Assembly: GCA_963810935.1 (NCBI GenBank)
Contig: CAWEPK010000007.1
Location: 160,001-224,000 of the forward strand
DNA from: an uncultured delta proteobacterium
GTDB taxonomy: Bacteria > Desulfobacterota > Syntrophorhabdia > Syntrophorhabdales > WCHB1-27
Direction of reading: 5' to 3'
Length of the DNA: 64,000 nt
The translations under genes and the position numbers were made by a program. Positions 1 through 64,000 of the stretch are shown piece by piece (position 1 is the stretch's first letter; every line of letters begins with the position of its first letter). The notes under the pieces were generated by a model. That model searched no databases. It was not told the origin of the DNA and saw nothing but the letters and a program-made list of their open reading frames with translations.

Positions 1-2
1 AC

Positions 3-854
3 GGGTGGCAGTCACTCTACATGATAGGCGGCGCAGTGCCGGTCCTGATCGCTATCCTGACGGCAATTGCCCTGCCCGAGTCGGTTGAGTTCATGGTGAA
101 ACAGGGAAGGCCGAAAGACAAGACGCGGATCCTTGACATCGTCCGCAAGATAACCCCGGCCCTGGCGGCAGACAAGGAGGTCGAGTTCATCTCTACGGAG
201 AGGAAGACGCCCGGCGTGCCCGTCAAGTACCTCTTCAAGAACGGGCGGGCAATGGTTACCATTTTTCTGTGGATCGCCATGATCGGCAGCCTCTATTCAA
301 TGTGGGTCCTTACCACCTGGGCGCCTGCTCTTATGAAAAAAAGCGGCGCATCCGTACAGCAGTACAGCATGGCCATCGCGGGCCTGCACTTCGGCGCTTT
401 CCTCGCCACGATCTTCATAGGCCGCGTGATGGACAAGCTCAATCCATTCTATGCGCTGGCGGTCGGCTTCACGCTGTCCTGCTTTAGCCTCGCGGCCTTC
501 GGCCAGGTGGCGGGCGCCTCGTTCGGCATCGTCTTCATGATGGCCTTCCTGTCCGGCGTCTTGAATAACGGCAGCAACAACGGGTTCGTCGCTGTGCCGG
601 GCATATTCTATCCCGTCTCGATCAGGGGTACCGGCATCGGCTGGGCCTACGCCGTCGGCAAGGTGGGCGCCATGCTCGCCCCGTTGGTCGGCGGTCTCCT
701 CCTGGGCATGAACTGGAGCATCGCGAAGATATGCGGTGTCCAGGCCCTGGTGCCGCTGCTGGTTGCAATGCTGATGCTGGTCCTGCACGGGTTCGTCAAG
801 ACTGCGCACAGTGTGGAGGAAGCCGAGAATAAGGCAGAGGTAACTGCAGCATAA
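3..854 (+). CDS. MFS transporter, aromatic acid:H+ symporter-like (5' truncated by window edge)
   Basis: Multiple TM helices; LPES motif, GRVMDK loop, C-terminal YPVSIRGTGIGWAYAVGKVG typical of AAHS/PcaK-like MFS. Confidence 0.85.
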   Translation, partial: GWQSLYMIGGAVPVLIAILTAIALPESVEFMVKQGRPKDKTRILDIVRKITPALAADKEVEFISTERKTPGVPVKYLFKNGRAMVTIFLWIAMIGSLYSMWVLTTWAPALMKKSGASVQQYSMAIAGLHFGAFLATIFIGRVMDKLNPFYALAVGFTLSCFSLAAFGQVAGASFGIVFMMAFLSGVLNNGSNNGFVAVPGIFYPVSIRGTGIGWAYAVGKVGAMLAPLVGGLLLGMNWSIAKICGVQALVPLLVAMLMLVLHGFVKTAHSVEEAENKAEVTAA

Positions 855-873
855 AACAGCTAACGTCTTCACG

Positions 874-910
874 AAAAGGCCCGGACCCAAAAGGTCCGGG
901 CCTTTTCTTT
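874..910 (+). terminator. Intrinsic terminator, probably bidirectional
   Basis: AAAAGGCCCGGACC-CAAAA-GGTCCGGGCCTTTT followed by CTTT. Confidence 0.85.
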
Positions 911-1200
911 ATATAGCCGCGCGTAATCTTCAATGGCCATCCTCGCTTTGCGCCCGTGATTTACTTCCTGCAGTCCGCAACTCAGCACTTCTCGTTGGGC
1001 TGCTTCATTTCAACCGGCAATTGTTAGTGGGAGGCCGAATCCCTGTTTCTGAATAAAGTCATAATGCGAACGTTTGCTTTGTAGAATTCGCTTGACACCT
1101 GCCGGTTTTTACGCAAAAATCATGAAAAATAAAATCTTCCCCGGTATCTTAAGTCTCCTTGGGGTAAGCAGCGCAGCCGTGCCGGGGATGGGGGAATTAA

Positions 1201-1743
1201 ATGAGCAAACGGGATATATGGTACAGGCCGATCAGTATGCTGCTTGTCGCTGTTGCCGTTTTACCCGGCCTCATAACCTTTGTCGAATGGGGCACCCAAT
1301 CCACGGCTTATGCCGAGCGGGTCGTGACGGCGCCCGAGCTTTCGGCTGATAAAGGCGGCGCCCTGCAGAAAGAGGCGGTGAGCCTCTCAAGCTCTCAGAT
1401 TGAGGCGTGGCGCGCCCTGGCGGTAAAGCCCGCCCTTCCCGAAGAAGTCCAGCGATATTGGGTGGCGGCCGAGGATGCTCTCGAGAATAAGGCTTTTCAG
1501 AAGGCGGCCGGCTATTACGGAAAAGGCCTGGAGATCGAGCCTCTCTGGCCCCAGGGACAGTACATGGCCGCCATAATCGAGGGTGAATTGCATCAGTACG
1601 TGAGGGCTGCCGTCCATATGAAGAATTACCTCGCGCTTGTCCCGGACGTCAAGAACGCCAAAGCTCTACGGGATAAGATGTACCTGTGGGAAGTAAAGGC
1701 GGGAGAGGCTCCGTCGCGGCCGGCGACATCATTAAGGAAGTAA
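1201..1743 (+). CDS. Exported helical (TPR-like) hypothetical protein, copy 1
   Basis: N-terminal hydrophobic segment; AAGYYGKGLEIEP..A..HMKNYLALVP TPR-like pattern; purine-rich RBS. Confidence 0.7.
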   Translation: MSKRDIWYRPISMLLVAVAVLPGLITFVEWGTQSTAYAERVVTAPELSADKGGALQKEAVSLSSSQIEAWRALAVKPALPEEVQRYWVAAEDALENKAFQKAAGYYGKGLEIEPLWPQGQYMAAIIEGELHQYVRAAVHMKNYLALVPDVKNAKALRDKMYLWEVKAGEAPSRPATSLRK

Positions 1744-2329
1744 GTCGCCAGCCTATCGGGAACCTTTTGCAGCGGGGCGCACCATACCACGGATAGGTGA
1801 GCGATGGGAGGGCCCAGATGAATAAACAATTACTTGTCCTGGCGGCAGCGTTTGTCCTTGTGTGTGCCGTCGCTCCGGCCGTGCGTTCGATGGCGGCGGC
1901 TCCTGGCCCGCCGACGGTAACGGTGACGGCGCCCGAGCTTTCGGCTGATAAAGGCGGTGCCCTGCAGAAAGAGGCGGTGAGCCTCTCAAGCTCTCAGATT
2001 GAGGCGTGGCGCGCCCTGGCGGTAAAGCCCGCCCTTCCCGAAGAAGTCCAGCGATATTGGGTGGCGGCCGAGGATGCTCTCGAGAATAAGGCTTTTCAGA
2101 AGGCGGCCGGCTATTACGGAAAAGGCCTGGAGATCGAGCCTCTCTGGCCCCAGGGACAGTACATGGCCGCCATAATCGAGGGTGAATTGCATCAGTACGT
2201 GAGGGCTGCCGTCCATATGAAGAATTACCTCGCGCTTGTCCCGGACGTCAAGAACGCCAAAGCTCTACGGGATAAGATGTACCTGTGGGAAGTAAAGGCG
2301 GGAGAGGCTCCGTCGCGGCCGGCGACATC
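1324..2329 (+). repeat. ~407 bp direct repeat (1324-1730 / 1923-2329)
   Basis: Direct comparison: offset 599 nt; only one synonymous difference seen (GGC/GGT). Confidence 0.9.
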
Positions 2330-2342
2330 TGGGGTCCCTTGA
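1818..2342 (+). CDS. Exported helical (TPR-like) hypothetical protein, copy 2
   Basis: GGAGG RBS then ATG 1818; signal peptide MNKQLLVLAAAF; body identical in protein sequence to copy 1. Confidence 0.7.
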   Translation: MNKQLLVLAAAFVLVCAVAPAVRSMAAAPGPPTVTVTAPELSADKGGALQKEAVSLSSSQIEAWRALAVKPALPEEVQRYWVAAEDALENKAFQKAAGYYGKGLEIEPLWPQGQYMAAIIEGELHQYVRAAVHMKNYLALVPDVKNAKALRDKMYLWEVKAGEAPSRPATSGVP

Positions 2343-2465
2343 ACTGAGACATTTATCTCGCGGCCGCGCTAAAATCCGGAAAAGGCAAAGGGTGTTGTCA
2401 AAGCCGCAAGTAAAACCGGCAGGGAAACCGACAAGGAAGAATAGACTATTGGAAGGAGCACGCCG

Positions 2466-3935
2466 ATGAGGAATCATCTTCTGATTCTGGCTGTTGCGTT
2501 CATTATATGCGGCCTCAATGTGTTTTTTGTTTCCCCGGTCCAGGCGCAGGGAGGGTGTGCAGCCGCACCATGCGACTGCACGAGTGTCGGGGGCAGCTTC
2601 CACTCTCCTGAAGCTAAGTGGTGTAATTACCAGCTCTGCTATAACCAATGCATGAGTGAGAGGCGTGGGGGCGGTACCGGGGCCGGCGCAGCCGGCGGGC
2701 TCTCCCAGCCCTTCTTCAACCTTGGAAACGCCATCGGACAGGCGATCGGCAGGGCGATAGTTGGCGACCCGGCAGAGGAGGCCGCCAGGCGGGCAGAGGC
2801 GGAGGCGAGGGCGAGGCAGGCCGAAGAAGCGCGCCAGAGGGCGGAGGAGGAGGCCCGCAGACGAGCGGAGGAGGAGGCCCGCAAGAGACAGGAGACGTTC
2901 GACCGCATACTCGCACAGGCCCAGCTTTCCGAGGGGTTTGCCTCAAGGGAGGACGCTCTCCCGGTAATGCTCAAGGACGACGGCCTTCGGCCGCAGGGTG
3001 CGTCCTTTTTCGGCCTCGGCGGAGGCGCGGGCGGCTCGACCGCCGGTGCGGCCGGTAATGACAACGCCAGAAGATCCCAGGGCTATTCTGCGACTGCGGC
3101 AGCCCCCGCGTCGGTCGGCGGCCTGCCCGTTATGCTCCGCGACTCCAACGTCGTCGACCTGAGCGACAAGAAACCTCCTTATGTGGTCGACCCCAATACC
3201 GTGAAGGGGGGTGCAGGGCCACCCCCGGTGCAGACCGCCTCGGCCAAGCCTGCCGCCCCGGCAGCACCCGCGCCCTCATCGGGAGACGAGTTTCTCTTCG
3301 GCGTCAAGGGTACCTTCCCGAAGCACCCCGGCCAGCCGCTCTTAAATCCCCTGATCGAGCTTCCTAAAGGGGAGAGCCTGCCGACAAAAGGCGAGACGGG
3401 TGATGCCTTTTTCGCCCGCCTCAACCAAACAAAGCTCGGCCGGCAGATAGCCGAGGAGGAGTATCAGGAAGTGCTTTTCCATCTCGATACCGATAAGCCC
3501 TACCCGAGAGGGCAGAGCCCCGTGGTCGACAGGATTATAGATCAAAGCATCAAAAAGATCGTGGACAGGGAAACGAAGGCCATCCGTGAGGCATGCAGAA
3601 AAGCGGCTGCCGACATGAACGCCCAATTCGCGGAGATGGAAAAGAAAGGGATCATCAAGCCCGGCGACAACCTGGCTGAAAAAGAGAAGACGGACGTAGT
3701 CTATGATAACGAGCTCATGACCGCCCGCCACAGGATTTACGGACAGCTTGAAAACGACATACGCTCGGCAAAGGTCAGGTCTGAGAACAATCTATGGGTA
3801 GTCAAACGGTTCGCCGATCACGTGCAGGACCCCCCGTTCATGGGCGGGCCTACTGCAACGGCATTGAAGGACCCGAAGCAGATGAAGGACCTGCTCGGTA
3901 AATATATGACGTATTATTCCGGTGATCTAAAATAG
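2466..3935 (+). CDS. Exported hypothetical protein (Cys-rich N-terminus, E/R/A coiled coil, Gly/Ala/Pro linkers)
   Basis: AAGGAG RBS, signal peptide ending VQA, 489 aa ORF. Confidence 0.7.
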   Translation: MRNHLLILAVAFIICGLNVFFVSPVQAQGGCAAAPCDCTSVGGSFHSPEAKWCNYQLCYNQCMSERRGGGTGAGAAGGLSQPFFNLGNAIGQAIGRAIVGDPAEEAARRAEAEARARQAEEARQRAEEEARRRAEEEARKRQETFDRILAQAQLSEGFASREDALPVMLKDDGLRPQGASFFGLGGGAGGSTAGAAGNDNARRSQGYSATAAAPASVGGLPVMLRDSNVVDLSDKKPPYVVDPNTVKGGAGPPPVQTASAKPAAPAAPAPSSGDEFLFGVKGTFPKHPGQPLLNPLIELPKGESLPTKGETGDAFFARLNQTKLGRQIAEEEYQEVLFHLDTDKPYPRGQSPVVDRIIDQSIKKIVDRETKAIREACRKAAADMNAQFAEMEKKGIIKPGDNLAEKEKTDVVYDNELMTARHRIYGQLENDIRSAKVRSENNLWVVKRFADHVQDPPFMGGPTATALKDPKQMKDLLGKYMTYYSGDLK

Positions 3936-4301
3936 GCCGGGCAGCGTGAGCGGTTTGCACCCTTCGCCTATTGCACTGAGGCGTTTCTTTCTTCCGGTTA
4001 TCTTCATGATGGGGTTAGGGTGCCGTTTCTATCCCTCGTAGGTACCGGCTTTGGCTGACAGGCTTGAGCCGGAGTTCGACGTTTCGACCACTGCACCGCC
4101 TCGATCGGCACGTTGTTTTTCTCTCCAACCCCGGTTGTGTCTTATGGCGTATTTACAAAATGAAGCCGGCCGGGGCCATTCTTATACTACTCTTGATGAT
4201 TATGCCTCAATCGTATATTGCCCGCCCCTTGCACCGCAAAAGCGATTGGCTTAGGTTTTCGCTATAGCCCGGCCTGTTCTGTCGGGCCGCGCGCGAGGCC
4301 G

Positions 4302-4697
4302 ATGATGTCTACGTCGATCAGGGTCTATAAAATAAAAGAATTCATCCGGGTCGATAAGCAGGGCGTCCTCGACGCGGAGCGCTCAAAAGAATTGATTCGC
4401 CGGCTCTCCGCCACCGCCTCGTTCAGTCCGGCTGAAAACATCCTGGTCGACCTGAGGCAGACGGTGGTCGCGGGCACGGACATGGCCGGCCTGCTCGACG
4501 TTGCCGCGGAGGTCGCCCGGTACGAATCGAGCTTTCGCGGCAGGGTCGCCGTTATCATACCGCCCGATGAAGCCAGGGTCGCACTGGCGCAGACATTCAA
4601 GGCGCTGGTAGATATCGAGGTCGGGCCGTCGCGCTACGAGGTATTCACACGTTTTGAAGACGCCGTCGATTGGCTTTCCGAAATAGAGGATATTTGA
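4302..4697 (+). CDS. Hypothetical protein, SpoIIAA/STAS-like
   Basis: ILVDLR..RVAVI..VF..FEDAVDWL pattern; start at ATG 4302 or 4305 uncertain. Confidence 0.55.
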   Translation: MMSTSIRVYKIKEFIRVDKQGVLDAERSKELIRRLSATASFSPAENILVDLRQTVVAGTDMAGLLDVAAEVARYESSFRGRVAVIIPPDEARVALAQTFKALVDIEVGPSRYEVFTRFEDAVDWLSEIEDI

Positions 4698-4757
4698 AGG
4701 CGCAGACAGGGTGAGCGGCCATGGCCCTCCGCGCGATACGGCCCTGACGCGGCCGGT

Positions 4758-5693
4758 TTAGCAGCCGCAGGACGCCAGGCGGTCCTTGAACTCGTCCTCG
4801 GTGAAGCTGTACTCCTGCGTGCCGTAGCATTCGACCGCGAAGGAGGCGCAGACGCTGCCCATCCGGGCGCACGCCTCGATATCCATCCCCGCGATGAGGC
4901 CCGCGATCAACCCGCCCCTGTATGAGTCTCCGGCGCCTGTCGGGTCGAGTACCTGCCTTGCCCGCACGACCGGTATGGACAGCTCGCCTCCGGGCGCCAG
5001 CACCTTCGAGCCGAGGTCGCCCATGGTGACGACCAGCGCGCCGGCGCGCCCGATGAGGTCGGCCTTCGACAGGCCCGTCTGCTTCATTATCAGGTCCAGC
5101 TCGTAGTCGTTCGATATGAGGACGCGGCAGCCGGTGATTGCGTTTACCAGGTCCGGCCCGGCGAGCATCGGCAGCGACTGGCCGGGGTCGAAGATATAGT
5201 CTATGCCCCTCTCCCTGCAAAGGCCCGGGTAACGGATCATGTCCACCAGGTTGCCGGGGGAGATGATGACTATCGTCCGCGCAGGCTCCAGTCTGTCGAA
5301 ATCGAGGTCGGACGTATACTTCATAGCGCCGGGGTGGAAGCCGGTTATCTGGTTGTCGGCCTTGTCCGTCGTGATGTAGGCAGCGGCGGTAAACTCTTCT
5401 TCAATCACCTTTATGTGCGCCGTCGATATGCCGTTTTTTTCGAGCCACTGGAAGTAGCGGTGATGGTCGAAGCCGCCGACGGCCGCGGAGACGAGCGGCG
5501 TCTCGCCCATGAGCTTCAGGGAATAGGCTATGTTGCCCCCCGTGCCGCCGAATTTCTCCTTGACCCCGTCTACCTGAAAGCAGACGTTCAGGACGTGGAT
5601 CTTTTCGGGAAGGATGTGGTCGGAAAAGTATCCGGGGAAGTCCATGATCCTGTCGTAGGCCAGGGAGCCGGACACGACGATATTTTTTCTCAC
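4758..5693 (-). CDS. PfkB-family carbohydrate/nucleoside (adenosine) kinase
   Basis: SGSLAYDRIM, FGGTGGNIAY, FDPGQ and DPTGAGD motifs; GTG start overlaps the upstream TAG. Confidence 0.9.
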   Translation of the reverse strand: MRKNIVVSGSLAYDRIMDFPGYFSDHILPEKIHVLNVCFQVDGVKEKFGGTGGNIAYSLKLMGETPLVSAAVGGFDHHRYFQWLEKNGISTAHIKVIEEEFTAAAYITTDKADNQITGFHPGAMKYTSDLDFDRLEPARTIVIISPGNLVDMIRYPGLCRERGIDYIFDPGQSLPMLAGPDLVNAITGCRVLISNDYELDLIMKQTGLSKADLIGRAGALVVTMGDLGSKVLAPGGELSIPVVRARQVLDPTGAGDSYRGGLIAGLIAGMDIEACARMGSVCASFAVECYGTQEYSFTEDEFKDRLASCGC

Positions 5694-6046
5694 TATAGCT
5701 CCATCAGTGCGTCGAAATCGCCTGCGGCCAGGCAGCGGAGCCACTCCTCCGGCCCGGCCTCCGTCGAAGGGAAGGGGGAGAGGACGGAATCATGGAAGGC
5801 GCGCCGGGCCCTCAGGGTGCAGACAGGCCAGCCGGGTACGCCGGGCGCAATGTGGCCGTTCTCGTTGACGCGGTATACCTCGAACTCCGTGACGCTGCAC
5901 GAGACCCTGTAGCTGACGCCTGCGCGGCTGACCTTGAGCGAGCGGTTGAGCCAGCCCCTGGACTCGAAAAGGGTGACGAGGCCGGTGAAGGTAGCATAGG
6001 TAGTTTTGCGTGCGCGGCCGGAACGTTTTGGCTTGGTTGTTGCCAT
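5693..6046 (-). CDS. Hypothetical protein translationally coupled to the kinase
   Basis: ATG 6046; TAG overlaps the kinase GTG (TAGTG). Confidence 0.55.
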   Translation of the reverse strand: MATTKPKRSGRARKTTYATFTGLVTLFESRGWLNRSLKVSRAGVSYRVSCSVTEFEVYRVNENGHIAPGVPGWPVCTLRARRAFHDSVLSPFPSTEAGPEEWLRCLAAGDFDALMEL

Positions 6047-6125
6047 TGTAAAACCTATACCCGTTACATCGGTAAAAATAGATGTAACGGGCGCAAAAGT
6101 CAAGCAATATTTAAAAGCAAAAAGG

Positions 6126-6154
6126 TTGACATGATAAGGCTATTTTGGTAACGT
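6126..6154 (+). promoter_or_regulatory. Sigma70 promoter for tRNA-Gln
   Basis: TTGACA-N17-TAACGT, 27 nt before the tRNA. Confidence 0.6.
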
Positions 6155-6181
6155 TTACATATAGACGCCCGGGTAAATTAC

Positions 6182-6255
6182 TGGGGGATCGTTCAATGGC
6201 AGGACAATGGACTCTGACTCCATGAATGGGGGTTCGACCCCCTCTCCCCCAGCCA
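6182..6255 (+). tRNA. tRNA-Gln (anticodon CTG)
   Basis: Acceptor TGGGGGA/TCCCCCA, anticodon arm ATGGA-CTCTGAC-TCCAT, TTCGA T-loop, encoded CCA. Confidence 0.95.
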
Positions 6256-6266
6256 GATAAGACAGC

Positions 6267-6300
6267 AGGGGCCGCGAGCAAATCGCGGCCCCTTTTCATT
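6267..6300 (+). terminator. Intrinsic terminator after tRNA
   Basis: GGGGCCGCGA-GCAAA-TCGCGGCCCC-TTTTCATT. Confidence 0.85.
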
Positions 6301-6543
6301 TCACTTTACCCCCCCATTGTGAAGTAAATGTGAAGCACGGGCCCTGCCCGAGGGCTTCGCTCAACACGTCCACGGATTTCGGTAAGCAAACGAAGTCGCG
6401 GAACGAGCTTTTTATCGGACGCTCAAGAGTTCGGGGCGATCGGGTTTGGCTGGGATACGCAATTCCATTTCACCTGAGTATCAGGAGAGTTACAAAAATT
6501 TACTTGACAAAGGTATACGGGTTATAGATATGATTGAAAACAA

Positions 6544-6559
6544 ATATGTGATCACATAT
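6544..6559. promoter_or_regulatory. Perfect 16-bp palindrome, probable GntR operator
   Basis: ATATGTGATCACATAT immediately before ATG 6560; fits the GntR GT-Nx-AC pattern. Confidence 0.6.
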
Positions 6560-7288
6560 ATGCACATTGATAAGATAACAACAAAAACGCTCCGCCAGCA
6601 AATTTACGATCAACTCCGCAAGAAGATCATTGCAGCCGAAATCCTTCCAGGACAGGTTGTGACGATCCAGGGGCTCGCCAAACAATTCGAGGTGAGCGTC
6701 ATGCCGGTGAGAGAGGCCCTATGGCAGCTTGAATCGGAAGGGGTGGTCGTCATCGAAAGCAATAAATCGATCCACGTAAATGCCCTGAGACGAAACGAGA
6801 TGGAGGAAATCCTCGACCTCCGGCTGATCCTCGAAGCGATTGCGGCCGAAAGGGCTTGCAGCCGCATAACGGAGCAGGGACTGCGGAAAATGGCAAGTCT
6901 CCTCAACGAGATGAAGAAGGCTTCAGGGAAACCCGACAAATTCCTGCTTCTTAACAGCGGGTTTCATTTTACCCTGTATTCATACGCAGGCTCGCCCTCA
7001 CTGCTCAGGATAATCGATTCGCTGTGGGCGCGGGTCGGCCCATACATGACGATGGGATTGGAAAAGGTGGACCACAAGGAGATCGCCGTCAGGACACATG
7101 AAGCCATGTGCAGGGCGCTTTTGGAGAAGGACCCGGAAGGACTCAAGGCGTGGCTGCTGGAAGACCTCAAGCAGGCAGCGAGGATCATCACCCCCCTTCT
7201 GGAAGATCCGGAGGACACAGGAAAAGGGAAGGCCGTCAGGAAGGGCCACGCCCAGGGGACTGTCGCCAGGGCACGGACGTTCCGATGA
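6560..7288 (+). CDS. GntR family (FadR/FCD) transcriptional regulator
   Basis: wHTH LAKQFEVSVMPVREAL; FCD N.GFH..L; start could be 6530. Confidence 0.9.
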   Translation: MHIDKITTKTLRQQIYDQLRKKIIAAEILPGQVVTIQGLAKQFEVSVMPVREALWQLESEGVVVIESNKSIHVNALRRNEMEEILDLRLILEAIAAERACSRITEQGLRKMASLLNEMKKASGKPDKFLLLNSGFHFTLYSYAGSPSLLRIIDSLWARVGPYMTMGLEKVDHKEIAVRTHEAMCRALLEKDPEGLKAWLLEDLKQAARIITPLLEDPEDTGKGKAVRKGHAQGTVARARTFR

Positions 7289-7330
7289 CGCGGCTCGGCC
7301 TCCGGCGATAAACACTGGCAGGAATTTTCG

Positions 7331-8200
7331 ATGGAATGGGTCACTACCGCTATAATCTACACCCTGCACGGCCTTGTCTACGGCATGGTCCTCTTCCTGC
7401 TCGCCTCGGGTCTCACGTTGATTTTCGGCATGATGGGGGTCCTGAATTTCGCCCACGGGGCGCTCTACATGCTGGGCGCCTACGTATCGTTCTCGGTGCT
7501 GGTCTGGACGGGACAATTCTGGCTCAGCCTCATTATTGCCCCGGTAGTCGTGGGTCTCGTCGGCGTCTTCATGGAGCGTTTCTTCCTCAGAAGGGTGCAT
7601 GCCTTCGGACACGTTTCGGAGCTATTACTGACATTCGGCATCGCTTATGTCCTTGAGGATGTCGTCAAGCTGATATGGGGCACCGAACCCCTGAAAGTGG
7701 ACATACCGGCGATACTGTCGGGCTCGGTACCCATCATGGGCACGCCTTTCCCCGTATATCGCCTCTTCATCCTGCTCGTCGCTTTTCTGGTCTTCGTCTT
7801 TCTCTTCCTGATCCTCTACCGGACCAGGGCGGGCATCATAGTGCGGGCTGCAGTGGCGAACAAGGACATGGTGGATGCCCTCGGTTTCAATGTGCCCATG
7901 GTATTCCTGCTTCTTTTCGGGGTGGGCGCCTGGCTCGCGGGGTTGGCGGGCGTAGTGGGCGGCCCCTATCTGATTACCCATCCGGCGATGGGCAGCGCCA
8001 TACTCCTGGACCTGTTCGTGGTTGTCGTCGTCGGCGGCATGGGGTCGATCCAGGGCGCACTCCTCGCGGCCTTCCTGATCGGCCAGCTCCAGTCTTTCGG
8101 CATTCTTTTCCTGCCCCAGGCAGCCCTTATCTTTGAGTTCCTGTTGATGGCGGTTGTCCTGATCCTCAAGCCTGAGGGCCTCCTGGGAGAGAAGTTATGA
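7331..8200 (+). CDS. livH: Branched-chain amino acid-type ABC transporter permease (LivH-like)
   Basis: GLTLIFGMMGVLNFAHG, VVVVGGMGS, KPEGLLG. Confidence 0.9.
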   Translation: MEWVTTAIIYTLHGLVYGMVLFLLASGLTLIFGMMGVLNFAHGALYMLGAYVSFSVLVWTGQFWLSLIIAPVVVGLVGVFMERFFLRRVHAFGHVSELLLTFGIAYVLEDVVKLIWGTEPLKVDIPAILSGSVPIMGTPFPVYRLFILLVAFLVFVFLFLILYRTRAGIIVRAAVANKDMVDALGFNVPMVFLLLFGVGAWLAGLAGVVGGPYLITHPAMGSAILLDLFVVVVVGGMGSIQGALLAAFLIGQLQSFGILFLPQAALIFEFLLMAVVLILKPEGLLGEKL

Positions 8201-9198
8201 GCAGAAGCAGGATTCTGACGATATGCGCGCTGGCCTGTCTCGCCGTGGTGCTGATCCTTTTGCCGAAGCTGCTCTCGGAGTACCTCCTCAGCCTCGTCAT
8301 TACTATGATTATCTACTCGCTGTTTGCCGTCAGCTTCAACATCCTCTTCGGCTACGCGGGCCTTCTCACGTTCGGCCATGCCGCTTATTTTGGGATGGGG
8401 GCTTACGTTGCGATCATCGCCTACAAGTTCTTCGAGGCGCCGCTGCTTGCCGGTATCCTCGGCGGGGCCGTCTTCGGCTGTCTCCTGGGCGCCTGTTTCG
8501 GCATATTCCTTTCCCGGTTCCGGGGCATGACCTTCGCGCTGCTTACGGTTGCTTTCAACCAATTCATTTTTACGGCCGCCGACAAATGGCGCGCGGTCAC
8601 GAACGGGGATGACGGCATGTCAGGCACCCGTCCCGACCTTCATATACCCGGCCTAGGTACCATCGATATGCTCTCCCAAACCAACTGGTACTACTTCGTC
8701 CTGGTAATTGCCGCCCTCTGTATGGGCTACTGCTATTTCTTCACGAAGACGCCGCTGGGCAAGCTCAATGTCTGCATCAGGGAGAACGAAGAAAGGGCCG
8801 GATTCATCGGATACAATACGTTCGCGACGAAGTTCTGGATATACGTGATATCGACTTTCTTCGCCGGCCTTGCGGGGGCGCTCGCTTCCTCGTATCAGGA
8901 GTTCGTGGCGACCACCTACATCCATCCCGATAAGGGCTCCGACCCGCTCATGATGACATTCGTCGGGGGCAGCAGCGCCTTCTGGGGGCCTATAGTCGGG
9001 GCGTGCTTTCTCACGTACCTGAACGATGCCTTGAGCACTATGACGAAGCACTGGCGCATAGTCCAGGGTATCCTCTTCATCGTGCTCGTCCTGTACGCGC
9101 CCCAGGGGATAATCGGCCTGCTCGGCCGGGCGAAAGGATGGCTCAAGGAACGCTTCCGCGCCAAGGAACAGGCGCATCTGGACGTCGAAAGAGGTTGA
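8197..9198 (+). CDS. livM: Branched-chain amino acid-type ABC transporter permease (LivM-like)
   Basis: GYAGLLTFGHAAYFGMGAY, IRENEERA. Confidence 0.9.
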   Translation: MSRSRILTICALACLAVVLILLPKLLSEYLLSLVITMIIYSLFAVSFNILFGYAGLLTFGHAAYFGMGAYVAIIAYKFFEAPLLAGILGGAVFGCLLGACFGIFLSRFRGMTFALLTVAFNQFIFTAADKWRAVTNGDDGMSGTRPDLHIPGLGTIDMLSQTNWYYFVLVIAALCMGYCYFFTKTPLGKLNVCIRENEERAGFIGYNTFATKFWIYVISTFFAGLAGALASSYQEFVATTYIHPDKGSDPLMMTFVGGSSAFWGPIVGACFLTYLNDALSTMTKHWRIVQGILFIVLVLYAPQGIIGLLGRAKGWLKERFRAKEQAHLDVERG

Positions 9199-9202
9199 GC
9201 CG

Positions 9203-9964
9203 ATGAGCAACACAATCCTGGAAGCAATCGACGTTCGCAAAAGCTTTGGGAAGACAACGATCATCGACGGCTTCTCGCTGGCCATCGAACGGGGCAGCAG
9301 GCACGCCATCATCGGGCCCAACGGAGCGGGCAAGACTACGCTTTTCAACCTGTTCAGCGGCCGTTACGAGCCGACTTCAGGCCGCATCGTGCTCAACGAC
9401 CACGACATCACCGGCCTCGCCCCGTACAAAATCAACCGCCTGGGCATGGCGCGGTCCTTCCAGATCACCAATATCTTTCCTAAGCTGACTGTCTACGAGA
9501 ACGTCCGTTCCGTCGTAATGGCCAAACACCGGGTTTACTTCAATTTTGTCAGGCATATCGCCTGCTGGAAAAAGGTTGCAATCGAGACGGACGCACTCCT
9601 GGAAAAGACGGGACTCACCGGCAAGAAGGAGACGCTCGCCGGCAATCTGGCCTATGGCGAGCAAAGGGCGCTGGAAATCGCTCTCACCGTGGCTTCCGAC
9701 CCGGAGCTGATCCTTCTCGATGAGCCGACTGCCGGCATGTCTGTTGATGAGACCCGCGAGGCCATAAAACTGATCGGCGACGTGGCGGAGGGCAAGACGC
9801 TTCTGATTATAGAGCACGACATGGAGGTCATATTCAATATTGCAGACACGATCACCGTCCTTCAGTACGGGAAGGTTCTGGCCACGGGCTCACCCGATGA
9901 TATTCGCAATGACCCGAAGGTAAAGGAAGCCTATCTGGGAGACCAGGACGTATGTTACAGCTAA
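9203..9964 (+). CDS. livG: ABC transporter ATPase (LivG-like)
   Basis: GPNGAGKTT, LAYGEQR, LLDEPTAG, EHDM, EAYLG. Confidence 0.92.
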   Translation: MSNTILEAIDVRKSFGKTTIIDGFSLAIERGSRHAIIGPNGAGKTTLFNLFSGRYEPTSGRIVLNDHDITGLAPYKINRLGMARSFQITNIFPKLTVYENVRSVVMAKHRVYFNFVRHIACWKKVAIETDALLEKTGLTGKKETLAGNLAYGEQRALEIALTVASDPELILLDEPTAGMSVDETREAIKLIGDVAEGKTLLIIEHDMEVIFNIADTITVLQYGKVLATGSPDDIRNDPKVKEAYLGDQDVCYS

Positions 9965-10662
9965 CCGACGTTAATACCTATTACGGGAAAAGCCACGTTC
10001 TTTTCGGTATCTCGATGGAGGTAAGAAAGGGTGAGATCGTAGGCCTTTTAGGGCGAAACGGCGTCGGCAAGACAACTACCCTGAGAACCATTATCGGCCT
10101 TACGCCTCCGGCAACAGGCTCGATACGCGTACAGGGACAGGAGATTACCGGGAAAAAACCGCACCAGATAGCCATGTCAGGCGTAGGATTCGTACCGGAG
10201 GAACGGTGTATTTTTCCCAACCTCACCGTCCACCAGAACCTCGTTATGGGCATAAAACCGGGCTGCTACGGAAAGAGAGTCGAAAAGGGCTGGGACATAG
10301 ACGGCTGTTACCGGCACTTCCCCATGCTGGAACGGAAAAGCCGCCAGCGGGGAGGCACGCTCTCCGGCGGTGAGATGCAGATACTGACAATAGCCCGGAG
10401 CCTGATGGGCAACCCGGACCTTATCATGATCGACGAACCGACCGAGGGCTTAAGCCCGCTGATGGTGGCAGAAGTAAGCAAGCTCGTAAAAGAGATCCAC
10501 GCGTCAGGCGCCACCGTTCTTCTCGTGGAGCAGAAGCTGCCCCTCGTGCTCGGCCTCGCGGACCGTGTCTACGTCATGAGCAAAGGCCTGATTCAATGGG
10601 AGGGCACGCCCGGCGAGTTGAAAGGACGGGACGATATATGCAAGCGATATCTGGAGGTTTGA
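9952..10662 (+). CDS. livF: ABC transporter ATPase (LivF-like)
   Basis: GRNGVGKTT, LSGGE, IDEPTEGL, VEQ. Confidence 0.92.
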   Translation: MLQLTDVNTYYGKSHVLFGISMEVRKGEIVGLLGRNGVGKTTTLRTIIGLTPPATGSIRVQGQEITGKKPHQIAMSGVGFVPEERCIFPNLTVHQNLVMGIKPGCYGKRVEKGWDIDGCYRHFPMLERKSRQRGGTLSGGEMQILTIARSLMGNPDLIMIDEPTEGLSPLMVAEVSKLVKEIHASGATVLLVEQKLPLVLGLADRVYVMSKGLIQWEGTPGELKGRDDICKRYLEV

Positions 10663-10778
10663 GGCGCTGATTTAAAGTAGCGGGCGTTCCTTTCGGGATT
10701 ATATGGAAGTCGTGGCTCCCTGAACGTAACCCGGGTAAGTCCTGAGGACGTCCGGGACGAGAAAAAAAGGAGGTATCG

Positions 10779-11987
10779 ATGAAGAGGTTCTGCCTGGTTC
10801 TGGCCGTGCTGTTCAGTATTGCCCTGCCGGCGAGTGGCTCGCATGCCGCGCCGCCGGTTAAATTCGGCTACGACGACGTCCGCTCCGGTCCTTTCAAAAA
10901 CAACGGCGACATGGCCCTCATCGGCATGGAGACGGCGATAAAGGAAATCAATAGGAACGGGGGTCTCCTCGGGCGCCAGATCGAGCTGGCCATCGAGGAC
11001 AACCAGATGAACCCTGAAATGGCTGTCCAGAAACTCAAAAAGTTGATCCTCGAGGACAAGGTAGCGGTTGTTTTCCACCAATCCTCCTCATCTATCGCCC
11101 TGGCCATCGCCCAGACGATACCGCGATACAAGACGATCTACGTCTGTGAGGGGGCGGGGACCATGGGGCCCACCACGGAGAACTACAGCCCTTACGTCTT
11201 CCGCACGACGGGGAACGTCATACAGTACCTTAAGGGGCACGCTGCTTACTTCGCCAAAGAGAAGAAGTACAAGAAAGTTTTTCTGATCAATTTCGACAAC
11301 GCCCTGGGCCATGACGTGGCGAAGTACTACGAATCGTTCATCAAGCAGGTCTCGCCGTCCACCCAGGTCGTAGGCTCCGAATTCCACCCGGTTTTCACTA
11401 AAGACTTTGCTCCTTACCTGACCAAGATAAAGGCGTCGGGCGCCGATTACATCTTTACCTGCGACTGGGGCACCGATCTCATCCAGATCGTGAAGCAGGG
11501 AAGGAGCATGGGGTTGACTGCGCCTGTCGCGGGCATCTTTCTGGCGGATGCAAACGGTTTGCCTGTGATGGGGGATTCCGCCATCGGGTCGGTTGCCGCA
11601 ACTTTTATGCTGCTGGGCACGAACAGCCCCAAGGCGAAGCAGTTCGAGGAGACTTTTTACAAAGAGACGAAAACCTGGCCCGTAGAGCAGATCTACCAGG
11701 GATGGAGCGGGGTCATGATGTACGCGGCTGCGGTCAGGAAGGCCGGCTCTTTCGACACGCAGAAGGTGATAAAGGCGTGGGAAGGCCTCGAATGGGACGG
11801 CCCGTACGGAAAGGTGCTGATGCGGGCGCAGGACCACCAAGCCATATTGCCCTTGTACGTCGGGAAGGTCGAGGGGAAAACCAGATATTTTGATTATCCC
11901 TATTTCACGCCGGTAATGACTGTACCGCGAGAGCAGACCGAGTACAAACCGGAGGATTACGGGTGGAAACCCTATAAGGGAAGATAG
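10779..11987 (+). CDS. Periplasmic substrate-binding protein, LivK/PBP1 family
   Basis: AGGAGG RBS, signal peptide, INRNGGLLGRQIEL, DFAPYLTKI, MRAQDHQ. Confidence 0.9.
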   Translation: MKRFCLVLAVLFSIALPASGSHAAPPVKFGYDDVRSGPFKNNGDMALIGMETAIKEINRNGGLLGRQIELAIEDNQMNPEMAVQKLKKLILEDKVAVVFHQSSSSIALAIAQTIPRYKTIYVCEGAGTMGPTTENYSPYVFRTTGNVIQYLKGHAAYFAKEKKYKKVFLINFDNALGHDVAKYYESFIKQVSPSTQVVGSEFHPVFTKDFAPYLTKIKASGADYIFTCDWGTDLIQIVKQGRSMGLTAPVAGIFLADANGLPVMGDSAIGSVAATFMLLGTNSPKAKQFEETFYKETKTWPVEQIYQGWSGVMMYAAAVRKAGSFDTQKVIKAWEGLEWDGPYGKVLMRAQDHQAILPLYVGKVEGKTRYFDYPYFTPVMTVPREQTEYKPEDYGWKPYKGR

Positions 11988-12027
11988 GACCGCCCAAACG
12001 GAAGATGAACGGCAAACGGAGGTCGCG

Positions 12028-13732
12028 ATGTCGATTATGACGGGAGGAGAAGCGGTCGTAGAGGTCCTGAAGGCGGAAGGCGTAAAGTTCGTGTTCGGCC
12101 TTCCGGGCGGCCACACGCTGCCCATTTACGACGGACTTTATCACACGCCGGAGATCAGGCATATCCTGGTCAGGCACGAACAGTCGGCCGCCAGCATGGC
12201 TGCGGCATACGCAATACTGACAGGAGAGGCAGGGGTCTGCTGCGCCACGGCCGGACCGGGCGCCACAAACCTTATAACGGGGATAGTAGAGGCCTACGAA
12301 GGCTGCCTTCCTGTGATCATTCTTGCCGGCCGGGGCATCACCCGCAACGCACTGCGGGGCGCCTCTCAGGAGATACCGCAGGACAAGATATTTGCTCCTA
12401 TCACGAAATGGACGGTAAGAGTGGACCGTCCCGATACCATCGTTGAGATAATGGGGCGCGCCTTTGCCATTGCCACATCGGGAAAGCCGGGCCCTGTACT
12501 GGTCGATTTTCCTAAGGACATGCTGTCGGCCTCGATAGAGTTCGACAAATATGTACCTGTCGGGAAGCCGCCGAGGGCAAGGGGGGATGCCGAGCTTATC
12601 AAACGTGCGGTGAAGCGGCTTGTAAATTCCTCCCGGCCGATAGTCATTGCAGGGGGAGGCACGGTGGCATCAGGCGCTTTCGATGAGCTGAAGGAACTCG
12701 CCGAGACGTTCGCCCTCCCCGTTTTGACAAGCCTGTCAGGGAGGACGTCTCTGCCGGACGACCATCCGCTTGCGGCCGGCGGGATGGGTTTTCATCGTAC
12801 ATCGGTTTCCAGGAAGCTCCTGGCTGAAGCCGATTTCATCCTGGGCCTGGGTTGCCGCTTTGGTGAGATGGAGACAAACTGGGGCCCTGCCTATTCTCCG
12901 GCCCCTGGCGCTTGCTTCGTCCAGGTGGACGCCGATCCTAGCGAGATGAGGCACAGCTTTGTCCCGGACATCGCCATCATGGGCGATATCAAACTCGTGC
13001 TGAAGGATATGCTGCACGCGGCCGGGGAAGAGGGAATCGATTACAGAAACTCTTACCTGGAGCTGCCCCGCGTCAAGGAGTCTCGCCGACGCGAAGAAGG
13101 GCCTGGAAAAAGAGATAGCGTTGGCGGCGCGCTCCAACGAACGGCCGATGAACGCCATACAGGTTGTCGCCGAGGTGCGAAAGGCCTTCCCCAGGGAGAC
13201 GACAACTGCGATAGACGTCGGCTGTCTCGCCCAGGCCCTGGGCGGAGCCTACCCCTATTTTAACGTGTACGAGCCCCGGTCGTGCATACCGTGCACCAGC
13301 TTCTATGCCATGGGATTTGCTACGGCAGCACTTCCCGTGGCAAAGCTCGTCCATCCGGATAGGCCCGCAGTGGGGTTCTGCGGCGACGGATCGTTCCAGA
13401 TGGTGATGGACGTGATGCTGGTGGCTGTGGAGCACCGCCTGCCGGTCACCTGGTGTATCCTTAACAACCAAAGCCTGGGCTCCATAAGAGACAGCCAGGA
13501 CAGGGTGTACGAGGGCCGGTACATCGGGACCGTTTTTGAGGTCATGCCCGATTTCGTTAAGATGGCAGAGGCGTGCCATTGTTACGGGGAAAAGGTCGAG
13601 GACCCGGAACAGATAGGCGAGGCGCTGAAGCGGGCCATAGATGCAAATAAGAGGGGCATCCCGGCCGTTCTCGATTTTGTGGTAAGCAGAAAGGAGCCGC
13701 AAGGGGCCGTCGATTTCTTTTTGGGGAGGTAG
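12028..13732 (+). CDS. ThDP-dependent enzyme (acetolactate synthase large subunit/decarboxylase family); apparent extra base at ~13081
   Basis: VFGLPG, RHEQSA, GPGATN in ORF 12028-13263; GDGSF..NN ThDP motif in ORF 13121-13732; removing one base joins them as VKELADAKKGLEKEI. Confidence 0.85.
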
Positions 13733-13790
13733 CGCAAAGAATCCGGCCGGGGAAAGATCGTGAAGCGGGTCCGCATGGGAGGAAGTCTTT

Positions 13791-14573
13791 ATGAGACTGA
13801 AAGATAAAGTCGCCATTGTGACGGGCGGTGCAAGCGGCATAGGCAGGGAGATTGCGCTCGCCTTTGGCGAGGAGGGCGCCGTAGTCGTTATAGCCGACAT
13901 CGACGTGGCCGGAATGGAGAAGACCGTCCGGGATATAGAGGCGGCGGGAGGCAGGGCAGACTTTTTGGAGACCGACCTGGCGCACGAAGGGCAAATAAAG
14001 GCAATGGCGGCCCGGACCATCGAAAAGTTCGGCACTATAAATGTGCTCGTGAACAACGCGGCCATACCGGGCGTCCGGGCCGATGTGGCTGACATAGACC
14101 TTGAGGGCTGGAACAAGGCTATCGGCGTCAACCTTACGGGGCCGCTCCTTTGTTCGCGGGAGGTACTGAAGCCGATGATGGCGTCCCGCAGCGGCGCGAT
14201 CGTCAATATCACCTCAGAAGGAGGCAGGTCGGGTTTCCCCGGACGGGCGGCTTACTCCATCACGAAGCGGGGCATCATAGCCCTGACAGAGACCTTGGCT
14301 ATAGAGGCCGGGGTATATGGTATAAGGGTAAACGCGATCAGCCCCGGCAGGGTCATCACGAACATGCTTAAAGAGTCGGTGCGGCTCATGGCCCGGTCCG
14401 GCAATGTGCCTGAGGAGGAAGTCCGGGAGGGCTTGATTGCCGATTGTTCGCTGAAGCGGTTTGTGGAGGCATCAGAGGTGGCGAAGGCAGCCGTATTCCT
14501 GGCGTGCGACGAATCGAGCGCGATAACCGGCCATACCCTCGTCGTCAGTTGCGGCAAGCACGTCATGCACTAG
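13791..14573 (+). CDS. Short-chain dehydrogenase/reductase
   Basis: TGGASGIG, VNNAA, YSITK. Confidence 0.92.
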   Translation: MRLKDKVAIVTGGASGIGREIALAFGEEGAVVVIADIDVAGMEKTVRDIEAAGGRADFLETDLAHEGQIKAMAARTIEKFGTINVLVNNAAIPGVRADVADIDLEGWNKAIGVNLTGPLLCSREVLKPMMASRSGAIVNITSEGGRSGFPGRAAYSITKRGIIALTETLAIEAGVYGIRVNAISPGRVITNMLKESVRLMARSGNVPEEEVREGLIADCSLKRFVEASEVAKAAVFLACDESSAITGHTLVVSCGKHVMH

Positions 14574-14676
14574 GCGGGACCGACAAAGATCGGTGCCGGC
14601 ACGCCCTGCGAGCCTATATGGAGGTCCCGGTCTCCCGAGGTCAGGCGAAATTGCGGCTCAAAAGGAGAAGCAAACA

Positions 14677-15432
14677 ATGGATTACCTGAATCTTACCGGT
14701 CGTACCGCGATCGTCACGGGCGGGGCCCAAGGCATCGGGCTTGCGATTGCGAGGCGTCTCGCCGCCGCCGGTGCTTCCGTTTCCGTTGCGGATATAAACC
14801 TCCCTGAAGCAAAGAAGGCCGCGCTCGATATGTCGAAAGAAGGCTATGATGCGGCCGCTTTCGCCTGCGACGTCTCCGATTCCTCATCGGTGGCGCGCAT
14901 GGTCGACGACGTGCTCGCAAAATTCGGTAAAGTGGATATCCTCGTCAATAATGCGGGTATCGGCGGCCGCCAGGTTCCGATGCACGAACAGACAGACGAT
15001 GAATGGCAACGCGTGATCGGCGTCGACCTGACGGGTGTCTTTTACTGTTGTAGGGCCGTTATCCCGCACATGATGAGCCGTTCCTACGGCCGCATTGTGA
15101 CCGTGTCCAGCATAGCGGGCAAAGAGGGAAGCCCTAACCTGCTCCCTTACAGCGCGGCCAAAGCAGGGGCCATCGGCCTTACAAAAGCGTTGGCGAAAGA
15201 AGTGGCCGGATACAACATACTGGTCAACGCGGTAACGCCGGGTATGACGGAGACACCGCTCCTGGAGGAGATGCCTGTCGAGAGGCAAAATGCGCTGCTC
15301 GAGCGCACCCCAATCGCCCGGTTTGCGAAGCCCGGGGAGATAGCCGCCATGGTCCATTGGCTCGCGTCCGGCGAGGTCAGCTTTACAACCGGGTCTGTGT
15401 TCGACATATCCGGAGGAAGGGCTTCGTATTAG
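14677..15432 (+). CDS. Short-chain dehydrogenase/reductase
   Basis: AAGGAG RBS and ATG 14677; TGGAQGIG, VNNAG, YSAAK. Confidence 0.92.
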   Translation: MDYLNLTGRTAIVTGGAQGIGLAIARRLAAAGASVSVADINLPEAKKAALDMSKEGYDAAAFACDVSDSSSVARMVDDVLAKFGKVDILVNNAGIGGRQVPMHEQTDDEWQRVIGVDLTGVFYCCRAVIPHMMSRSYGRIVTVSSIAGKEGSPNLLPYSAAKAGAIGLTKALAKEVAGYNILVNAVTPGMTETPLLEEMPVERQNALLERTPIARFAKPGEIAAMVHWLASGEVSFTTGSVFDISGGRASY

Positions 15433-15497
15433 GATATACAGCCCTTCCGGACTTCGATACGGCGGGCAAGGGTGATAAAGTTTAGCGGAGGTAACAG

Positions 15498-16001
15498 ATG
15501 ACCGACTTACACTCACTCAAAACGCAACTGGGCCTGCCGCCCATCAGCCAGATCGGCGTAGTCGTGCGGAACGTCGATGAGGCCGCGCGGCACTATTCAT
15601 CGCTTCTCGGCATCGGCCCGTTTACCATTTACGAGTTCAGGCCCGAATCCGATCTTTATAACGGAGAAAGGATGGAAGGGACCATACTCAAGATGGGAAA
15701 GGCCGCCTGGAACGGTATAGAGATGGAACTGATCGAGCCTGTGAAAGGGAGGTCGCCTCACATGGACTGGCTCCGTACGCGAGGCGAAGGCGTGCAACAC
15801 TTCGGCTTCAACGTGGCCGACTTCGACGGCGTATGCGCACGATTCCGCGAGAACGGCTTCAGCCCCATCCTGCAGGGCGCTTCATACGTAGAGGTTTACA
15901 AGGGAAACCTCAGGGCCTGCTACTTCGATACGGACAAGGCTATAGGCGTCATCCTGGAGGTTATCTGGAAGTCGTGGCTGCCGGAGTGCACAACCAAATG
16001 A
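15498..16001 (+). CDS. VOC family protein (methylmalonyl-CoA epimerase/glyoxalase-like)
   Basis: QIGVVVRNV, MELIEP, GEGVQHFGF, YFDT..G.ILE. Confidence 0.85.
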   Translation: MTDLHSLKTQLGLPPISQIGVVVRNVDEAARHYSSLLGIGPFTIYEFRPESDLYNGERMEGTILKMGKAAWNGIEMELIEPVKGRSPHMDWLRTRGEGVQHFGFNVADFDGVCARFRENGFSPILQGASYVEVYKGNLRACYFDTDKAIGVILEVIWKSWLPECTTK

Positions 16002-16045
16002 ACCTCATAGAGCTTGAAGAAATAGAAGGCTAAGGAGGAGCAGAA

Positions 16046-17503
16046 ATGGCCAGAGAATACAAGATGTACATTGACGGTGAGTGGGTTGACGCCCTGGACG
16101 GCGCCGGATATGAAGACCTGAACCCTTATACCGGTGAGGTCTTCGCGCGGGTCCCGGCGGGAAAGCGGGCCGACGCGAAGCGCGCAGTGGAAGCGGCGGC
16201 GGCGGCATTTCCTGTATGGTCGGCCACCCTCCCGGCCGAACGGCAATCCTTGTTCCTGAAGGCAGCAGATATACTCGAAAAGAAACAGATGGAGATAGTC
16301 GCGGTCCTGGCCGAGGAGACGGGCTGCACCTTCGGCTTCGCCATGTTCCAGACGATGTTTACCCCCGGGCTTCTGCGCGAGGCTGCGGGGCAAGTCCATC
16401 AGCCCACGGGTGAGATCATCCCCGGTGACCTTCCGGGTGCGTTCAACATGGCCATCCGTCAGCCACTCGGAGTGATCGCGGGCATCGCCCCGTGGAACGC
16501 GCCGCTCATACTGTCGTTGCGCGCCATCTGCATGCCCATTGCCTACGGCAACACAGCGGTGCTGAAGCCTTCGATGGAATCGTCGGCAGCGGGGGGCGTG
16601 GTGATTGCAGAGGTCTTCCATGAGGCGGGCTTCCCGAAAGGCGTTTTGAATGTCGTTACAAACGGACCGGGGGGAAGCGGCGCAATAGGTGATGAGTTCA
16701 TCGAAAACCCAAAGGTGAGGCGCATCAACCTGACCGGTTCCAGCGAGGTTGGACGCCAACTGGCGGAGAAGGCGGGGCGCTACCTGAAACGAGTTGCCCT
16801 GGAGCTGGGAGGGCAGAACCCGCTCATCATCCTGAGGGACGCCGACATCGACGCCGCCGTCAATGCGGCTGCCTTCGGCGGCTTCCTTCATCAGGGTCAG
16901 ATCTGCATGTCCACCCGCAGGATCATCGTGGAGGCGCCGGTGGCTCACGAGTTTGTCGAAAAACTGGTTAAGAAAGTCTCGTCTTTCAAGGTGGGCGACC
17001 CCAAGGAACCGGACACTATTATCGGCCCCCTGATCAATCGGCACCAGCTCGGCAAGATCAGAAACAGCGTCGAGGCCGCCGTCCGCGACGGGGCAAAGGT
17101 CCTCTGCGGCGGTAAAGCGGAGGGACCGTGCTATCACCCGACCGTACTCACCAACGTCAAGGCCGGCACCTCTTTCTCGTGCGAGGAGACATTCGGCCCT
17201 GTCCTCTCGGTAATCGAGGTTGACAGCGTTGAGGACGCCATCGCGGCCGCAAACGACACGACGTACGGACTTTCGGCAGCCGTCTTCACGCGCGACCTCG
17301 CAAAGGGCATGGCCGTTGCCGGTAGGATCGAATCGGGAATAGTCCACATCAATGACCAGACGGTCCACGACGAACCGCAGATACCCTTTGGCGGCATAAA
17401 GGACTCGGGCTGGGGACGCTTCGGAGGCAAAGCCGCTCTTGAGGAATTCACCGAGCTCAGGTGGATCAGCGCGCAGCTCACGCCTCGCCAGTACCCGTTC
17501 TAG
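16046..17503 (+). CDS. Aldehyde dehydrogenase, benzaldehyde/vanillin dehydrogenase-like
   Basis: PWNAP, LELGG, FLHQGQICMS, EETFGP, PFGGIKDSG. Confidence 0.92.
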   Translation: MAREYKMYIDGEWVDALDGAGYEDLNPYTGEVFARVPAGKRADAKRAVEAAAAAFPVWSATLPAERQSLFLKAADILEKKQMEIVAVLAEETGCTFGFAMFQTMFTPGLLREAAGQVHQPTGEIIPGDLPGAFNMAIRQPLGVIAGIAPWNAPLILSLRAICMPIAYGNTAVLKPSMESSAAGGVVIAEVFHEAGFPKGVLNVVTNGPGGSGAIGDEFIENPKVRRINLTGSSEVGRQLAEKAGRYLKRVALELGGQNPLIILRDADIDAAVNAAAFGGFLHQGQICMSTRRIIVEAPVAHEFVEKLVKKVSSFKVGDPKEPDTIIGPLINRHQLGKIRNSVEAAVRDGAKVLCGGKAEGPCYHPTVLTNVKAGTSFSCEETFGPVLSVIEVDSVEDAIAAANDTTYGLSAAVFTRDLAKGMAVAGRIESGIVHINDQTVHDEPQIPFGGIKDSGWGRFGGKAALEEFTELRWISAQLTPRQYPF

Positions 17504-17565
17504 CCGCGATAGAAGGTCAGAAGACCGGAAGGAACGGACCGATTTACCTTACCCTAACGCACACT

Positions 17566-17600
17566 GCGAAGGCAGATGGGTCCGGCCCATCCGCCTTCGC
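17566..17600. terminator. Long hairpin between convergent genes
   Basis: GCGAAGGCAGATGGG-TCCGG-CCCATCCGCCTTCGC; no clear U-tract. Confidence 0.45.
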
Positions 17601-17731
17601 CCCTGCAACCCGGCTTCATCCGGAGAGACGTTTAAAAGAACGGAATGCGCGGCGTGACCTCGGGCAGTCCCTTTCTGCTCGAGTGCTGAGAGTACGCGGG
17701 GCAGGGACCTGCGGGGAAGAGGTTTCGGTTT

Positions 17732-17941
17732 CTAGTCTGCCGCGATTATAACGTTGCTTGCCTTGATCACCGCGTAAACTTCCTTCCCTTTCGAAATCTT
17801 TAGCGCCTCGGCGGACGTCTTCGTTATGATGGAGACGATCTCGGCGCCACCCGGGACCTCCACCACTACCTCTGAATTGACTGCACCGTGAGTAATGCTC
17901 TTGACCTTTCCCTTGAGAACGTTCCTTGCGCTTAGCTGCAT
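17732..17941 (-). CDS. mop: Molybdate/tungstate-binding molbindin (Mop, TOBE domain)
   Basis: SARN.LKGKV..G.VNSEV..SIITK.S..AVIKAS; 69 aa; AAGGAGG RBS. Confidence 0.93.
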   Translation of the reverse strand: MQLSARNVLKGKVKSITHGAVNSEVVVEVPGGAEIVSIITKTSAEALKISKGKEVYAVIKASNVIIAAD

Positions 17942-18248
17942 GGGATCCTCCTTCAAGAATATGTTCTTAATAAACCATAATGCAACTAGTAGCATATGCA
18001 AGGGAATGGGAGAATATTCATTTGTTCTGCAGATAGGTAGTGACTCCCGAGTTCAATGGCCGGAGGGTTAACCTCCTCACACACGACGGCGCTGTGCCCC
18101 TCTCCGGCAAGCGTTATTTGTGGGTAACGCACAGGAGCGTGTTCGGCTCCATGAACACACAACCGTTCCGTGTCCTCTAATATTGCGCACTTACCCGTCT
18201 ACCCCGCAGCGTCTCCTTAACTTCAGTATCCCATAGTGAAAAATAGAC

Positions 18249-18277
18249 TTGACAAGCGGCGAGGCGGTCTGTAAACT
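18249..18277 (+). promoter_or_regulatory. Sigma70 promoter
   Basis: TTGACA-N17-TAAACT. Confidence 0.65.
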
Positions 18278-18280
18278 TAG

Positions 18281-18304
18281 CGTTATTTCCTATCGGATAT
18301 AACG
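18281..18304. promoter_or_regulatory. ModE-type box 1
   Basis: CGTTAT-TTCCTATCGGAT-ATAACG over the predicted transcription start; lies between mop and modA. Confidence 0.7.
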
Positions 18305-18364
18305 CATCCCGCCGCGTGGTTGAAGAAGGCGGCAATGCCGAATGATGAAAAAGGAGCGAGCATC

Positions 18365-18745
18365 ATGGGCCGAATACTTGATTCATTAACGCGTCTCTTG
18401 TTGCAGGAAAAGCTTCTCCGGAGGTTGTGCGGGGAAGTGGGCGAGACCGAGGCATCTGTTTGCGAGGTCCACATGAAGCAGGGGCAGGAATATAGGATCA
18501 GATGGGTGAGCCTTAATGGCGCCGGCCCGGTGGAGTTGTCGCTGAGAGCGGCCGGCGGCCGGGCGGTCCCCATTGTCGCTGATAAGAACGGGTTCGCCTT
18601 TGTTGCCCTTGAAGGAGGTGTCTACGAGGTCTGGGCAGGCTTACGGGCAGGCGAAGGCGGGCGCAAGCGGATCCCCGTCCAGATAACGGTTTGCTCGGTG
18701 TTTGCCCCGCCCCATTACGTAGAAAAGAACGTCTCCATGTATTGA
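18365..18745 (+). CDS. Hypothetical protein
   Basis: AAGGAG RBS before ATG 18365; upstream promoter and operator. Confidence 0.55.
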   Translation: MGRILDSLTRLLLQEKLLRRLCGEVGETEASVCEVHMKQGQEYRIRWVSLNGAGPVELSLRAAGGRAVPIVADKNGFAFVALEGGVYEVWAGLRAGEGGRKRIPVQITVCSVFAPPHYVEKNVSMY

Positions 18746-18804
18746 GGCGAAAGGGCCGCAGGTCAGGCGCCCGCCAGTCGGCTTGCTAAAGCCCGGAGCC
18801 TTGA

Positions 18805-19546
18805 TTACCTGAGGATGAAGCCGTGTTTGATAAGGACCTTCCCGGCTTCTGCCGACTGTACGTACTTAAAGAACGCGGCCGCCTCGGGCTTGCCGACACC
18901 CCCGGCCGTCAATCCGACGGGATATGTCACGCGGGGGTACAGGTCTTGTGGCACCGTAAAAAGGATTTTCACGTTCCTGGCCATTTCGAGCGCATCCGTC
19001 TTGTAGACGAAGGCGCCGTCCACTTCGCCGCTGTCCGCATACGTGAGGCAGGCGCGTACGTCCTTTGCCATTATCATCTTGCCTTCAAGTTGCGAGTACA
19101 TGCCCGCTTTTTTGAGTGCTTCGACGGCGTATTGACCCGCGGGCACGCTATTGGGGCTGCCAATCGCTATCTTACTCAGTTTTGTAAGGTCTTTGAGCCC
19201 GCTCACCTTCAATGCCGGCTTGCCGACGAACACCAGGTCATTGTACGCGAAGAGCGTGGTATTCTTCTCACCTATAATCTTCTTTTCCTTCAGGTAGTCC
19301 ATCCATTCCGTGTTCGCGGAGAAGAAAAGGTCGGCGGGAGCGCCATTCTCGACTTGTTTGGCAAGGAAGCCCGACGCCCCGAAATTGTTCCGGAACGTTA
19401 TCCCTGCGTTCTTCGCCGAGAAGTTATTCTCCACGCTCGGTGAGGCTGGCAGCCACCGACGCGTAAATGTCCACGGCCGCCGCCGGGAAAGCAAAGAAGA
19501 TAACAAAAAATATCACGGTAAGGGACTTTAGAATGACTTTTCTCAT
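18805..19546 (-). CDS. modA: Molybdate ABC transporter periplasmic binding protein; frameshift or small deletion at ~19437
   Basis: Signal peptide plus AASLT in one frame; FGASG.LAKQVENGAPADLFFSAN, SVPAGQYA, VYKTDA in the next; AGGAGG RBS. Confidence 0.9.
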
Positions 19547-19593
19547 CGCTTCCTCCTGAATTCGGAAAAAAGGGCCGTTGCATGTACAAGGCC

Positions 19594-19617
19594 TGTTATA
19601 TTTGATCATGCCTAACG
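19594..19617. promoter_or_regulatory. ModE-type box 2 (upstream of modA)
   Basis: TGTTAT-ATTTGATCATGC-CTAACG, 47 nt upstream of the modA start. Confidence 0.65.
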
Positions 19618-19766
19618 TGGGACAAGTCAAGCATGAGCGCGGACATGCCTTCGACGTATTGGAAGACTTAACGGGCGTTTACTATGAAGATGGGCCGTCT
19701 GGTGGCGCATCCGACCAGGCGGCCCATTTGCTCGCGCGAATGACCTTCAGAGAACCGCTGGCCAAA

Positions 19767-21158
19767 TCACGGCTGGTACGCCCAGAAGTCGTTGTATACG
19801 TTGCCGCTGACGTCCTCTCCGCCGAACAGCCGGAAGTTGCCGGCCGAGTCGATCCAGGAGACGGGAGAATTCCTGCCCCCCGGCGTGGCCGCCGCCCCCG
19901 CGTAGCTGACTGACTGATTTATGGTATTGCTGCCCGACACCCAGGTCCATGTAGTGGTAGACGGGTCGAATGTCCAGAGGTCGCTGAGGTCGCCATAATT
20001 GCCGGCCGAATCGTAGCCGTATCCGCCGAAGAGCCAGAATTTGCCGGCAGAGTCGGTCCAGGAGGCGGACCAACCCCTGCACCCCGGCGTGCCCGTCGTC
20101 CCCGTCGTCGCGCCATAGGTGCCCGGCTTACCTTGAGTTTTGCCGCCGGAAACCCAGGTCCACGTGCTGGTAGACGGGTTGAATTCCCAGAGGTCGTTGA
20201 GGTCGCCATAACTACCCGTCGAATCGTGGCCGTATCCGCCGAAGAGCCAGAGGTTGCCGGCCGAGTCGATCCAGGAGATGGAGGCGTACCTGCACCCCGG
20301 CATGCCCGTCGTCCCTGTCGTCGCGCCATAGGTACCTGACTTACCTTCGGCATTGCCGCCGGAGACCCAGGTCCATGTAGTGGTAGACGGGTCGAATTCC
20401 CAGAGGTCGTTGAGATCGCCGCTGTTCGCCCCCGCATCCTCGCCGTATCCGCCGAAGAGCCAGAATTTGCCGGCAGAGTCGGTCCAGAAGGCGGGCCAGG
20501 CCCTGGCCCCCGGCATGCCCGTCGTTCCCGTGGTGGCACCGTAGGTGCCTCCCGTACCTATGTTCTTGCTGCCCGAAATCCAGGTCCATGTGGCAGCAGC
20601 GGGGTTGAATTTCCATAGGTCGTTGTATGTGGAGCCAGTGCCGTTATTTCCGCCGAAGAGCCATAAGTTGCCCGCCGAATCGGCCCAGGAGGCGGAGGCG
20701 AGCCTGGCCCCCGGCATACCCGTCGTGCCCGTAGTCGCGCCGTAGGTGCCTGAATGATTTACGGTATTGCTGCCCGACACCCAGGTCCATGTAGTAGTAG
20801 CCGGGTTGAATTCCCAGAGATCGTTGAGGACGCCGTTGTCGCCGACCGAATCGTAGCCGTATCCGCCGAAAAGCCAGAAGTTGCCTGCCGGATCGGTCCA
20901 GGAGGCGGACGTCATCCTGGTCCCCGGCGTGCCCGTCGTGCCCGTGGTCGCGCCGTAGGCGCCTGAATGATTTACAGTATCACTGCCCGACGTCCAGGTC
21001 CACTCATGAGGCAGGATTGTCTGGGAGGGAGAGGCAGCAGAAGGAGAGGCGGGGGAGGGAGAGGCCGTCGAGCCACCACCGCTGCCGCCGCACGAACAGA
21101 GCAACATGAACACGGAAAGAATTGCACACGACAGCGTAACACTTCTGGATGCCTTCAT
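19767..21158 (-). CDS. Kelch-repeat (six-bladed beta-propeller) lipoprotein
   Basis: Lipobox-like LLCSC-GGSGGG, S/P/A linker, six ~70-aa repeats TWTW..PGxR..W.D.AG..WLFGG..NDLW; AGGAGG RBS. Confidence 0.85.
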   Translation of the reverse strand: MKASRSVTLSCAILSVFMLLCSCGGSGGGSTASPSPASPSAASPSQTILPHEWTWTSGSDTVNHSGAYGATTGTTGTPGTRMTSASWTDPAGNFWLFGGYGYDSVGDNGVLNDLWEFNPATTTWTWVSGSNTVNHSGTYGATTGTTGMPGARLASASWADSAGNLWLFGGNNGTGSTYNDLWKFNPAAATWTWISGSKNIGTGGTYGATTGTTGMPGARAWPAFWTDSAGKFWLFGGYGEDAGANSGDLNDLWEFDPSTTTWTWVSGGNAEGKSGTYGATTGTTGMPGCRYASISWIDSAGNLWLFGGYGHDSTGSYGDLNDLWEFNPSTSTWTWVSGGKTQGKPGTYGATTGTTGTPGCRGWSASWTDSAGKFWLFGGYGYDSAGNYGDLSDLWTFDPSTTTWTWVSGSNTINQSVSYAGAAATPGGRNSPVSWIDSAGNFRLFGGEDVSGNVYNDFWAYQP

Positions 21159-21280
21159 CCCTCATCCTCCTCGATCAGTTCCGGTAGCTAAGCTGTTTGG
21201 ATGCAATATGCAGGCTGCCGCGTCTGTCAGCGCACCGGTTTTACGGCTATATAATTGAAAGTTCCGTTCTATGCTCAGAG

Positions 21281-21333
21281 CGTTATGCATGTCGAAGAAT
21301 ACCGTTACGCGTTATATCGCATAGGATAGAACG
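21281..21333. promoter_or_regulatory. Tandem ModE-type boxes 3 and 4 (upstream of the kelch lipoprotein)
   Basis: CGTTAT-N12-ATACCG (21281-21304) and CGTTAT-N12-AGAACG (21310-21333); minus-strand TTGACA at 21337-21342. Confidence 0.6.
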
Positions 21334-21398
21334 GCTTGTCAAGCTTTTTCTAATCCTTCTGTGAAAACTGTATTGACCGAAGAAAAAGCTTGACATGA

Positions 21399-21422
21399 CG
21401 TTGCTACTCATGAGATATAACG
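21399..21422. promoter_or_regulatory. ModE-type box 5 (upstream of tpsA1)
   Basis: CGTTGC-TACTCATGAGAT-ATAACG just downstream of TTGACA at 21390-21395. Confidence 0.6.
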
Positions 21423-21914
21423 CTTAAGCTTTATGTCGCCCTGAGGAATAACGCCTGCGGAATGGCACTGGAAGACCAAGTCTGTCAGCCGTTATCGTAA
21501 TGCATCAACTCTGCGGGGCCGGAAATTGTGTATGCAGTCCGGCCGGTGATCCCGGACGTTCGGGCCACCCCCTTATCGAGGGAGTTGCGCCGGGGGTCAT
21601 GCGGAATGTTCGGTTATTTTTCGACCGCCCTGAGCCGGCGGCGGAAATCGTGTGGGCAACGGAAAGTAATAGATAAGAGGCAAGGTGGGACTGTTTTGAA
21701 GTCGGCGGCGTTCATCTCCGGCACAGCACAAAGGAAATTACCCGCACCGGCAAGCCTCATCCCGGCGTTTAAAGCGTCCCGTGGACAACCGTTTAAAATT
21801 TACACCCGGCCGAGTCCCGCAAGGATTTGCACTTTTAAACACCCTCGGCATCCGGGGAATTCGGATCGTGACGATTCTTGTTTTCTCAACCTGTAAGGAG
21901 CAAAGGAGGATGTG

Positions 21915-24900
21915 ATGAAGTGGATCAACCGGAAGGTGTTTAAAGAGAAGAAGAAGGATATCTCACTCGCCCTTGGCCCTGCTTTGGCTCTACGGTCTCC
22001 TTGCAACCCCTGCCCTTGCCGCCCCAACAGGCGGCGTAGTCACAAGCGGCGCCGCCGCCATAGTCCAGTCGGGCAATACAACGAACATCAACCAGTCCAC
22101 GAACAAGGCCTCCATCAACTGGCAGACCTTCAGCATAGCCCCGGCAGAGACGGTCAACTTCAACCAGCCTAGCATCTACGCCATCACCTTGAACAGGGTA
22201 GTCGGCAATGAGAGCAGTATCATCCAGGGGGCCCTTAACGCCACAGGCAGGGTATACCTTATCAACTCCAACGGCATCCTCTTCACCAAGGGGTCTAGTG
22301 TAAATACCTCAGGCTTCTTAGCCAGTACCCTGAACATAACGGATGCGGACTTCAACGCAGGCAATTACGTATTCAACGCCAACGGCTCTTTAGGCTCCGT
22401 AGTAAACCAGGGGACTATAACAGCCAACAACGGAGGGTATGTAGCCCTTCTAGGCAATACGGTATCCAACCAGGGGGTAATAGCAGCTACCAAGGGGACG
22501 GTAGCCTTAGCCTCAGGCGACCAGATAACCTTAAACTTCAACGGCAACTCCCTCCTTAACGTAACGATAGACCAGGGAACCTTAAATGCCCTGGTAGAGA
22601 ACAAGCAGGCCATCTATGCAGACGGGGGTACGGTAATCCTTACCGCCAAAGCAGCAGACGACCTCCTATCCGCCCAGGTGAATAACTCAGGGCTGATCCA
22701 GGCGCGCACTATAGACGACCTGAAAGGCAATATAAAGCTCTATGCGGATGGGGGTACGGTCAACGTGTCGGGCACGCTCGATGCCTCGGCTCCTAATGGG
22801 GGAGACGGGGGGTTGATAGAGACGAGCGGGAACAAAGTGAGCATAGCGGATAGCGCCATTGTAACCACCAAATCGGCCTACGGTACTAACGGCACATGGC
22901 TCCTGGACCCGGATGGGTTTACGATAGGGCTTACATCGGCAGACGGCGACATGACCGCCACCGCCCTCAACACGGCCCTCACCTCCGGCAATGTCACCAT
23001 CGCGTCTACCAGCGGGTCAGGGACCGACGGCAACATCAATGTCAATGGTGCAGTGACCTGGTCTGCCAATACCTTAACCCTGAACGCCACGAACAATGTT
23101 TATGTCAACGCGGTAATGACCGCCACGGGGACGGCGAGCTTCGCCGCCAACTACGGCTATCTGCTCAGCAACGGTGTCCCTACGACTACACCGAGCGGGA
23201 CGGGAAATGCCGATGGGACGCCGTATGGGCTTTACTGTTACCAGGGCGCTGCACTCGGCTCGTTCGTCGGCAGCGTCAATTTCAGCGGGATCGGGACCGT
23301 GATGTTGAACGGCCAGAACTACACCCTCATCAACGCCGCGACAACCACCGCGACAAATGGCGTGATGGCCTATGGACTGGATTACATCGCAAACAACCTG
23401 GCGGGGAACTACGTGCTGGGCAGCAACATCACGGGTTCCTGGACCGGCCCTATCTCGGCATCCGATTTTACAGGCAATTTCAACGGCTTCGGCCATACGA
23501 TCTCTTCACCCATCCTGACGGCAACTGGAGTGTTCGGCACTATCGGCTCCGGCGGAACGGTCAGCAACATCGGCGTCGTCTCCGCCACTGTCACCGCCGC
23601 CGCAAGTGGCGCAAGCACGGTGCCAGCCGTCGGGACACTCGCGAACTATAACCAGGGCGACATCATCAACAGCTTCGCCAGCGGCACACTGAATAACTCG
23701 AACATCACTAGCGCCGGCGGTTTGGTGGGCGCCAACTCCGGCCTGATCGCGCAAAGCTACTATGCGGGCCAGGTCTTCGCCGTGAATATCGCGGGCGGCC
23801 TGGTCGGCACGAACGCAAGCGGCGGGACGGTCCTCGACAGCTCGGCGCCGGGTTCGGGAGCCGCCTATTACGTCTGGAATACCTCCGGGGCCACAGGCAT
23901 CACCTATGTGGGCGGCCTGGTCGGCGTAAACCAATATGGCGGAACGATCAGCCGGTCCTATGCAGGAAACCTGATAAAGATGAGCGACACGACTTCCACG
24001 GCCGGTGCTTTTGTCGGGGAGAACAGCGGCTCCATCGACCAGTGTTACGCATACAAGTACAGCACGCTCGGTTTCCCCATAGGCCCCAATCTCGCAGGGT
24101 TCGTCTGGAACAACACCTCAACCGGCACGATCACCAACTCATATACCACGGCCCTTTACAGCAGCTCAACAAGCGCGAACTGGACAGCCGGCTTCGCCTA
24201 CGAGAACGAGGGCACGATCACGAACGCCTACGCCACCTCGTATTCCGCCGGCACCTTAAACAGCGCGCGATACGGATTCGTATACAGCAACACGGGCACG
24301 ATCACGGACGCCTACTGGTACGCATACACGAGTTCCGGCTCGACGCCAGTTACCGACACATCAGGCGCGACGAACCTGACCGCCACCCAGGCAGCTACCT
24401 TCTCAAGCTACACAGGGTTTGGCACCAGCGACTGGGCGGCCTCTAAATCCGGCTACCCCATCCTTGACAACCTCTTCGTATATGTGAGCAACAGCAGCAC
24501 CCCCACCTATGGCAGTGCCACGTCGACCATATCCACGCTGGGTCTAACGGCGCGGGGTCTACAGGGAGGAGGCGGCGCCGGCGGCGGCGGCGGCACAACC
24601 AGTCTGCTGGACAGCATCACCTCGACCACGTACAATCCGTTCACCGTAACGACGGACAACGGTTATGTAGATGCCGGTGTCTGGAAGGCTACGGCTATCC
24701 TGTCATCATCAACGCCATACGAGAACATCAAGGGCGTTGTCATGGTAAACCGCAAGGCCCTGACCCTTGCCTCCGGCACGGTTCAGAACAAGACCTACGA
24801 CGGCACCACGTCGGCGGCGTTCAACGGCACGCCGACCCTCAGCGGCTTCGTGAACGGCCAGACCCTCAACGTTACCTATACGTCCGCCGCCTTTGCCAGC

Positions 24901-27900
24901 CCGAACGCAGGGACGGGCCAGACCGTCAATCTCACCTATACCGCGGCCAACGGCACGAACGGCGGCCAATTGAACAATTACACGATCCCGAGCACGACCA
25001 CGGCAACGATCACGCCTAAGAGCATCACCGCCACTATCTCGGCGAATAACAAGACCTACGACGGCACCACGACGGACACCGCGACCTACACGCTGCCCGG
25101 CGTGATCTCTGGAGACAACCTGTCTTTGGCGTACAGCGCAGCCTTCACCGACCCGAACGCTGCAGCGAACAAGACGGTGAACATTACGGGAATATCCCTC
25201 TCGGGAACATCCGCCGGCAATTATTCGTTGACTAACACTTCTACTCTTCAGACAACGGCGACCATCAGCCCCTTGGCGCTCATCCTTTACGGTGCCCTAT
25301 CCTCGAATCCCGGTAGCACAACCATCCCCGCCTCGACCCTCAGCGCCACCAACGTAGTCGTGGGCGATACGGTTGCTATAGGCGGTTCGGCGACCATCGC
25401 CGGCACCTCGTCGGGCGCCCAGCCGATCACAAACGTAAGCAGCCTGACCGTCAGTAACCCAAATTACACACTCACCGGGGCAACCGGCGCGGTTGTGATA
25501 GGTCACCAGAGCCTGGCGCTGGACCACGTGGCCAGCGGCACGGCCAATATCTCCACCTCAGGCACTACCACCACTATTACGACAAGTACTAATAGTACGG
25601 TAATCGACTGGTGGCGCTTCATGATCGCCGCCAACGAGACGGTGAACTTCGTCGAGCCTTCGGCCACATCCATCGTGCTCAACAGGGTAACGGGTAGCGA
25701 GCAGAGCGTGATCAACGGTATCCTGACGGCGAATGGCAGGGTCTTCCTTATCAATTCGAACGGTATCCTCTTCGGGTCAGGCTCCAGCGTCAACGTCGGC
25801 GCCTTCCTGGCTAGCAGTCTCAGCATAAGCGACACCAACTTCAATGGCGGTAACTACGTCTTCGCCCCGGCCAGCACAAGCGCCCCGGTCATCAACAACG
25901 GCGGCATTACTACAAGCGATGGAGGGTTCATCGCCCTGTCAAGCAACCAGGGCGTCACCAACTCCGGCACCCTTAACGCCCCTGACGGTAAGGCCCTTCT
26001 GGTGTCGGCCGACAGTCTGACCCTGAGCCCGAATACGGCCACGAACGGCCTTACGAGCTATGCCATCGCCTCACTCGATGGGACGACGATCTTGAACGGC
26101 GTGGTGAACGTAGCGGGATCTCTCAGTAACGGGGGGCTCATAGAAACAGCCGGTTCGGTCATCAGCCTGGGCAATGGCTACCAGATAGGCACCGGCAACA
26201 GCGGGCCCTGGTCCTACAGCCTGCCCACTATCACCATCGGCAGCAGCGGGAATGTGGCCGCCTTATTCATAGAAAATAGTCTGGCCCTTCGCAACCTCAC
26301 TTTCAATGCACTTAACGGCAATATCACCTTCAACGACGCCGTCACCTGGTCCGGGAACTACCTCCTCACGCTCAACGCGGCGAACAACATCAACATCAAC
26401 AACGCCATCGCTGGGACGGGCACAAGTTCCGGCCTGGCCATGAACTACGGCGGCAGCTACAACATCCTTACTCCTGCTTCCTTCAGCGGCGCGGTCCTCA
26501 ACTCCGCCGGGATACCGATTGCCCAGACGGATACGAGCGGAGGGGTTTATGGGAGCGTCTCCCTATCGGGCTCGGGTGCATGCCTAAAGATAAACGGTAA
26601 TGCCTACACACTGATCCACAGCATGAGCCAGTCCCGATTTGCTCGACGGCTTTAACTCCACAACCACGGTGGACACAGGCACCATCTCCGGGTACTATGC
26701 CCTGGCTCAGAACCTCAATGCCTCCGGCACAACTTACGAGGCACCGCTCATAGGCGGCTTCTCCGGCACCTTCGCCGGTCTCGGGCACACCATCAGCAGC
26801 CTTACCCTGAACACGCCCTTGAGCGCGGTAGGGCTCATAGGCACAACGGCATCCGCAGGGACTACCGTGATACGTGATATAGGGCTCACGAACGTCAGCA
26901 TCACCGGGGGCGGTCTTCTGGGAGCGTTGATAGGCAATGCCGGTGCCGGAACCACCATCAGCCAGGCATATGCCGATCAAGGCAGCGTAACCGGTACGGG
27001 GGGTAGCGTAGGCGGGCTGATAGGGACCATTACGAGATCAAGCGTTACGAACTGTTACACCAACGTGAACGTGACTGACCCCACAGGGCAGTATGTCGGC
27101 GGGCTGATCGGCGCAGCCACTACCACACCTATCACCAGTTCACATGCTTCGGGAACGGTGATCGAGGGAACGGCAGGGGCACTCACTTATATGGGTGAAG
27201 GCGGCCTTGCCGGATATACCACCGGTGGTACGACAGTAACCAATTCTTACGCAACCGGCAACGTGACCGCAGCCGTCTCATCGGAATACGTAGGCGGCCT
27301 CATCGGGTGGCTCAACTCACAAACGGGTGACTCGGTCACTAACTCCTTTGCGACCGGAAGTGTGGTGGGATACAACACCGTCGGCGGCCTCATAGGAACT
27401 GTAGGCATGGTCGGGTCCGGGGGTCTGCTGACCGTCAGTAACTGCTATGCAACGGGCAACGTGACGTCAACCTGGAACGACTCTAACTCTAACGACAGTA
27501 ATTATTATAACGGAGCAGGCCTGGGAGGCCTTATCGGCTATGCGTACTATGTAAACATCACCAACTCCTTTGCCACGGGCGCCGTGAGCCTGCCCACGAC
27601 GAGTACAAGCGTTCAATTTCAGTACATAGGCGGCCTTGTTGGCGAGATACAGAAGGGATCGGTTACCGACTCCTACGCCACGGGAAATGTCAATGCCGGG
27701 GCGGCCGGTTACTACGTGGGCGGCTTGGGGGGCTCGGCCGGTACCACCGTCACCAACTCCTATGCCACGGGTAACGTAACAGGCTACCAGGATGTCGGGG
27801 GCCTGCTGGGAGTGAACTCCGCCACGACAAGCAACTCCTATGCCACGGGCAACGTGTACGCCACTTTCGAGATTGCCGGCGGCCTGGTAGGTTGTGGCGG

Positions 27901-28648
27901 CGGCACCATCACCAATTCATATTCCACGGGCAACGTGTACGCCGGTCGGTGGGCCGGAGGGTTCGCCGGAGATATCGCTTATATGACCATTATCAACTCG
28001 TACGCCACGGGCAATGTCACGGCAAACGGCGCTGCGGGAGGCGGGTTCGGAAGATTGGATGCCAATAACACCGTCACGGACTTCTATACGACGGGCACCG
28101 TCACCAGCAGCACCGGTATTGCGGGTCCACTTGTCGGAGAATTACAGTACGGGGGTAACAACATCACCAATACGTTCTGGAACGGGAGCAGCCAGGGGAA
28201 TCCGGCCGGCCAGACGGATACCGCCGGCTCTCTCCCGGGCCACGCCAACTATAACAACTCCCAGGGCCTCACCACGACACAGATGAACGACGTGCAGTAC
28301 TACATGAACGGCACCATCAATCAAGTGCTTGCAGTGCGCGCGGCGGAGGCGGCCTACGCAGCCCAGCAGGAAGCCAATTTCGAGGCCGACGGACAGCAGA
28401 CCGGCGGCCAGGCATCATTCAGCGGCCAGGAGAGCAACGCTACCGGCCAGGGGCTCAATAACCAGATCAGCAGCTTTACGCCTTCCAACACCGGGACGGT
28501 TAACGGGACGATGGATAACCATATCGTCTACTCCGATTCGGGCAGCTACTCAGCCACCATAAAGTCGATCAATGCAGACGGCATGCAGTTCGACCTGGAG
28601 GGCGGCGCGCCGGACGGTGCAAATGTCCCAGGCGGGACAAATAAATGA
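21915..28648 (+). CDS. TpsA/filamentous haemagglutinin-family exoprotein 1 (~2240 aa; two TPS domains, GLUG-like and YDG repeats); frameshifts at ~21970 and ~26632
   Basis: AAGGAGG RBS, signal peptide, INWQTFSI..LNRV..LINSNGILF TPS domain, KTYDG, many ATGNV/VGGL.G repeats; ORFs 21973-26655 and 26639-28648 join by comparison with the paralogue. Confidence 0.88.
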
Positions 28649-28682
28649 CCGGACTTCGACTAACTATGGAAAGGATAAAAAT

Positions 28683-29679
28683 ATGAACGTAATAAGATCG
28701 CTTATACTTGCTCTTATCATGGTTTCTCTCGGGTTTTCCCCGGTCTTCGCGCAGAAAACCGCGACGAAGCCCGCTGCAACAAACCCTAAGCCCGCCGCCG
28801 AGAAAAAGCCGGGGGTAGTGGCTGTAGTAAACGGCTCCGATATCAACCTTGACACTTTTACAGTGGAGCTGTACCGGGCGGAGCGCCAAATCCTTAACGC
28901 AGGCAGGCCGCTCTCCGCGCTGCAGGTGACGCGTCTGAAGTCAGAGGTGCTGGAAGCCCTGGTCAGGCAGGAGCTTCTTTACCAGGAAGCCAGGAAGACG
29001 GTCCGGGTTACAGACACCGAGATCGCGGGGGAGCTGGAGAAGCTGAAGGACCAGTTCCAGAACACGTCCGACTTCACAAGGCTCACTCCCGTGCTGCGGG
29101 TGCAGGTAGAACGAGGCCTCGCGATCCGCAAATACATAGACAGCGCTTACGTCTCCAAGGCGACCGTGACGGACGCGGAGATCAAGGTCCTATTACGACG
29201 GCCACAGGGACGGCTTCCGCCAGCCCGAGCAGGTGAAAGCAGCCTACATATTCGTCAAGGTCGATCCTCAGAATGAGGCCAAAAAAGCGGAGTCGAAAAA
29301 GAAGATAGAAGACATCAAAAAGAAACTTTCCGCAGGAGAAGACTTTGCCGCCCTCGCGCGCGCCAATTCCGACGACATCACCGGCGCACGCGGCGGGGAC
29401 CTGGGTTACGTGCGGCAGGGGCAATTGAACAAGCCCGTCGAGGAAGCCCTTTTTTCGCTGAAGCCTGGAGAAGTGAGCGACATAGTCGAAACGAAGGTGG
29501 GCTATAACCTCGTAAAGGCCGTAGAGCGCAAGCCCGAGACCACAATGCCTTTCGAGAACGTGAAGGACCAGTTGCGCACAGCCCTCCGGCAGGAAAAGGG
29601 GCAGCAGGAAGCTAACGCCTATATCGTAAAGGTGCGGGAGAAAGCCGCTGTCGAAACATTCCTGCCTGCGGAGGAATAG
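28683..29679 (+). CDS. Periplasmic parvulin-type PPIase (SurA/PrsA-like); apparent extra base at ~29187
   Basis: VAVVNG..L.RQELLYQEA N-domain; FAALARANSDD..GGDLGY..GEVS rotamase domain; joined read IKSYYDGHRDGFRQPEQV. Confidence 0.88.
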
Positions 29680-29735
29680 GTGGAGGGCTGGAGCCGTTTG
29701 TGTCACGGAGCCTAACAAATAACATGGGGGGCTTT

Positions 29736-32700
29736 ATGCGTATGAAATGGAGTCATAGTAAGAAACCGATGTCTCTTGCCTTGGCCCTGCTTTGGCTCTA
29801 CGGCCTCCTGGCAGGCCCTCTTCTGGCCGCCCCCACGGGCGGCGTAGTGACAAGCGGCACCGCCGCCATAGTCCAGTCGGGCAATACAACGAACATCAAC
29901 CAGTCCACGAACAAGGCCTCCATAAACTGGCAGACATTCAGCATAGCCCCGGCAGAGACGGTCAACTTCAACCAGCCTGGCATCTACGCCGTTACCCTGA
30001 ACAGGGTGGTAGGCAATGAAAGCAGCCTAATCCAGGGTGCATTAAACGCTACAGGCAGGGTATACCTTATCAACTCCAACGGCATCCTCTTCACCAAGGG
30101 GTCTAGTGTAAATACCTCAGGCTTCTTAGCCAGTACCCTGAACATAACGGATGCGGACTTCAACGCAGGCAACTACGTATTCAACGCCAACGGTTCTTTA
30201 GGCTCCATAGTAAACCAGGGGACTATAACAGCCAACAACGGAGGGTATGTAGCCCTTCTGGGCAATACGGTATCCAACCAGGGGGTAATAGCAGCCACCA
30301 AGGGTACGGTAGCTCTAGCCTCAGGCGACCAGATAACCTTAAACTTCAACGGCAACTCCCTCCTTAACGTAACGATAGACCAGGGCACCTTAAATGCCCT
30401 GGTAGAGAACAAGCAGGCCATCTATGCAGACGGGGGTACGGTAATCCTCACCGCCAAAGCAGCAGACGACCTCCTATCCGCCCAGGTGAATAACTCAGGG
30501 CTGATCCAGGCGCGCACCATAGACGACCTTAAAGGCAACATAAAGCTTCTCGCCCAGGGAGGTACGGTCAACGTGGCAGGTACGCTGGACGCCTCGGCCC
30601 CTAACGGCGGGGACGGGGGGTTGATAGAGACGTCGGGCAACAGCGTGAAGGTGGCCGACAGCGCAGTCATCACCACTGCGGCGGCTTACGGCAAGGCGGG
30701 GACGTGGGTTATAGACCCGGATGGGTTTACCATCAGCGTGCTGAACGGAGACATGAGCGGCACGGCGCTCTCCAATGCCCTTAATAGCGGGAATGTCACT
30801 ATCGCCTCTACGTCCGGCTCCGGCACAGACGGCAACATAAACGTAAACGACCCGGTGTCCTGGTCGGCCAATACGCTCACCCTTAACGCCACCAACAACA
30901 TTTACGTCAATAACGTGATGACGGCCACAGGGACGGCGAGCTTTGCGGCCAATTACGGTTACGTTCTTAACAACGGTGTCCCGACGACGACGCCGAGCGG
31001 CACGGGCAACGCGGACGGCACGCCTTATGGGCTGTACATGAGCCAGGGCATGTTTAACCCGAACTCCTGGACCAGGTCGTTCGCCGGCCAGATCTATTTC
31101 AGCGGGACCGGCACCGTGAAGCTGAACGGCACAACCTACACAGTCATTAGCGATTTGAACGGACTGGAAGCAGTCAACAACAATCTGGCCGGAAACTACG
31201 TACTCGGCGCCGACATCGGCAGCGTCATGTACTTTGGCCCGACTGCGTATTGGAATGAATTCACCGTCCCCAACTCCATCGGCAGCGCCGGCACCCCTTT
31301 CACCGGCAACTTCAACGGCTTAGGCCATGCGGTCCAGATCCCCGAGTTGGCCGCGACGGGACTTTTCGGCGCCATCGGCCACGGCGGTACGGTCAGCAAC
31401 CTGGCTATCTTCGATCCCCAGATCGACCCCCAGACGAACCCCTCTGTCGCGATCCCGGCCGTAGGGATGTTCGCGAACATAAACCAGGGCAGCATCATCA
31501 ACAGCTTTGTCTCCAGCCTCAATTGGGGTGTGGTCTTTAATAACTTGAACATCACCTATGCTGGCGGCCTGGTCGGCGACAATTCCGGGCTGATAGCGCA
31601 GACCTATGTTTTCGGCGCCCCTATGTATGCGACGAATGTCGCCGGCGGCCTGGTCGGCATCAACGAAGCGTCCGGCAAGATCATCGACAGCTCGGCGCGG
31701 TCCGACCCCAATACTTACCTCGGCTCTATCCAAAATACCAACGCCACTGGCATTACCTACGTGGGTGGTCTGGTAGGGATAAATAACGGCCAAATCGAAC
31801 GCTCCTATTCCAACGTCCAGTTACAGCTTTCAGACTCGACTTCAACGGCCGGTGGTTTTGTCGGACAGAATAACGGAACCATCGACCAGTGCTATGCATA
31901 TATGTCCGGAACCAACCAGGCTGCCACTCTCGCGGGATTCGTCTACGACAACACCGCAACCGGCAAGATCACGAACTCTTATACTACGGCCCTCTACACC
32001 ACCGATCCATCGTCGCAATGGAATGCCGGGTTTGCCTACACGAATGAAGGCACGATCAGCAGCGCCTACGCCACCGAATATTCCGGCAACACCGCAAACG
32101 CCGCCAGATACGGGTTCGTAGAGTCGAACACCGGCACGATCACGAATGCCTACTGGTACGCAGCGACAGCCTCCGGGGCAACGCCGGTGACCGACGGAAC
32201 AGGTTCGACCGCGACCCAATTGACGGACGCCACCGCAGCGGCCGCCCTTTCCAGCTATACGGGCTTCAACTCCAGCATCTGGGGGCAGGGCCAGGCAGGT
32301 TTCCCCGTTCTTCGAAACATCATGGTTTACATCTACACCGATACTTCCACTGACTGGTGGACCGCGGGCATTCCGACCTACGGCACCGTCAGCACGTTAT
32401 CCGACCTGAACCTGTTGCCGGGATGGGGCTTACAGGGCGGAGGCGGGATAGGCCAGGTGGATAGCACATTCACCGTAGCCCTTGACAACGGCTATGTCGA
32501 TGCAGGCACCCAGGCCGCCTCGGCCGTCCTGTCGTCTTCGGTCTACACGAACATCAACGGCCTGATCACGGTCAACCCCATGCCGCTGACCGCCGCCACT
32601 TCGGGTATAAGCGTCGCGGACAAGGTCTACGACGGCACAACGGCAGCCACCTTGAGCAGCGGAGCCACCGCGACCGTGACAACCGGCCTGGTGGGCAACC

Positions 32701-35700
32701 AGACCCTCAACATCAGCTACACGGGGGCGGCCTTTTCCGATAAGAACGCCGGCACGGACAAAACCGTTATCCTCGAGTATACCACCTCCGGCACCGCCAG
32801 GGCGAGCAACTACACGCTTCCCAGCAATGCGACCACGACCACGGCAAGCATCACTCCGTTGACGATCAGCGCCACCGCCATGGGCAACGACAAGGTCTAT
32901 GACGCCACGACGACCGCCACGGCCTCCTGCGCTCTGAACGGCGTGCTTGCCGGGGATAACGTTTCCGTAACGTACGGCAGCGCCGCCTTCGCCGACCCGA
33001 ACGCCGGAACAAACAAGGCGGTAACCGTCAACGGCCTCAGCCTAGGTGGAACGGCGGCCGGCAACTACACGCTGCAAAGCACCACTGTCCTGACTATGGC
33101 CGATATCACGCCCCGGCCTTTGAACATCACAGGCTACAAGACGGCGGACGGCGCCACCAGCGTCCCTGCGAGCAGCCTGACCCTGCTTAACGTGGCGGCG
33201 AGTGACTCAGTCACCTTAAGCGGCACGGCCACCCTGGCTTCAGGCGCAAGCGGCGTCCAGCCGATCACCAACCTGGCCTCGCTTACGGTGAGCAACCCCA
33301 ATTACACGGTGGTAGGCGCCGTCGGCTCGGTGGCGGTGGGGACGAATAACCTGGTCCTGGACCATGTGGCAAGCGGCACGACCATTATCAACACGGTAGG
33401 CAACACGACGACGATCAACACGTCCGACAGGGCAGTGATCGACTGGGTACGCTTCAACGTAGGGGTCGGCGAGACGCTGACATTCGTCCAGCCGGCAGTC
33501 ACCTCTATCGTCCTCAACCGGGTGACGGGCAATGAGCCGAGCGTGATCGCCGACATCCTCAGCGCCAACGGCAGGGTCTTTATCATCAATTCCAACGGCA
33601 TACTCTTCGCGCCCGGCTCCAGCGTCAACGTGGGGGCTCTCCTTGCAAGCACCCTCAATATAACGGACACCAACTTCCAGAACAGCAACTACGTCTTCAC
33701 CGTCGCAAGCGGCAACAACTCGGTGATCTCCGAGGGCGACATCGTCATAGTGGATGGCGGCTTCGTCGCCCTGGCGAGCAACAACGGCGTGGCAAGCTCC
33801 GGCACCATCACGGCCCTGGGCGGCAAGGCCCTCCTTGCATCGGCCGACAACCTCACCCTCACCCTGGACAGCTCCGACAGAGGCTTGGGCAGTTATAACA
33901 TAAGCAGTCTCGACGGGACGACTGCGGTGAACGGCGTCGTGGACGTCGCCGCTACCAGCGGCAACGGCGGGCTTCTGGGTAGGGCCGGCGGGAACATCAT
34001 CATGTCGAATAATTTCATGCTCGGCACGGGCAACAACGGAACCTGGTCGTGGACCATACCTCCATCACCATCGGCACTGGCGGGACCATGACCGGGACGT
34101 TCGTCGGCAACAACCTGGCGCTGCGCAACCTCTCCCTCAACTCGCTGACCGGCGACATCACATTCAATGACCCCGTGACCTGGTCGACCGATAACACGCT
34201 GTCTCTTAACGCAGCGAACAATATCAACATCAATAACGCGATCACCGCCACAGGGACGAACGCAGCATTGGTCATGAATTACGTGGGCAACTACAACATC
34301 CTCACCCCGGCCTCCTTTAGCGGCGCGGTCCTCAACTCTGCCGGCATACCGGTGGCCCAGCAGGATACGAGCGGTGGGGTGTACGGCAGCATTAATCTTT
34401 ACGGCTCCAATGCCGGCCTCAAGATCAACGGCGTCACATATACGCTGATCCAGAGTATGAGTCAACTGGACGCATTGGACAATATAAATGCCGTCACCAA
34501 CATGTACTATGACACCGCCACCCACGCATACGACATCCCCGCCACCTACATGGTCATCACCACATATTCGTGGGGCTGGAATATGAACGTCAAATACTAC
34601 AACCCGGCCGACGGCCAATACGACCTGACTTCAATAACCCCCATCACCGGCAACTACGCCCTGGCGCGGAACCTCGACGCCTCGGGCACTACCTACATAA
34701 CTTCGCTCATAAGCAGCTTCTCGGGGACGTTCGCGGGCCTGGGCCATACCATCAGTAACCTGACCATAAATGCGCCGATTCAGAACCCGAGCACCACGCC
34801 TACCACGACAATAACCGACGTCTATGGGCCATTTTCGGCCGATGCAGCGCTGATAGGCACGACCACGGGATCGACAAACGTCGTCCGCGACCTCGGGCTG
34901 ATAAATACCAACGTTACCGCCGACAGCGGCGCGACGTTGGTGGGCTCATTCTCCGGCGGGACCGTCAGCGGCGTATACGCCACGGGAAACGTGAACGTGC
35001 TTGGCAACGGCGCCGGTCTGATCGCCTCGGTCACCGGCACTACGGTTACAAACGCTTATGCCAATGTCGCCGTTACCGCCTCGCAAACAGGCCAGGTCGG
35101 CGGCTTGATTTCCTACGCCAGCAACAGCACCATCACGAGCTCTCACGCCTCAGGGGCCGTGACGCTCATCGGCGGCGCCTATACCGGGGTTGAGGATCCG
35201 GATGGGAATGCGGGCGGTGCTATCATCGATTACGCAGGCGGATTGGTAGCAGGGATGAGTGGTACAGTAAGCAATTGCTATGCGACGGGCGTCGTGAGCG
35301 ATACCCATGGCCGGTATGTAGGCGGATTGCTCGGGAATTTCGCGGGTTCGGCGACCAACTCCTTTGCGACCGGCCCCGTCACGGCATTAGGTTACGTCGG
35401 CGGCCTGATAGGGCAAAGCACAGGCTCCAGCGGGTCTCCGGCGATTGTCACGAACGACTACGCCACCGGCGCTGTGACGGCAGTCGGCAGCGGCTTTGCT
35501 TCCAGCGGGTATGTCGGCTACGAGGGCGGGCTTATCGGCTACGCCACGTATACCAACGTGGGCAGTCTCCTTTGCCACGGGTGACGTAGTTGCCTCCATC
35601 GCGCGTACCGCCGGTGAGCCAATAGGTACTTTTAATAGTATTACCGACAATCTTTTTGAATATGTCGGCGGCCTGGTCGGATATCTCGAGAGCGGATCCA

Positions 35701-36652
35701 TCACAAAATCCCACGCCACGGGCAACGTCAAAGGCGCCGCCGCCTGGGTCGTCGGTGGCCTCGTCGGCGCAGGCACTAACATCAGCAATTGCTACGCGAC
35801 CGGTAATGTCTCCGGCTACCAGGGCGTCGGCGGCCTGGCAGGCTGGGCCGACAACGTCGCCAATTCCTACTCGACCGGCAACGTATCCGGCTACCAGATG
35901 GTGGGCGGCTTGGCTGCCACCGGCACCGGCAATATCAGTAATTCCTACTCGACCGGCAACGTCTCCGGCACGATCACGGTGGGCGGATTCGCGGGGGTTT
36001 TGTCATCCGCAAACGTCACGGACTCGTACTCTACGGGCAACGTGACGGGAGTGGACCAGGTAGGGGGCTTCTCAGGACAACTGGGCCAGAACACGAATAT
36101 TGCCGATTCCTGGTCGGGCGGCACGGTAAACGGCTCCACCAATGTGGGCGGGTTTATCGGCCTCGTACGATACAATAATAACACCCTGAACAACGATTAC
36201 TGGAACTCTAGCAGCCAACCCAACGCCGTCGGCACTTATCAGTCGAACTCGGCCTATACCCCGGCTGCCGCCACCATTACCAACAGCCAGGGCATAAGCA
36301 GCGCAGAATTTAAGAACGGAGATATTGCCAATTATCTCAACGGCACCATCGGCCAGGTGCTATCGCCGCTCGGGCATTCGAGGCGCAGCAGGAAGCCATA
36401 TTCGAAGGCAACGGACAGCAAACCGGCGGGCAGGCTTCCTTTAGCGGGCAGGGGAGCAATTCTACCGGCCAGGGGCTCAATAACCAGATCGGCTCCTTCA
36501 CGCCTTCCAACACCGGGACGGTGAACGGGACGATGGATAACCATATCGTCTACTCCGATTCGGGCAGTTACTCGGCCACCATAAAGTCGATCAATGCAGA
36601 CGGCATGCAGTTCGACCTGGAAGGCGGCAGCCAGGGCGGGCCTAACAGATAG
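29736..36652 (+). CDS. TpsA/filamentous haemagglutinin-family exoprotein 2 (~2300 aa); frameshifts at ~34059, ~35566 and ~36363
   Basis: Same architecture as exoprotein 1; ORFs 29700-34091, 34049-35584 and 35496-36524 plus a tail ending TAG 36650-36652 that matches the exoprotein 1 C-terminus. Confidence 0.88.
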
Positions 36653-36679
36653 CGGGTAGACACACCACCCTTCACCCTA

Positions 36680-36702
36680 CCCTCTCCCCAAGGGGCGAGG
36701 GG
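36680..36702. repeat. REP-like GC-rich hairpin between tpsA2 and tpsB
   Basis: CCCTCTCCCC-AA-GGGGCGAGGG. Confidence 0.4.
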
Positions 36703-36762
36703 TATAAAAGGGCGAGGAAAGGTGAAAAAATAAGACAGCGATCAAGCAAGGGGGAAACTGAA

Positions 36763-38505
36763 ATGTGTAAGATATGCAAGCTCATCTCCGCAGCAACCGT
36801 GTGGGTGCTCTTCCTCTCCGCACTCATCATCGTAAGCTCCACCGCTTCCGCCCAGATCGCGCCTCCGCCGACCATAGGCGGCGCGGTAAACCAGGCGATC
36901 ACCCCGCAGGCCGAGGCAAGGCCCGCCGCGAAAGAGCCGGCGAAGCCGGTCATTGTCCAGGAAGAGGAGAAGCCCTTCGCCCTGCCGGAAGGCCAAAAAC
37001 TCATGGTGAAGGACTTCAAGATAGAAGGGGCCCTGAAGAAAGATGAGGCCAAGCTGTCGGCCTTGCTTGCGCCTTACAAGGACAAGGAACTGACCATGGC
37101 CGAGATCACTGAGGCCGCCAATAAGATCACGGTCTTCTATCGTGACAAGGGATACCTCGTCGCAAAGGCTTACGTCCCGAAGCAGGACGCAACCGAAGGC
37201 ACGCTGGTGATAAAGGTAATCATCGGCAAATACGGTAAGTTCTCCATAAAAGACAAATCATACATCAGACAATCCTTTCTCCAGGGGGTTTTCGACAGGA
37301 CAAAAAAAACATCGCCCGACGTCACGCGGGATAGCCTCGAACGCTCCATGCTACTCGTCCGGGACATGCCGGGCGCAAAGCTGCCTACAGTCGCCATCGC
37401 TCCGGGCACAGCGCCGGGGACATCCGACTTCGACGTGACCGTGGACCCGACGCAGCGCCTCAACGGCTACACGATGGTGGACAACCAGGGATCACGCTAT
37501 ACGGGTCAGAACAGGGCTTACGCGGGCCTCGACACAAACTCCCCCTTCGGTATCGGAGACAAGCTCTCCTTAAGCGCCATGGCGACCAACAAGTCAGTAG
37601 CGAATGAAAACAATGGGATGTATAACGGCCGGGCGGCCTACTCCTTGCCTCTGGGTTACAGCGGCCTGCGCGCCGAGTTTTCGGCAGCCCACACTAATTA
37701 TGGCTTAGGCGGCATATACGCCCCGCTGAATGCTGTTGGGTATGCCAACATCTACGACAGCACCCTCTTCTACCCCCTGATCAGGACCCGCGAGCAGAGC
37801 GTGGACGTCTCCCTGAACCTCGCTTACAAGCAGTTACGGGACAACCAGTCGGCGGTAGGGTCAACGAACCCGAGGGGCGATGAAGTCGCCACCTTAGGCA
37901 TACAGAAGGGTGCATACGGCAGCCTTCTGGGTAAAGACCTCTTTACCATGATGTCGGGAAGCGTAAGCTACGGGACGCTCACCATACAGGATCCCAGCCA
38001 GAGGCTCCTGAACCAGGCAGGTGCCAATACCGGGGGAACTTTCGCAAAAGCGAACGTCAGCCTCCTCGGGAACCTGACCCTTAACGACAAGTTCTCCTTG
38101 AAGGGCTCGATCAGGGGGCAGAAGGTCCTGACCGGGAACAACCTCGACGTGATCGAGCAGATGTTCATAAACGGCTCGTCAGGGGTAAAGTCCTTCACCG
38201 AGATGATCGGCGGGGACAACGGCTACGTGGCCAACATGGAATTAAGGTACGCCCTTCCGTCGCTTTCTCCGATGAAGCACTACATCGGCGTCTTTGCCGA
38301 TAACGGCTGGGTCTATGCCCAGCAGGGCAGTTGGACGACAGCCCGCACCCAGACCATGCTATCGGATGTGGGTATGGGCTACTACCTGAACCTTAAACAG
38401 CTCTTCGGCAGCTTGCAGATAGCGCAGGCAGTAGGGCAGACGAACAACAAGATCGAGAGTGAACCGGGGATTCGCATCCTGATGCAGCTCGGAGCGTCGT
38501 TCTAG
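36763..38505 (+). CDS. TpsB (ShlB/FhaC/HecB family) outer-membrane transporter
   Basis: Signal peptide, POTRA ITVFYRDKGYLVAKAYVPKQ, DNQGSRYTG, GDNGY..ELRY, C-terminal Phe. Confidence 0.92.
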   Translation: MCKICKLISAATVWVLFLSALIIVSSTASAQIAPPPTIGGAVNQAITPQAEARPAAKEPAKPVIVQEEEKPFALPEGQKLMVKDFKIEGALKKDEAKLSALLAPYKDKELTMAEITEAANKITVFYRDKGYLVAKAYVPKQDATEGTLVIKVIIGKYGKFSIKDKSYIRQSFLQGVFDRTKKTSPDVTRDSLERSMLLVRDMPGAKLPTVAIAPGTAPGTSDFDVTVDPTQRLNGYTMVDNQGSRYTGQNRAYAGLDTNSPFGIGDKLSLSAMATNKSVANENNGMYNGRAAYSLPLGYSGLRAEFSAAHTNYGLGGIYAPLNAVGYANIYDSTLFYPLIRTREQSVDVSLNLAYKQLRDNQSAVGSTNPRGDEVATLGIQKGAYGSLLGKDLFTMMSGSVSYGTLTIQDPSQRLLNQAGANTGGTFAKANVSLLGNLTLNDKFSLKGSIRGQKVLTGNNLDVIEQMFINGSSGVKSFTEMIGGDNGYVANMELRYALPSLSPMKHYIGVFADNGWVYAQQGSWTTARTQTMLSDVGMGYYLNLKQLFGSLQIAQAVGQTNNKIESEPGIRILMQLGASF

Positions 38506-38553
38506 ATTGCGTGGGCCGAATGCGCACAGCGCAAGCCAGGAGAGGAATGGGAT

Positions 38554-38994
38554 ATGAGTGTAAAATGGCTGTCGGGATTAGTCGACTACGGAATCATCGG
38601 TCTTTTGGCCGCCCTCAGCGTCATCGTGGTGGCGGTCGCCCTTGAACGTTACGCCCTTTACCGTAAGTGCAGGATCGCGGCCTTTGCGGATATAAAGTCC
38701 CTGGAGCTGGTGCTGACGGCGAAATTGTCCGTCATCGCCTCGGTGGGCAGCAATGCCCCTTACCTGGGGCTTTTGGGCACCGTGCTCGGGATCATGCTCA
38801 CCTTTTACAACATGGGGCAGGATGCGGCCATGGACACGGGCAGGATCATGACCGGCCTGGCCCTTGCCCTGAAATCGACGGCCGTCGGGCTTGTGGTAGC
38901 GCTTATCGCGGTCGTGATCTACAACGCGCTTTTGCGGAAGGTCAGGGTGTTGATGCTGAAATGGGAGATTGCCAATGGACGAAAAACCCTTTGA
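38554..38994 (+). CDS. exbB: ExbB (short type)
   Basis: [29 protein letters not shown]. Confidence 0.92.
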
Positions 38995-39355
38995 GACGAT
39001 GAACGTCATCCCATTTGTGGACATCATGCTGGTGCTTCTCACCATCGTGCTGACCACGTCGAGCTTCATTGCCGCCGGGAGGATACCGGTCAACTTGCCG
39101 CAGGCCTCAAAAAGCGTTACCGATGCGGACAAGGCCGCGATCATCGAGCTGTCCGCTGCGGGAGATATGTATCTCAACAACAGGGCGGTCACTCTGGAAT
39201 CCTTGAAAACCTTGCTTGTGCCGATCGGCAGGGAGACGGGCTTCGTCATCAGGGCGGACAAGGAGATCTCCTTGCAGCGCTTTATCGACGTGGCCGACGT
39301 ACTGAAACAGTTGGGTTTTAAAAAGGTGGCCGTCCAGACGAAGAGCCGCACTTAA
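38975..39355 (+). CDS. exbD: ExbD
   Basis: [30 protein letters not shown]. Confidence 0.92.
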
Positions 39356-39380
39356 CGAAGAGACAGCTTGGTAGGGGTTT

Positions 39381-40142
39381 ATGGTTCGTCTGCGAGGCAA
39401 GTTTAGTTTTTATCAATGGTTGGCTGCTTCCCTGCTTATGCACGCCGTCATAGTATTACCTTTTATTTTCGGCACCCTCCGTATGCCCGATAACAACAGG
39501 CGATCCAAGCTCGTGGTCGAGCTTTACGGCATGATCTCGAACAGGCAAGCCGAGGAAAAACATAAAGCGGCGACCGTCGTCCGTCAGCCTAAAAGAGTAG
39601 AGCGGCAAGCCCCGCCACGGCCTAAGCCGGATAAACAGCAGCCCAAGGAGCCCGAAAGGCCCGTGAAGCCGGATACCCCTGTACCGGCCCAAAGGCCTGA
39701 TGACAGGCAATACGCCGCCGGGCAGAATGCTTCGGCGAGCGTCATTTACAAAATGGCGGGCAGCGATGACGAGCAGAAGGGACAATCCATAAGACACGCC
39801 GAGCGGGAAGGGGACAAGTTAGCGGCCAGGATCCAGGAGTACGTGGGAAAGATGGCCAAGCGCATGTATTCCGTGCTCGTGTATCCGCCGGAAGTCCGAA
39901 GAAACGGCATCGAGGGCGTTTCGACGATCGCCTTCATCATCACGGAATCCGGGGCCATAAAGGAGGGCTCATTGAGGGTGCGGAGGAGCAGCGGCTACGC
40001 CGCCCTCGATTCGAGCGCCCTGAAATCGGCCCTCGCGAGCACCCCGTTCGAGAAACCGCCTAAAGAGATGCCGATTGTTATCGCCATATCCTTTAATGTC
40101 GAAGCAGCGCGGTCGGCGGCGAGAAACGCTGCGGTGCGATAA
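39381..40142 (+). CDS. tonB: TonB family energy transducer
   Basis: TM with SLLMH (SxxxH), Pro/Lys linker, YP..GIEG..F.I..G..SSG..LD..A C-domain. Confidence 0.88.
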   Translation: MVRLRGKFSFYQWLAASLLMHAVIVLPFIFGTLRMPDNNRRSKLVVELYGMISNRQAEEKHKAATVVRQPKRVERQAPPRPKPDKQQPKEPERPVKPDTPVPAQRPDDRQYAAGQNASASVIYKMAGSDDEQKGQSIRHAEREGDKLAARIQEYVGKMAKRMYSVLVYPPEVRRNGIEGVSTIAFIITESGAIKEGSLRVRRSSGYAALDSSALKSALASTPFEKPPKEMPIVIAISFNVEAARSAARNAAVR

Positions 40143-40285
40143 GTACCGACCCGCGTCCGTGAATACGGCAGCTCACCCGACCCGATCTGGTAGGGCAAAA
40201 CCCCGGGCTGGCAAATACCGCTCAAGAGTGATAACCTTACACCATTGGGTACATTAACGGCCAATGGCCATACGTGGGGGGGAAC

Positions 40286-40978
40286 ATGAGTGGTCGAAAG
40301 AAAGACAATAAACGTGGTTTTTTGAAAGCCAGGGCTTACGCATCGATTAAAAACGCCATTATTACAGGCCAGCTTGAAACTGATCAACGGCTCATAGAAG
40401 AGGCGCTTGCCTCCGATCTGGGCATCAGCCGGACGCCGATCAGGGAGGCGTTACAGCAACTGGAGAAAGAAGGTCTCATTTTGAGACGTTCCGCAAGCGG
40501 GTTCGCGGTAAAAGGAGTAAGCGAAGAAGACGTCGAGGAGATTCTGGAAGTTCAGCGTGCCTTGGAGAGCTATGCCTGCCACCTTGCGGCATCGAGGATC
40601 ACGGATGCCGAGATAACTTCCCTGGTCGATCTCATCAGAGTTCAGGAAGACTGCCTTAGGGAGTTAAGCGTCGAGAAGTTCATATGGCTGGACAGCGAGT
40701 TCCACGATGCAATCCATAAGGCCGCGAAGAACGATCTTCTTTACAACAATGTGCGCGGGCTCAGGGACCACATGGAACGATATCGCGTCATAATATTTCG
40801 ATCCCGCGCCAGGCTTAGCCTGTCGGTTAAAGAACACAAGGAGATGGTGGCTTTGCTCCAGGCAAAGAAGACCAAGCAGATAGGAAAGCTGATTGGCAGG
40901 CATATAATACGCGGAAAGGACGTCATAAAAAAGCACATAGCAAAGGTACAAGAGGGGACCTGGGGCACTTCACGATGA
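40286..40978 (+). CDS. GntR family (FCD) transcriptional regulator
   Basis: LASDLGISRTPIREAL; D.EFH..I; EH. Confidence 0.9.
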   Translation: MSGRKKDNKRGFLKARAYASIKNAIITGQLETDQRLIEEALASDLGISRTPIREALQQLEKEGLILRRSASGFAVKGVSEEDVEEILEVQRALESYACHLAASRITDAEITSLVDLIRVQEDCLRELSVEKFIWLDSEFHDAIHKAAKNDLLYNNVRGLRDHMERYRVIIFRSRARLSLSVKEHKEMVALLQAKKTKQIGKLIGRHIIRGKDVIKKHIAKVQEGTWGTSR

Positions 40979-41090
40979 AATTCTAATGTCGAGGCGCGGT
41001 ATAATGAATTAGCTCCCGATCCCTTGTTTCTTTGGCCCTCGCTGTGAAGTAAGCGGCCCTGCTGCAATCAGCGCGGGCTCCCCCGGCAGG

Positions 41091-41160
41091 GTGTCGGCGG
41101 GAACGGCCCCGCAGAGCGTCGCCGTTGACCCTTCGGGCAAGTTCGCCTATGTGGCAAAAA
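41091..41160 (+). pseudogene. Remnant of one lactonase/YVTN-type beta-propeller blade
   Basis: Translates as VSAGTAPQSVAVDPSGKFAYVA; no flanking ORF. Confidence 0.5.
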
Positions 41161-41239
41161 AACGAATGGCCCCTCCAGGCCGTCGGACAGGGACTATCAA
41201 ATAATTCAGGGTTGAGATTGGGCCGAGCATATGGCCGGC

Positions 41240-41713
41240 TTATTTGTGATTGGCGCATTGCGAGGTTAACGCCTCGCAATTCCGGCCGTTATCCTTTGTG
41301 CATTTCTTCATAGCTGCACTTTTTGCCTCACCTTCCGTTGTGCCGAGTCCCCAATAATAAAGCTGATTATCACTTCGAGTTACCACTGCTCCACATTGAT
41401 TTCTAAACCATACTGCTATTTCGCAGTCATTTTCATGTTGGCTGCATTTCTGCAGAGCCACGCCTTCGGCCTTGGTTCTGGAAGCCCATTTATAAGAGGT
41501 GCCGTAAGATTTCCTGGCTTTGCCATATGCGATAGCACCAAAGTCGGGGGTAGCATAGAGCTCGTCCGTCTCTATACAATGCCGGGTATACTCGACGCAC
41601 TGGCCCCGTATATAATTACTGCAACTGGTGTAGCAATTTTGCTGCAACCCCCAAACCGGTTTGATTATTAATATTGCCGCTATAATAATCAACCCCGCCG
41701 CCCATTTGTCCAT
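41240..41713 (-). CDS. Exported Cys-rich protein, DUF4189-like
   Basis: FGAIAY..A...A...C..C.....F.NQCGAV..A...A...C..C pattern; signal peptide. Confidence 0.75.
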   Translation of the reverse strand: MDKWAAGLIIIAAILIIKPVWGLQQNCYTSCSNYIRGQCVEYTRHCIETDELYATPDFGAIAYGKARKSYGTSYKWASRTKAEGVALQKCSQHENDCEIAVWFRNQCGAVVTRSDNQLYYWGLGTTEGEAKSAAMKKCTKDNGRNCEALTSQCANHK

Positions 41714-41919
41714 CCGGCCCCCTTTCCTTGCGTGACGACGATTCATTTTTCCATTCTTTCACGATACGAATCGCATGACAAGAAGAAAATGCCGGTTTGT
41801 ATGCCGGCGAGATTGCTGAAGAGAACCGGAAGAAGCCGGAAAATTTCGATTTCTACACGCCTTCTTCTGGAAACTTTGCTTTATCTCTTGCTCCTCTTCG
41901 TGCGATAGTAAGGGCAGAA

Positions 41920-42180
41920 ATGTCGAATGAATCAATCAAAGAGCGAATAAGCAAATCGATCGATGATTTTAAAGCGAACAAAATCGATTTAAAAGAACTG
42001 AGGGGATCGATAGAACTTAATGGCCGAGCATTGGAAATGATGCCGTTTTCAATGATCAAAGAGCTTGAGGAAATTGAATATAAATTGATGATAGCGCAGT
42101 TCGCACAAGAAGAAGACTGCGGAGTCAATACGGAAGAAGTCGTAAAACTTCTTGAATCGTGGCTAAAAACGTGCCCGTAA
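41920..42180 (+). CDS. Small acidic hypothetical protein
   Basis: 86 aa AT-rich ORF with helical character. Confidence 0.5.
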   Translation: MSNESIKERISKSIDDFKANKIDLKELRGSIELNGRALEMMPFSMIKELEEIEYKLMIAQFAQEEDCGVNTEEVVKLLESWLKTCP

Positions 42181-42456
42181 GTGGCCCGAGACTACTTCCG
42201 GGCCTTGTTGGTTACAGAACTTTCTCTGACCAGCGCCCTTTTCCGCGTGTGATCTTCTTCCTGCAAGAGAGCGGTTGAATGTTTTCCTTGCAAGACAGCA
42301 TTACAGGCGGCTATGATTAACACATATAACGGGAGCGGATATGGTGAGTACAGGGCGGAAGCAGAAAACGTCCTTTACGCTGGGGTATGAGCCCCGCTCG
42401 CTGCCCCTTGTATCTTTGCAAACAAGAGCACGTTCGGGCTTGAAAGGAGATAATAT

Positions 42457-43266
42457 ATGAAATTCAAGGTATCTCTCATTGGCGCAATTGTCATCCTGGC
42501 TGTTTATACGCCCGGATACGTATTCCCTGCTGATGGGTCGCCTGCCGGGAGTGGGAACAAGCCTGCGCTCATAGACCCCGTTTTGTGCCCTACGCAGAAT
42601 GAAGCAGCGAGGCAATCCTATAACAATGGGTACAAGCTGGAAAATGAAGGCAAGGCGGATGAGGCAATGAGGGCATACCAAAAAGCAATAGTCCTCGATG
42701 CGAACTACTGTGACGCCATGGACAACCTTGGGCGATTGCTTAGACAACAGAACAAATTGGATGATGCGATCTATTGGTATAAACGGTCGATCGGAGTCTT
42801 ACCGGGGAACCGTGCTGCGCATACCAACCTGGCTGTCGCCTATCGCTATCAGGGCAAGAACGACGCTGCCATCTCCGAATACCAGGTTTTGCTGAAAATG
42901 AACCCCCGAGACCCCGAAGGCTATTACGGTCTGGGGACCGTATATTTAGGCTCTAACAACTTTAGCGCTGCATCCGAGCAGTTCAAGAAAGCAGAGCAAC
43001 TCTACCTCGAAGCAAATTCGCCATTGGCTGCGGACGCCCAGTATCTGCTGGGTATTACCTACTACCGGATGAAGGATTATGGAACATCCATCAATTATCT
43101 CGAAAGGAGCTATGGCAAGAAGCAAAACGATTTGCGAGTCAATTACTTTCTCGGGCTGTCTCATCTTGAGACTGGAAACATCGACCGAGCCGGAAAGTAC
43201 CTGAGAAGGGCGCAGGAGCTTGGCGCCAAGATACCGCCGGAGGTGTTGCGGAAGGCCGGAATATAG
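42457..43266 (+). CDS. Exported tetratricopeptide repeat protein
   Basis: AAGGAG RBS, signal peptide, repeated A..NLG/YYGLG/YLLG TPR motifs. Confidence 0.88.
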   Translation: MKFKVSLIGAIVILAVYTPGYVFPADGSPAGSGNKPALIDPVLCPTQNEAARQSYNNGYKLENEGKADEAMRAYQKAIVLDANYCDAMDNLGRLLRQQNKLDDAIYWYKRSIGVLPGNRAAHTNLAVAYRYQGKNDAAISEYQVLLKMNPRDPEGYYGLGTVYLGSNNFSAASEQFKKAEQLYLEANSPLAADAQYLLGITYYRMKDYGTSINYLERSYGKKQNDLRVNYFLGLSHLETGNIDRAGKYLRRAQELGAKIPPEVLRKAGI

Positions 43267-43357
43267 TTTCTGCCCCCATACAAGGGCGTCGAATCGGTCC
43301 AAAGGATACAGACATCAGGTCAATGTTAACCTCTGTTCCTATTCCCCCGGCCTTCGG

Positions 43358-45337
43358 TTATCGCCTGCGTTTCGGAAAGCGGCTCGGCGACGGCCTTGCT
43401 GCGGCTGCGATGTTGCCTTGCTCCTCGATGGTCCCTTTCACGTTCTTCGGCACGATGAACCTGCAAAGGCCCCCGGACCTTTTCTCCCCGGCGGCCCTGT
43501 CGTAGAAGCTCAACGACAGCTCCTCTTTGGCCCGCGTCACCGCCACGTAAAAAAGCCGCTGCTCTTCCTCGATCTCGAAGGCGTCGTTGTCGATGAGCGA
43601 CCGGCCGGACGGGAAGACCCCGTCGACCAGGCCGATCAGAAAAACCCTGCCCCACTCCAGCCCCTTTGCCGAATGGACCGTCGAGAGGGTCAAATACTCG
43701 GACTCGTCCGGCCCTTCCTTGTCGGGGTCTACCGATACATCGCCCAGGAACTCCTTCAGGCTGTCGTATCGCCGGGCCATGTTCCGCAGCATGATCAGCT
43801 CTTTCGCCCTGGAGGCGTCTTTCTTGTACTTCCCTTTCATGATCGGGTCGTAATGCGCGATCACCCTGTCGAGCTGTTCGGCCGGGGTCAGGGAAGGATT
43901 GTCTATCGACTGCACGAGCGCCCTGAACGATGCCAGGACGTCCGAGTGCTTCTGGCCGGTGCAGAAAGGGGTGATGGCCTTGTCGATGATACGGGCGAGG
44001 CTGTCCTGCGCGGAGATCAGGTCGAGAAGCCTTTCGACGGTCCTCGTCCCTATGCCGGGGAGCAAAAGGAGCACCCTGTGCCATGAAAGCTCGTCCGCCG
44101 GGTTGGCGACGATCCTCAAATAAGAGATGACATCGCGGACGTGGGCGGTCTCGTAGAACTTGCGGCCGCCGAAGAGCCTGAACCGTATACCTTTCTTGAT
44201 AAGCTCGGACTGGAGCGGCATCGAGGCGAAGGCGGTGCGGAAGAGCACGGCCATCTCCCTCGTGGGGACGCCCTGGGCCCTTAAGGACTGCACCCTGTCC
44301 GCTACCCAGGCTGCCTCCTCGTACATGTCCGCGAAGCGGCGCAAGCCCGGCTTCTCTCCCGTGAGGCCGGGCCCTGATACAAGCCTTTTTTCGAACTTGT
44401 GCTTCATGTTCGAAAGGACCGCGTTGCCCACGTCGAGTATGGGCTGGGTGGAGCGGTAGTTCTGCTCGAGCATTATCACCTTGCAGCCGGGGAACGTTTT
44501 CGGAAATTGCAGGATGTTCAAGTGGTTCGCGCCCCTGAACCCGTAGATGCTCTGCGCGTCGTCCCCCACTGCCATGATGTTGCCGTTTTTCCGGGCAAGG
44601 AGCCGCGCAATGTCGGCCTGGACTCCGTTCGTGTCCTGGAACTCATCGACCATGATGTAGCGGTACCTGGAGGATATCCGGTCCCTTACCTCATCGCTGT
44701 CGAGGGCGAGCTTCAGGTAGATGAGCAGGTCGTCGTAGTCGAGGCAGTTGTTCTTTCGCTTGTAGTCCCTGTACTCCTTCTGGATGGTCTTTATGTCGGC
44801 GGTGAACTCATCGTAATCGCCGTACATTTTCTGAACTGCGGCGTCGATGGTCATGCCTTTGTTGGCAACTGCGCTGAAAACGGTCTTCAACTCGTTCTTT
44901 TTCGGGAACTCCTTGTCCTGGTCGTATCCCATCTTGTTGCAGCAGCGCCTGATGGCCTCTTCCGAATCGCCCTCGTCGTATATGGTGAAGGAGCCGGAAA
45001 AGCCGAGGCTCGAGCTGAAGCGCCTTAAGGCCTTGCTCGCGAAGGAGTGAAAAGTGCCTCCGTCGATCTTCGCACACCTCGGGTCGTTACGGGATGCCCG
45101 CTCGATCATTTCCTGGGCGCTCCTGCGCGTGAAGGTGAGGAGGAGGATCGATTCCGGGTCGACGTTCTGCCGGACGAGATAGAGCGAACGGTACTCGATC
45201 ACCCTGGTCTTGCCGCTGCCAGCCCCGGCTATCACGAGGACGGGCCCTTCCGTGGTCGTTACAGCCTCGTACTGGGCCTGATTGAGCTGAGACTTGAGAT
45301 CTTGCGTGGTGCGGTTTTTTTGCACTATTAGCTCCAT
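43358..45337 (-). CDS. UvrD/Rep/PcrA-family ATP-dependent helicase
   Basis: AGAGSGKT, VDEFQDTN, VGDDAQSIYGFRGA, NYRST, TVHSAKGLEW, YVAVTRAK. Confidence 0.95.
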   Translation of the reverse strand: MELIVQKNRTTQDLKSQLNQAQYEAVTTTEGPVLVIAGAGSGKTRVIEYRSLYLVRQNVDPESILLLTFTRRSAQEMIERASRNDPRCAKIDGGTFHSFASKALRRFSSSLGFSGSFTIYDEGDSEEAIRRCCNKMGYDQDKEFPKKNELKTVFSAVANKGMTIDAAVQKMYGDYDEFTADIKTIQKEYRDYKRKNNCLDYDDLLIYLKLALDSDEVRDRISSRYRYIMVDEFQDTNGVQADIARLLARKNGNIMAVGDDAQSIYGFRGANHLNILQFPKTFPGCKVIMLEQNYRSTQPILDVGNAVLSNMKHKFEKRLVSGPGLTGEKPGLRRFADMYEEAAWVADRVQSLRAQGVPTREMAVLFRTAFASMPLQSELIKKGIRFRLFGGRKFYETAHVRDVISYLRIVANPADELSWHRVLLLLPGIGTRTVERLLDLISAQDSLARIIDKAITPFCTGQKHSDVLASFRALVQSIDNPSLTPAEQLDRVIAHYDPIMKGKYKKDASRAKELIMLRNMARRYDSLKEFLGDVSVDPDKEGPDESEYLTLSTVHSAKGLEWGRVFLIGLVDGVFPSGRSLIDNDAFEIEEEQRLFYVAVTRAKEELSLSFYDRAAGEKRSGGLCRFIVPKNVKGTIEEQGNIAAAARPSPSRFPKRRR

Positions 45338-45443
45338 GATGAAATCTTTGCGCTAAACGCACGTCATCGCCCCTTTCGGATAAAACAGATATTCAAATAC
45401 GGAAGCGATGTCCTTGTCCAGAGGGAAGCAGCAAAGACCGGCA

Positions 45444-45475
45444 TGAAACGGCCCGCCGTCTTCAAGGGCGGGCCG
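45444..45475 (-). terminator. Probable terminator after dinB
   Basis: Minus strand CGGCCCGCC-loop-GGCGGGCCG-TTTCA. Confidence 0.55.
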
Positions 45476-45488
45476 CCGAACTGCCTGT

Positions 45489-46709
45489 CTATACGTCGCT
45501 TTTTCTCACGCCTGACGGACGCCAGGCCGGAGAAATAACCTTCTGTCCTTTTTCCTGCTTAAGGGTAGAGGCGTGGGTGAGGGCGTTCTCGCCGAATTTG
45601 TCGTTGACTGCATCGACGGCCTTCGCCAGGGCGGCTTTTTTGTCTTCGCCCGCCTGGCCGAAGAGCGGGAGCTGTTCTTCACCCTTCGATAAGGACGAGA
45701 GGGAGACGCCTAAGAGCCTGACGCTTTTCTTGAGGTCAATCGTATCGAGGATGGAGACGGCTGCACGGTAAACTTCGCCCGTGTCGTTCGTCGGCGCGGT
45801 CAGAGTGGTCTGCTTCGTGAAGGTCTTGAAATCGGGGTACCTCACGGTAAGGGTGATCCTCTTACCTTTATAGCCGTAGCGCCTTGCCCTGCGGCCGACC
45901 CTCTCGCTGAGGCGCAGGATGCAGCTTGTAAGCTCTTCCCGCTTCCAGATGTCTTTCGGCAGCGTAGTGCTGTGGCCTATCGACTTCGGGTCTGCGGAGG
46001 CAACCTCCAGCGGCCGCTCCAGCACTCCCTTGCCCATGTCCGCGAGCTGGTTGCCGAATACGCCGAACCGCCTGACGAGGAGGGGCAGGGACGCCCTGCC
46101 GAGCTGCCCGCAGGTCGTGATGCCCATCTTTTTAAGCTTCTCTTCGGTATGCGGGCCTATGCCCCAGAGCTTCTTTACGGGAAGGGACTCGAATACGGAC
46201 GGGATTTCCCCTTCTTTGATCCACCGGAGGCCGTCAGGCTTTGCTATGTCGCTCGCGAGCTTTGCGACAAGGACATTGGGGCCGATGCCGACCGTGCAGG
46301 TCAGGTCAAGGCCCGTCTTTACTGCGGTCTTGAGGGAGCGCGCAAGCTCCTCCGGGCCGCCTAACAGGTGGTGCGAGCGGGTGATATCGAGGAAGACCTC
46401 GTCGATGGAGTAAATCTCTATGTCAGGGGTGAACCGCAGGCAGACCGCTTCGAGCTGCCGGCAGGCCTCTGCGTATTTCGCGTTGTTCCCTACGACGAGT
46501 ATTATGTGCGGGCAGAGCCTCTTCGCCTCGCCGACGGTCATGGCTGTCCGCACGCCAAAGGCGCGGGCCTCGTATGAAGAGGTGGTGACGATCGTCCTTT
46601 CGCCCGCGCCCGTGACCGCTATGGCCTTACCCTTCAGGTCCGGGTTGTCCCGCTGCTCGACGGAAGCGAAGAAGGCGTCCATGTCGACGCATACGATGAT
46701 CTTTTGCAT
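45489..46709 (-). CDS. dinB: DNA polymerase IV
   Basis: VDMDAFFASVEQ, SYEAR.FGV, SIDE, AKLASD.AKPDG. Confidence 0.95.
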   Translation of the reverse strand: MQKIIVCVDMDAFFASVEQRDNPDLKGKAIAVTGAGERTIVTTSSYEARAFGVRTAMTVGEAKRLCPHIILVVGNNAKYAEACRQLEAVCLRFTPDIEIYSIDEVFLDITRSHHLLGGPEELARSLKTAVKTGLDLTCTVGIGPNVLVAKLASDIAKPDGLRWIKEGEIPSVFESLPVKKLWGIGPHTEEKLKKMGITTCGQLGRASLPLLVRRFGVFGNQLADMGKGVLERPLEVASADPKSIGHSTTLPKDIWKREELTSCILRLSERVGRRARRYGYKGKRITLTVRYPDFKTFTKQTTLTAPTNDTGEVYRAAVSILDTIDLKKSVRLLGVSLSSLSKGEEQLPLFGQAGEDKKAALAKAVDAVNDKFGENALTHASTLKQEKGQKVISPAWRPSGVRKSDV

Positions 46710-46852
46710 GGCCCATATTCTACAAAGAGGCTTCCACAAGAGCAAGAAAGAGATGCAGCGCCGGCGGGAATAGGGTGTGAAACCTTGCAGGTATTGCCCC
46801 TTGGACAAAGGCTAAAGCGGATTTGGGCGGCCCTGCCGCCCTTACGTCACCT

Positions 46853-47035
46853 TCAGCCTGAGCCTGATTTCCTTGGCGGTTCGGCGCCGGGCCCGGTCTT
46901 CCTGCCTATGGTGGCAAGCTCCAGCTTTTCTATCTCGTCGCTCTGGCATTCCGGACACTCGGGCGGCTCCTCTTCTCCAGGGATCGCCTTGAACTCAAAA
47001 CCGCACTTCCGGCATATGTACGCCTCTTTATCCAT
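46853..47035 (-). CDS. FmdB-like zinc-ribbon protein
   Basis: Y.CRKCG..F..CPECQS; AGGAGG RBS. Confidence 0.7.
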   Translation of the reverse strand: MDKEAYICRKCGFEFKAIPGEEEPPECPECQSDEIEKLELATIGRKTGPGAEPPRKSGSG

Positions 47036-47094
47036 GCGACAGGCCCTCCTTTTCACATCTATTTCCATAGTATAATCACTCGTCGCAAGAGACG

Positions 47095-47700
47095 TTATGC
47101 GCGCAGGCTTTTCGGGCCGCTGACGAACGGGCTGCCTGACTCGTAAAAGCGGAGCACCCGGTTTGCCTCCTTTGCCAGTCCTATGCGCGTGCTTTCCGCT
47201 ATCGGGGCCGTCTGCCGCACTGCCGGGCCCAGCCATAGCGACCTGTCGGTGCACAGGTCTACGCCGTCATGTTCTATCCGGACCCCCATTGCGACAGTCA
47301 GGCGGCCCGGCCCTCTTGCAAGGTCGGTCGGGCGCGTAGTGCCCCGGCGGGCCTGCATGAGCCCGATGCCCTCCAGCGGTTCTAAAGCCCGGAGCAGCAC
47401 CCCGGCGCCCACCCCCAGCCGCTCGCTCGCGACATTGAGCAGGTAGGACGAGCCATAAATGAAATAAACGTATGCGTGGCCGTGTTCGAGATAAAGCGAG
47501 CGGTTGCTCTGCGTCTGCCCGTGAAAGGCATGGCCGCTTGCATCGCCCGGCACATAGCCTTCCGTCTCGACGATGCGCCCGCTCGTCCTGCCTTCCGCCG
47601 TATCGTGGACCAGCGTCTTGCCGATCAGGTAACGGGCCAGGCCGACCGTGTCGACAGGCAGCTCCGGGCGGCGAAGATGGCGTATACGCAGGTTCCGCAA
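47095..47700 (-). CDS. mpg: DNA-3-methyladenine glycosylase (MPG/AAG family)
   Basis: GRIVETEGY, YVYFIYG, VLLRALEP, GPGRL, RIG. Confidence 0.9.
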   Translation of the reverse strand: MRNLRIRHLRRPELPVDTVGLARYLIGKTLVHDTAEGRTSGRIVETEGYVPGDASGHAFHGQTQSNRSLYLEHGHAYVYFIYGSSYLLNVASERLGVGAGVLLRALEPLEGIGLMQARRGTTRPTDLARGPGRLTVAMGVRIEHDGVDLCTDRSLWLGPAVRQTAPIAESTRIGLAKEANRVLRFYESGSPFVSGPKSLRA

Positions 47701-47709
47701 TGTGGCTTC

Positions 47710-48096
47710 TCAGTCCATCCGTCCGACCCACTGGGAACGCCACGCGGGGGCCGGGAAAGGGTCGGCGAAATACTGTGTATCATGGAACACCTTGCCGGAC
47801 CTGAACTCCATGATGCTTACCGTATTGGCCGGCCCGCGGCCCTCGTATGCGATCACGAACTCGGAGACCCAGAGATCGCCTGCTCCAATTATCCGTCGAA
47901 CGGCGAAACCCGACGGCTTCGACGGATGGTGCCCCCGAAGCGCCTCAAGGTTCGCCCGGCCGTAGATGCGCTCCCCTGATTGGGGATAGTCGCATATGCA
48001 GTCATCGTGATAAATCTCATGTTCCGCATTAAGGTCGCCCCCGGCCGATGCAGCCCAGTGGCGTTCCAACGCCGCTTGAATCTCGCTATCTCCCAT
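47710..48096 (-). CDS. SnoaL-like/NTF2 family protein
   Basis: EHEIYHDD..YPQSGERI.GR..TQYFADPF; AGGAGG RBS. Confidence 0.8.
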   Translation of the reverse strand: MGDSEIQAALERHWAASAGGDLNAEHEIYHDDCICDYPQSGERIYGRANLEALRGHHPSKPSGFAVRRIIGAGDLWVSEFVIAYEGRGPANTVSIMEFRSGKVFHDTQYFADPFPAPAWRSQWVGRMD

Positions 48097-48326
48097 GACG
48101 GGTCACCTCCTGTTCGATAAACCGCCTTTAATATCATAAGGATGTCTTGACGGCCGTGCGAGTGTAATACATTTTCGCTCCCTTTGACTTAATGTTTCCC
48201 TCAATGGGCCGAAAACATATATTGTGCCGGAATGGGAATTACCCGGGGCAGGGAAGCTAAAGGGTCCCCAAATGGCGTGTAATTAAAAAGGAGATGGAGT
48301 ACTGGCACGATTTGTAAAACTTTTCC

Positions 48327-48355
48327 TTGACATGAAGTCTGACAAGGTATACTAT
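48327..48355 (+). promoter_or_regulatory. Sigma70 promoter
   Basis: TTGACA-N17-TACTAT. Confidence 0.55.
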
Positions 48356-48448
48356 TAACGTATGACAAGCTATGACACACATAAAACACTCTCAGGCTCG
48401 GACATAAACCGGGACCTGTCCCAGGAAAACGAAAGGCAGGAGGTAATC

Positions 48449-48628
48449 ATGGAAAGGCTACGCGCAGCAGTAACGATCATAAAGGTCATCCCGATTGTAA
48501 GCTTCATGCTGCTTCTTTTGCCCTTCACGTGGATGATGCCAAAGGCGGAAGAGCAGGAAGCAGAGACAGTCGGTTTCAAAGGTGCAGCCGTGCCCGCCGT
48601 CTCCCAGCAACACAGGCTTGCCGCATAG
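48449..48628 (+). CDS. Small single-TM hypothetical protein
   Basis: AGGAGGT RBS, 59 aa, one hydrophobic segment. Confidence 0.5.
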   Translation: MERLRAAVTIIKVIPIVSFMLLLLPFTWMMPKAEEQEAETVGFKGAAVPAVSQQHRLAA

Positions 48629-48847
48629 ACGCCGAACTCTTCGCGACTGGGCCCGCCGGTAGCTTTTACGGGCCTGGCCCGCGTCGCACGCGCATATAAC
48701 GCAGCGTAATCAGTACACGGCCCGTTTTTCCAACGGGCCTTTTCCATTTGCACCCCATCCATCGTTTCGAAACCGCCCGCCGGCCCCTTCGGTTTTCCTT
48801 GCGGCCCGTCCCAGGCCCGTGGTATTAGTAAATAAAAGGAGGGCGAG

Positions 48848-49063
48848 ATGATGAAAAAACTGTTAATGTTGCTCATGGGTATGGCTTTCCTGGCTGTAGT
48901 GGCGACACCCGCATGGGCGCCGCTCAAAACAGAGGTGGAAAAGCCGAAGCCGCAGCCCAAGGGCAGCGGAAGCGCCAATGTCGTGGACCTGAGCGATAAG
49001 AAGTCACAGGTGCCTCAGATCCCGCCTATGCCGCCGCCGAAAAAGGAAGCGCCCAAGAAGTAG
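48848..49063 (+). CDS. Small exported Pro/Lys-rich protein
   Basis: AAGGAGG RBS, signal peptide ending PAWA. Confidence 0.65.
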   Translation: MMKKLLMLLMGMAFLAVVATPAWAPLKTEVEKPKPQPKGSGSANVVDLSDKKSQVPQIPPMPPPKKEAPKK

Positions 49064-49303
49064 GCGCTACCAAGTGTGGGATAAGAAAGATGGGCTGAAG
49101 GGAGCACCAGTTTCGGGGATGGGGGGAGCTTAAATACTGATGCCCCCTTACAGCCCTTTCTTCTCGAACCGGAAAAATAGCAATATGCCTCCCAGTGCGA
49201 AGGCTGCTATGACGATCCAGTGGTTGACGCCAATGATGCCGGGGAGCGTTATCTCGCCGTAATCTCTCCATTTCATGACGGAAGCGCTCGGTGCAGGATA
49301 GCT

Positions 49304-49756
49304 TTATTTCTCCACCGGGTTGCCGGCCTTTACCCAGTCGGCGAAGACCATGTCCGCCAGCACCGCGTTCTTGTAACCAAGGTCATTGAGCGTCTTTGTC
49401 GCCAGCGCTGCCCTGCCTCCGGTCTTGCAGTACACGTAGATCTTCGTGTCCTGGTCGGGGACCTTGCCGGAAATGGCGAATTCGAGTGTCCCCCGCGAGA
49501 CGCCCACTGCGCCGGGCAGATGGCCGTCCGCGTATTCCTGGGGATCGCGGACGTCAAGGAATACGGCCTTTTCCTTCGAGTCGATAGCCGCCCTGACCGC
49601 CTGCGCGTTGACCTTTGCTACAGACGCCTTTGCCTTTGCGACCATCTCCTGCGCCTTCTGCTGGACGGCGGGTGCGGTGTTCTGCGCTATAGCGGCCGAT
49701 GCCGCCAAAAGCCCGAAAGCAAGCATTACAGCCATAACGATTAACCTCTTCAACAT
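49304..49756 (-). CDS. Periplasmic rhodanese-like sulfurtransferase
   Basis: Signal peptide; LDVRDPQEYADGHLPGA; active-site loop YCKTGGR. Confidence 0.9.
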   Translation of the reverse strand: MLKRLIVMAVMLAFGLLAASAAIAQNTAPAVQQKAQEMVAKAKASVAKVNAQAVRAAIDSKEKAVFLDVRDPQEYADGHLPGAVGVSRGTLEFAISGKVPDQDTKIYVYCKTGGRAALATKTLNDLGYKNAVLADMVFADWVKAGNPVEK

Positions 49757-49805
49757 GGCGTTCTCCTCCCTCTTACAGTGAATAATGCGTATCCATATGG
49801 TGCTA

Positions 49806-49821
49806 TGCAACGCACGTGCCT
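49806..49821 (-). promoter_or_regulatory. Sigma54 (-24/-12) promoter for rhodanese
   Basis: AGGCACGTGCGTTGCA, i.e. GG-N10-GC, ~50 nt upstream of the ATG. Confidence 0.55.
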
Positions 49822-50138
49822 GTTTCAAGCGCATCCCCCGAAAGCAACGATTTGCCCCGGTATCGGCTAAAAATGCGGTGCTCCGCGCCTGCCCGTCGCA
49901 TCCCGATGTTAACTTTGTAAACTATAGTTCCTTAACGTAAGTTAACGCCGCCCGCACGTGAATGCAGGCGGAAGAGGGCGTATTGACACCCGGTAGCAGC
50001 GAACCCAAATTAGAATCGGGGCTGAAGGCGAGCCTTGACGTCCGGTCGCCGTAGTCCAGATTGGGCTTGTGACAGATCGATTCTGAATTTCCGATCGCCT
50101 TTGTCTTCAGCTACTAACATCTTTTAAGTGGAGGCCTT

Positions 50139-50684
50139 ATGAGTGGGAAGTATTGTTTAGTGGTATTAGTCGCGTTGATGGCCATCTGCCTGGCGGGCTG
50201 CGGCTGCTTTCAACAAAAGCCTGCCGTAGCGCAGAACCCTCCGCCGCCGGTCGCACAAGTCGAGCCTGTCCCTGAACCTGTACCAGTTCAGCCGCCGCCG
50301 CCCGCGCCGGTAGCGCAGGCGCCTGCGCCCGCAATACCAGTGCCCGAATCCGTTTTCTTCTCTTTCGACAAAGCGGACATTACGCCTCGGGCAGCGGTGG
50401 CGCTCAAAAACCAGGCGGAATGGCTCAAACAGAACCCGGACGCGAAGGTGTCGGTCTCAGGGTACGCAGACGAGCGCGGCACTGAAGAATACAACAAGAA
50501 GCTGGGCCAGGAAAGAGCCGACGCAGTTAAAGGGTATCTGGCGCAGCAGGGGGTCAGCTCCGACCGTATCACGACCAGCAGCTACGGCAAGGACAAGCCG
50601 GTTTGCGCGGAGCAGGCGGAGAATTGCTATTCAGCCAACAGGAGGGCGGACCTGGACGTGACCGGCAACACCACAACAGGGTAG
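50139..50684 (+). CDS. OmpA/Pal-family peptidoglycan-associated lipoprotein
   Basis: Lipobox LAGC; FSFDKA; GYADERGTEEYN.KLG.ERA; SYGK; NRR. Confidence 0.9.
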   Translation: MSGKYCLVVLVALMAICLAGCGCFQQKPAVAQNPPPPVAQVEPVPEPVPVQPPPPAPVAQAPAPAIPVPESVFFSFDKADITPRAAVALKNQAEWLKQNPDAKVSVSGYADERGTEEYNKKLGQERADAVKGYLAQQGVSSDRITTSSYGKDKPVCAEQAENCYSANRRADLDVTGNTTTG

Positions 50685-50925
50685 GAAAAGCCACCCGCAT
50701 CACATTTACGAGATAGGTCCCGCCGGGACGGCCCATTGCGTCCATAAGGGCGGTCCCGCCGGGACCCGCACCGCCCGTCAACCTCTAATCTTTTAAAAAG
50801 AATGGCAGGCCGCGTCACCGCCCTGACTGGATTTGACAAACATCGTCAGGGTACGTTATTACTCTATCAAACGAGAGGCGTTTTCGATAATGAAGGGCGC
50901 GCGGTGTATAAGGAGGGAAAGCGGG

Positions 50926-51135
50926 TTGACCACCCGTTTCGAAGCGGCGGTCGTTATCGCGTTGTTTTTCTGTGCCTTCCCGAAAAGCGCGCACGCCTAC
51001 CTGGACCCCGGCGCGGGAAGCATGTTCCTTCAGGGCTTGTTTGCCGCGTTCTTTGCGGTAGTGGCGTACCTCGGGATATTCCGGCGGCGGATCAAGTCAT
51101 GGTGGCGCCGTTTTGTCTCGAAGGAGAAGCAGTGA
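50926..51135 (+). CDS. Small membrane protein: signal peptide, YLDPGAGS motif, TM helix, basic tail
   Basis: AAGGAGG RBS before TTG 50926 (alternative ATG 50890); AHA|YLDPGAGSMFLQ. Confidence 0.7.
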   Translation: MTTRFEAAVVIALFFCAFPKSAHAYLDPGAGSMFLQGLFAAFFAVVAYLGIFRRRIKSWWRRFVSKEKQ

Positions 51136-51148
51136 CGCGACGGGCCCG

Positions 51149-52528
51149 ATGATGCAAGACCCGGGTTCCTTCAGGGACCCTGCGAACCTCGTTTTCACCC
51201 TTGATGGAGACGTCTACAGGGCAATATTCGCTCCGGGCGCCGCGGACTACGTCTCGGCAAAGACCGGCGGGGTTTACACGAAGCTCTCCGAGGCAGGCAT
51301 CCTGCTTGCCCATGAGGAGGTAAGTCCGCCGCCTTCGGCCCCCGAAGGCACCCTCCATTGCCTGCGATACAAGGCCCTTCCGATGATCAGCTATCCCTGG
51401 GAATGGTCTTTTTCGATGCTGAAGGATGCCGCTCTTCTCCACCTCGATGCGATGGAGATGCTCCTTCCGCAAGGTTTCTGGCTGCGGGACGGGAGCGCCG
51501 TCAACGTGCAATACGATGGTTCGAGGCTCCGCCTCATCGACACCCTCTCCATCGGCTCCATGAAGAAAGGGTCTCCCTGGATCGCGTACAGGCAGTTCTG
51601 CTCGCATTTCCTCGCCCCCCTCGCCCTTGCCGCCTATGGAGACATCCGGACGCTGGCGCTCTGGCGCACTTACGTAGACGGCTACCCCCTCGACCTTGCG
51701 GCGGCCATGATCCCCCCTCGCAGGCGCTACCTGTCACGCCTCCTCGTCCATCTCACGCTCCATGCCCGCTTTCAGCAAAAGGGGCAGGGCGGCGACGGGG
51801 AAGGCGCGTATGAGACGCCGAAGTTTTCCTATGCATCGCTCCTTGGCCTCGTCCGTTCTCTGCGCCGGACCGTTGCGGGGCTGAAGTGGAATGCGCCTTC
51901 GTCCCTGTGGCGCGGCTATCATTCGGAGCAGAATTACGGCGGCGACGGCCTGCTTCTGAAAAAAGAGCTTATCGATAAGCTCGTCCATGCCATGAAGCCG
52001 AAGCTTGTCTGGGACTTAGGCGGCAACACGGGGGAATTCTCCGCAATCGCGGCCTCCCACGGCTCTTTCGTCGTGAGCATCGATGGAGACCCGGCGTGCA
52101 CGGAGCACCTTTACAACAGGCTGAAGGGCGACCTTCAGGGCAAGAGCATCCTCCCCCTCACAATCGACCTGGCCAACCCAACGCCTGCCCTCGGCTGGAA
52201 CGAAAAGGAGCGGAGCGGCCTGCGGGCGCGGGGTCGCGCCGACCTCGTAATGGCGCTGGCCCTCGTTCACCATCTCGTTTTCTCGCACAACATACCTCTG
52301 CCCCTTATCGCCGAATGGCTCGACGGCATAGGGGACTGCGCGGCAGTCGAATTCGTGTCGGCGGACGATCCGATGGTCAAGCGCCTCCTCAGGGCAAGGG
52401 GCGACGAACACCTTCCGTACTCGCAAGGCCTGTTTGAATCGAGCTTTGCCCGTTATTTCAGGGTCATAGAAAAGAGGGCATTGACCGCTTCCCGTTCGCT
52501 CTGGGTATTCGCAAGGAAAGGCGTGTAG
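51149..52528 (+). CDS. NoeA-like protein with C-terminal class I SAM methyltransferase domain
   Basis: SFRDP, SYPWEW; VWDLGGNTGEFS, DLANPTP, ALALVHHL. Confidence 0.8.
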   Translation: MMQDPGSFRDPANLVFTLDGDVYRAIFAPGAADYVSAKTGGVYTKLSEAGILLAHEEVSPPPSAPEGTLHCLRYKALPMISYPWEWSFSMLKDAALLHLDAMEMLLPQGFWLRDGSAVNVQYDGSRLRLIDTLSIGSMKKGSPWIAYRQFCSHFLAPLALAAYGDIRTLALWRTYVDGYPLDLAAAMIPPRRRYLSRLLVHLTLHARFQQKGQGGDGEGAYETPKFSYASLLGLVRSLRRTVAGLKWNAPSSLWRGYHSEQNYGGDGLLLKKELIDKLVHAMKPKLVWDLGGNTGEFSAIAASHGSFVVSIDGDPACTEHLYNRLKGDLQGKSILPLTIDLANPTPALGWNEKERSGLRARGRADLVMALALVHHLVFSHNIPLPLIAEWLDGIGDCAAVEFVSADDPMVKRLLRARGDEHLPYSQGLFESSFARYFRVIEKRALTASRSLWVFARKGV

Positions 52529-52530
52529 CC

Positions 52531-54861
52531 TTGCAGCGCGTAGACCGGATGATAGCCCGGATAGACGGTTCGGCCATGCGTCACTACCTTCTGATCGCTT
52601 CCCCCGTCATCGCGGTCTTCTTCATCATCCCCATGCAGCTCTTCCTTAACGGGAGAGGATACGTTGACTGGAGCCGCCTCATACCCGCCGGGTTCGTCCT
52701 CGCCGGGTTATGCGCCTATCTCATCCTGGCCGCGGCCGTATGGGTCCTGCTTAAAGGACGTCCGCGGTGGGCCTATCTATTCTCGACGGCCATGTTCTGG
52801 CTCGGCCTTTACGTGCTTCTCTCGTTCGTCTTTGTGCCGCCGAAAATCACGCTGCTCGACGGGCGCCCCCTTCTCAGCAGCCAGCCGCTGAACCGTACGA
52901 TCGAGCAGGCGGTCTTGTTCCTCCTGGCGGCAGTAGCGGCGTTTCGCGTGAGATCGCACCGGACGTCCGCGTTCGGCCTCTTCACCGTCGCCTTTCTTCT
53001 TGTCGTTTCCCTTTCGTACGGCGCGCTTGTCGCCGCTTCCGGCCATCCGGCAGCCCACGCGGCCGATGCACGCCGGAATACGGCGGTATCAGGCGATATC
53101 AGCCACGGCGTTACCGGCCGCCCCGATACGACGATACGCGGCAACGTCTACCACATAGTCCTCGACGAGATGCAGGGCAACGTGGCGCTCGCCCGCCTCC
53201 GCGACAAAAGAAACGCGGACGCCTTTCCAGGCTTCACGTTTTTCAAAAACACGATATCGAACTATCTCTATACGTACCAGTCCTTCCACAGCTACTTCAC
53301 GGGGACGGTGTACGACGCCGTCGACTACGCGAAATGGGTAGACGGGTATAAGACGGGGGGCCTCCTGAACGATCTCCAAAAAAGGGGATACCGGATCACC
53401 GAATATACCCCCGCCTTCCTGGATTTCGCCAGGTCCCCCTCGGTGCATTTGACGAGCGAGGAGGTCTTCAGGGAGAAGTACGGCTCGCCTCTATACTCGA
53501 TAAAAGACTTTACGCAGATCTGGCTTGCCAGGGTGATGCCCAACTTCGGGACCAACGCCGCCCTCGCCGCAGGCCGCAGTCTGGGCGCTCGGATAGAGGC
53601 TTCCTTGGAAGGGCCGTCGTATGCGGCCCATGTACCCACATCCGACGATGAAGGCATACATCCGTTCTCTGCCGTTTTGACGGTCGAGAGGGCCATGAAG
53701 GACGAGCCGAAGAGGGCCGCCGCCGGCGAGTATGTATACCTGCACGCCCTTGTCCCGCACGAGCCGTACGTCCTGGACGACGAGTGCAGGTACCGGCCTG
53801 CGTGGAAGGCGCCGCTTACCCGGAGATACGACGCCCAGACGGGCTGCGCCATCAACCTGGTCTCGCGGTATCTCGCGATGCTCAGGGCGCTCGGCCGGTA
53901 CGACGATGCGACAATAATAATCCAGTCCGACCACGGCTCGAACCTCGGGCCGCGTGGGGAGTACGGACCGAGCGCCCTTTCGGCAGCACCGGCGGAGGAG
54001 AACGGCGGACTCCCGTTTGCGGACAACCAGACGGGGTGGTCGAAGAGCGCGGTCAGGGGACGGATCATGGCGACCCTGATGATAAAACCCGCCCGAAGCG
54101 TCCATCCATTTGCCGTTTCCGAAGAGCCGGCCCAGTTGCTTGATGTCTATCCCAGCTTAGCTGCCCTTCTCGGTATGAAAGCAGGCCAAAAAGAGATGGC
54201 CGGCAGAGACCTTTTCGACGACGCGCATGCGCCAGGGCGCCGGCTCTCTTTTTATGTAACTCCGAACGAGGTGGACAAGCCTCCGGGCATAGTGGTCGTC
54301 GATGTCGCAAACCCTCGCGATCTTTTGCGGTCCCCCCTTACGGTGCGAGAGGTCGTCCGTCAGCGAAGGGTCGCCTACCTCCCCGAAAAGGGGCTCTCCG
54401 TCGATATCGGCGCCCCCGGAGAAGAAGGGGTATGGCTCCAGGGCTTTTTTTCAAAGGAAGAGGAGCCCCATGCAGGCGGGACCATTTACTCGCGATGGGC
54501 GGGGGGAAAAGAAAGCACGGTAAAGTTCCTGGGCGTCCAGGTGCGCCGCCGGACACGGCTCTTGCTCGATTTCGATATCGAGCCTTTTCTTGTCATGAGA
54601 AACAGGAAAATACTCGTCAAATCTCCCCTTACTACGGCCGAGGTCATCGTGAAACCCGGTTGGAACAGCTACAGGGTGGCCCTTGAGTTTCCGGCGGGAG
54701 AAGAGATTACCGTCACCATCGGGCATGAAAAATCCGCAAGTCTTCGGGCGCTCGGCCTCAACAATAACGACGAGCGCGAGCTTGCGGTCCACTGGAGAAA
54801 GATCGGCGTGAGCTATGCGCCACCCGGCATGCCGCGGGCGAACGGAAAAAACGTGAGCTGA
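52531..54861 (+). CDS. Membrane-anchored sulfatase/alkaline-phosphatase-superfamily protein
   Basis: About five N-terminal TMs; NVYHIVLDE, HALVPHEPY, IIIQSDHG, DVYP. Confidence 0.8.
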   Translation: MQRVDRMIARIDGSAMRHYLLIASPVIAVFFIIPMQLFLNGRGYVDWSRLIPAGFVLAGLCAYLILAAAVWVLLKGRPRWAYLFSTAMFWLGLYVLLSFVFVPPKITLLDGRPLLSSQPLNRTIEQAVLFLLAAVAAFRVRSHRTSAFGLFTVAFLLVVSLSYGALVAASGHPAAHAADARRNTAVSGDISHGVTGRPDTTIRGNVYHIVLDEMQGNVALARLRDKRNADAFPGFTFFKNTISNYLYTYQSFHSYFTGTVYDAVDYAKWVDGYKTGGLLNDLQKRGYRITEYTPAFLDFARSPSVHLTSEEVFREKYGSPLYSIKDFTQIWLARVMPNFGTNAALAAGRSLGARIEASLEGPSYAAHVPTSDDEGIHPFSAVLTVERAMKDEPKRAAAGEYVYLHALVPHEPYVLDDECRYRPAWKAPLTRRYDAQTGCAINLVSRYLAMLRALGRYDDATIIIQSDHGSNLGPRGEYGPSALSAAPAEENGGLPFADNQTGWSKSAVRGRIMATLMIKPARSVHPFAVSEEPAQLLDVYPSLAALLGMKAGQKEMAGRDLFDDAHAPGRRLSFYVTPNEVDKPPGIVVVDVANPRDLLRSPLTVREVVRQRRVAYLPEKGLSVDIGAPGEEGVWLQGFFSKEEEPHAGGTIYSRWAGGKESTVKFLGVQVRRRTRLLLDFDIEPFLVMRNRKILVKSPLTTAEVIVKPGWNSYRVALEFPAGEEITVTIGHEKSASLRALGLNNNDERELAVHWRKIGVSYAPPGMPRANGKNVS

Positions 54862-54865
54862 TGGT

Positions 54866-56188
54866 ATGAGGCCGCCTTTCCTCAACAAGATAATCGAGCC
54901 GAAAGACGTCCCCCTGCAGGTGTTGAAAATAATATTTGTCGCGACGGCGGCCAATGCTATTTTCCTGTCTATAGCATTTGCCCTGGGGAGAGGACCGGGC
55001 ACTTTTATCTTTGTCGGCGACGTGTTCGCGGATTACCTGAAAGTTGTCCTTTCGTATCCCGGCGCTTTCGAAGTACCGCAGAACAGCCGTTTAGGCCTGA
55101 CTGCACTCGTGTCCGATTACGTCTTAAATAATCCCCATTTAGGCGTAGAGGGGCTTGAGATAGGGGCCCTTACTCATTTTCACCTGCCGCCCCTCTCGAC
55201 TGCTTATGCACTGTTCAGCCTCCGCCTGATGAAGCTTCTCGGCCCGCAGCTTGTTCTTTATCTGATGATTTTTTTAGCCGTTCTCGCACTATACGGGGTT
55301 GCAAGGGAAATCAGCTCGGACAGGAGAACATCGGCGGCCTGGCTCGGCTGCTTCTTGCTCTCTTACCCCTCTCTGTTTATATTGCAGAGAGCGAACCTGT
55401 TCTCTGCGGCGACTTCTATCCTCATCATCTACTACATGGTGTTCCTGCAAAAAGGCAAGAACACCGGCATTGCTATTTTCCTGCTTGCCCTTGCCGTAAA
55501 TATAAAACCGAATGCCGTCATCTTCGCTCTCGGCCTGTTTCTGGTCAGAGATGGAAAAGTTCTGTCCAGGCTCATTCTATTCTCAGCGTTATCGTGCGCG
55601 GTTTTCGCTGCGTCGCTGGCTGTCTCGACGGCGTTGTATCCCGCATATTCGATCCCTAATTTTCTTTCAGCGTTGAGGATATGGCGCACGATGTACGTCG
55701 TCGGAGACCTGGGCATCGCCTATAACTCTTCCGTTTTCACGCTGCTGAAATATATATTCGGTTACCACGAATACCTTGAATCGTCTTGCCTGCTCGGCTC
55801 ATTGGCCCTGATGCTGATCGGTTTTCGGCTCTACCTCAAAAGATCGCTTAACGCCACGTCGTTCGTATTTGTAATGTGCGCCGCATACATGATCGGCACG
55901 ACCCACTCGTGCGATTATCATTTGTTAATTTTCTTTATCCCGCTTATATTTTTGAGCATGGAGCCGCGCGGGGCCGCTTTGTCATCGATCCTCTGCGGAC
56001 GCAACGGTCGTTCATACGCGGTTATCTTTGTCGTTTCCTGTTTTCTCCTGTCGCCTAAAAATTATATTGTCTATTACGGCGTATCCCTGCTTGTACTGCT
56101 CAACCCCGTCGTCATCGCGGCGGGTGTCGTCCTTATATATTTTTATTCCGTTGTATCTCCCGATAGCCGTAATGAGGCGGCAGGCTGA
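54866..56188 (+). CDS. Polytopic GT-C (GT87-like) glycosyltransferase candidate
   Basis: FADY, LPP, QRAN, A.NIKP, DY.L pattern; about 10 TMs. Confidence 0.6.
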   Translation: MRPPFLNKIIEPKDVPLQVLKIIFVATAANAIFLSIAFALGRGPGTFIFVGDVFADYLKVVLSYPGAFEVPQNSRLGLTALVSDYVLNNPHLGVEGLEIGALTHFHLPPLSTAYALFSLRLMKLLGPQLVLYLMIFLAVLALYGVAREISSDRRTSAAWLGCFLLSYPSLFILQRANLFSAATSILIIYYMVFLQKGKNTGIAIFLLALAVNIKPNAVIFALGLFLVRDGKVLSRLILFSALSCAVFAASLAVSTALYPAYSIPNFLSALRIWRTMYVVGDLGIAYNSSVFTLLKYIFGYHEYLESSCLLGSLALMLIGFRLYLKRSLNATSFVFVMCAAYMIGTTHSCDYHLLIFFIPLIFLSMEPRGAALSSILCGRNGRSYAVIFVVSCFLLSPKNYIVYYGVSLLVLLNPVVIAAGVVLIYFYSVVSPDSRNEAAG

Positions 56189-56189
56189 A

Positions 56190-57107
56190 TCAGCGCAGCG
56201 CCCCGGCGGCCCCACTGCGGTTTTCGTCGATCAGGAAACCCGCCTCGCGCATATGGTGCGCCCGCCGGAATGGCGTCGTCTTTGCGTGATTAACCCTTAT
56301 TTTGATGAGGTCGCAAAGCATGTTGAGGGGATCGCGGATTATCCTTACATGACTGTGGACCGGATTCTGGAGAGTCACCGGGATCTCTTTTATCCTGAAT
56401 TTGTGCTTCCCCGCCAGGAATATTATTTCCGAATCGAAGGCAAAGCGCTTTACCGTCATCAGCGGGAAGATCGCCATGGCGGCTTCCCGCGTGAAGACCT
56501 TGAATCCGCATTGGGCATCTTTTATCCGGTAGTCGTTCATGATCGTTGCCCTTATGCGCCGGAAAGCCCTTTCCATGACCTTCCGGTACCATAACGCCTT
56601 CCACGTACTCTTTCCTCCAGGTATGAACCTGGAAGCGATTGCGAGGTGGCACCCCTTTTTGATCTCCGCTACGAATTTCCCCAATTCCTCGATCGGGATC
56701 CCCAGGTCTGCGTCCAGGAACATTATGATATCGTTCTTGCTCCTGAGGACGCCGTCTTTGACCACCTTGCCTTTTCCCTGGTTTACGGGATTGTCGATGA
56801 TCGCCAAGGGGACCCTGCGTTGAATTCTCAGCAGCTCGTCCATGGTTTTATCCGTGCTCCCGTCGTTGACGGCAATGATCTCGAAAGTTTCAAAATGGCG
56901 GCTGAGATAGTAGTGCACTTTCCGGATATTCCCGTAAATATTCCTCTCTTCATTGAAGCAGGGGATGACTACGGACAGCTTCTCCGTGTGAGCCGTTTTC
57001 CCCGAGGTGATGCAGGAGATATCCGTGATTTTGTCCCGGAGGAAGGCAGGCATGGCGGCTGCCGGCAAGCTTCCGGACGATTCTCCCCTGATATGCCCGT
57101 TCTGCAC
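56190..57107 (-). CDS. GT2 polyprenyl-phosphate glycosyltransferase (Alg5/DPM1-like)
   Basis: SVVIPCFNEE, VNDGSTD, NQGKG, FLDAD, DAQCGFK, FAFD.E; start uncertain. Confidence 0.88.
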   Translation of the reverse strand: MQNGHIRGESSGSLPAAAMPAFLRDKITDISCITSGKTAHTEKLSVVIPCFNEERNIYGNIRKVHYYLSRHFETFEIIAVNDGSTDKTMDELLRIQRRVPLAIIDNPVNQGKGKVVKDGVLRSKNDIIMFLDADLGIPIEELGKFVAEIKKGCHLAIASRFIPGGKSTWKALWYRKVMERAFRRIRATIMNDYRIKDAQCGFKVFTREAAMAIFPLMTVKRFAFDSEIIFLAGKHKFRIKEIPVTLQNPVHSHVRIIRDPLNMLCDLIKIRVNHAKTTPFRRAHHMREAGFLIDENRSGAAGALR

Positions 57108-57339
57108 GTGTTAAGCCCCTTTCCGAAACCCCAAGGACCCGATTAGGAATTACGTCTCGACTCAATCCGGCTTGCAAATATTTACGTAATGGCTGTCATG
57201 GAATGCCGCATTATACCGTAGAGAGAATGTGAGGGGAAGAGTTTTTTACGACGCCCGATAAGGGGGTGCCCCTTCCATTTACGAAGCGGCGGTACTATAT
57301 AAAAAAACATCAGGAATATAGGACCCTAAGGAGGCAGTC

Positions 57340-58014
57340 ATGAAGTCAAGGTTGGTTTTGGTTATCGTTTGCTTACTGTCTGCGGCTGTTTTGGCCGGCT
57401 GTTCCAGCAAGCCGCCGGCGGCATCGGAAGTACCGATGTCCTCTCAGATGCAGAAGACCGAGTGGAACCCTGACGTGATGGTCTACAAGAACCCGGACAT
57501 TAATATGGCCACATACAGGCGCGTCGTGCTTCTCCCCGTAGAGATATATACGGGTCCTGACGCGGAATTCCACGGAGCGAGCGCCGAAGAGCAGCAGGAG
57601 ATGGCGCAGTATCTCCGTGCGCAGGTAGAGAAGAACCTGCGGGAGAAGGGCCTGCTCGCGCGCGAGCCGGGGCCCGGCGTCGCCAACCTCAAGCTGATCC
57701 TTGCGGGGCTTGATAAGACGCGGCCCGTCGCTTCAACGATCACCCATGCCCTGCCTGTCGGCCTCGCCCTGAACCTGGGGAAGGGGGCGATGGGGAAGAA
57801 CGGTTCTTTCATGGGGAACGCTACTGTGGGCGGCGAGTTCACCGACTCGACCACCGGCGCCCTGGTTGCGTCGTTCCTTGCGAAAGAGGCGCCGAACGCG
57901 ATGGATGTCACGGCCGTGCCTACCGAGTGGGGCGCGTCGAAAAGGGCGCTCGAGAAGGTGGCCGAGCAGATAGGCGACCGCCTGCAGAAGATACAGGTCG
58001 GCCAGGCCGGATAG
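57340..58014 (+). CDS. Lipoprotein, DUF3313-like
   Basis: AAGGAGG RBS, lipobox LAGC, E..DS.TG..VA motif. Confidence 0.7.
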   Translation: MKSRLVLVIVCLLSAAVLAGCSSKPPAASEVPMSSQMQKTEWNPDVMVYKNPDINMATYRRVVLLPVEIYTGPDAEFHGASAEEQQEMAQYLRAQVEKNLREKGLLAREPGPGVANLKLILAGLDKTRPVASTITHALPVGLALNLGKGAMGKNGSFMGNATVGGEFTDSTTGALVASFLAKEAPNAMDVTAVPTEWGASKRALEKVAEQIGDRLQKIQVGQAG

Positions 58015-58206
58015 AGGTAACGACTGCGGGACAGGGACGGACCCGCTTGCGAAGCGAAAGCAGCAAAAGAGGACGGGTCTGTCCCGATCCGGCCCCGGAA
58101 GCAGCGTGAGCGCCATCGGCGTCTTCACAATGGCGAAATAGGGCCTCGCGACCATAAAGCAAGCGAATGCGCCGCGCCGAGCAACTGTGTTCGATGTCAA
58201 GGCTTT

Positions 58207-59312
<1,106 letters not shown>

Positions 59313-59463
59313 GCATATAAGATACAAGGGGGGAGGCCGGGGCACCCGCCCGACGTAAGGAGGGAAGGCTCGGGCTTTGCCCGTGGAGGGGGTGCTGAGC
59401 CCCAATAATTGTCAAGCAGGAGATAAGGATCGGGTATCGAAATACCTGCTGCTTGCAGCAGGT

Positions 59464-59539
59464 ATAAAGCAAGCGAAGCGCCGCGCCGAGCGGGGAGGCT
59501 CGCCGGGCTTCGCCCGGCGAGGGGGCGCTGAGCCCCAAT
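59464..59539. repeat. REP-like palindromic repeat, intact copy (a second copy is split by IS110: 58154-58181 and 59329-59406)
   Basis: Shared ATAAAGCAAGCGAA(T)GCGCCGCGCCGAG.GGGGAGGC...GGGCTT.GCCC...GAGGGGG.GCTGAGCCCCAAT. Confidence 0.75.
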
Positions 59540-59597
59540 GATTGCGTCTTTCGCGAAAACTGCGGCATCTGCTATAATGGATTACCCAGGAGGCGCA

Positions 59598-60152
59598 TTG
59601 GGCGCGAGACATCCGTTGCTGCGAACGCTGTTCCACGTTTTGGGCGCAGTCATCCCGCTTACGTACATTGCGTGGGGCAGGGGCGCGGCCCTTGGCCTGG
59701 CTACGGCGGTTTTTGTGCTGATGGCGGCGTGCGAGGCCTTGCGGCTCACTGGGATTTTAGCGCCGCCTGTCCTGAAAGGCCAGTTGAAAGAGAAAGAGGC
59801 GCGAAGGCCGACAGGCGCGTTGTTTTATGCAGGCTCGTGCCTGCTCGCCATACTGATCTTCGAGAAGTGGATAGCTGTAGCCTCGATCTTCGTCCTCATC
59901 GTGTCCGATCCGCTGTCGTCGCTGATCGGGTCGAGGTGGGGCAGGCGGAAGCTGCTCGGGAAGACGCTCGAGGGGACGGCGGTCTTCTTCGCGTCTGCGG
60001 CGGTCGTGATAGCCTGCTTTCACTTCGGGGCTGCGGCAGCGATAGCGGGCGCGTGCGCGGGGACGGCGGCGGAGCTGTTTTCGGGGCGGGCGGTGGACGA
60101 TAATTTCACCATCCCCCTGGCGTGTGGGTTTACGCTGTGGGCGTTGCATTAA
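59598..60152 (+). CDS. Polyprenol/phytol/dolichol kinase-like membrane protein
   Basis: R..FH, SDPLSSLIG..WG, KTLEG, DDNFTIP; AGGAGG RBS then TTG. Confidence 0.8.
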   Translation: MGARHPLLRTLFHVLGAVIPLTYIAWGRGAALGLATAVFVLMAACEALRLTGILAPPVLKGQLKEKEARRPTGALFYAGSCLLAILIFEKWIAVASIFVLIVSDPLSSLIGSRWGRRKLLGKTLEGTAVFFASAAVVIACFHFGAAAAIAGACAGTAAELFSGRAVDDNFTIPLACGFTLWALH

Positions 60153-60265
60153 CATCTGTTAACCAACCGGTGTTCAAAAGCGTTAACATAAGGAGCATGT
60201 GGACCATGACTCCATTGCCTGTATTTCGGCCTATATAAAGACAATCCGCTCTGCCTGCAATCACA

Positions 60266-60317
60266 TTGTATACAAGGCATGTGCTTTGCATACAATCGTG
60301 GCAGGTATTGTAAACAA
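60266..60317. promoter_or_regulatory. Three phased GntR/FadR-like palindromes
   Basis: TTGTATACAA (60266), TTGCATACAA (60286), TTGTAAACAA (60308); TTGACA-N17-TAGAAC at 60335-60363. Confidence 0.55.
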
Positions 60318-60487
60318 TATATGGCATATGCGGCTTGACAGTGTCGGGCGCATGATGTAGAACAGTCAGAACCGATTGGCGTCGCCGTCGGTTGCGCGGC
60401 CGGACAACGACCGTACTTGTTAAGAAGGCAGGTTGCCCAGTAAGCATGCGTGAGTCTCACCAAACCAGATCGAGAAGGAAAAATCCT

Positions 60488-61159
60488 ATGAGCAATGCGT
60501 TCGCAAGACACGGCTCCGTGGGACTGCTGTCGGTCCTCGTGCTCGTCATTCTCGCTGCGACGGCCTTTGCCGCCGCCCAGGAGGGCGTCGATTACCTGGT
60601 CCTGGAGAAACCGGTCCCCAACATGGCCAACACCGTATTGAAGGTCTTCAGCTACGACTGCCCGTTCTGCTACAGGTACGACAAGGCCGTCACCGCCAAC
60701 GTCGCGGCCATCCTGGCGAAGGACGGCGTAAAGTTTACCGTGTGGCACCTCAAGAACAAAGGGCAGTACGGCGTCCAGGCGAGCGAGGTTTTTGCCGCGC
60801 TGATCACCAAAGACCAGAAGGCGGGCCTCGGCCTTTTCGACGACAAGGCATCGTTCAAGAAAGCAAAGTTCGCCTATTACACGGCCTATCACGATAAGAG
60901 GGAAAGATGGGACAAAGGCGCGGACGCATTCATCGGGACGGGCCTTGAGGCAGCGGGCGTCTCCAGGCCTGAGTTCCAGGCGCTCCTGAAGGACCCCGCC
61001 ACCCAGGCGAGACTCAAGGATTGGGAGGGCGCGGTCAACATAGCAAAGATACAGGGCATCCCCGCCTTCGTCGTCAAGGGAAAGTACCTGCTTTATACGA
61101 AAAGCATAAAATCGATCGACGGGATGGCGGAAACGATTAAAGAGCTGATGGCGAAGTAG
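60488..61159 (+). CDS. dsbL: DsbA-family thiol:disulfide oxidoreductase, DsbL-like
   Basis: Signal peptide; KVFSYDCPFCY; GIPAFVV.GKY. Confidence 0.85.
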   Translation: MSNAFARHGSVGLLSVLVLVILAATAFAAAQEGVDYLVLEKPVPNMANTVLKVFSYDCPFCYRYDKAVTANVAAILAKDGVKFTVWHLKNKGQYGVQASEVFAALITKDQKAGLGLFDDKASFKKAKFAYYTAYHDKRERWDKGADAFIGTGLEAAGVSRPEFQALLKDPATQARLKDWEGAVNIAKIQGIPAFVVKGKYLLYTKSIKSIDGMAETIKELMAK

Positions 61160-61194
61160 GCGGCCTGTCAGGGGGGCAGGTTGCTCCGCAGGGA

Positions 61195-61857
61195 GTGAGT
61201 GTGAATTTCATCGGGAAGATAGCCGGCCTTCCGGACCGCCGGCTGCCGTGGGTTTTAATGGTCGTTATAGCCCTCGGCCTCGAGCAGACGGCTTACCACG
61301 TATTCCAGAAGTGGCTCTTCATGAGGCCGTGCGAGCAGTGCGTATACATCAGGTTCGCCATGCTCTGCCTGGTCGTCGCGGGGCTCGTCGGAGCAGTAAA
61401 CCCCAGGAGCACAATCCTCAAGATTGCAGGTTGCGCCATAGCCGTCTTCGGGGCGGTGAAAGGCATCGGCTACTCCCTCACGTTATATAAGGTCCACACG
61501 GCCATCATGAGCGACAACCCCTTCGGCGTGCAGGGGTGCAGCTACACGCCTACGTTCCCGTTCCATCTGCCTTTGCACCGTTGGTTCCCCGGCACGTTCC
61601 TTCCTACCGGCGACTGCGGCATCGACTATCCCATAGTGCCGTCGGGCGCCGCGCTGGGCGGGTTGCAGAAATACTTTATCGATTTGTACAGGGACGGCTG
61701 GTATCTGATACCGTCCCGCCGCTTTATGACCATGGAGCAGGCCATGCTGCTTTGCTTCGGCGTGTTCCTGGCCGCAATCGTTCTTTGTCTGGTCGCATGG
61801 GTTATCAGGGAAGTAAGAAACAGGCGTCGTGGGCTCGAATTACCAGGAAGGAGGTAA
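61195..61857 (+). CDS. dsbI: DsbB-family disulfide formation protein, DsbI-like
   Basis: MRPCEQCVYIR; QGCS..P.FPF.LPL..W.P..F.PTGDCG. Confidence 0.85.
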   Translation: MSVNFIGKIAGLPDRRLPWVLMVVIALGLEQTAYHVFQKWLFMRPCEQCVYIRFAMLCLVVAGLVGAVNPRSTILKIAGCAIAVFGAVKGIGYSLTLYKVHTAIMSDNPFGVQGCSYTPTFPFHLPLHRWFPGTFLPTGDCGIDYPIVPSGAALGGLQKYFIDLYRDGWYLIPSRRFMTMEQAMLLCFGVFLAAIVLCLVAWVIREVRNRRRGLELPGRR

Positions 61858-61861
61858 TCTT

Positions 61862-63691
61862 ATGCAAGGGCGTAAGACAGTTTTATCGTTGTTGGCGGTG
61901 TTGTTTGTACTGGCGCTTACCGCCTCGATGGCGCTGGCCATCGGCGGCCCTTCGGGTCCGAAGCTCGATTACACCGTAACGGGGAAGCTCGGCGAGGTAG
62001 TCATGAACCCGTACGGCATCGCCCCGCTGACAGCGGTCATCAAGAACGGCGGCTACTATGTGACCAATGCCAGAGTCACCATCGTCCCCAGGGAGGGCGG
62101 CCAGACCATCAGCTACATGGTGAGCGATAAGCATTGCAGGACGCACGGCGGCATCCCCGTATTCGGTCTTTATCCCGATTACGTGAACACGGTCCAGGTC
62201 GAGTACGACAGGACTTACGTCAAGAAGACCGAGCACTTCAAAGAGACCTACAAAATGTATGCCCCGGCGGTCTACGTAGACCCTTCCGGCGTGCCGGTCC
62301 AAAAGGGGCCTTTCTTCGGCTCGATCAAAGTGACGAAGGTCGATCCCGAGTTCAAGGACAGGCTCTATTTCGTGAACAACATCGCCCTCAAGAGCGGCAA
62401 GGGCACCAAGGTCGTCTGGAACAACCCGATGGGCGGCGCGCTCGAATGGAACTACAACCCGGAGTGCTTTATCCTCGATACGACCGGCGCGATCAGGTGG
62501 TACATGCTGCCCGAGCCTATCTACCACATGAAATCGGCTTTCCACGCGGGCGTCATGATGGGCTTCAGACAGAACGCGGACGGAGCCGTGTCCTGGGGTT
62601 ACGGGCAGAGGTACGTCAAATACGACATCATGGGCAGGGAGGTCTTCAACAGGGAGCTGCCCGCCTCATACAACGACTTTTCCCATTCCATGTACAACGA
62701 CCCGAACGGCCATTATTTCCTGAGGGTCGCAAGCTCCGACTACAGGCGTCTTGACGGCAAGAACGTAAGGACCGTCCGCGACGTCATCGTGGAGGTTGAC
62801 GAGAACGGCAACGCCGTCGACGACTGGAAGCTTTTCGACATCCTCGACTCGTACAGGGACATCGTTATAAAAGTCCTCGATCAGGGCGCCGTATGCCTCA
62901 ATATCGACGCGACCCAGGCGGGCCATACGGTAACCGCGGAAGATCTTGCCAAGCTGGATAAATCAGACAGGTTCGGCGACGTCGTGGGCGTCAGCCCCGG
63001 CAGGAACTGGGCGCACGTCAACAGCGTCTACCATGACGCGGCCGATGACTCCATCATTATCTCTTCGCGCCACCAGAGTGCAGTCGTAAAGATCGGCAGG
63101 GACAAGCAGATCAAATGGATCCTCGGCAGCCCGGAAGGCTGGAAGCCGGAGTTCCAGGCCAAGTTCCTGACCCCCGTCGATGCAAGCGGCAAGAAGCTCG
63201 ACTGTAAAAACAGCAAGTGCGCCGGGACGACCTTTGACTTTCCCTGGACCCAGCACACCGCTTTCAAGATCGAGAGCATGAGCAAGGGCGACGTCTTGTG
63301 GCTCTCCATTTTTGACAACGGCGACGCCAGGGGCATGGAGCAGCCGGCCCTGCCTACCATGAAATATTCACGCTCGGTGATCTACAAGATAGACCAGAAG
63401 AAGAAGACCGTGGAGCAAGTCTGGGAATACGGCAAAGAGCGCGGCTTCGACTGGTACAGCTCGGTTACGTCGATCACCGAATACCAGCCGGACAAGAACT
63501 CGATATTCGTCTATTCCGCGACCGCGGGCATGCAGTTCGACATCGCCACGGGGATGCCGGTGGGCGTGCCGAGCCCGGAGATCGACGAATTCAAATGGAT
63601 GGCCAAGGAGCCTTCCGTCCAGATAAGGATGACTCCCGCTTTAGGCTACCAGGCATTCCCTTTCAGCCTCGGCAGCGCGTTCTCCAAATAG
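61862..63691 (+). CDS. assT: Periplasmic arylsulfate sulfotransferase
   Basis: NPYGIAPLTA, THGGIPVFGLY, DFSH, NWAHVNS, SSRHQ, WTQH, FDNGD.R; AAGGAGGT RBS. Confidence 0.92.
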   Translation: MQGRKTVLSLLAVLFVLALTASMALAIGGPSGPKLDYTVTGKLGEVVMNPYGIAPLTAVIKNGGYYVTNARVTIVPREGGQTISYMVSDKHCRTHGGIPVFGLYPDYVNTVQVEYDRTYVKKTEHFKETYKMYAPAVYVDPSGVPVQKGPFFGSIKVTKVDPEFKDRLYFVNNIALKSGKGTKVVWNNPMGGALEWNYNPECFILDTTGAIRWYMLPEPIYHMKSAFHAGVMMGFRQNADGAVSWGYGQRYVKYDIMGREVFNRELPASYNDFSHSMYNDPNGHYFLRVASSDYRRLDGKNVRTVRDVIVEVDENGNAVDDWKLFDILDSYRDIVIKVLDQGAVCLNIDATQAGHTVTAEDLAKLDKSDRFGDVVGVSPGRNWAHVNSVYHDAADDSIIISSRHQSAVVKIGRDKQIKWILGSPEGWKPEFQAKFLTPVDASGKKLDCKNSKCAGTTFDFPWTQHTAFKIESMSKGDVLWLSIFDNGDARGMEQPALPTMKYSRSVIYKIDQKKKTVEQVWEYGKERGFDWYSSVTSITEYQPDKNSIFVYSATAGMQFDIATGMPVGVPSPEIDEFKWMAKEPSVQIRMTPALGYQAFPFSLGSAFSK

Positions 63692-63704
63692 CGATCTTAT
63701 AAGA

Positions 63705-63791
63705 CCGGGGCGGCCGCAAGATGCGCGGCCGCCCCGGCTTTCACACCCTGCATACACCAACCCGGCCGCGGGATGCGCGGCCGGGTTTTCT
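63705..63791 (+). terminator. Tandem intrinsic terminators after assT
   Basis: CCGGGGCGGCCGC..GCGGCCGCCCCGG-CTTT and AACCCGGCCGCG..CGCGGCCGGGTT-TTCT. Confidence 0.75.
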
Positions 63792-63902
63792 TATCTGCCC
63801 CACAAGTTCTTCTGTCGTGAAAAAGGGCGCTGCTTATGTTTTTATATTATGATACCTTTCGTAAGTGCCGTGGTGCCCATACCGCCCGGTGAGGAGGCCG
63901 TT

Positions 63903-64000
63903 GTGGAGAAAGATCTTTATGAAAAGCTCGCGCGCCACCTGGACGGCCTGCCGGGGGGTTATCCTAAGACCGAAAGCGGGGTGGAGCTGCGGATCCTCCG
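63903..64000 (+). CDS. Partial CDS, N-terminus resembling deltaproteobacterial Fe-S oxidoreductases
   Basis: GAGGAGG RBS; MEKDLYEKLARHLDGLPGGYPKTESGVELRIL runs off the window. Confidence 0.5.
   Translation, partial: MEKDLYEKLARHLDGLPGGYPKTESGVELRIL

What the first reader, a model, noticed from the sequence alone, without database searches (positions are those of the whole stretch)
17732..40142. Candidate new system: molybdate/tungstate-regulated two-partner secretion island coupled to ExbBD-TonB
Seen: mop, a hypothetical gene, modA and a kelch lipoprotein are followed by a divergent tpsA1-PPIase-tpsA2-tpsB-exbB-exbD-tonB run. The same 24-bp dyad lies upstream of the hypothetical gene, modA, the kelch gene and tpsA1. 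Established: ModE binds CG(T/C)TATATA-N6-TATATAACG-type dyads and represses Mo uptake genes; Haemophilus HxuABC shows that a TPS exoprotein can serve TonB-dependent nutrient capture. Inference: a Mo/W-starvation-induced surface apparatus in which giant beta-helical proteins capture or mobilise Mo/W (for example from minerals, thiometallates or chelates), feeding ModA and Mop. I know of no described Mo-regulated TPS system but cannot search the literature here.
Basis: partly seen in the sequence, partly recalled or inferred. Interest (0 to 1): 0.9.

Follow-up and report, generated by a model that had tools for sequence, protein, structure and literature searches.

The report
Molybdenum-controlled giant-protein secretion and TonB locus
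A gene cluster for secreting giant surface proteins, with its own TonB energy module, carries the DNA switch that bacteria normally use to sense molybdenum, and the same link recurs in several other bacterial groups, pointing to an undescribed surface route for getting this trace metal.

Summary
Five CGTTAT-N12-ATAACG dyads, not four, lie in the window, all at 18281-21422, upstream of a hypothetical gene, modA, the kelch lipoprotein and tpsA1. They have the geometry of the E. coli-type ModE box. Genome-wide the box marks a molybdenum regulon: three modA copies, modD, a short modE-like gene, and all three TPS loci.

The link recurs elsewhere. The box lies upstream of close tpsA homologues in 8 of 16 named genome loci, against 0 of 23 distant ones. 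A ModA-like binding protein sits inside tpsA-tpsB-exbB-exbD-tonB clusters in eight loci. One operon ends in a modE-like gene. In two Pseudomonadaceae genomes the same exbBD-tonB type follows modG beside modEABC.

By gene content the cluster resembles the phosphate-starvation PdtAB-ExbB2D2-TonB4 cluster of P. aeruginosa; sequence orthology was not tested.

Regulation by molybdenum status is well supported by sequence. Mo/W capture by the exoproteins remains inference. The split genes are assembly errors. The searches run found no paper linking ModE to TPS. Earlier scan notes proposed receptor-based, not TPS-based, TonB Mo/W uptake on other DNA.

The parts
17732..17944 (-). mop: single TOBE/Mop molybdate-binding domain protein (about 70 aa)
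   Evidence: PF03459 TOBE E 6e-19; TIGR00638 Mop 87.7 bits, cut-off 55
18249..18277 (+). sigma-70-like promoter TTGACA-17-TAAACT of the hypothetical gene
   Evidence: Only promoter-like site found by the scan, 10 of 12 matches. The paralogue on C11 has the same layout.
18281..18304 (.). ModE-type box 1, perfect dyad CGTTAT-N12-ATAACG, starting 4 nt after the -10 hexamer
   Evidence: 0 mismatches; PWM score 32.3
18365..18745 (+). Hypothetical 126-aa protein (Hyp141 family), no known domain
   Evidence: No Pfam, NCBIfam or PDB hit. Both paralogues (C11:84745-85107, C12:14017-14397) also lie behind a box.
18805..19546 (-). modA, E. coli-type molybdate-binding protein; the apparent frameshift near 19434 is an assembly error
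   Evidence: TIGR01256 176 bits, cut-off 62.5; PDB 1AMF ModA E 9e-34; one base left out at 19434 in contigs of 2 runs; 274-aa frame with it
19594..19617 (.). ModE-type box 2, 48 bp upstream of the modA ATG
   Evidence: 2 mismatches; PWM 24.1
19767..21158 (-). Kelch-repeat beta-propeller protein, probable lipoprotein
   Evidence: Kelch families E 1e-27 to 1e-30; N-terminus MKASRSVTLSCAILSVFMLLCSCGGSGGG
21281..21304 (.). ModE-type box 3 (weaker), in tandem with box 4, 29 bp start to start
   Evidence: 1 mismatch; PWM 17.6
21310..21333 (.). ModE-type box 4, 3 nt downstream of a minus-strand TTGACA (21342-21337) that faces the kelch gene
   Evidence: 1 mismatch; PWM 28.2; context
21390..21422 (+). 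tpsA1 promoter region: TTGACA (21390-21395), 3 nt, then ModE-type box 5 (21399-21422) covering the spacer and the -10 position
   Evidence: 2 mismatches; PWM 20.0. The same TTGAC-N2/3-box layout is seen at 11 promoter contexts.
21423..21914 (+). About 490-nt leader before tpsA1; no conserved ORF and no Rfam match
   Evidence: ORFs here are not conserved with those upstream of the G033 tpsA genes; Rfam E<=1: none
21915..28648 (+). tpsA1, giant TPS exoprotein (TPS domain, YDG, GLUG repeats, conserved C-terminal motif); split in the assembly near 21975 and at 26632
   Evidence: PF05860 E 2e-57, PF18657, PF07581; TIGR01901; 2224-aa frame with the indel seen in reads; N-terminus; C-terminal motif
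28572..29679 (+). Periplasmic SurA_N plus PpiC-type PPIase (two frames in the assembly)
   Evidence: SurA_N_2/3 E 3e-11; Rotamase E 2e-24
29700..36524 (+). tpsA2, second giant TPS exoprotein (90% identical to tpsA1 over the first 400 aa); split in the assembly
   Evidence: PF05860 E 2e-52, YDG, GLUG; 90% identity; indels at 34058 and 36364 in reads
36763..38505 (+). tpsB, Omp85-type TPS transporter; the only copy found in the genome
   Evidence: ShlB E 4e-22, POTRA_2 E 6e-17; tblastn finds only this copy
38554..38994 (+). exbB, short 'ExbB2' type
   Evidence: TIGR02805 exbB2 145.3 bits, cut-off 135.35
38969..39355 (+). exbD
   Evidence: PF02472 E 4e-24; TIGR02804 ExbD_2 109 bits, below the 123 cut-off
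39381..40142 (+). tonB: invariant Ser17 and His21 near the N-terminus, Pro-rich spacer, TonB_C domain
   Evidence: PF03544 E 2e-11; invariant S17, H21, Y168, P169 in 8 homologues. The reading of Ser/His as the transmembrane SxxxH motif is recalled.

Best explanation
The window holds part of the molybdenum (ModE-type) regulon of an uncultured Syntrophales-type anaerobe (nearest named records are Syntrophaceae and 'uncultured delta proteobacterium' MAGs). That regulon includes a PdtAB-like two-partner secretion operon: tpsA1, PPIase, tpsA2, tpsB, exbB, exbD, tonB.

Shown by sequence: E. coli-type ModE boxes overlie the core promoters of tpsA1, the kelch gene, the hypothetical gene and modA. The same box heads the other mod genes and every other tpsA gene of the genome.

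Inferred mechanism:
1. When Mo/W is sufficient, a short HTH-only ModE-like protein sits on the boxes and blocks RNA polymerase. It probably works with a separately encoded Mop protein.
2. When Mo/W runs short, the operon is derepressed.
3. TpsB exports the giant beta-helical TpsA proteins, including two orphan TpsAs encoded elsewhere, helped by the periplasmic PPIase.
4. The dedicated ExbB-ExbD-TonB set powers an outer-membrane step that helps bring molybdate or tungstate, or a bound form of them, to ModA-type binding proteins.

The last step is the least certain. The TonB target is unknown, because no TonB-dependent receptor is in the locus.
For: (1) The box is real.
- 5 of 5 window matches lie at 18281-21422.
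- The genome has 6 perfect copies, against about 0.1 expected from base composition (my hand calculation, no call).
- There are 15 sites with PWM>=20, against 0, 1 and 0 in three Markov simulations. The PWM was trained on 13 of these sites, so that count is partly circular.

(2) It is a ModE box.
- Its geometry matches the published consensus ATCGCTATATA-N6-TATATAACGAT (PMC2700814 methods passage; PMC545781 passage) and the EMSA-proven RTTATGT-N8-RCATAAY (PMC12327845 passages).
- It lies upstream of all 3 modA copies (C7, C15, and a weak one on C8), modD (TIGR01334, 254 bits), a modE-like gene (C11:85219) and an Oxidored_molyb fusion gene.

(3) Link to TPS within the genome: the 4 tpsA genes lie at 3 loci, and all 3 loci have a box 150-500 bp upstream.

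(4) Repressor layout: TTGAC(N) lies 2-3 nt before the box at 11 promoter contexts, tpsA1 among them. At 2 further promoters the box lies 3-4 nt after the -10 hexamer.

(5) Relatives: 7 of 7 loci with TpsA at 68% identity or more, in 4 related genomes, have a box of PWM 18 or more within 1.3 kb. None of 21 loci at 52% or less has one within 1.5 kb.

(6) Named genomes.
- 8 of 16 loci at 59% identity or more have a box within 1 kb upstream, against 0 of 23 others.
- That is 11 hits in 38.5 kb upstream, against 2 in 594 kb elsewhere.
- The lineages are Syntrophaceae, Desulfuromonadales, Geobacter, Uliginosibacterium, Trinickia and Herminiimonas.

(7) ModA-like binding proteins sit inside or beside tpsA-tpsB-exbB-exbD-tonB in 8 loci. 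Their only NCBIfam hit is modA, and their only PDB hits are ModA structures 7T4Z, 1ATG and 9WGD.

(8) In G033 the operon runs box, tpsA, tpsB, exbB, exbD, tonB, modE-like HTH.

(9) In two Pseudomonadaceae genomes, exbB (67-68% identical to the window's), exbD and tonB follow modG. They lie next to modE-modABC, with tpsB-tpsA-SBP alongside.

(10) A genome paper noted a TonB gene in the Azotobacter chroococcum mod cluster 'potentially for molybdate' (PMC4465626, passage).
Against: - There are no expression data. No RNA run was listed for this DNA.
- No ModE-like protein of this genome carries a Mo-binding domain (ORFs of 111, 115 and 137 aa). A ModE with reduced Mop content bound DNA regardless of Mo in vitro (PMC12327845). 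Mo-responsiveness is therefore assumed, not shown.
- 8 of 16 close homologous loci have no box even at PWM>=8. ModE control is not a fixed property of the module.
- The P. aeruginosa cluster with the same gene content answers to phosphate, not Mo (PMC4971064).
- No TonB-dependent receptor lies in the locus. The genome's two receptors have their own ExbB nearby.
- The TpsAs carry adhesin-type repeats (YDG, GLUG) and no recognisable metal-binding domain.
- Two boxes lie beside TetR-family genes.
- TpsA identity of 60-80% across phyla suggests horizontal transfer, which could carry a promoter along with the gene.
Confidence: 0.5

Rival explanations
1. The operon is truly ModE-controlled, but the TpsA proteins are adhesins or matrix proteins, used for attachment to minerals, organic matter or partner cells. 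Mo status is only the cue. The ExbBD-TonB set serves secretion, anchoring or release of the giant proteins, not metal import.
For: YDG and GLUG repeats and a beta-helical build are adhesin-like. No receptor or metal-binding domain is in the locus. PdtA has no assigned function beyond a contribution to virulence in a nematode model (PMC5422565 passages). A kelch surface lipoprotein and an ArnT-like glycosyltransferase are also under the box, which would fit envelope remodelling.
Against: It does not explain why ModA-like periplasmic binding proteins are built into the operon in 8 loci. It also does not explain why the same exbBD-tonB type is joined to modG beside modEABC in Pseudomonadaceae.
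Confidence: 0.25
2. The module is a general oxyanion-starvation device, serving phosphate in Pseudomonas and molybdate, tungstate or vanadate elsewhere. It acts on a shared source such as oxyanions sorbed on iron or aluminium oxides or organic matter. Each lineage has wired it to its own starvation regulator.
For: The P. aeruginosa cluster with the same gene content is under PhoB and sigma-VreI (PMC2729926, PMC4971064 passages). Half of the close loci lack ModE boxes but still carry a ModA-like SBP. One box-less Azoarcus locus lies beside a type II secretion cluster, as pdtA does beside hxc (PMC2729926).
Against: Sequence orthology with PA0690-PA0699 was not tested. The linked SBPs resemble ModA, not PstS. 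No pho boxes were looked for.
Confidence: 0.15
3. The dyad is the operator of a regulator unrelated to Mo, for instance a TetR-family protein, or the site before tpsA1 is a by-product of the divergent kelch promoter. The TPS operon would then not be Mo-regulated.
For: Boxes lie between a TetR(CecR-like) gene and an ArnT-like gene, and just after another TetR gene. The ModE-like proteins lack a sensor domain.
Against: The regulon is dominated by mod genes: 3 modA, modD, a modE-like gene and an Oxidored_molyb fusion. tpsA1 has its own -35 hexamer 3 nt before its own box. The two orphan tpsA loci have boxes without a kelch gene. Boxes recur before tpsA in Betaproteobacteria that have full-length ModE.
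Confidence: 0.07

Closest known systems
PdtA/PdtB two-partner secretion cluster of Pseudomonas aeruginosa (PA0690-PA0699: pdtA, phdA, pdtB, exbB2, exbD2, tonB4, PA0696-0698, PpiC-type PPIase)
   Same: Same gene content: large TpsA, TpsB, a short ExbB of the 'exbB2' model, ExbD, a TonB homologue and a PpiC-type PPIase, with no TonB-dependent receptor. Induced by starvation for an oxyanion nutrient. The function of the exoprotein is unknown (PMC2729926, PMC4971064, PMC5422565; passages read).
   Different: There it is controlled by PhoB plus the ECF sigma factor VreI (PUMA3) under phosphate limitation. Here it is controlled by ModE-type boxes, and no FecI/FecR-like genes are in the window. Here there are two tandem tpsA genes and two orphan ones. 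Sequence orthology was not tested, because no P. aeruginosa sequence was at hand. ExbB at E<=1e-25 was found in 0 of 201 genomes of one Pseudomonas-type genus and 2 of 401 Pseudomonadaceae genomes.
HxuABC haem-haemopexin system of Haemophilus influenzae
   Same: A TPS exoprotein serving TonB-dependent nutrient acquisition, induced by limitation of that nutrient (PMC5422565, PMC4873976 listing and abstract).
   Different: HxuC is a TonB-dependent receptor encoded in the operon. Here no receptor is in the locus, but ExbB, ExbD and TonB themselves are. The regulators are Fur and iron there, ModE-type boxes here.
ModE-molybdate repression of modABC(D) in E. coli and predicted ModE regulons of Geobacter and Methanosarcina
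   Same: A 24-bp dyad with the geometry CG(T/C)TATAT-N8-ATATA(A/G)CG that overlaps promoters of molybdate-transport genes, with several boxes in divergent intergenic regions (PMC2700814, PMC545781, PMC12327845; passages).
   Different: The regulator here is HTH-only, with Mop encoded separately. Such split forms were noted in Desulfovibrio with an unknown sensing mechanism and a different box (PMC545781). In the passages I read, no TPS or TonB genes are listed in a ModE regulon.
Azotobacter mod locus (modG, modE, modA1B1C1) with an adjacent 'TonB receptor potentially for molybdate'
   Same: Two Pseudomonadaceae genomes found here have modG-exbB-exbD-tonB next to modE-modABC. A genome paper remarks on a TonB gene in the A. 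chroococcum Mo cluster (PMC4465626 passage).
   Different: The paper does not mention a TPS system. Here tpsB-tpsA-SBP lies alongside. I did not establish which species G274 and G309 are.

Membership tests
Two-partner (type Vb) secretion system | TpsA with an N-terminal TPS secretion domain | tested here: met
   PF05860 E 1.7e-57 (tpsA1) and 2.4e-52 (tpsA2); TIGR01901 128.8 bits
Two-partner (type Vb) secretion system | Cognate TpsB with POTRA domains and a ShlB/FhaC-type barrel, encoded nearby | tested here: met
   PF03865 E 4e-22 and PF08479 E 6e-17 at 36763-38505
ModE regulon | E. coli-type ModE box upstream of molybdate-transport genes and of the gene in question | tested here: met
   Boxes before modA (C7, C15 and a weak one on C8), modD and tpsA1; consensus from PMC2700814 and PMC545781
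ModE regulon | A ModE regulator with an HTH domain and two Mop (molybdate-binding) domains | tested here: not met
   Three TIGR00637 matches of 56.8-66.2 bits (cut-off 98.5) in ORFs of 111-137 aa, none with TOBE. Mop is encoded separately.
ModE regulon | Molybdate-dependent DNA binding and transcription | not testable with these tools
   Needs EMSA and expression data; no RNA run was listed
PdtAB-ExbB2D2-TonB4 cluster (P. aeruginosa) | Gene content tpsA, tpsB, exbB2-type, exbD, tonB and a PpiC PPIase in one locus | tested here: met
   compared with PMC2729926 table and text passages
PdtAB-ExbB2D2-TonB4 cluster (P. aeruginosa) | Sequence orthology to PA0690-PA0695 | not tested
   No P. aeruginosa sequence was obtained. 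L074 (Pseudomonas sp.) is not this cluster.
PdtAB-ExbB2D2-TonB4 cluster (P. aeruginosa) | Control by the PUMA3 (vreAIR) ECF system and PhoB | tested here: not met
   No sigma-70 r2/r4 ECF or FecR-like gene was found among the window ORFs scanned. Pho boxes were not searched for.
HxuABC-type TPS plus TonB-dependent receptor | A TonB-dependent receptor gene in the operon | tested here: not met
   PF00593 and PF07715 match only C7:91762-93551 and C7:138486-140015, outside the window
Contact-dependent inhibition (CdiBAI) | C-terminal toxin domain and an immunity gene after tpsA | tested here: not met
   Only TPS, YDG and GLUG were found by Pfam. The C-terminus is a motif conserved across lineages, not a variable toxin.

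The most novel reading that the evidence does not exclude
A widespread class of TPS systems with their own ExbB-ExbD-TonB motor (the PdtAB type) is an energised outer-membrane route for scarce oxyanion nutrients. In many lineages it is a ModE-controlled molybdate/tungstate scavenging machine. Giant surface beta-helices capture or release bound Mo/W, TonB acts on the TpsA-TpsB complex itself rather than on a classical receptor (perhaps through the conserved C-terminal beta-hairpin motif of TpsA), and a dedicated ModA-like protein takes the anion in the periplasm.
Probability: 0.2. Interest if true: 0.92.

Novelty: new variant of a known kind. Interest (0 to 1): 0.8.

Why it matters
- How molybdate and tungstate cross the outer membrane when scarce is poorly understood. 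In textbook accounts (recalled, not checked here) uptake starts at periplasmic ModA.
- A TPS/TonB module wired to ModE, to ModA-like proteins and to modG/modEABC in several phyla would be the first protein-based, energised surface system for these metals.
- It would also give a physiological theme, oxyanion starvation, to the long-unexplained PdtAB-ExbB2D2-TonB4 cluster of P. aeruginosa.
- The idea can be tested directly in cultured, harmless soil bacteria that carry the box (Herminiimonas, Uliginosibacterium, Trinickia).
- It bears on Mo limitation of nitrogen fixation and anaerobic metabolism in peat and soil.

Tried and rejected
- TonB C-terminal domain against the TpsB N-terminus and POTRA domains, complex prediction: no verdict, so it says nothing either way.
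- TpsB N-termini of ExbBD-linked and unlinked loci were aligned. I saw no extension or TonB-box-like segment special to the linked ones.
- RNA evidence: no RNA holder was listed for window 17700-23700. Only four DNA soil-metagenome runs of one study hold it.
- Small ORFs in the tpsA1 leader are not conserved with those upstream of the G033 tpsA genes, so they were rejected as genes.
- Moco riboswitch or any other Rfam family in 17900-22000: none at E<=1.
- Bare dyad pattern in three betaproteobacterial genomes: not enriched over its reversed control (3, 9 and 6 hits against 17, 5 and 18). Only AT-rich, PWM-scored sites near modE, modA and tpsA are informative there.
- Link to Pdt by sequence: the Pseudomonas sp. 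locus L074 is a different TPS system. 0 of 201 genomes of its genus have this ExbB type.
- Hyp141: no PDB hit at E<=1 and only unnamed clusters in the ESM Atlas.
- The AlphaFold model of the TpsA1 C-terminal 260 aa (mean pLDDT 69) shows a beta-helix, one long helix, a disordered linker and a low-confidence terminal hairpin. No fold search was run.
- Supplement of PMC2700814: the search did not locate the ModE-site table (7 of 19 files not searched), so that list was not seen.
- Studholme and Pau 2003 (PMC317290) is not held. Its predicted ModE targets could bear on the novelty claim.
- Literature searches for ModE or molybdate/molybdenum with TPS, haemagglutinin or TonB found nothing relevant.

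Full report
**What is in the window**

The window is G000:C7:160001-224000, from a 4.06-Mb, 21-contig metagenome-assembled genome with 58% G+C. Its nearest named records are Syntrophaceae and "uncultured delta proteobacterium" MAGs.

| Gene | Coordinates | Strand |
|---|---|---|
| mop (TOBE) | 17732-17944 | - |
| hypothetical gene | 18365-18745 | + |
| modA | 18805-19546 | - |
| kelch-repeat probable lipoprotein | 19767-21158 | - |
| tpsA1 (TPS, YDG, GLUG) | 21915-28648 | + |
| SurA_N/PpiC PPIase | 28572-29679 | + |
| tpsA2 | 29700-36524 | + |
| tpsB | 36763-38505 | + |
| exbB (model 'exbB2', over its cut-off) | 38554-38994 | + |
| exbD | 38969-39355 | + |
| tonB | 39381-40142 | + |

The kelch N-terminus is shown. 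In an alignment of 8 homologues, tonB keeps Ser17 and His21 near its N-terminus and a YP motif in its C-domain.

**The split genes are assembly errors**

modA, tpsA1, the PPIase and tpsA2 are each broken into several frames.

- Short-read contigs of four soil-metagenome runs (one study) differ from the window by 1-2 base indels at 19434, 26632, 34058 and 36364.
- With those indels modA reads 274 aa, tpsA1 2224 aa and tpsA2 at least 1961 aa.
- The breaks are therefore assembly errors. No listed indel was tied to the PPIase break, which I take to be of the same kind.
- tpsA1 probably starts at ATG 21915, since that frame encodes an N-terminus like that of tpsA2.

**The dyad in the window**

CGTTAT-N12-ATAACG with up to 2 mismatches occurs five times in the window: 18281, 19594, 21281, 21310 and 21399.

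- Shuffles give a mean of 1.34, and 2 of 100 shuffles reach five.
- All five sites lie in the four intergenic regions of the mod/kelch/tpsA1 stretch.

**The dyad in the whole genome**

- There are 6 perfect and 9 one-mismatch copies. My hand estimate from base composition is about 0.1 perfect copies.
- A weight matrix built from 13 sites finds 15 sites at score 20 or more, against 0, 1 and 0 in three order-3 Markov simulations of the genome. This count is partly circular, because the matrix was trained on those sites.

**What the other sites control**

- modD followed by a second modA (C15).
- A short modE-like gene, with a paralogue of the window's hypothetical gene transcribed divergently from it (C11:85219).
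- A fusion of an Oxidored_molyb domain with a tetrapyrrole methylase, with three boxes.
- The modABC operon on C8, with a weak site.
- A third paralogue of the hypothetical gene (C12).
- A TetR/ArnT-like divergent pair.
- Both remaining tpsA genes of the genome, on C12 and C17.

A family search finds TPS domains only at these three loci, and all three have the box. There is one tpsB, and only one ExbB, ExbD and TonB of this type; the other ExbB, ExbD and TonB_C matches in the genome are distant. The orphan TpsAs presumably use the window's transporter.

**Identity of the box**

Its geometry and half-sites match the published E. coli-type ModE consensus:

- ATCGCTATATA-N6-TATATAACGAT (PMC2700814, methods passage).
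- ATCGNTATATA-N6-TATATANCGAT (PMC545781, passage).
- The EMSA-verified RTTATGT-N8-RCATAAY of Methanosarcina (PMC12327845, passages).

**The regulator**

- The genome has three ModE-like genes, but all are HTH-only: 111-137 aa frames scoring 56.8-66.2 bits against a cut-off of 98.5.
- Mop domains are encoded separately. One lies in the window, and one lies divergent to a modE-like gene on C9.
- Such split forms were noted before, with an unknown sensing mechanism (PMC545781).

**Promoter layout**

- In 11 promoter contexts a TTGAC(N) hexamer lies 2-3 nt upstream of the box, so the box covers the spacer and the -10 position. These include tpsA1, the kelch gene, the C12 and C17 tpsA genes, modD-modA and modABC.
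- In the hypothetical gene and its C11 paralogue the box starts 3-4 nt after a TTGACA-17-TAAACT promoter.
- This is a repressor layout. I infer repression when the regulator is bound, that is at Mo/W sufficiency.

**Conservation in related genomes**

Sixty relatives were searched with the first 400 aa of TpsA1, and each locus was scanned with about 1.5 kb of flank.

- 7 of 7 loci with 68% identity or more have a box of PWM 18 or more, 150-1300 bp upstream. They come from G002, G019, G021 and G033, the last from another family of the order.
- None of 21 loci with 52% identity or less has one.

**Conservation in named genomes**

Across GTDB species representatives, 39 loci were found.

- 8 of 16 loci at 59% identity or more carry a box of PWM 16 or more within 1 kb upstream, against 0 of 23 others.
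- That is 11 hits in 38.5 kb upstream, against 2 in 594 kb elsewhere.
- The carriers are a Syntrophaceae MAG, a Desulfuromonadales MAG, a Geobacter MAG, Uliginosibacterium gangwonense, Trinickia dinghuensis, Herminiimonas glaciei, and two loci of one delta-proteobacterial MAG close to G000.
- In Uliginosibacterium, Trinickia and Herminiimonas, ModE genes exist and box-like sites lie near modE/modA genes. The bare pattern is not enriched genome-wide there.
- The other 8 close loci have no box even at PWM 8. These include Telmatospirillum, two Azoarcus and an Acidoferrales MAG.

**Three further links to molybdenum that do not depend on the box**

1. Eight loci combine tpsA, tpsB, exbB (39-74% identical to the window's), exbD and tonB with a periplasmic binding protein.
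   - The loci are Telmatospirillum, Uliginosibacterium, two Azoarcus, Trinickia, Herminiimonas, a MAG labelled Bacteroidota and a Campylobacteraceae MAG.
   - For the four of these proteins that were scanned, the only NCBIfam hit is modA, at 66, 37, 34 and 40 bits against a cut-off of 62.5.
   - For the two searched against PDB, the only hits are the ModA structures 7T4Z, 1ATG and 9WGD.
   - The Uliginosibacterium protein aligns through the AANF, GATG and APYG segments of 7T4Z. That these segments form the anion site is recalled, not tested.
   - The window's own modA is of the E. coli ModA type (1AMF, E 9e-34). It is an orphan with no modBC beside it, sitting 2.4 kb from tpsA1.
2. In G033 the operon reads box, tpsA, tpsB, exbB, exbD, tonB, modE-like HTH (109 aa) on one strand.
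3. In 2 of 401 Pseudomonadaceae genomes sampled, an ExbB 67-68% identical to the window's lies in the order modG (two TOBE domains), exbB, exbD, tonB. This run is divergent from full-length modE-modA-modB-modC, with tpsB-tpsA-(ModA-like SBP) alongside.
   - The modG-modE intergenic regions there contain CG(C/T)TATAT-N8-ACATA(A/G)A sites.
   - A genome paper remarked on a TonB gene in the Mo cluster of Azotobacter chroococcum, "potentially for molybdate" (PMC4465626, passage). It mentions no TPS.

**Comparison with what is known**

- The gene set matches the P. aeruginosa cluster pdtA, phdA, pdtB, exbB2, exbD2, tonB4 ... PA0699 (PpiC PPIase).
- That cluster is induced by phosphate starvation through PhoB and sigma-VreI, and the function of PdtA is unknown (PMC2729926, PMC4971064, PMC5422565; passages).
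- The association of tpsB with exbBD in other proteobacteria was already noted there.
- I could not test sequence orthology.
- Unlike HxuABC, no TonB-dependent receptor is in the locus. The genome's two receptors lie elsewhere on C7 with their own ExbB.
- No toxin or immunity pair is present. Instead the TpsAs of this family share a conserved C-terminal motif...IVFxDxxSYSAxIKxIxVDGVxFxLED, in 12 of 16 sequences aligned. The four exceptions include frames truncated by assembly breaks.
- In a moderate-confidence model this motif is a terminal hairpin after a disordered linker.

**Literature**

Searches for ModE or molybdate/molybdenum together with two-partner secretion, haemagglutinin or TonB returned nothing relevant. 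Studholme and Pau 2003 and the Geobacter ModE-site table could not be read.

**Verdict**

- That the TPS-ExbBD-TonB operon belongs to a ModE-type molybdenum regulon is well supported by sequence. I put it at about 0.8.
- That it serves Mo/W acquisition is a reasonable but untested inference. I put it at about 0.4-0.5, counting the oxyanion-general variant.
- The island type is known. Its wiring to molybdenum homeostasis, across several phyla, appears undescribed.
- Earlier notes of this scan proposed TonB-dependent Mo/W uptake built on classical receptors in other genomes. None of them involved a TPS system.

Noticed in passing
window 18365-18745; G000 C11:84745-85107; C12:14017-14397: A small protein family with no known domain (126-168 aa) has three paralogues in the genome, and all three lie directly behind a ModE-type box. 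Two have the identical TTGACA-17-TAAACT-box layout. It is a candidate new Mo-regulon member of unknown function.
   Followed up: partly
L005:8893-10644 (G000 C11:82892-84643): A 583-aa fusion of an Oxidored_molyb (sulfite-oxidase-type Moco) domain with a tetrapyrrole methylase domain is preceded by three ModE-type boxes, followed by a 154-aa unknown and the modE-like gene.
   Followed up: no
L004:6153-9832 (G000 C1, boxes at C1:95170 and 95199): Two boxes 29 bp apart lie between a TetR(CecR-like) gene and an ArnT-like glycosyltransferase plus methyltransferase operon. This suggests envelope remodelling under the same regulator.
   Followed up: no
window 19434, 26632, 34058, 36364 (also 21268-21648 and 28530-28666): The assembly differs from short-read contigs by 1-2 base indels at the places where genes are split. 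Other split genes of this MAG (such as the TPP enzyme at 12028-13263, which lacks its C-domain) may be artefacts too.
   Followed up: partly
C-termini of TpsA: window 28500-28645; L047, L048, L049, L052, L054, L110, L051, L057, L120, L122: A family-specific C-terminal motif (...YSAxIKxIxVDGVxFxLED) follows a predicted disordered linker. It is a possible docking strand for TpsB, TonB or the binding protein.
   Followed up: partly
L120 and L122 (G274:C24 and G309:C92): In two Pseudomonadaceae genomes a PD-(D/E)XK transposase-like gene sits between the TPS-linked SBP and tonB. This recalls the 'transposase-like' PA0691 (phdA) between pdtA and pdtB in P. aeruginosa.
   Followed up: no
G000 C1:85446-86756 and C11:112471-114081: The kelch lipoprotein and the 573-aa unknown protein divergent from the C17 tpsA each have a paralogue (52% and 54% identity). 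Neither has a box of PWM 12 or more nearby, so only one copy of each seems Mo-controlled.
   Followed up: partly
L014:4581-9729 (G000 C12): Downstream of the orphan C12 tpsA lie two sigma-70-family genes, a PAS hybrid histidine kinase, KaiC and two KaiB genes: a Kai-type module in a non-phototrophic anaerobe.
   Followed up: no
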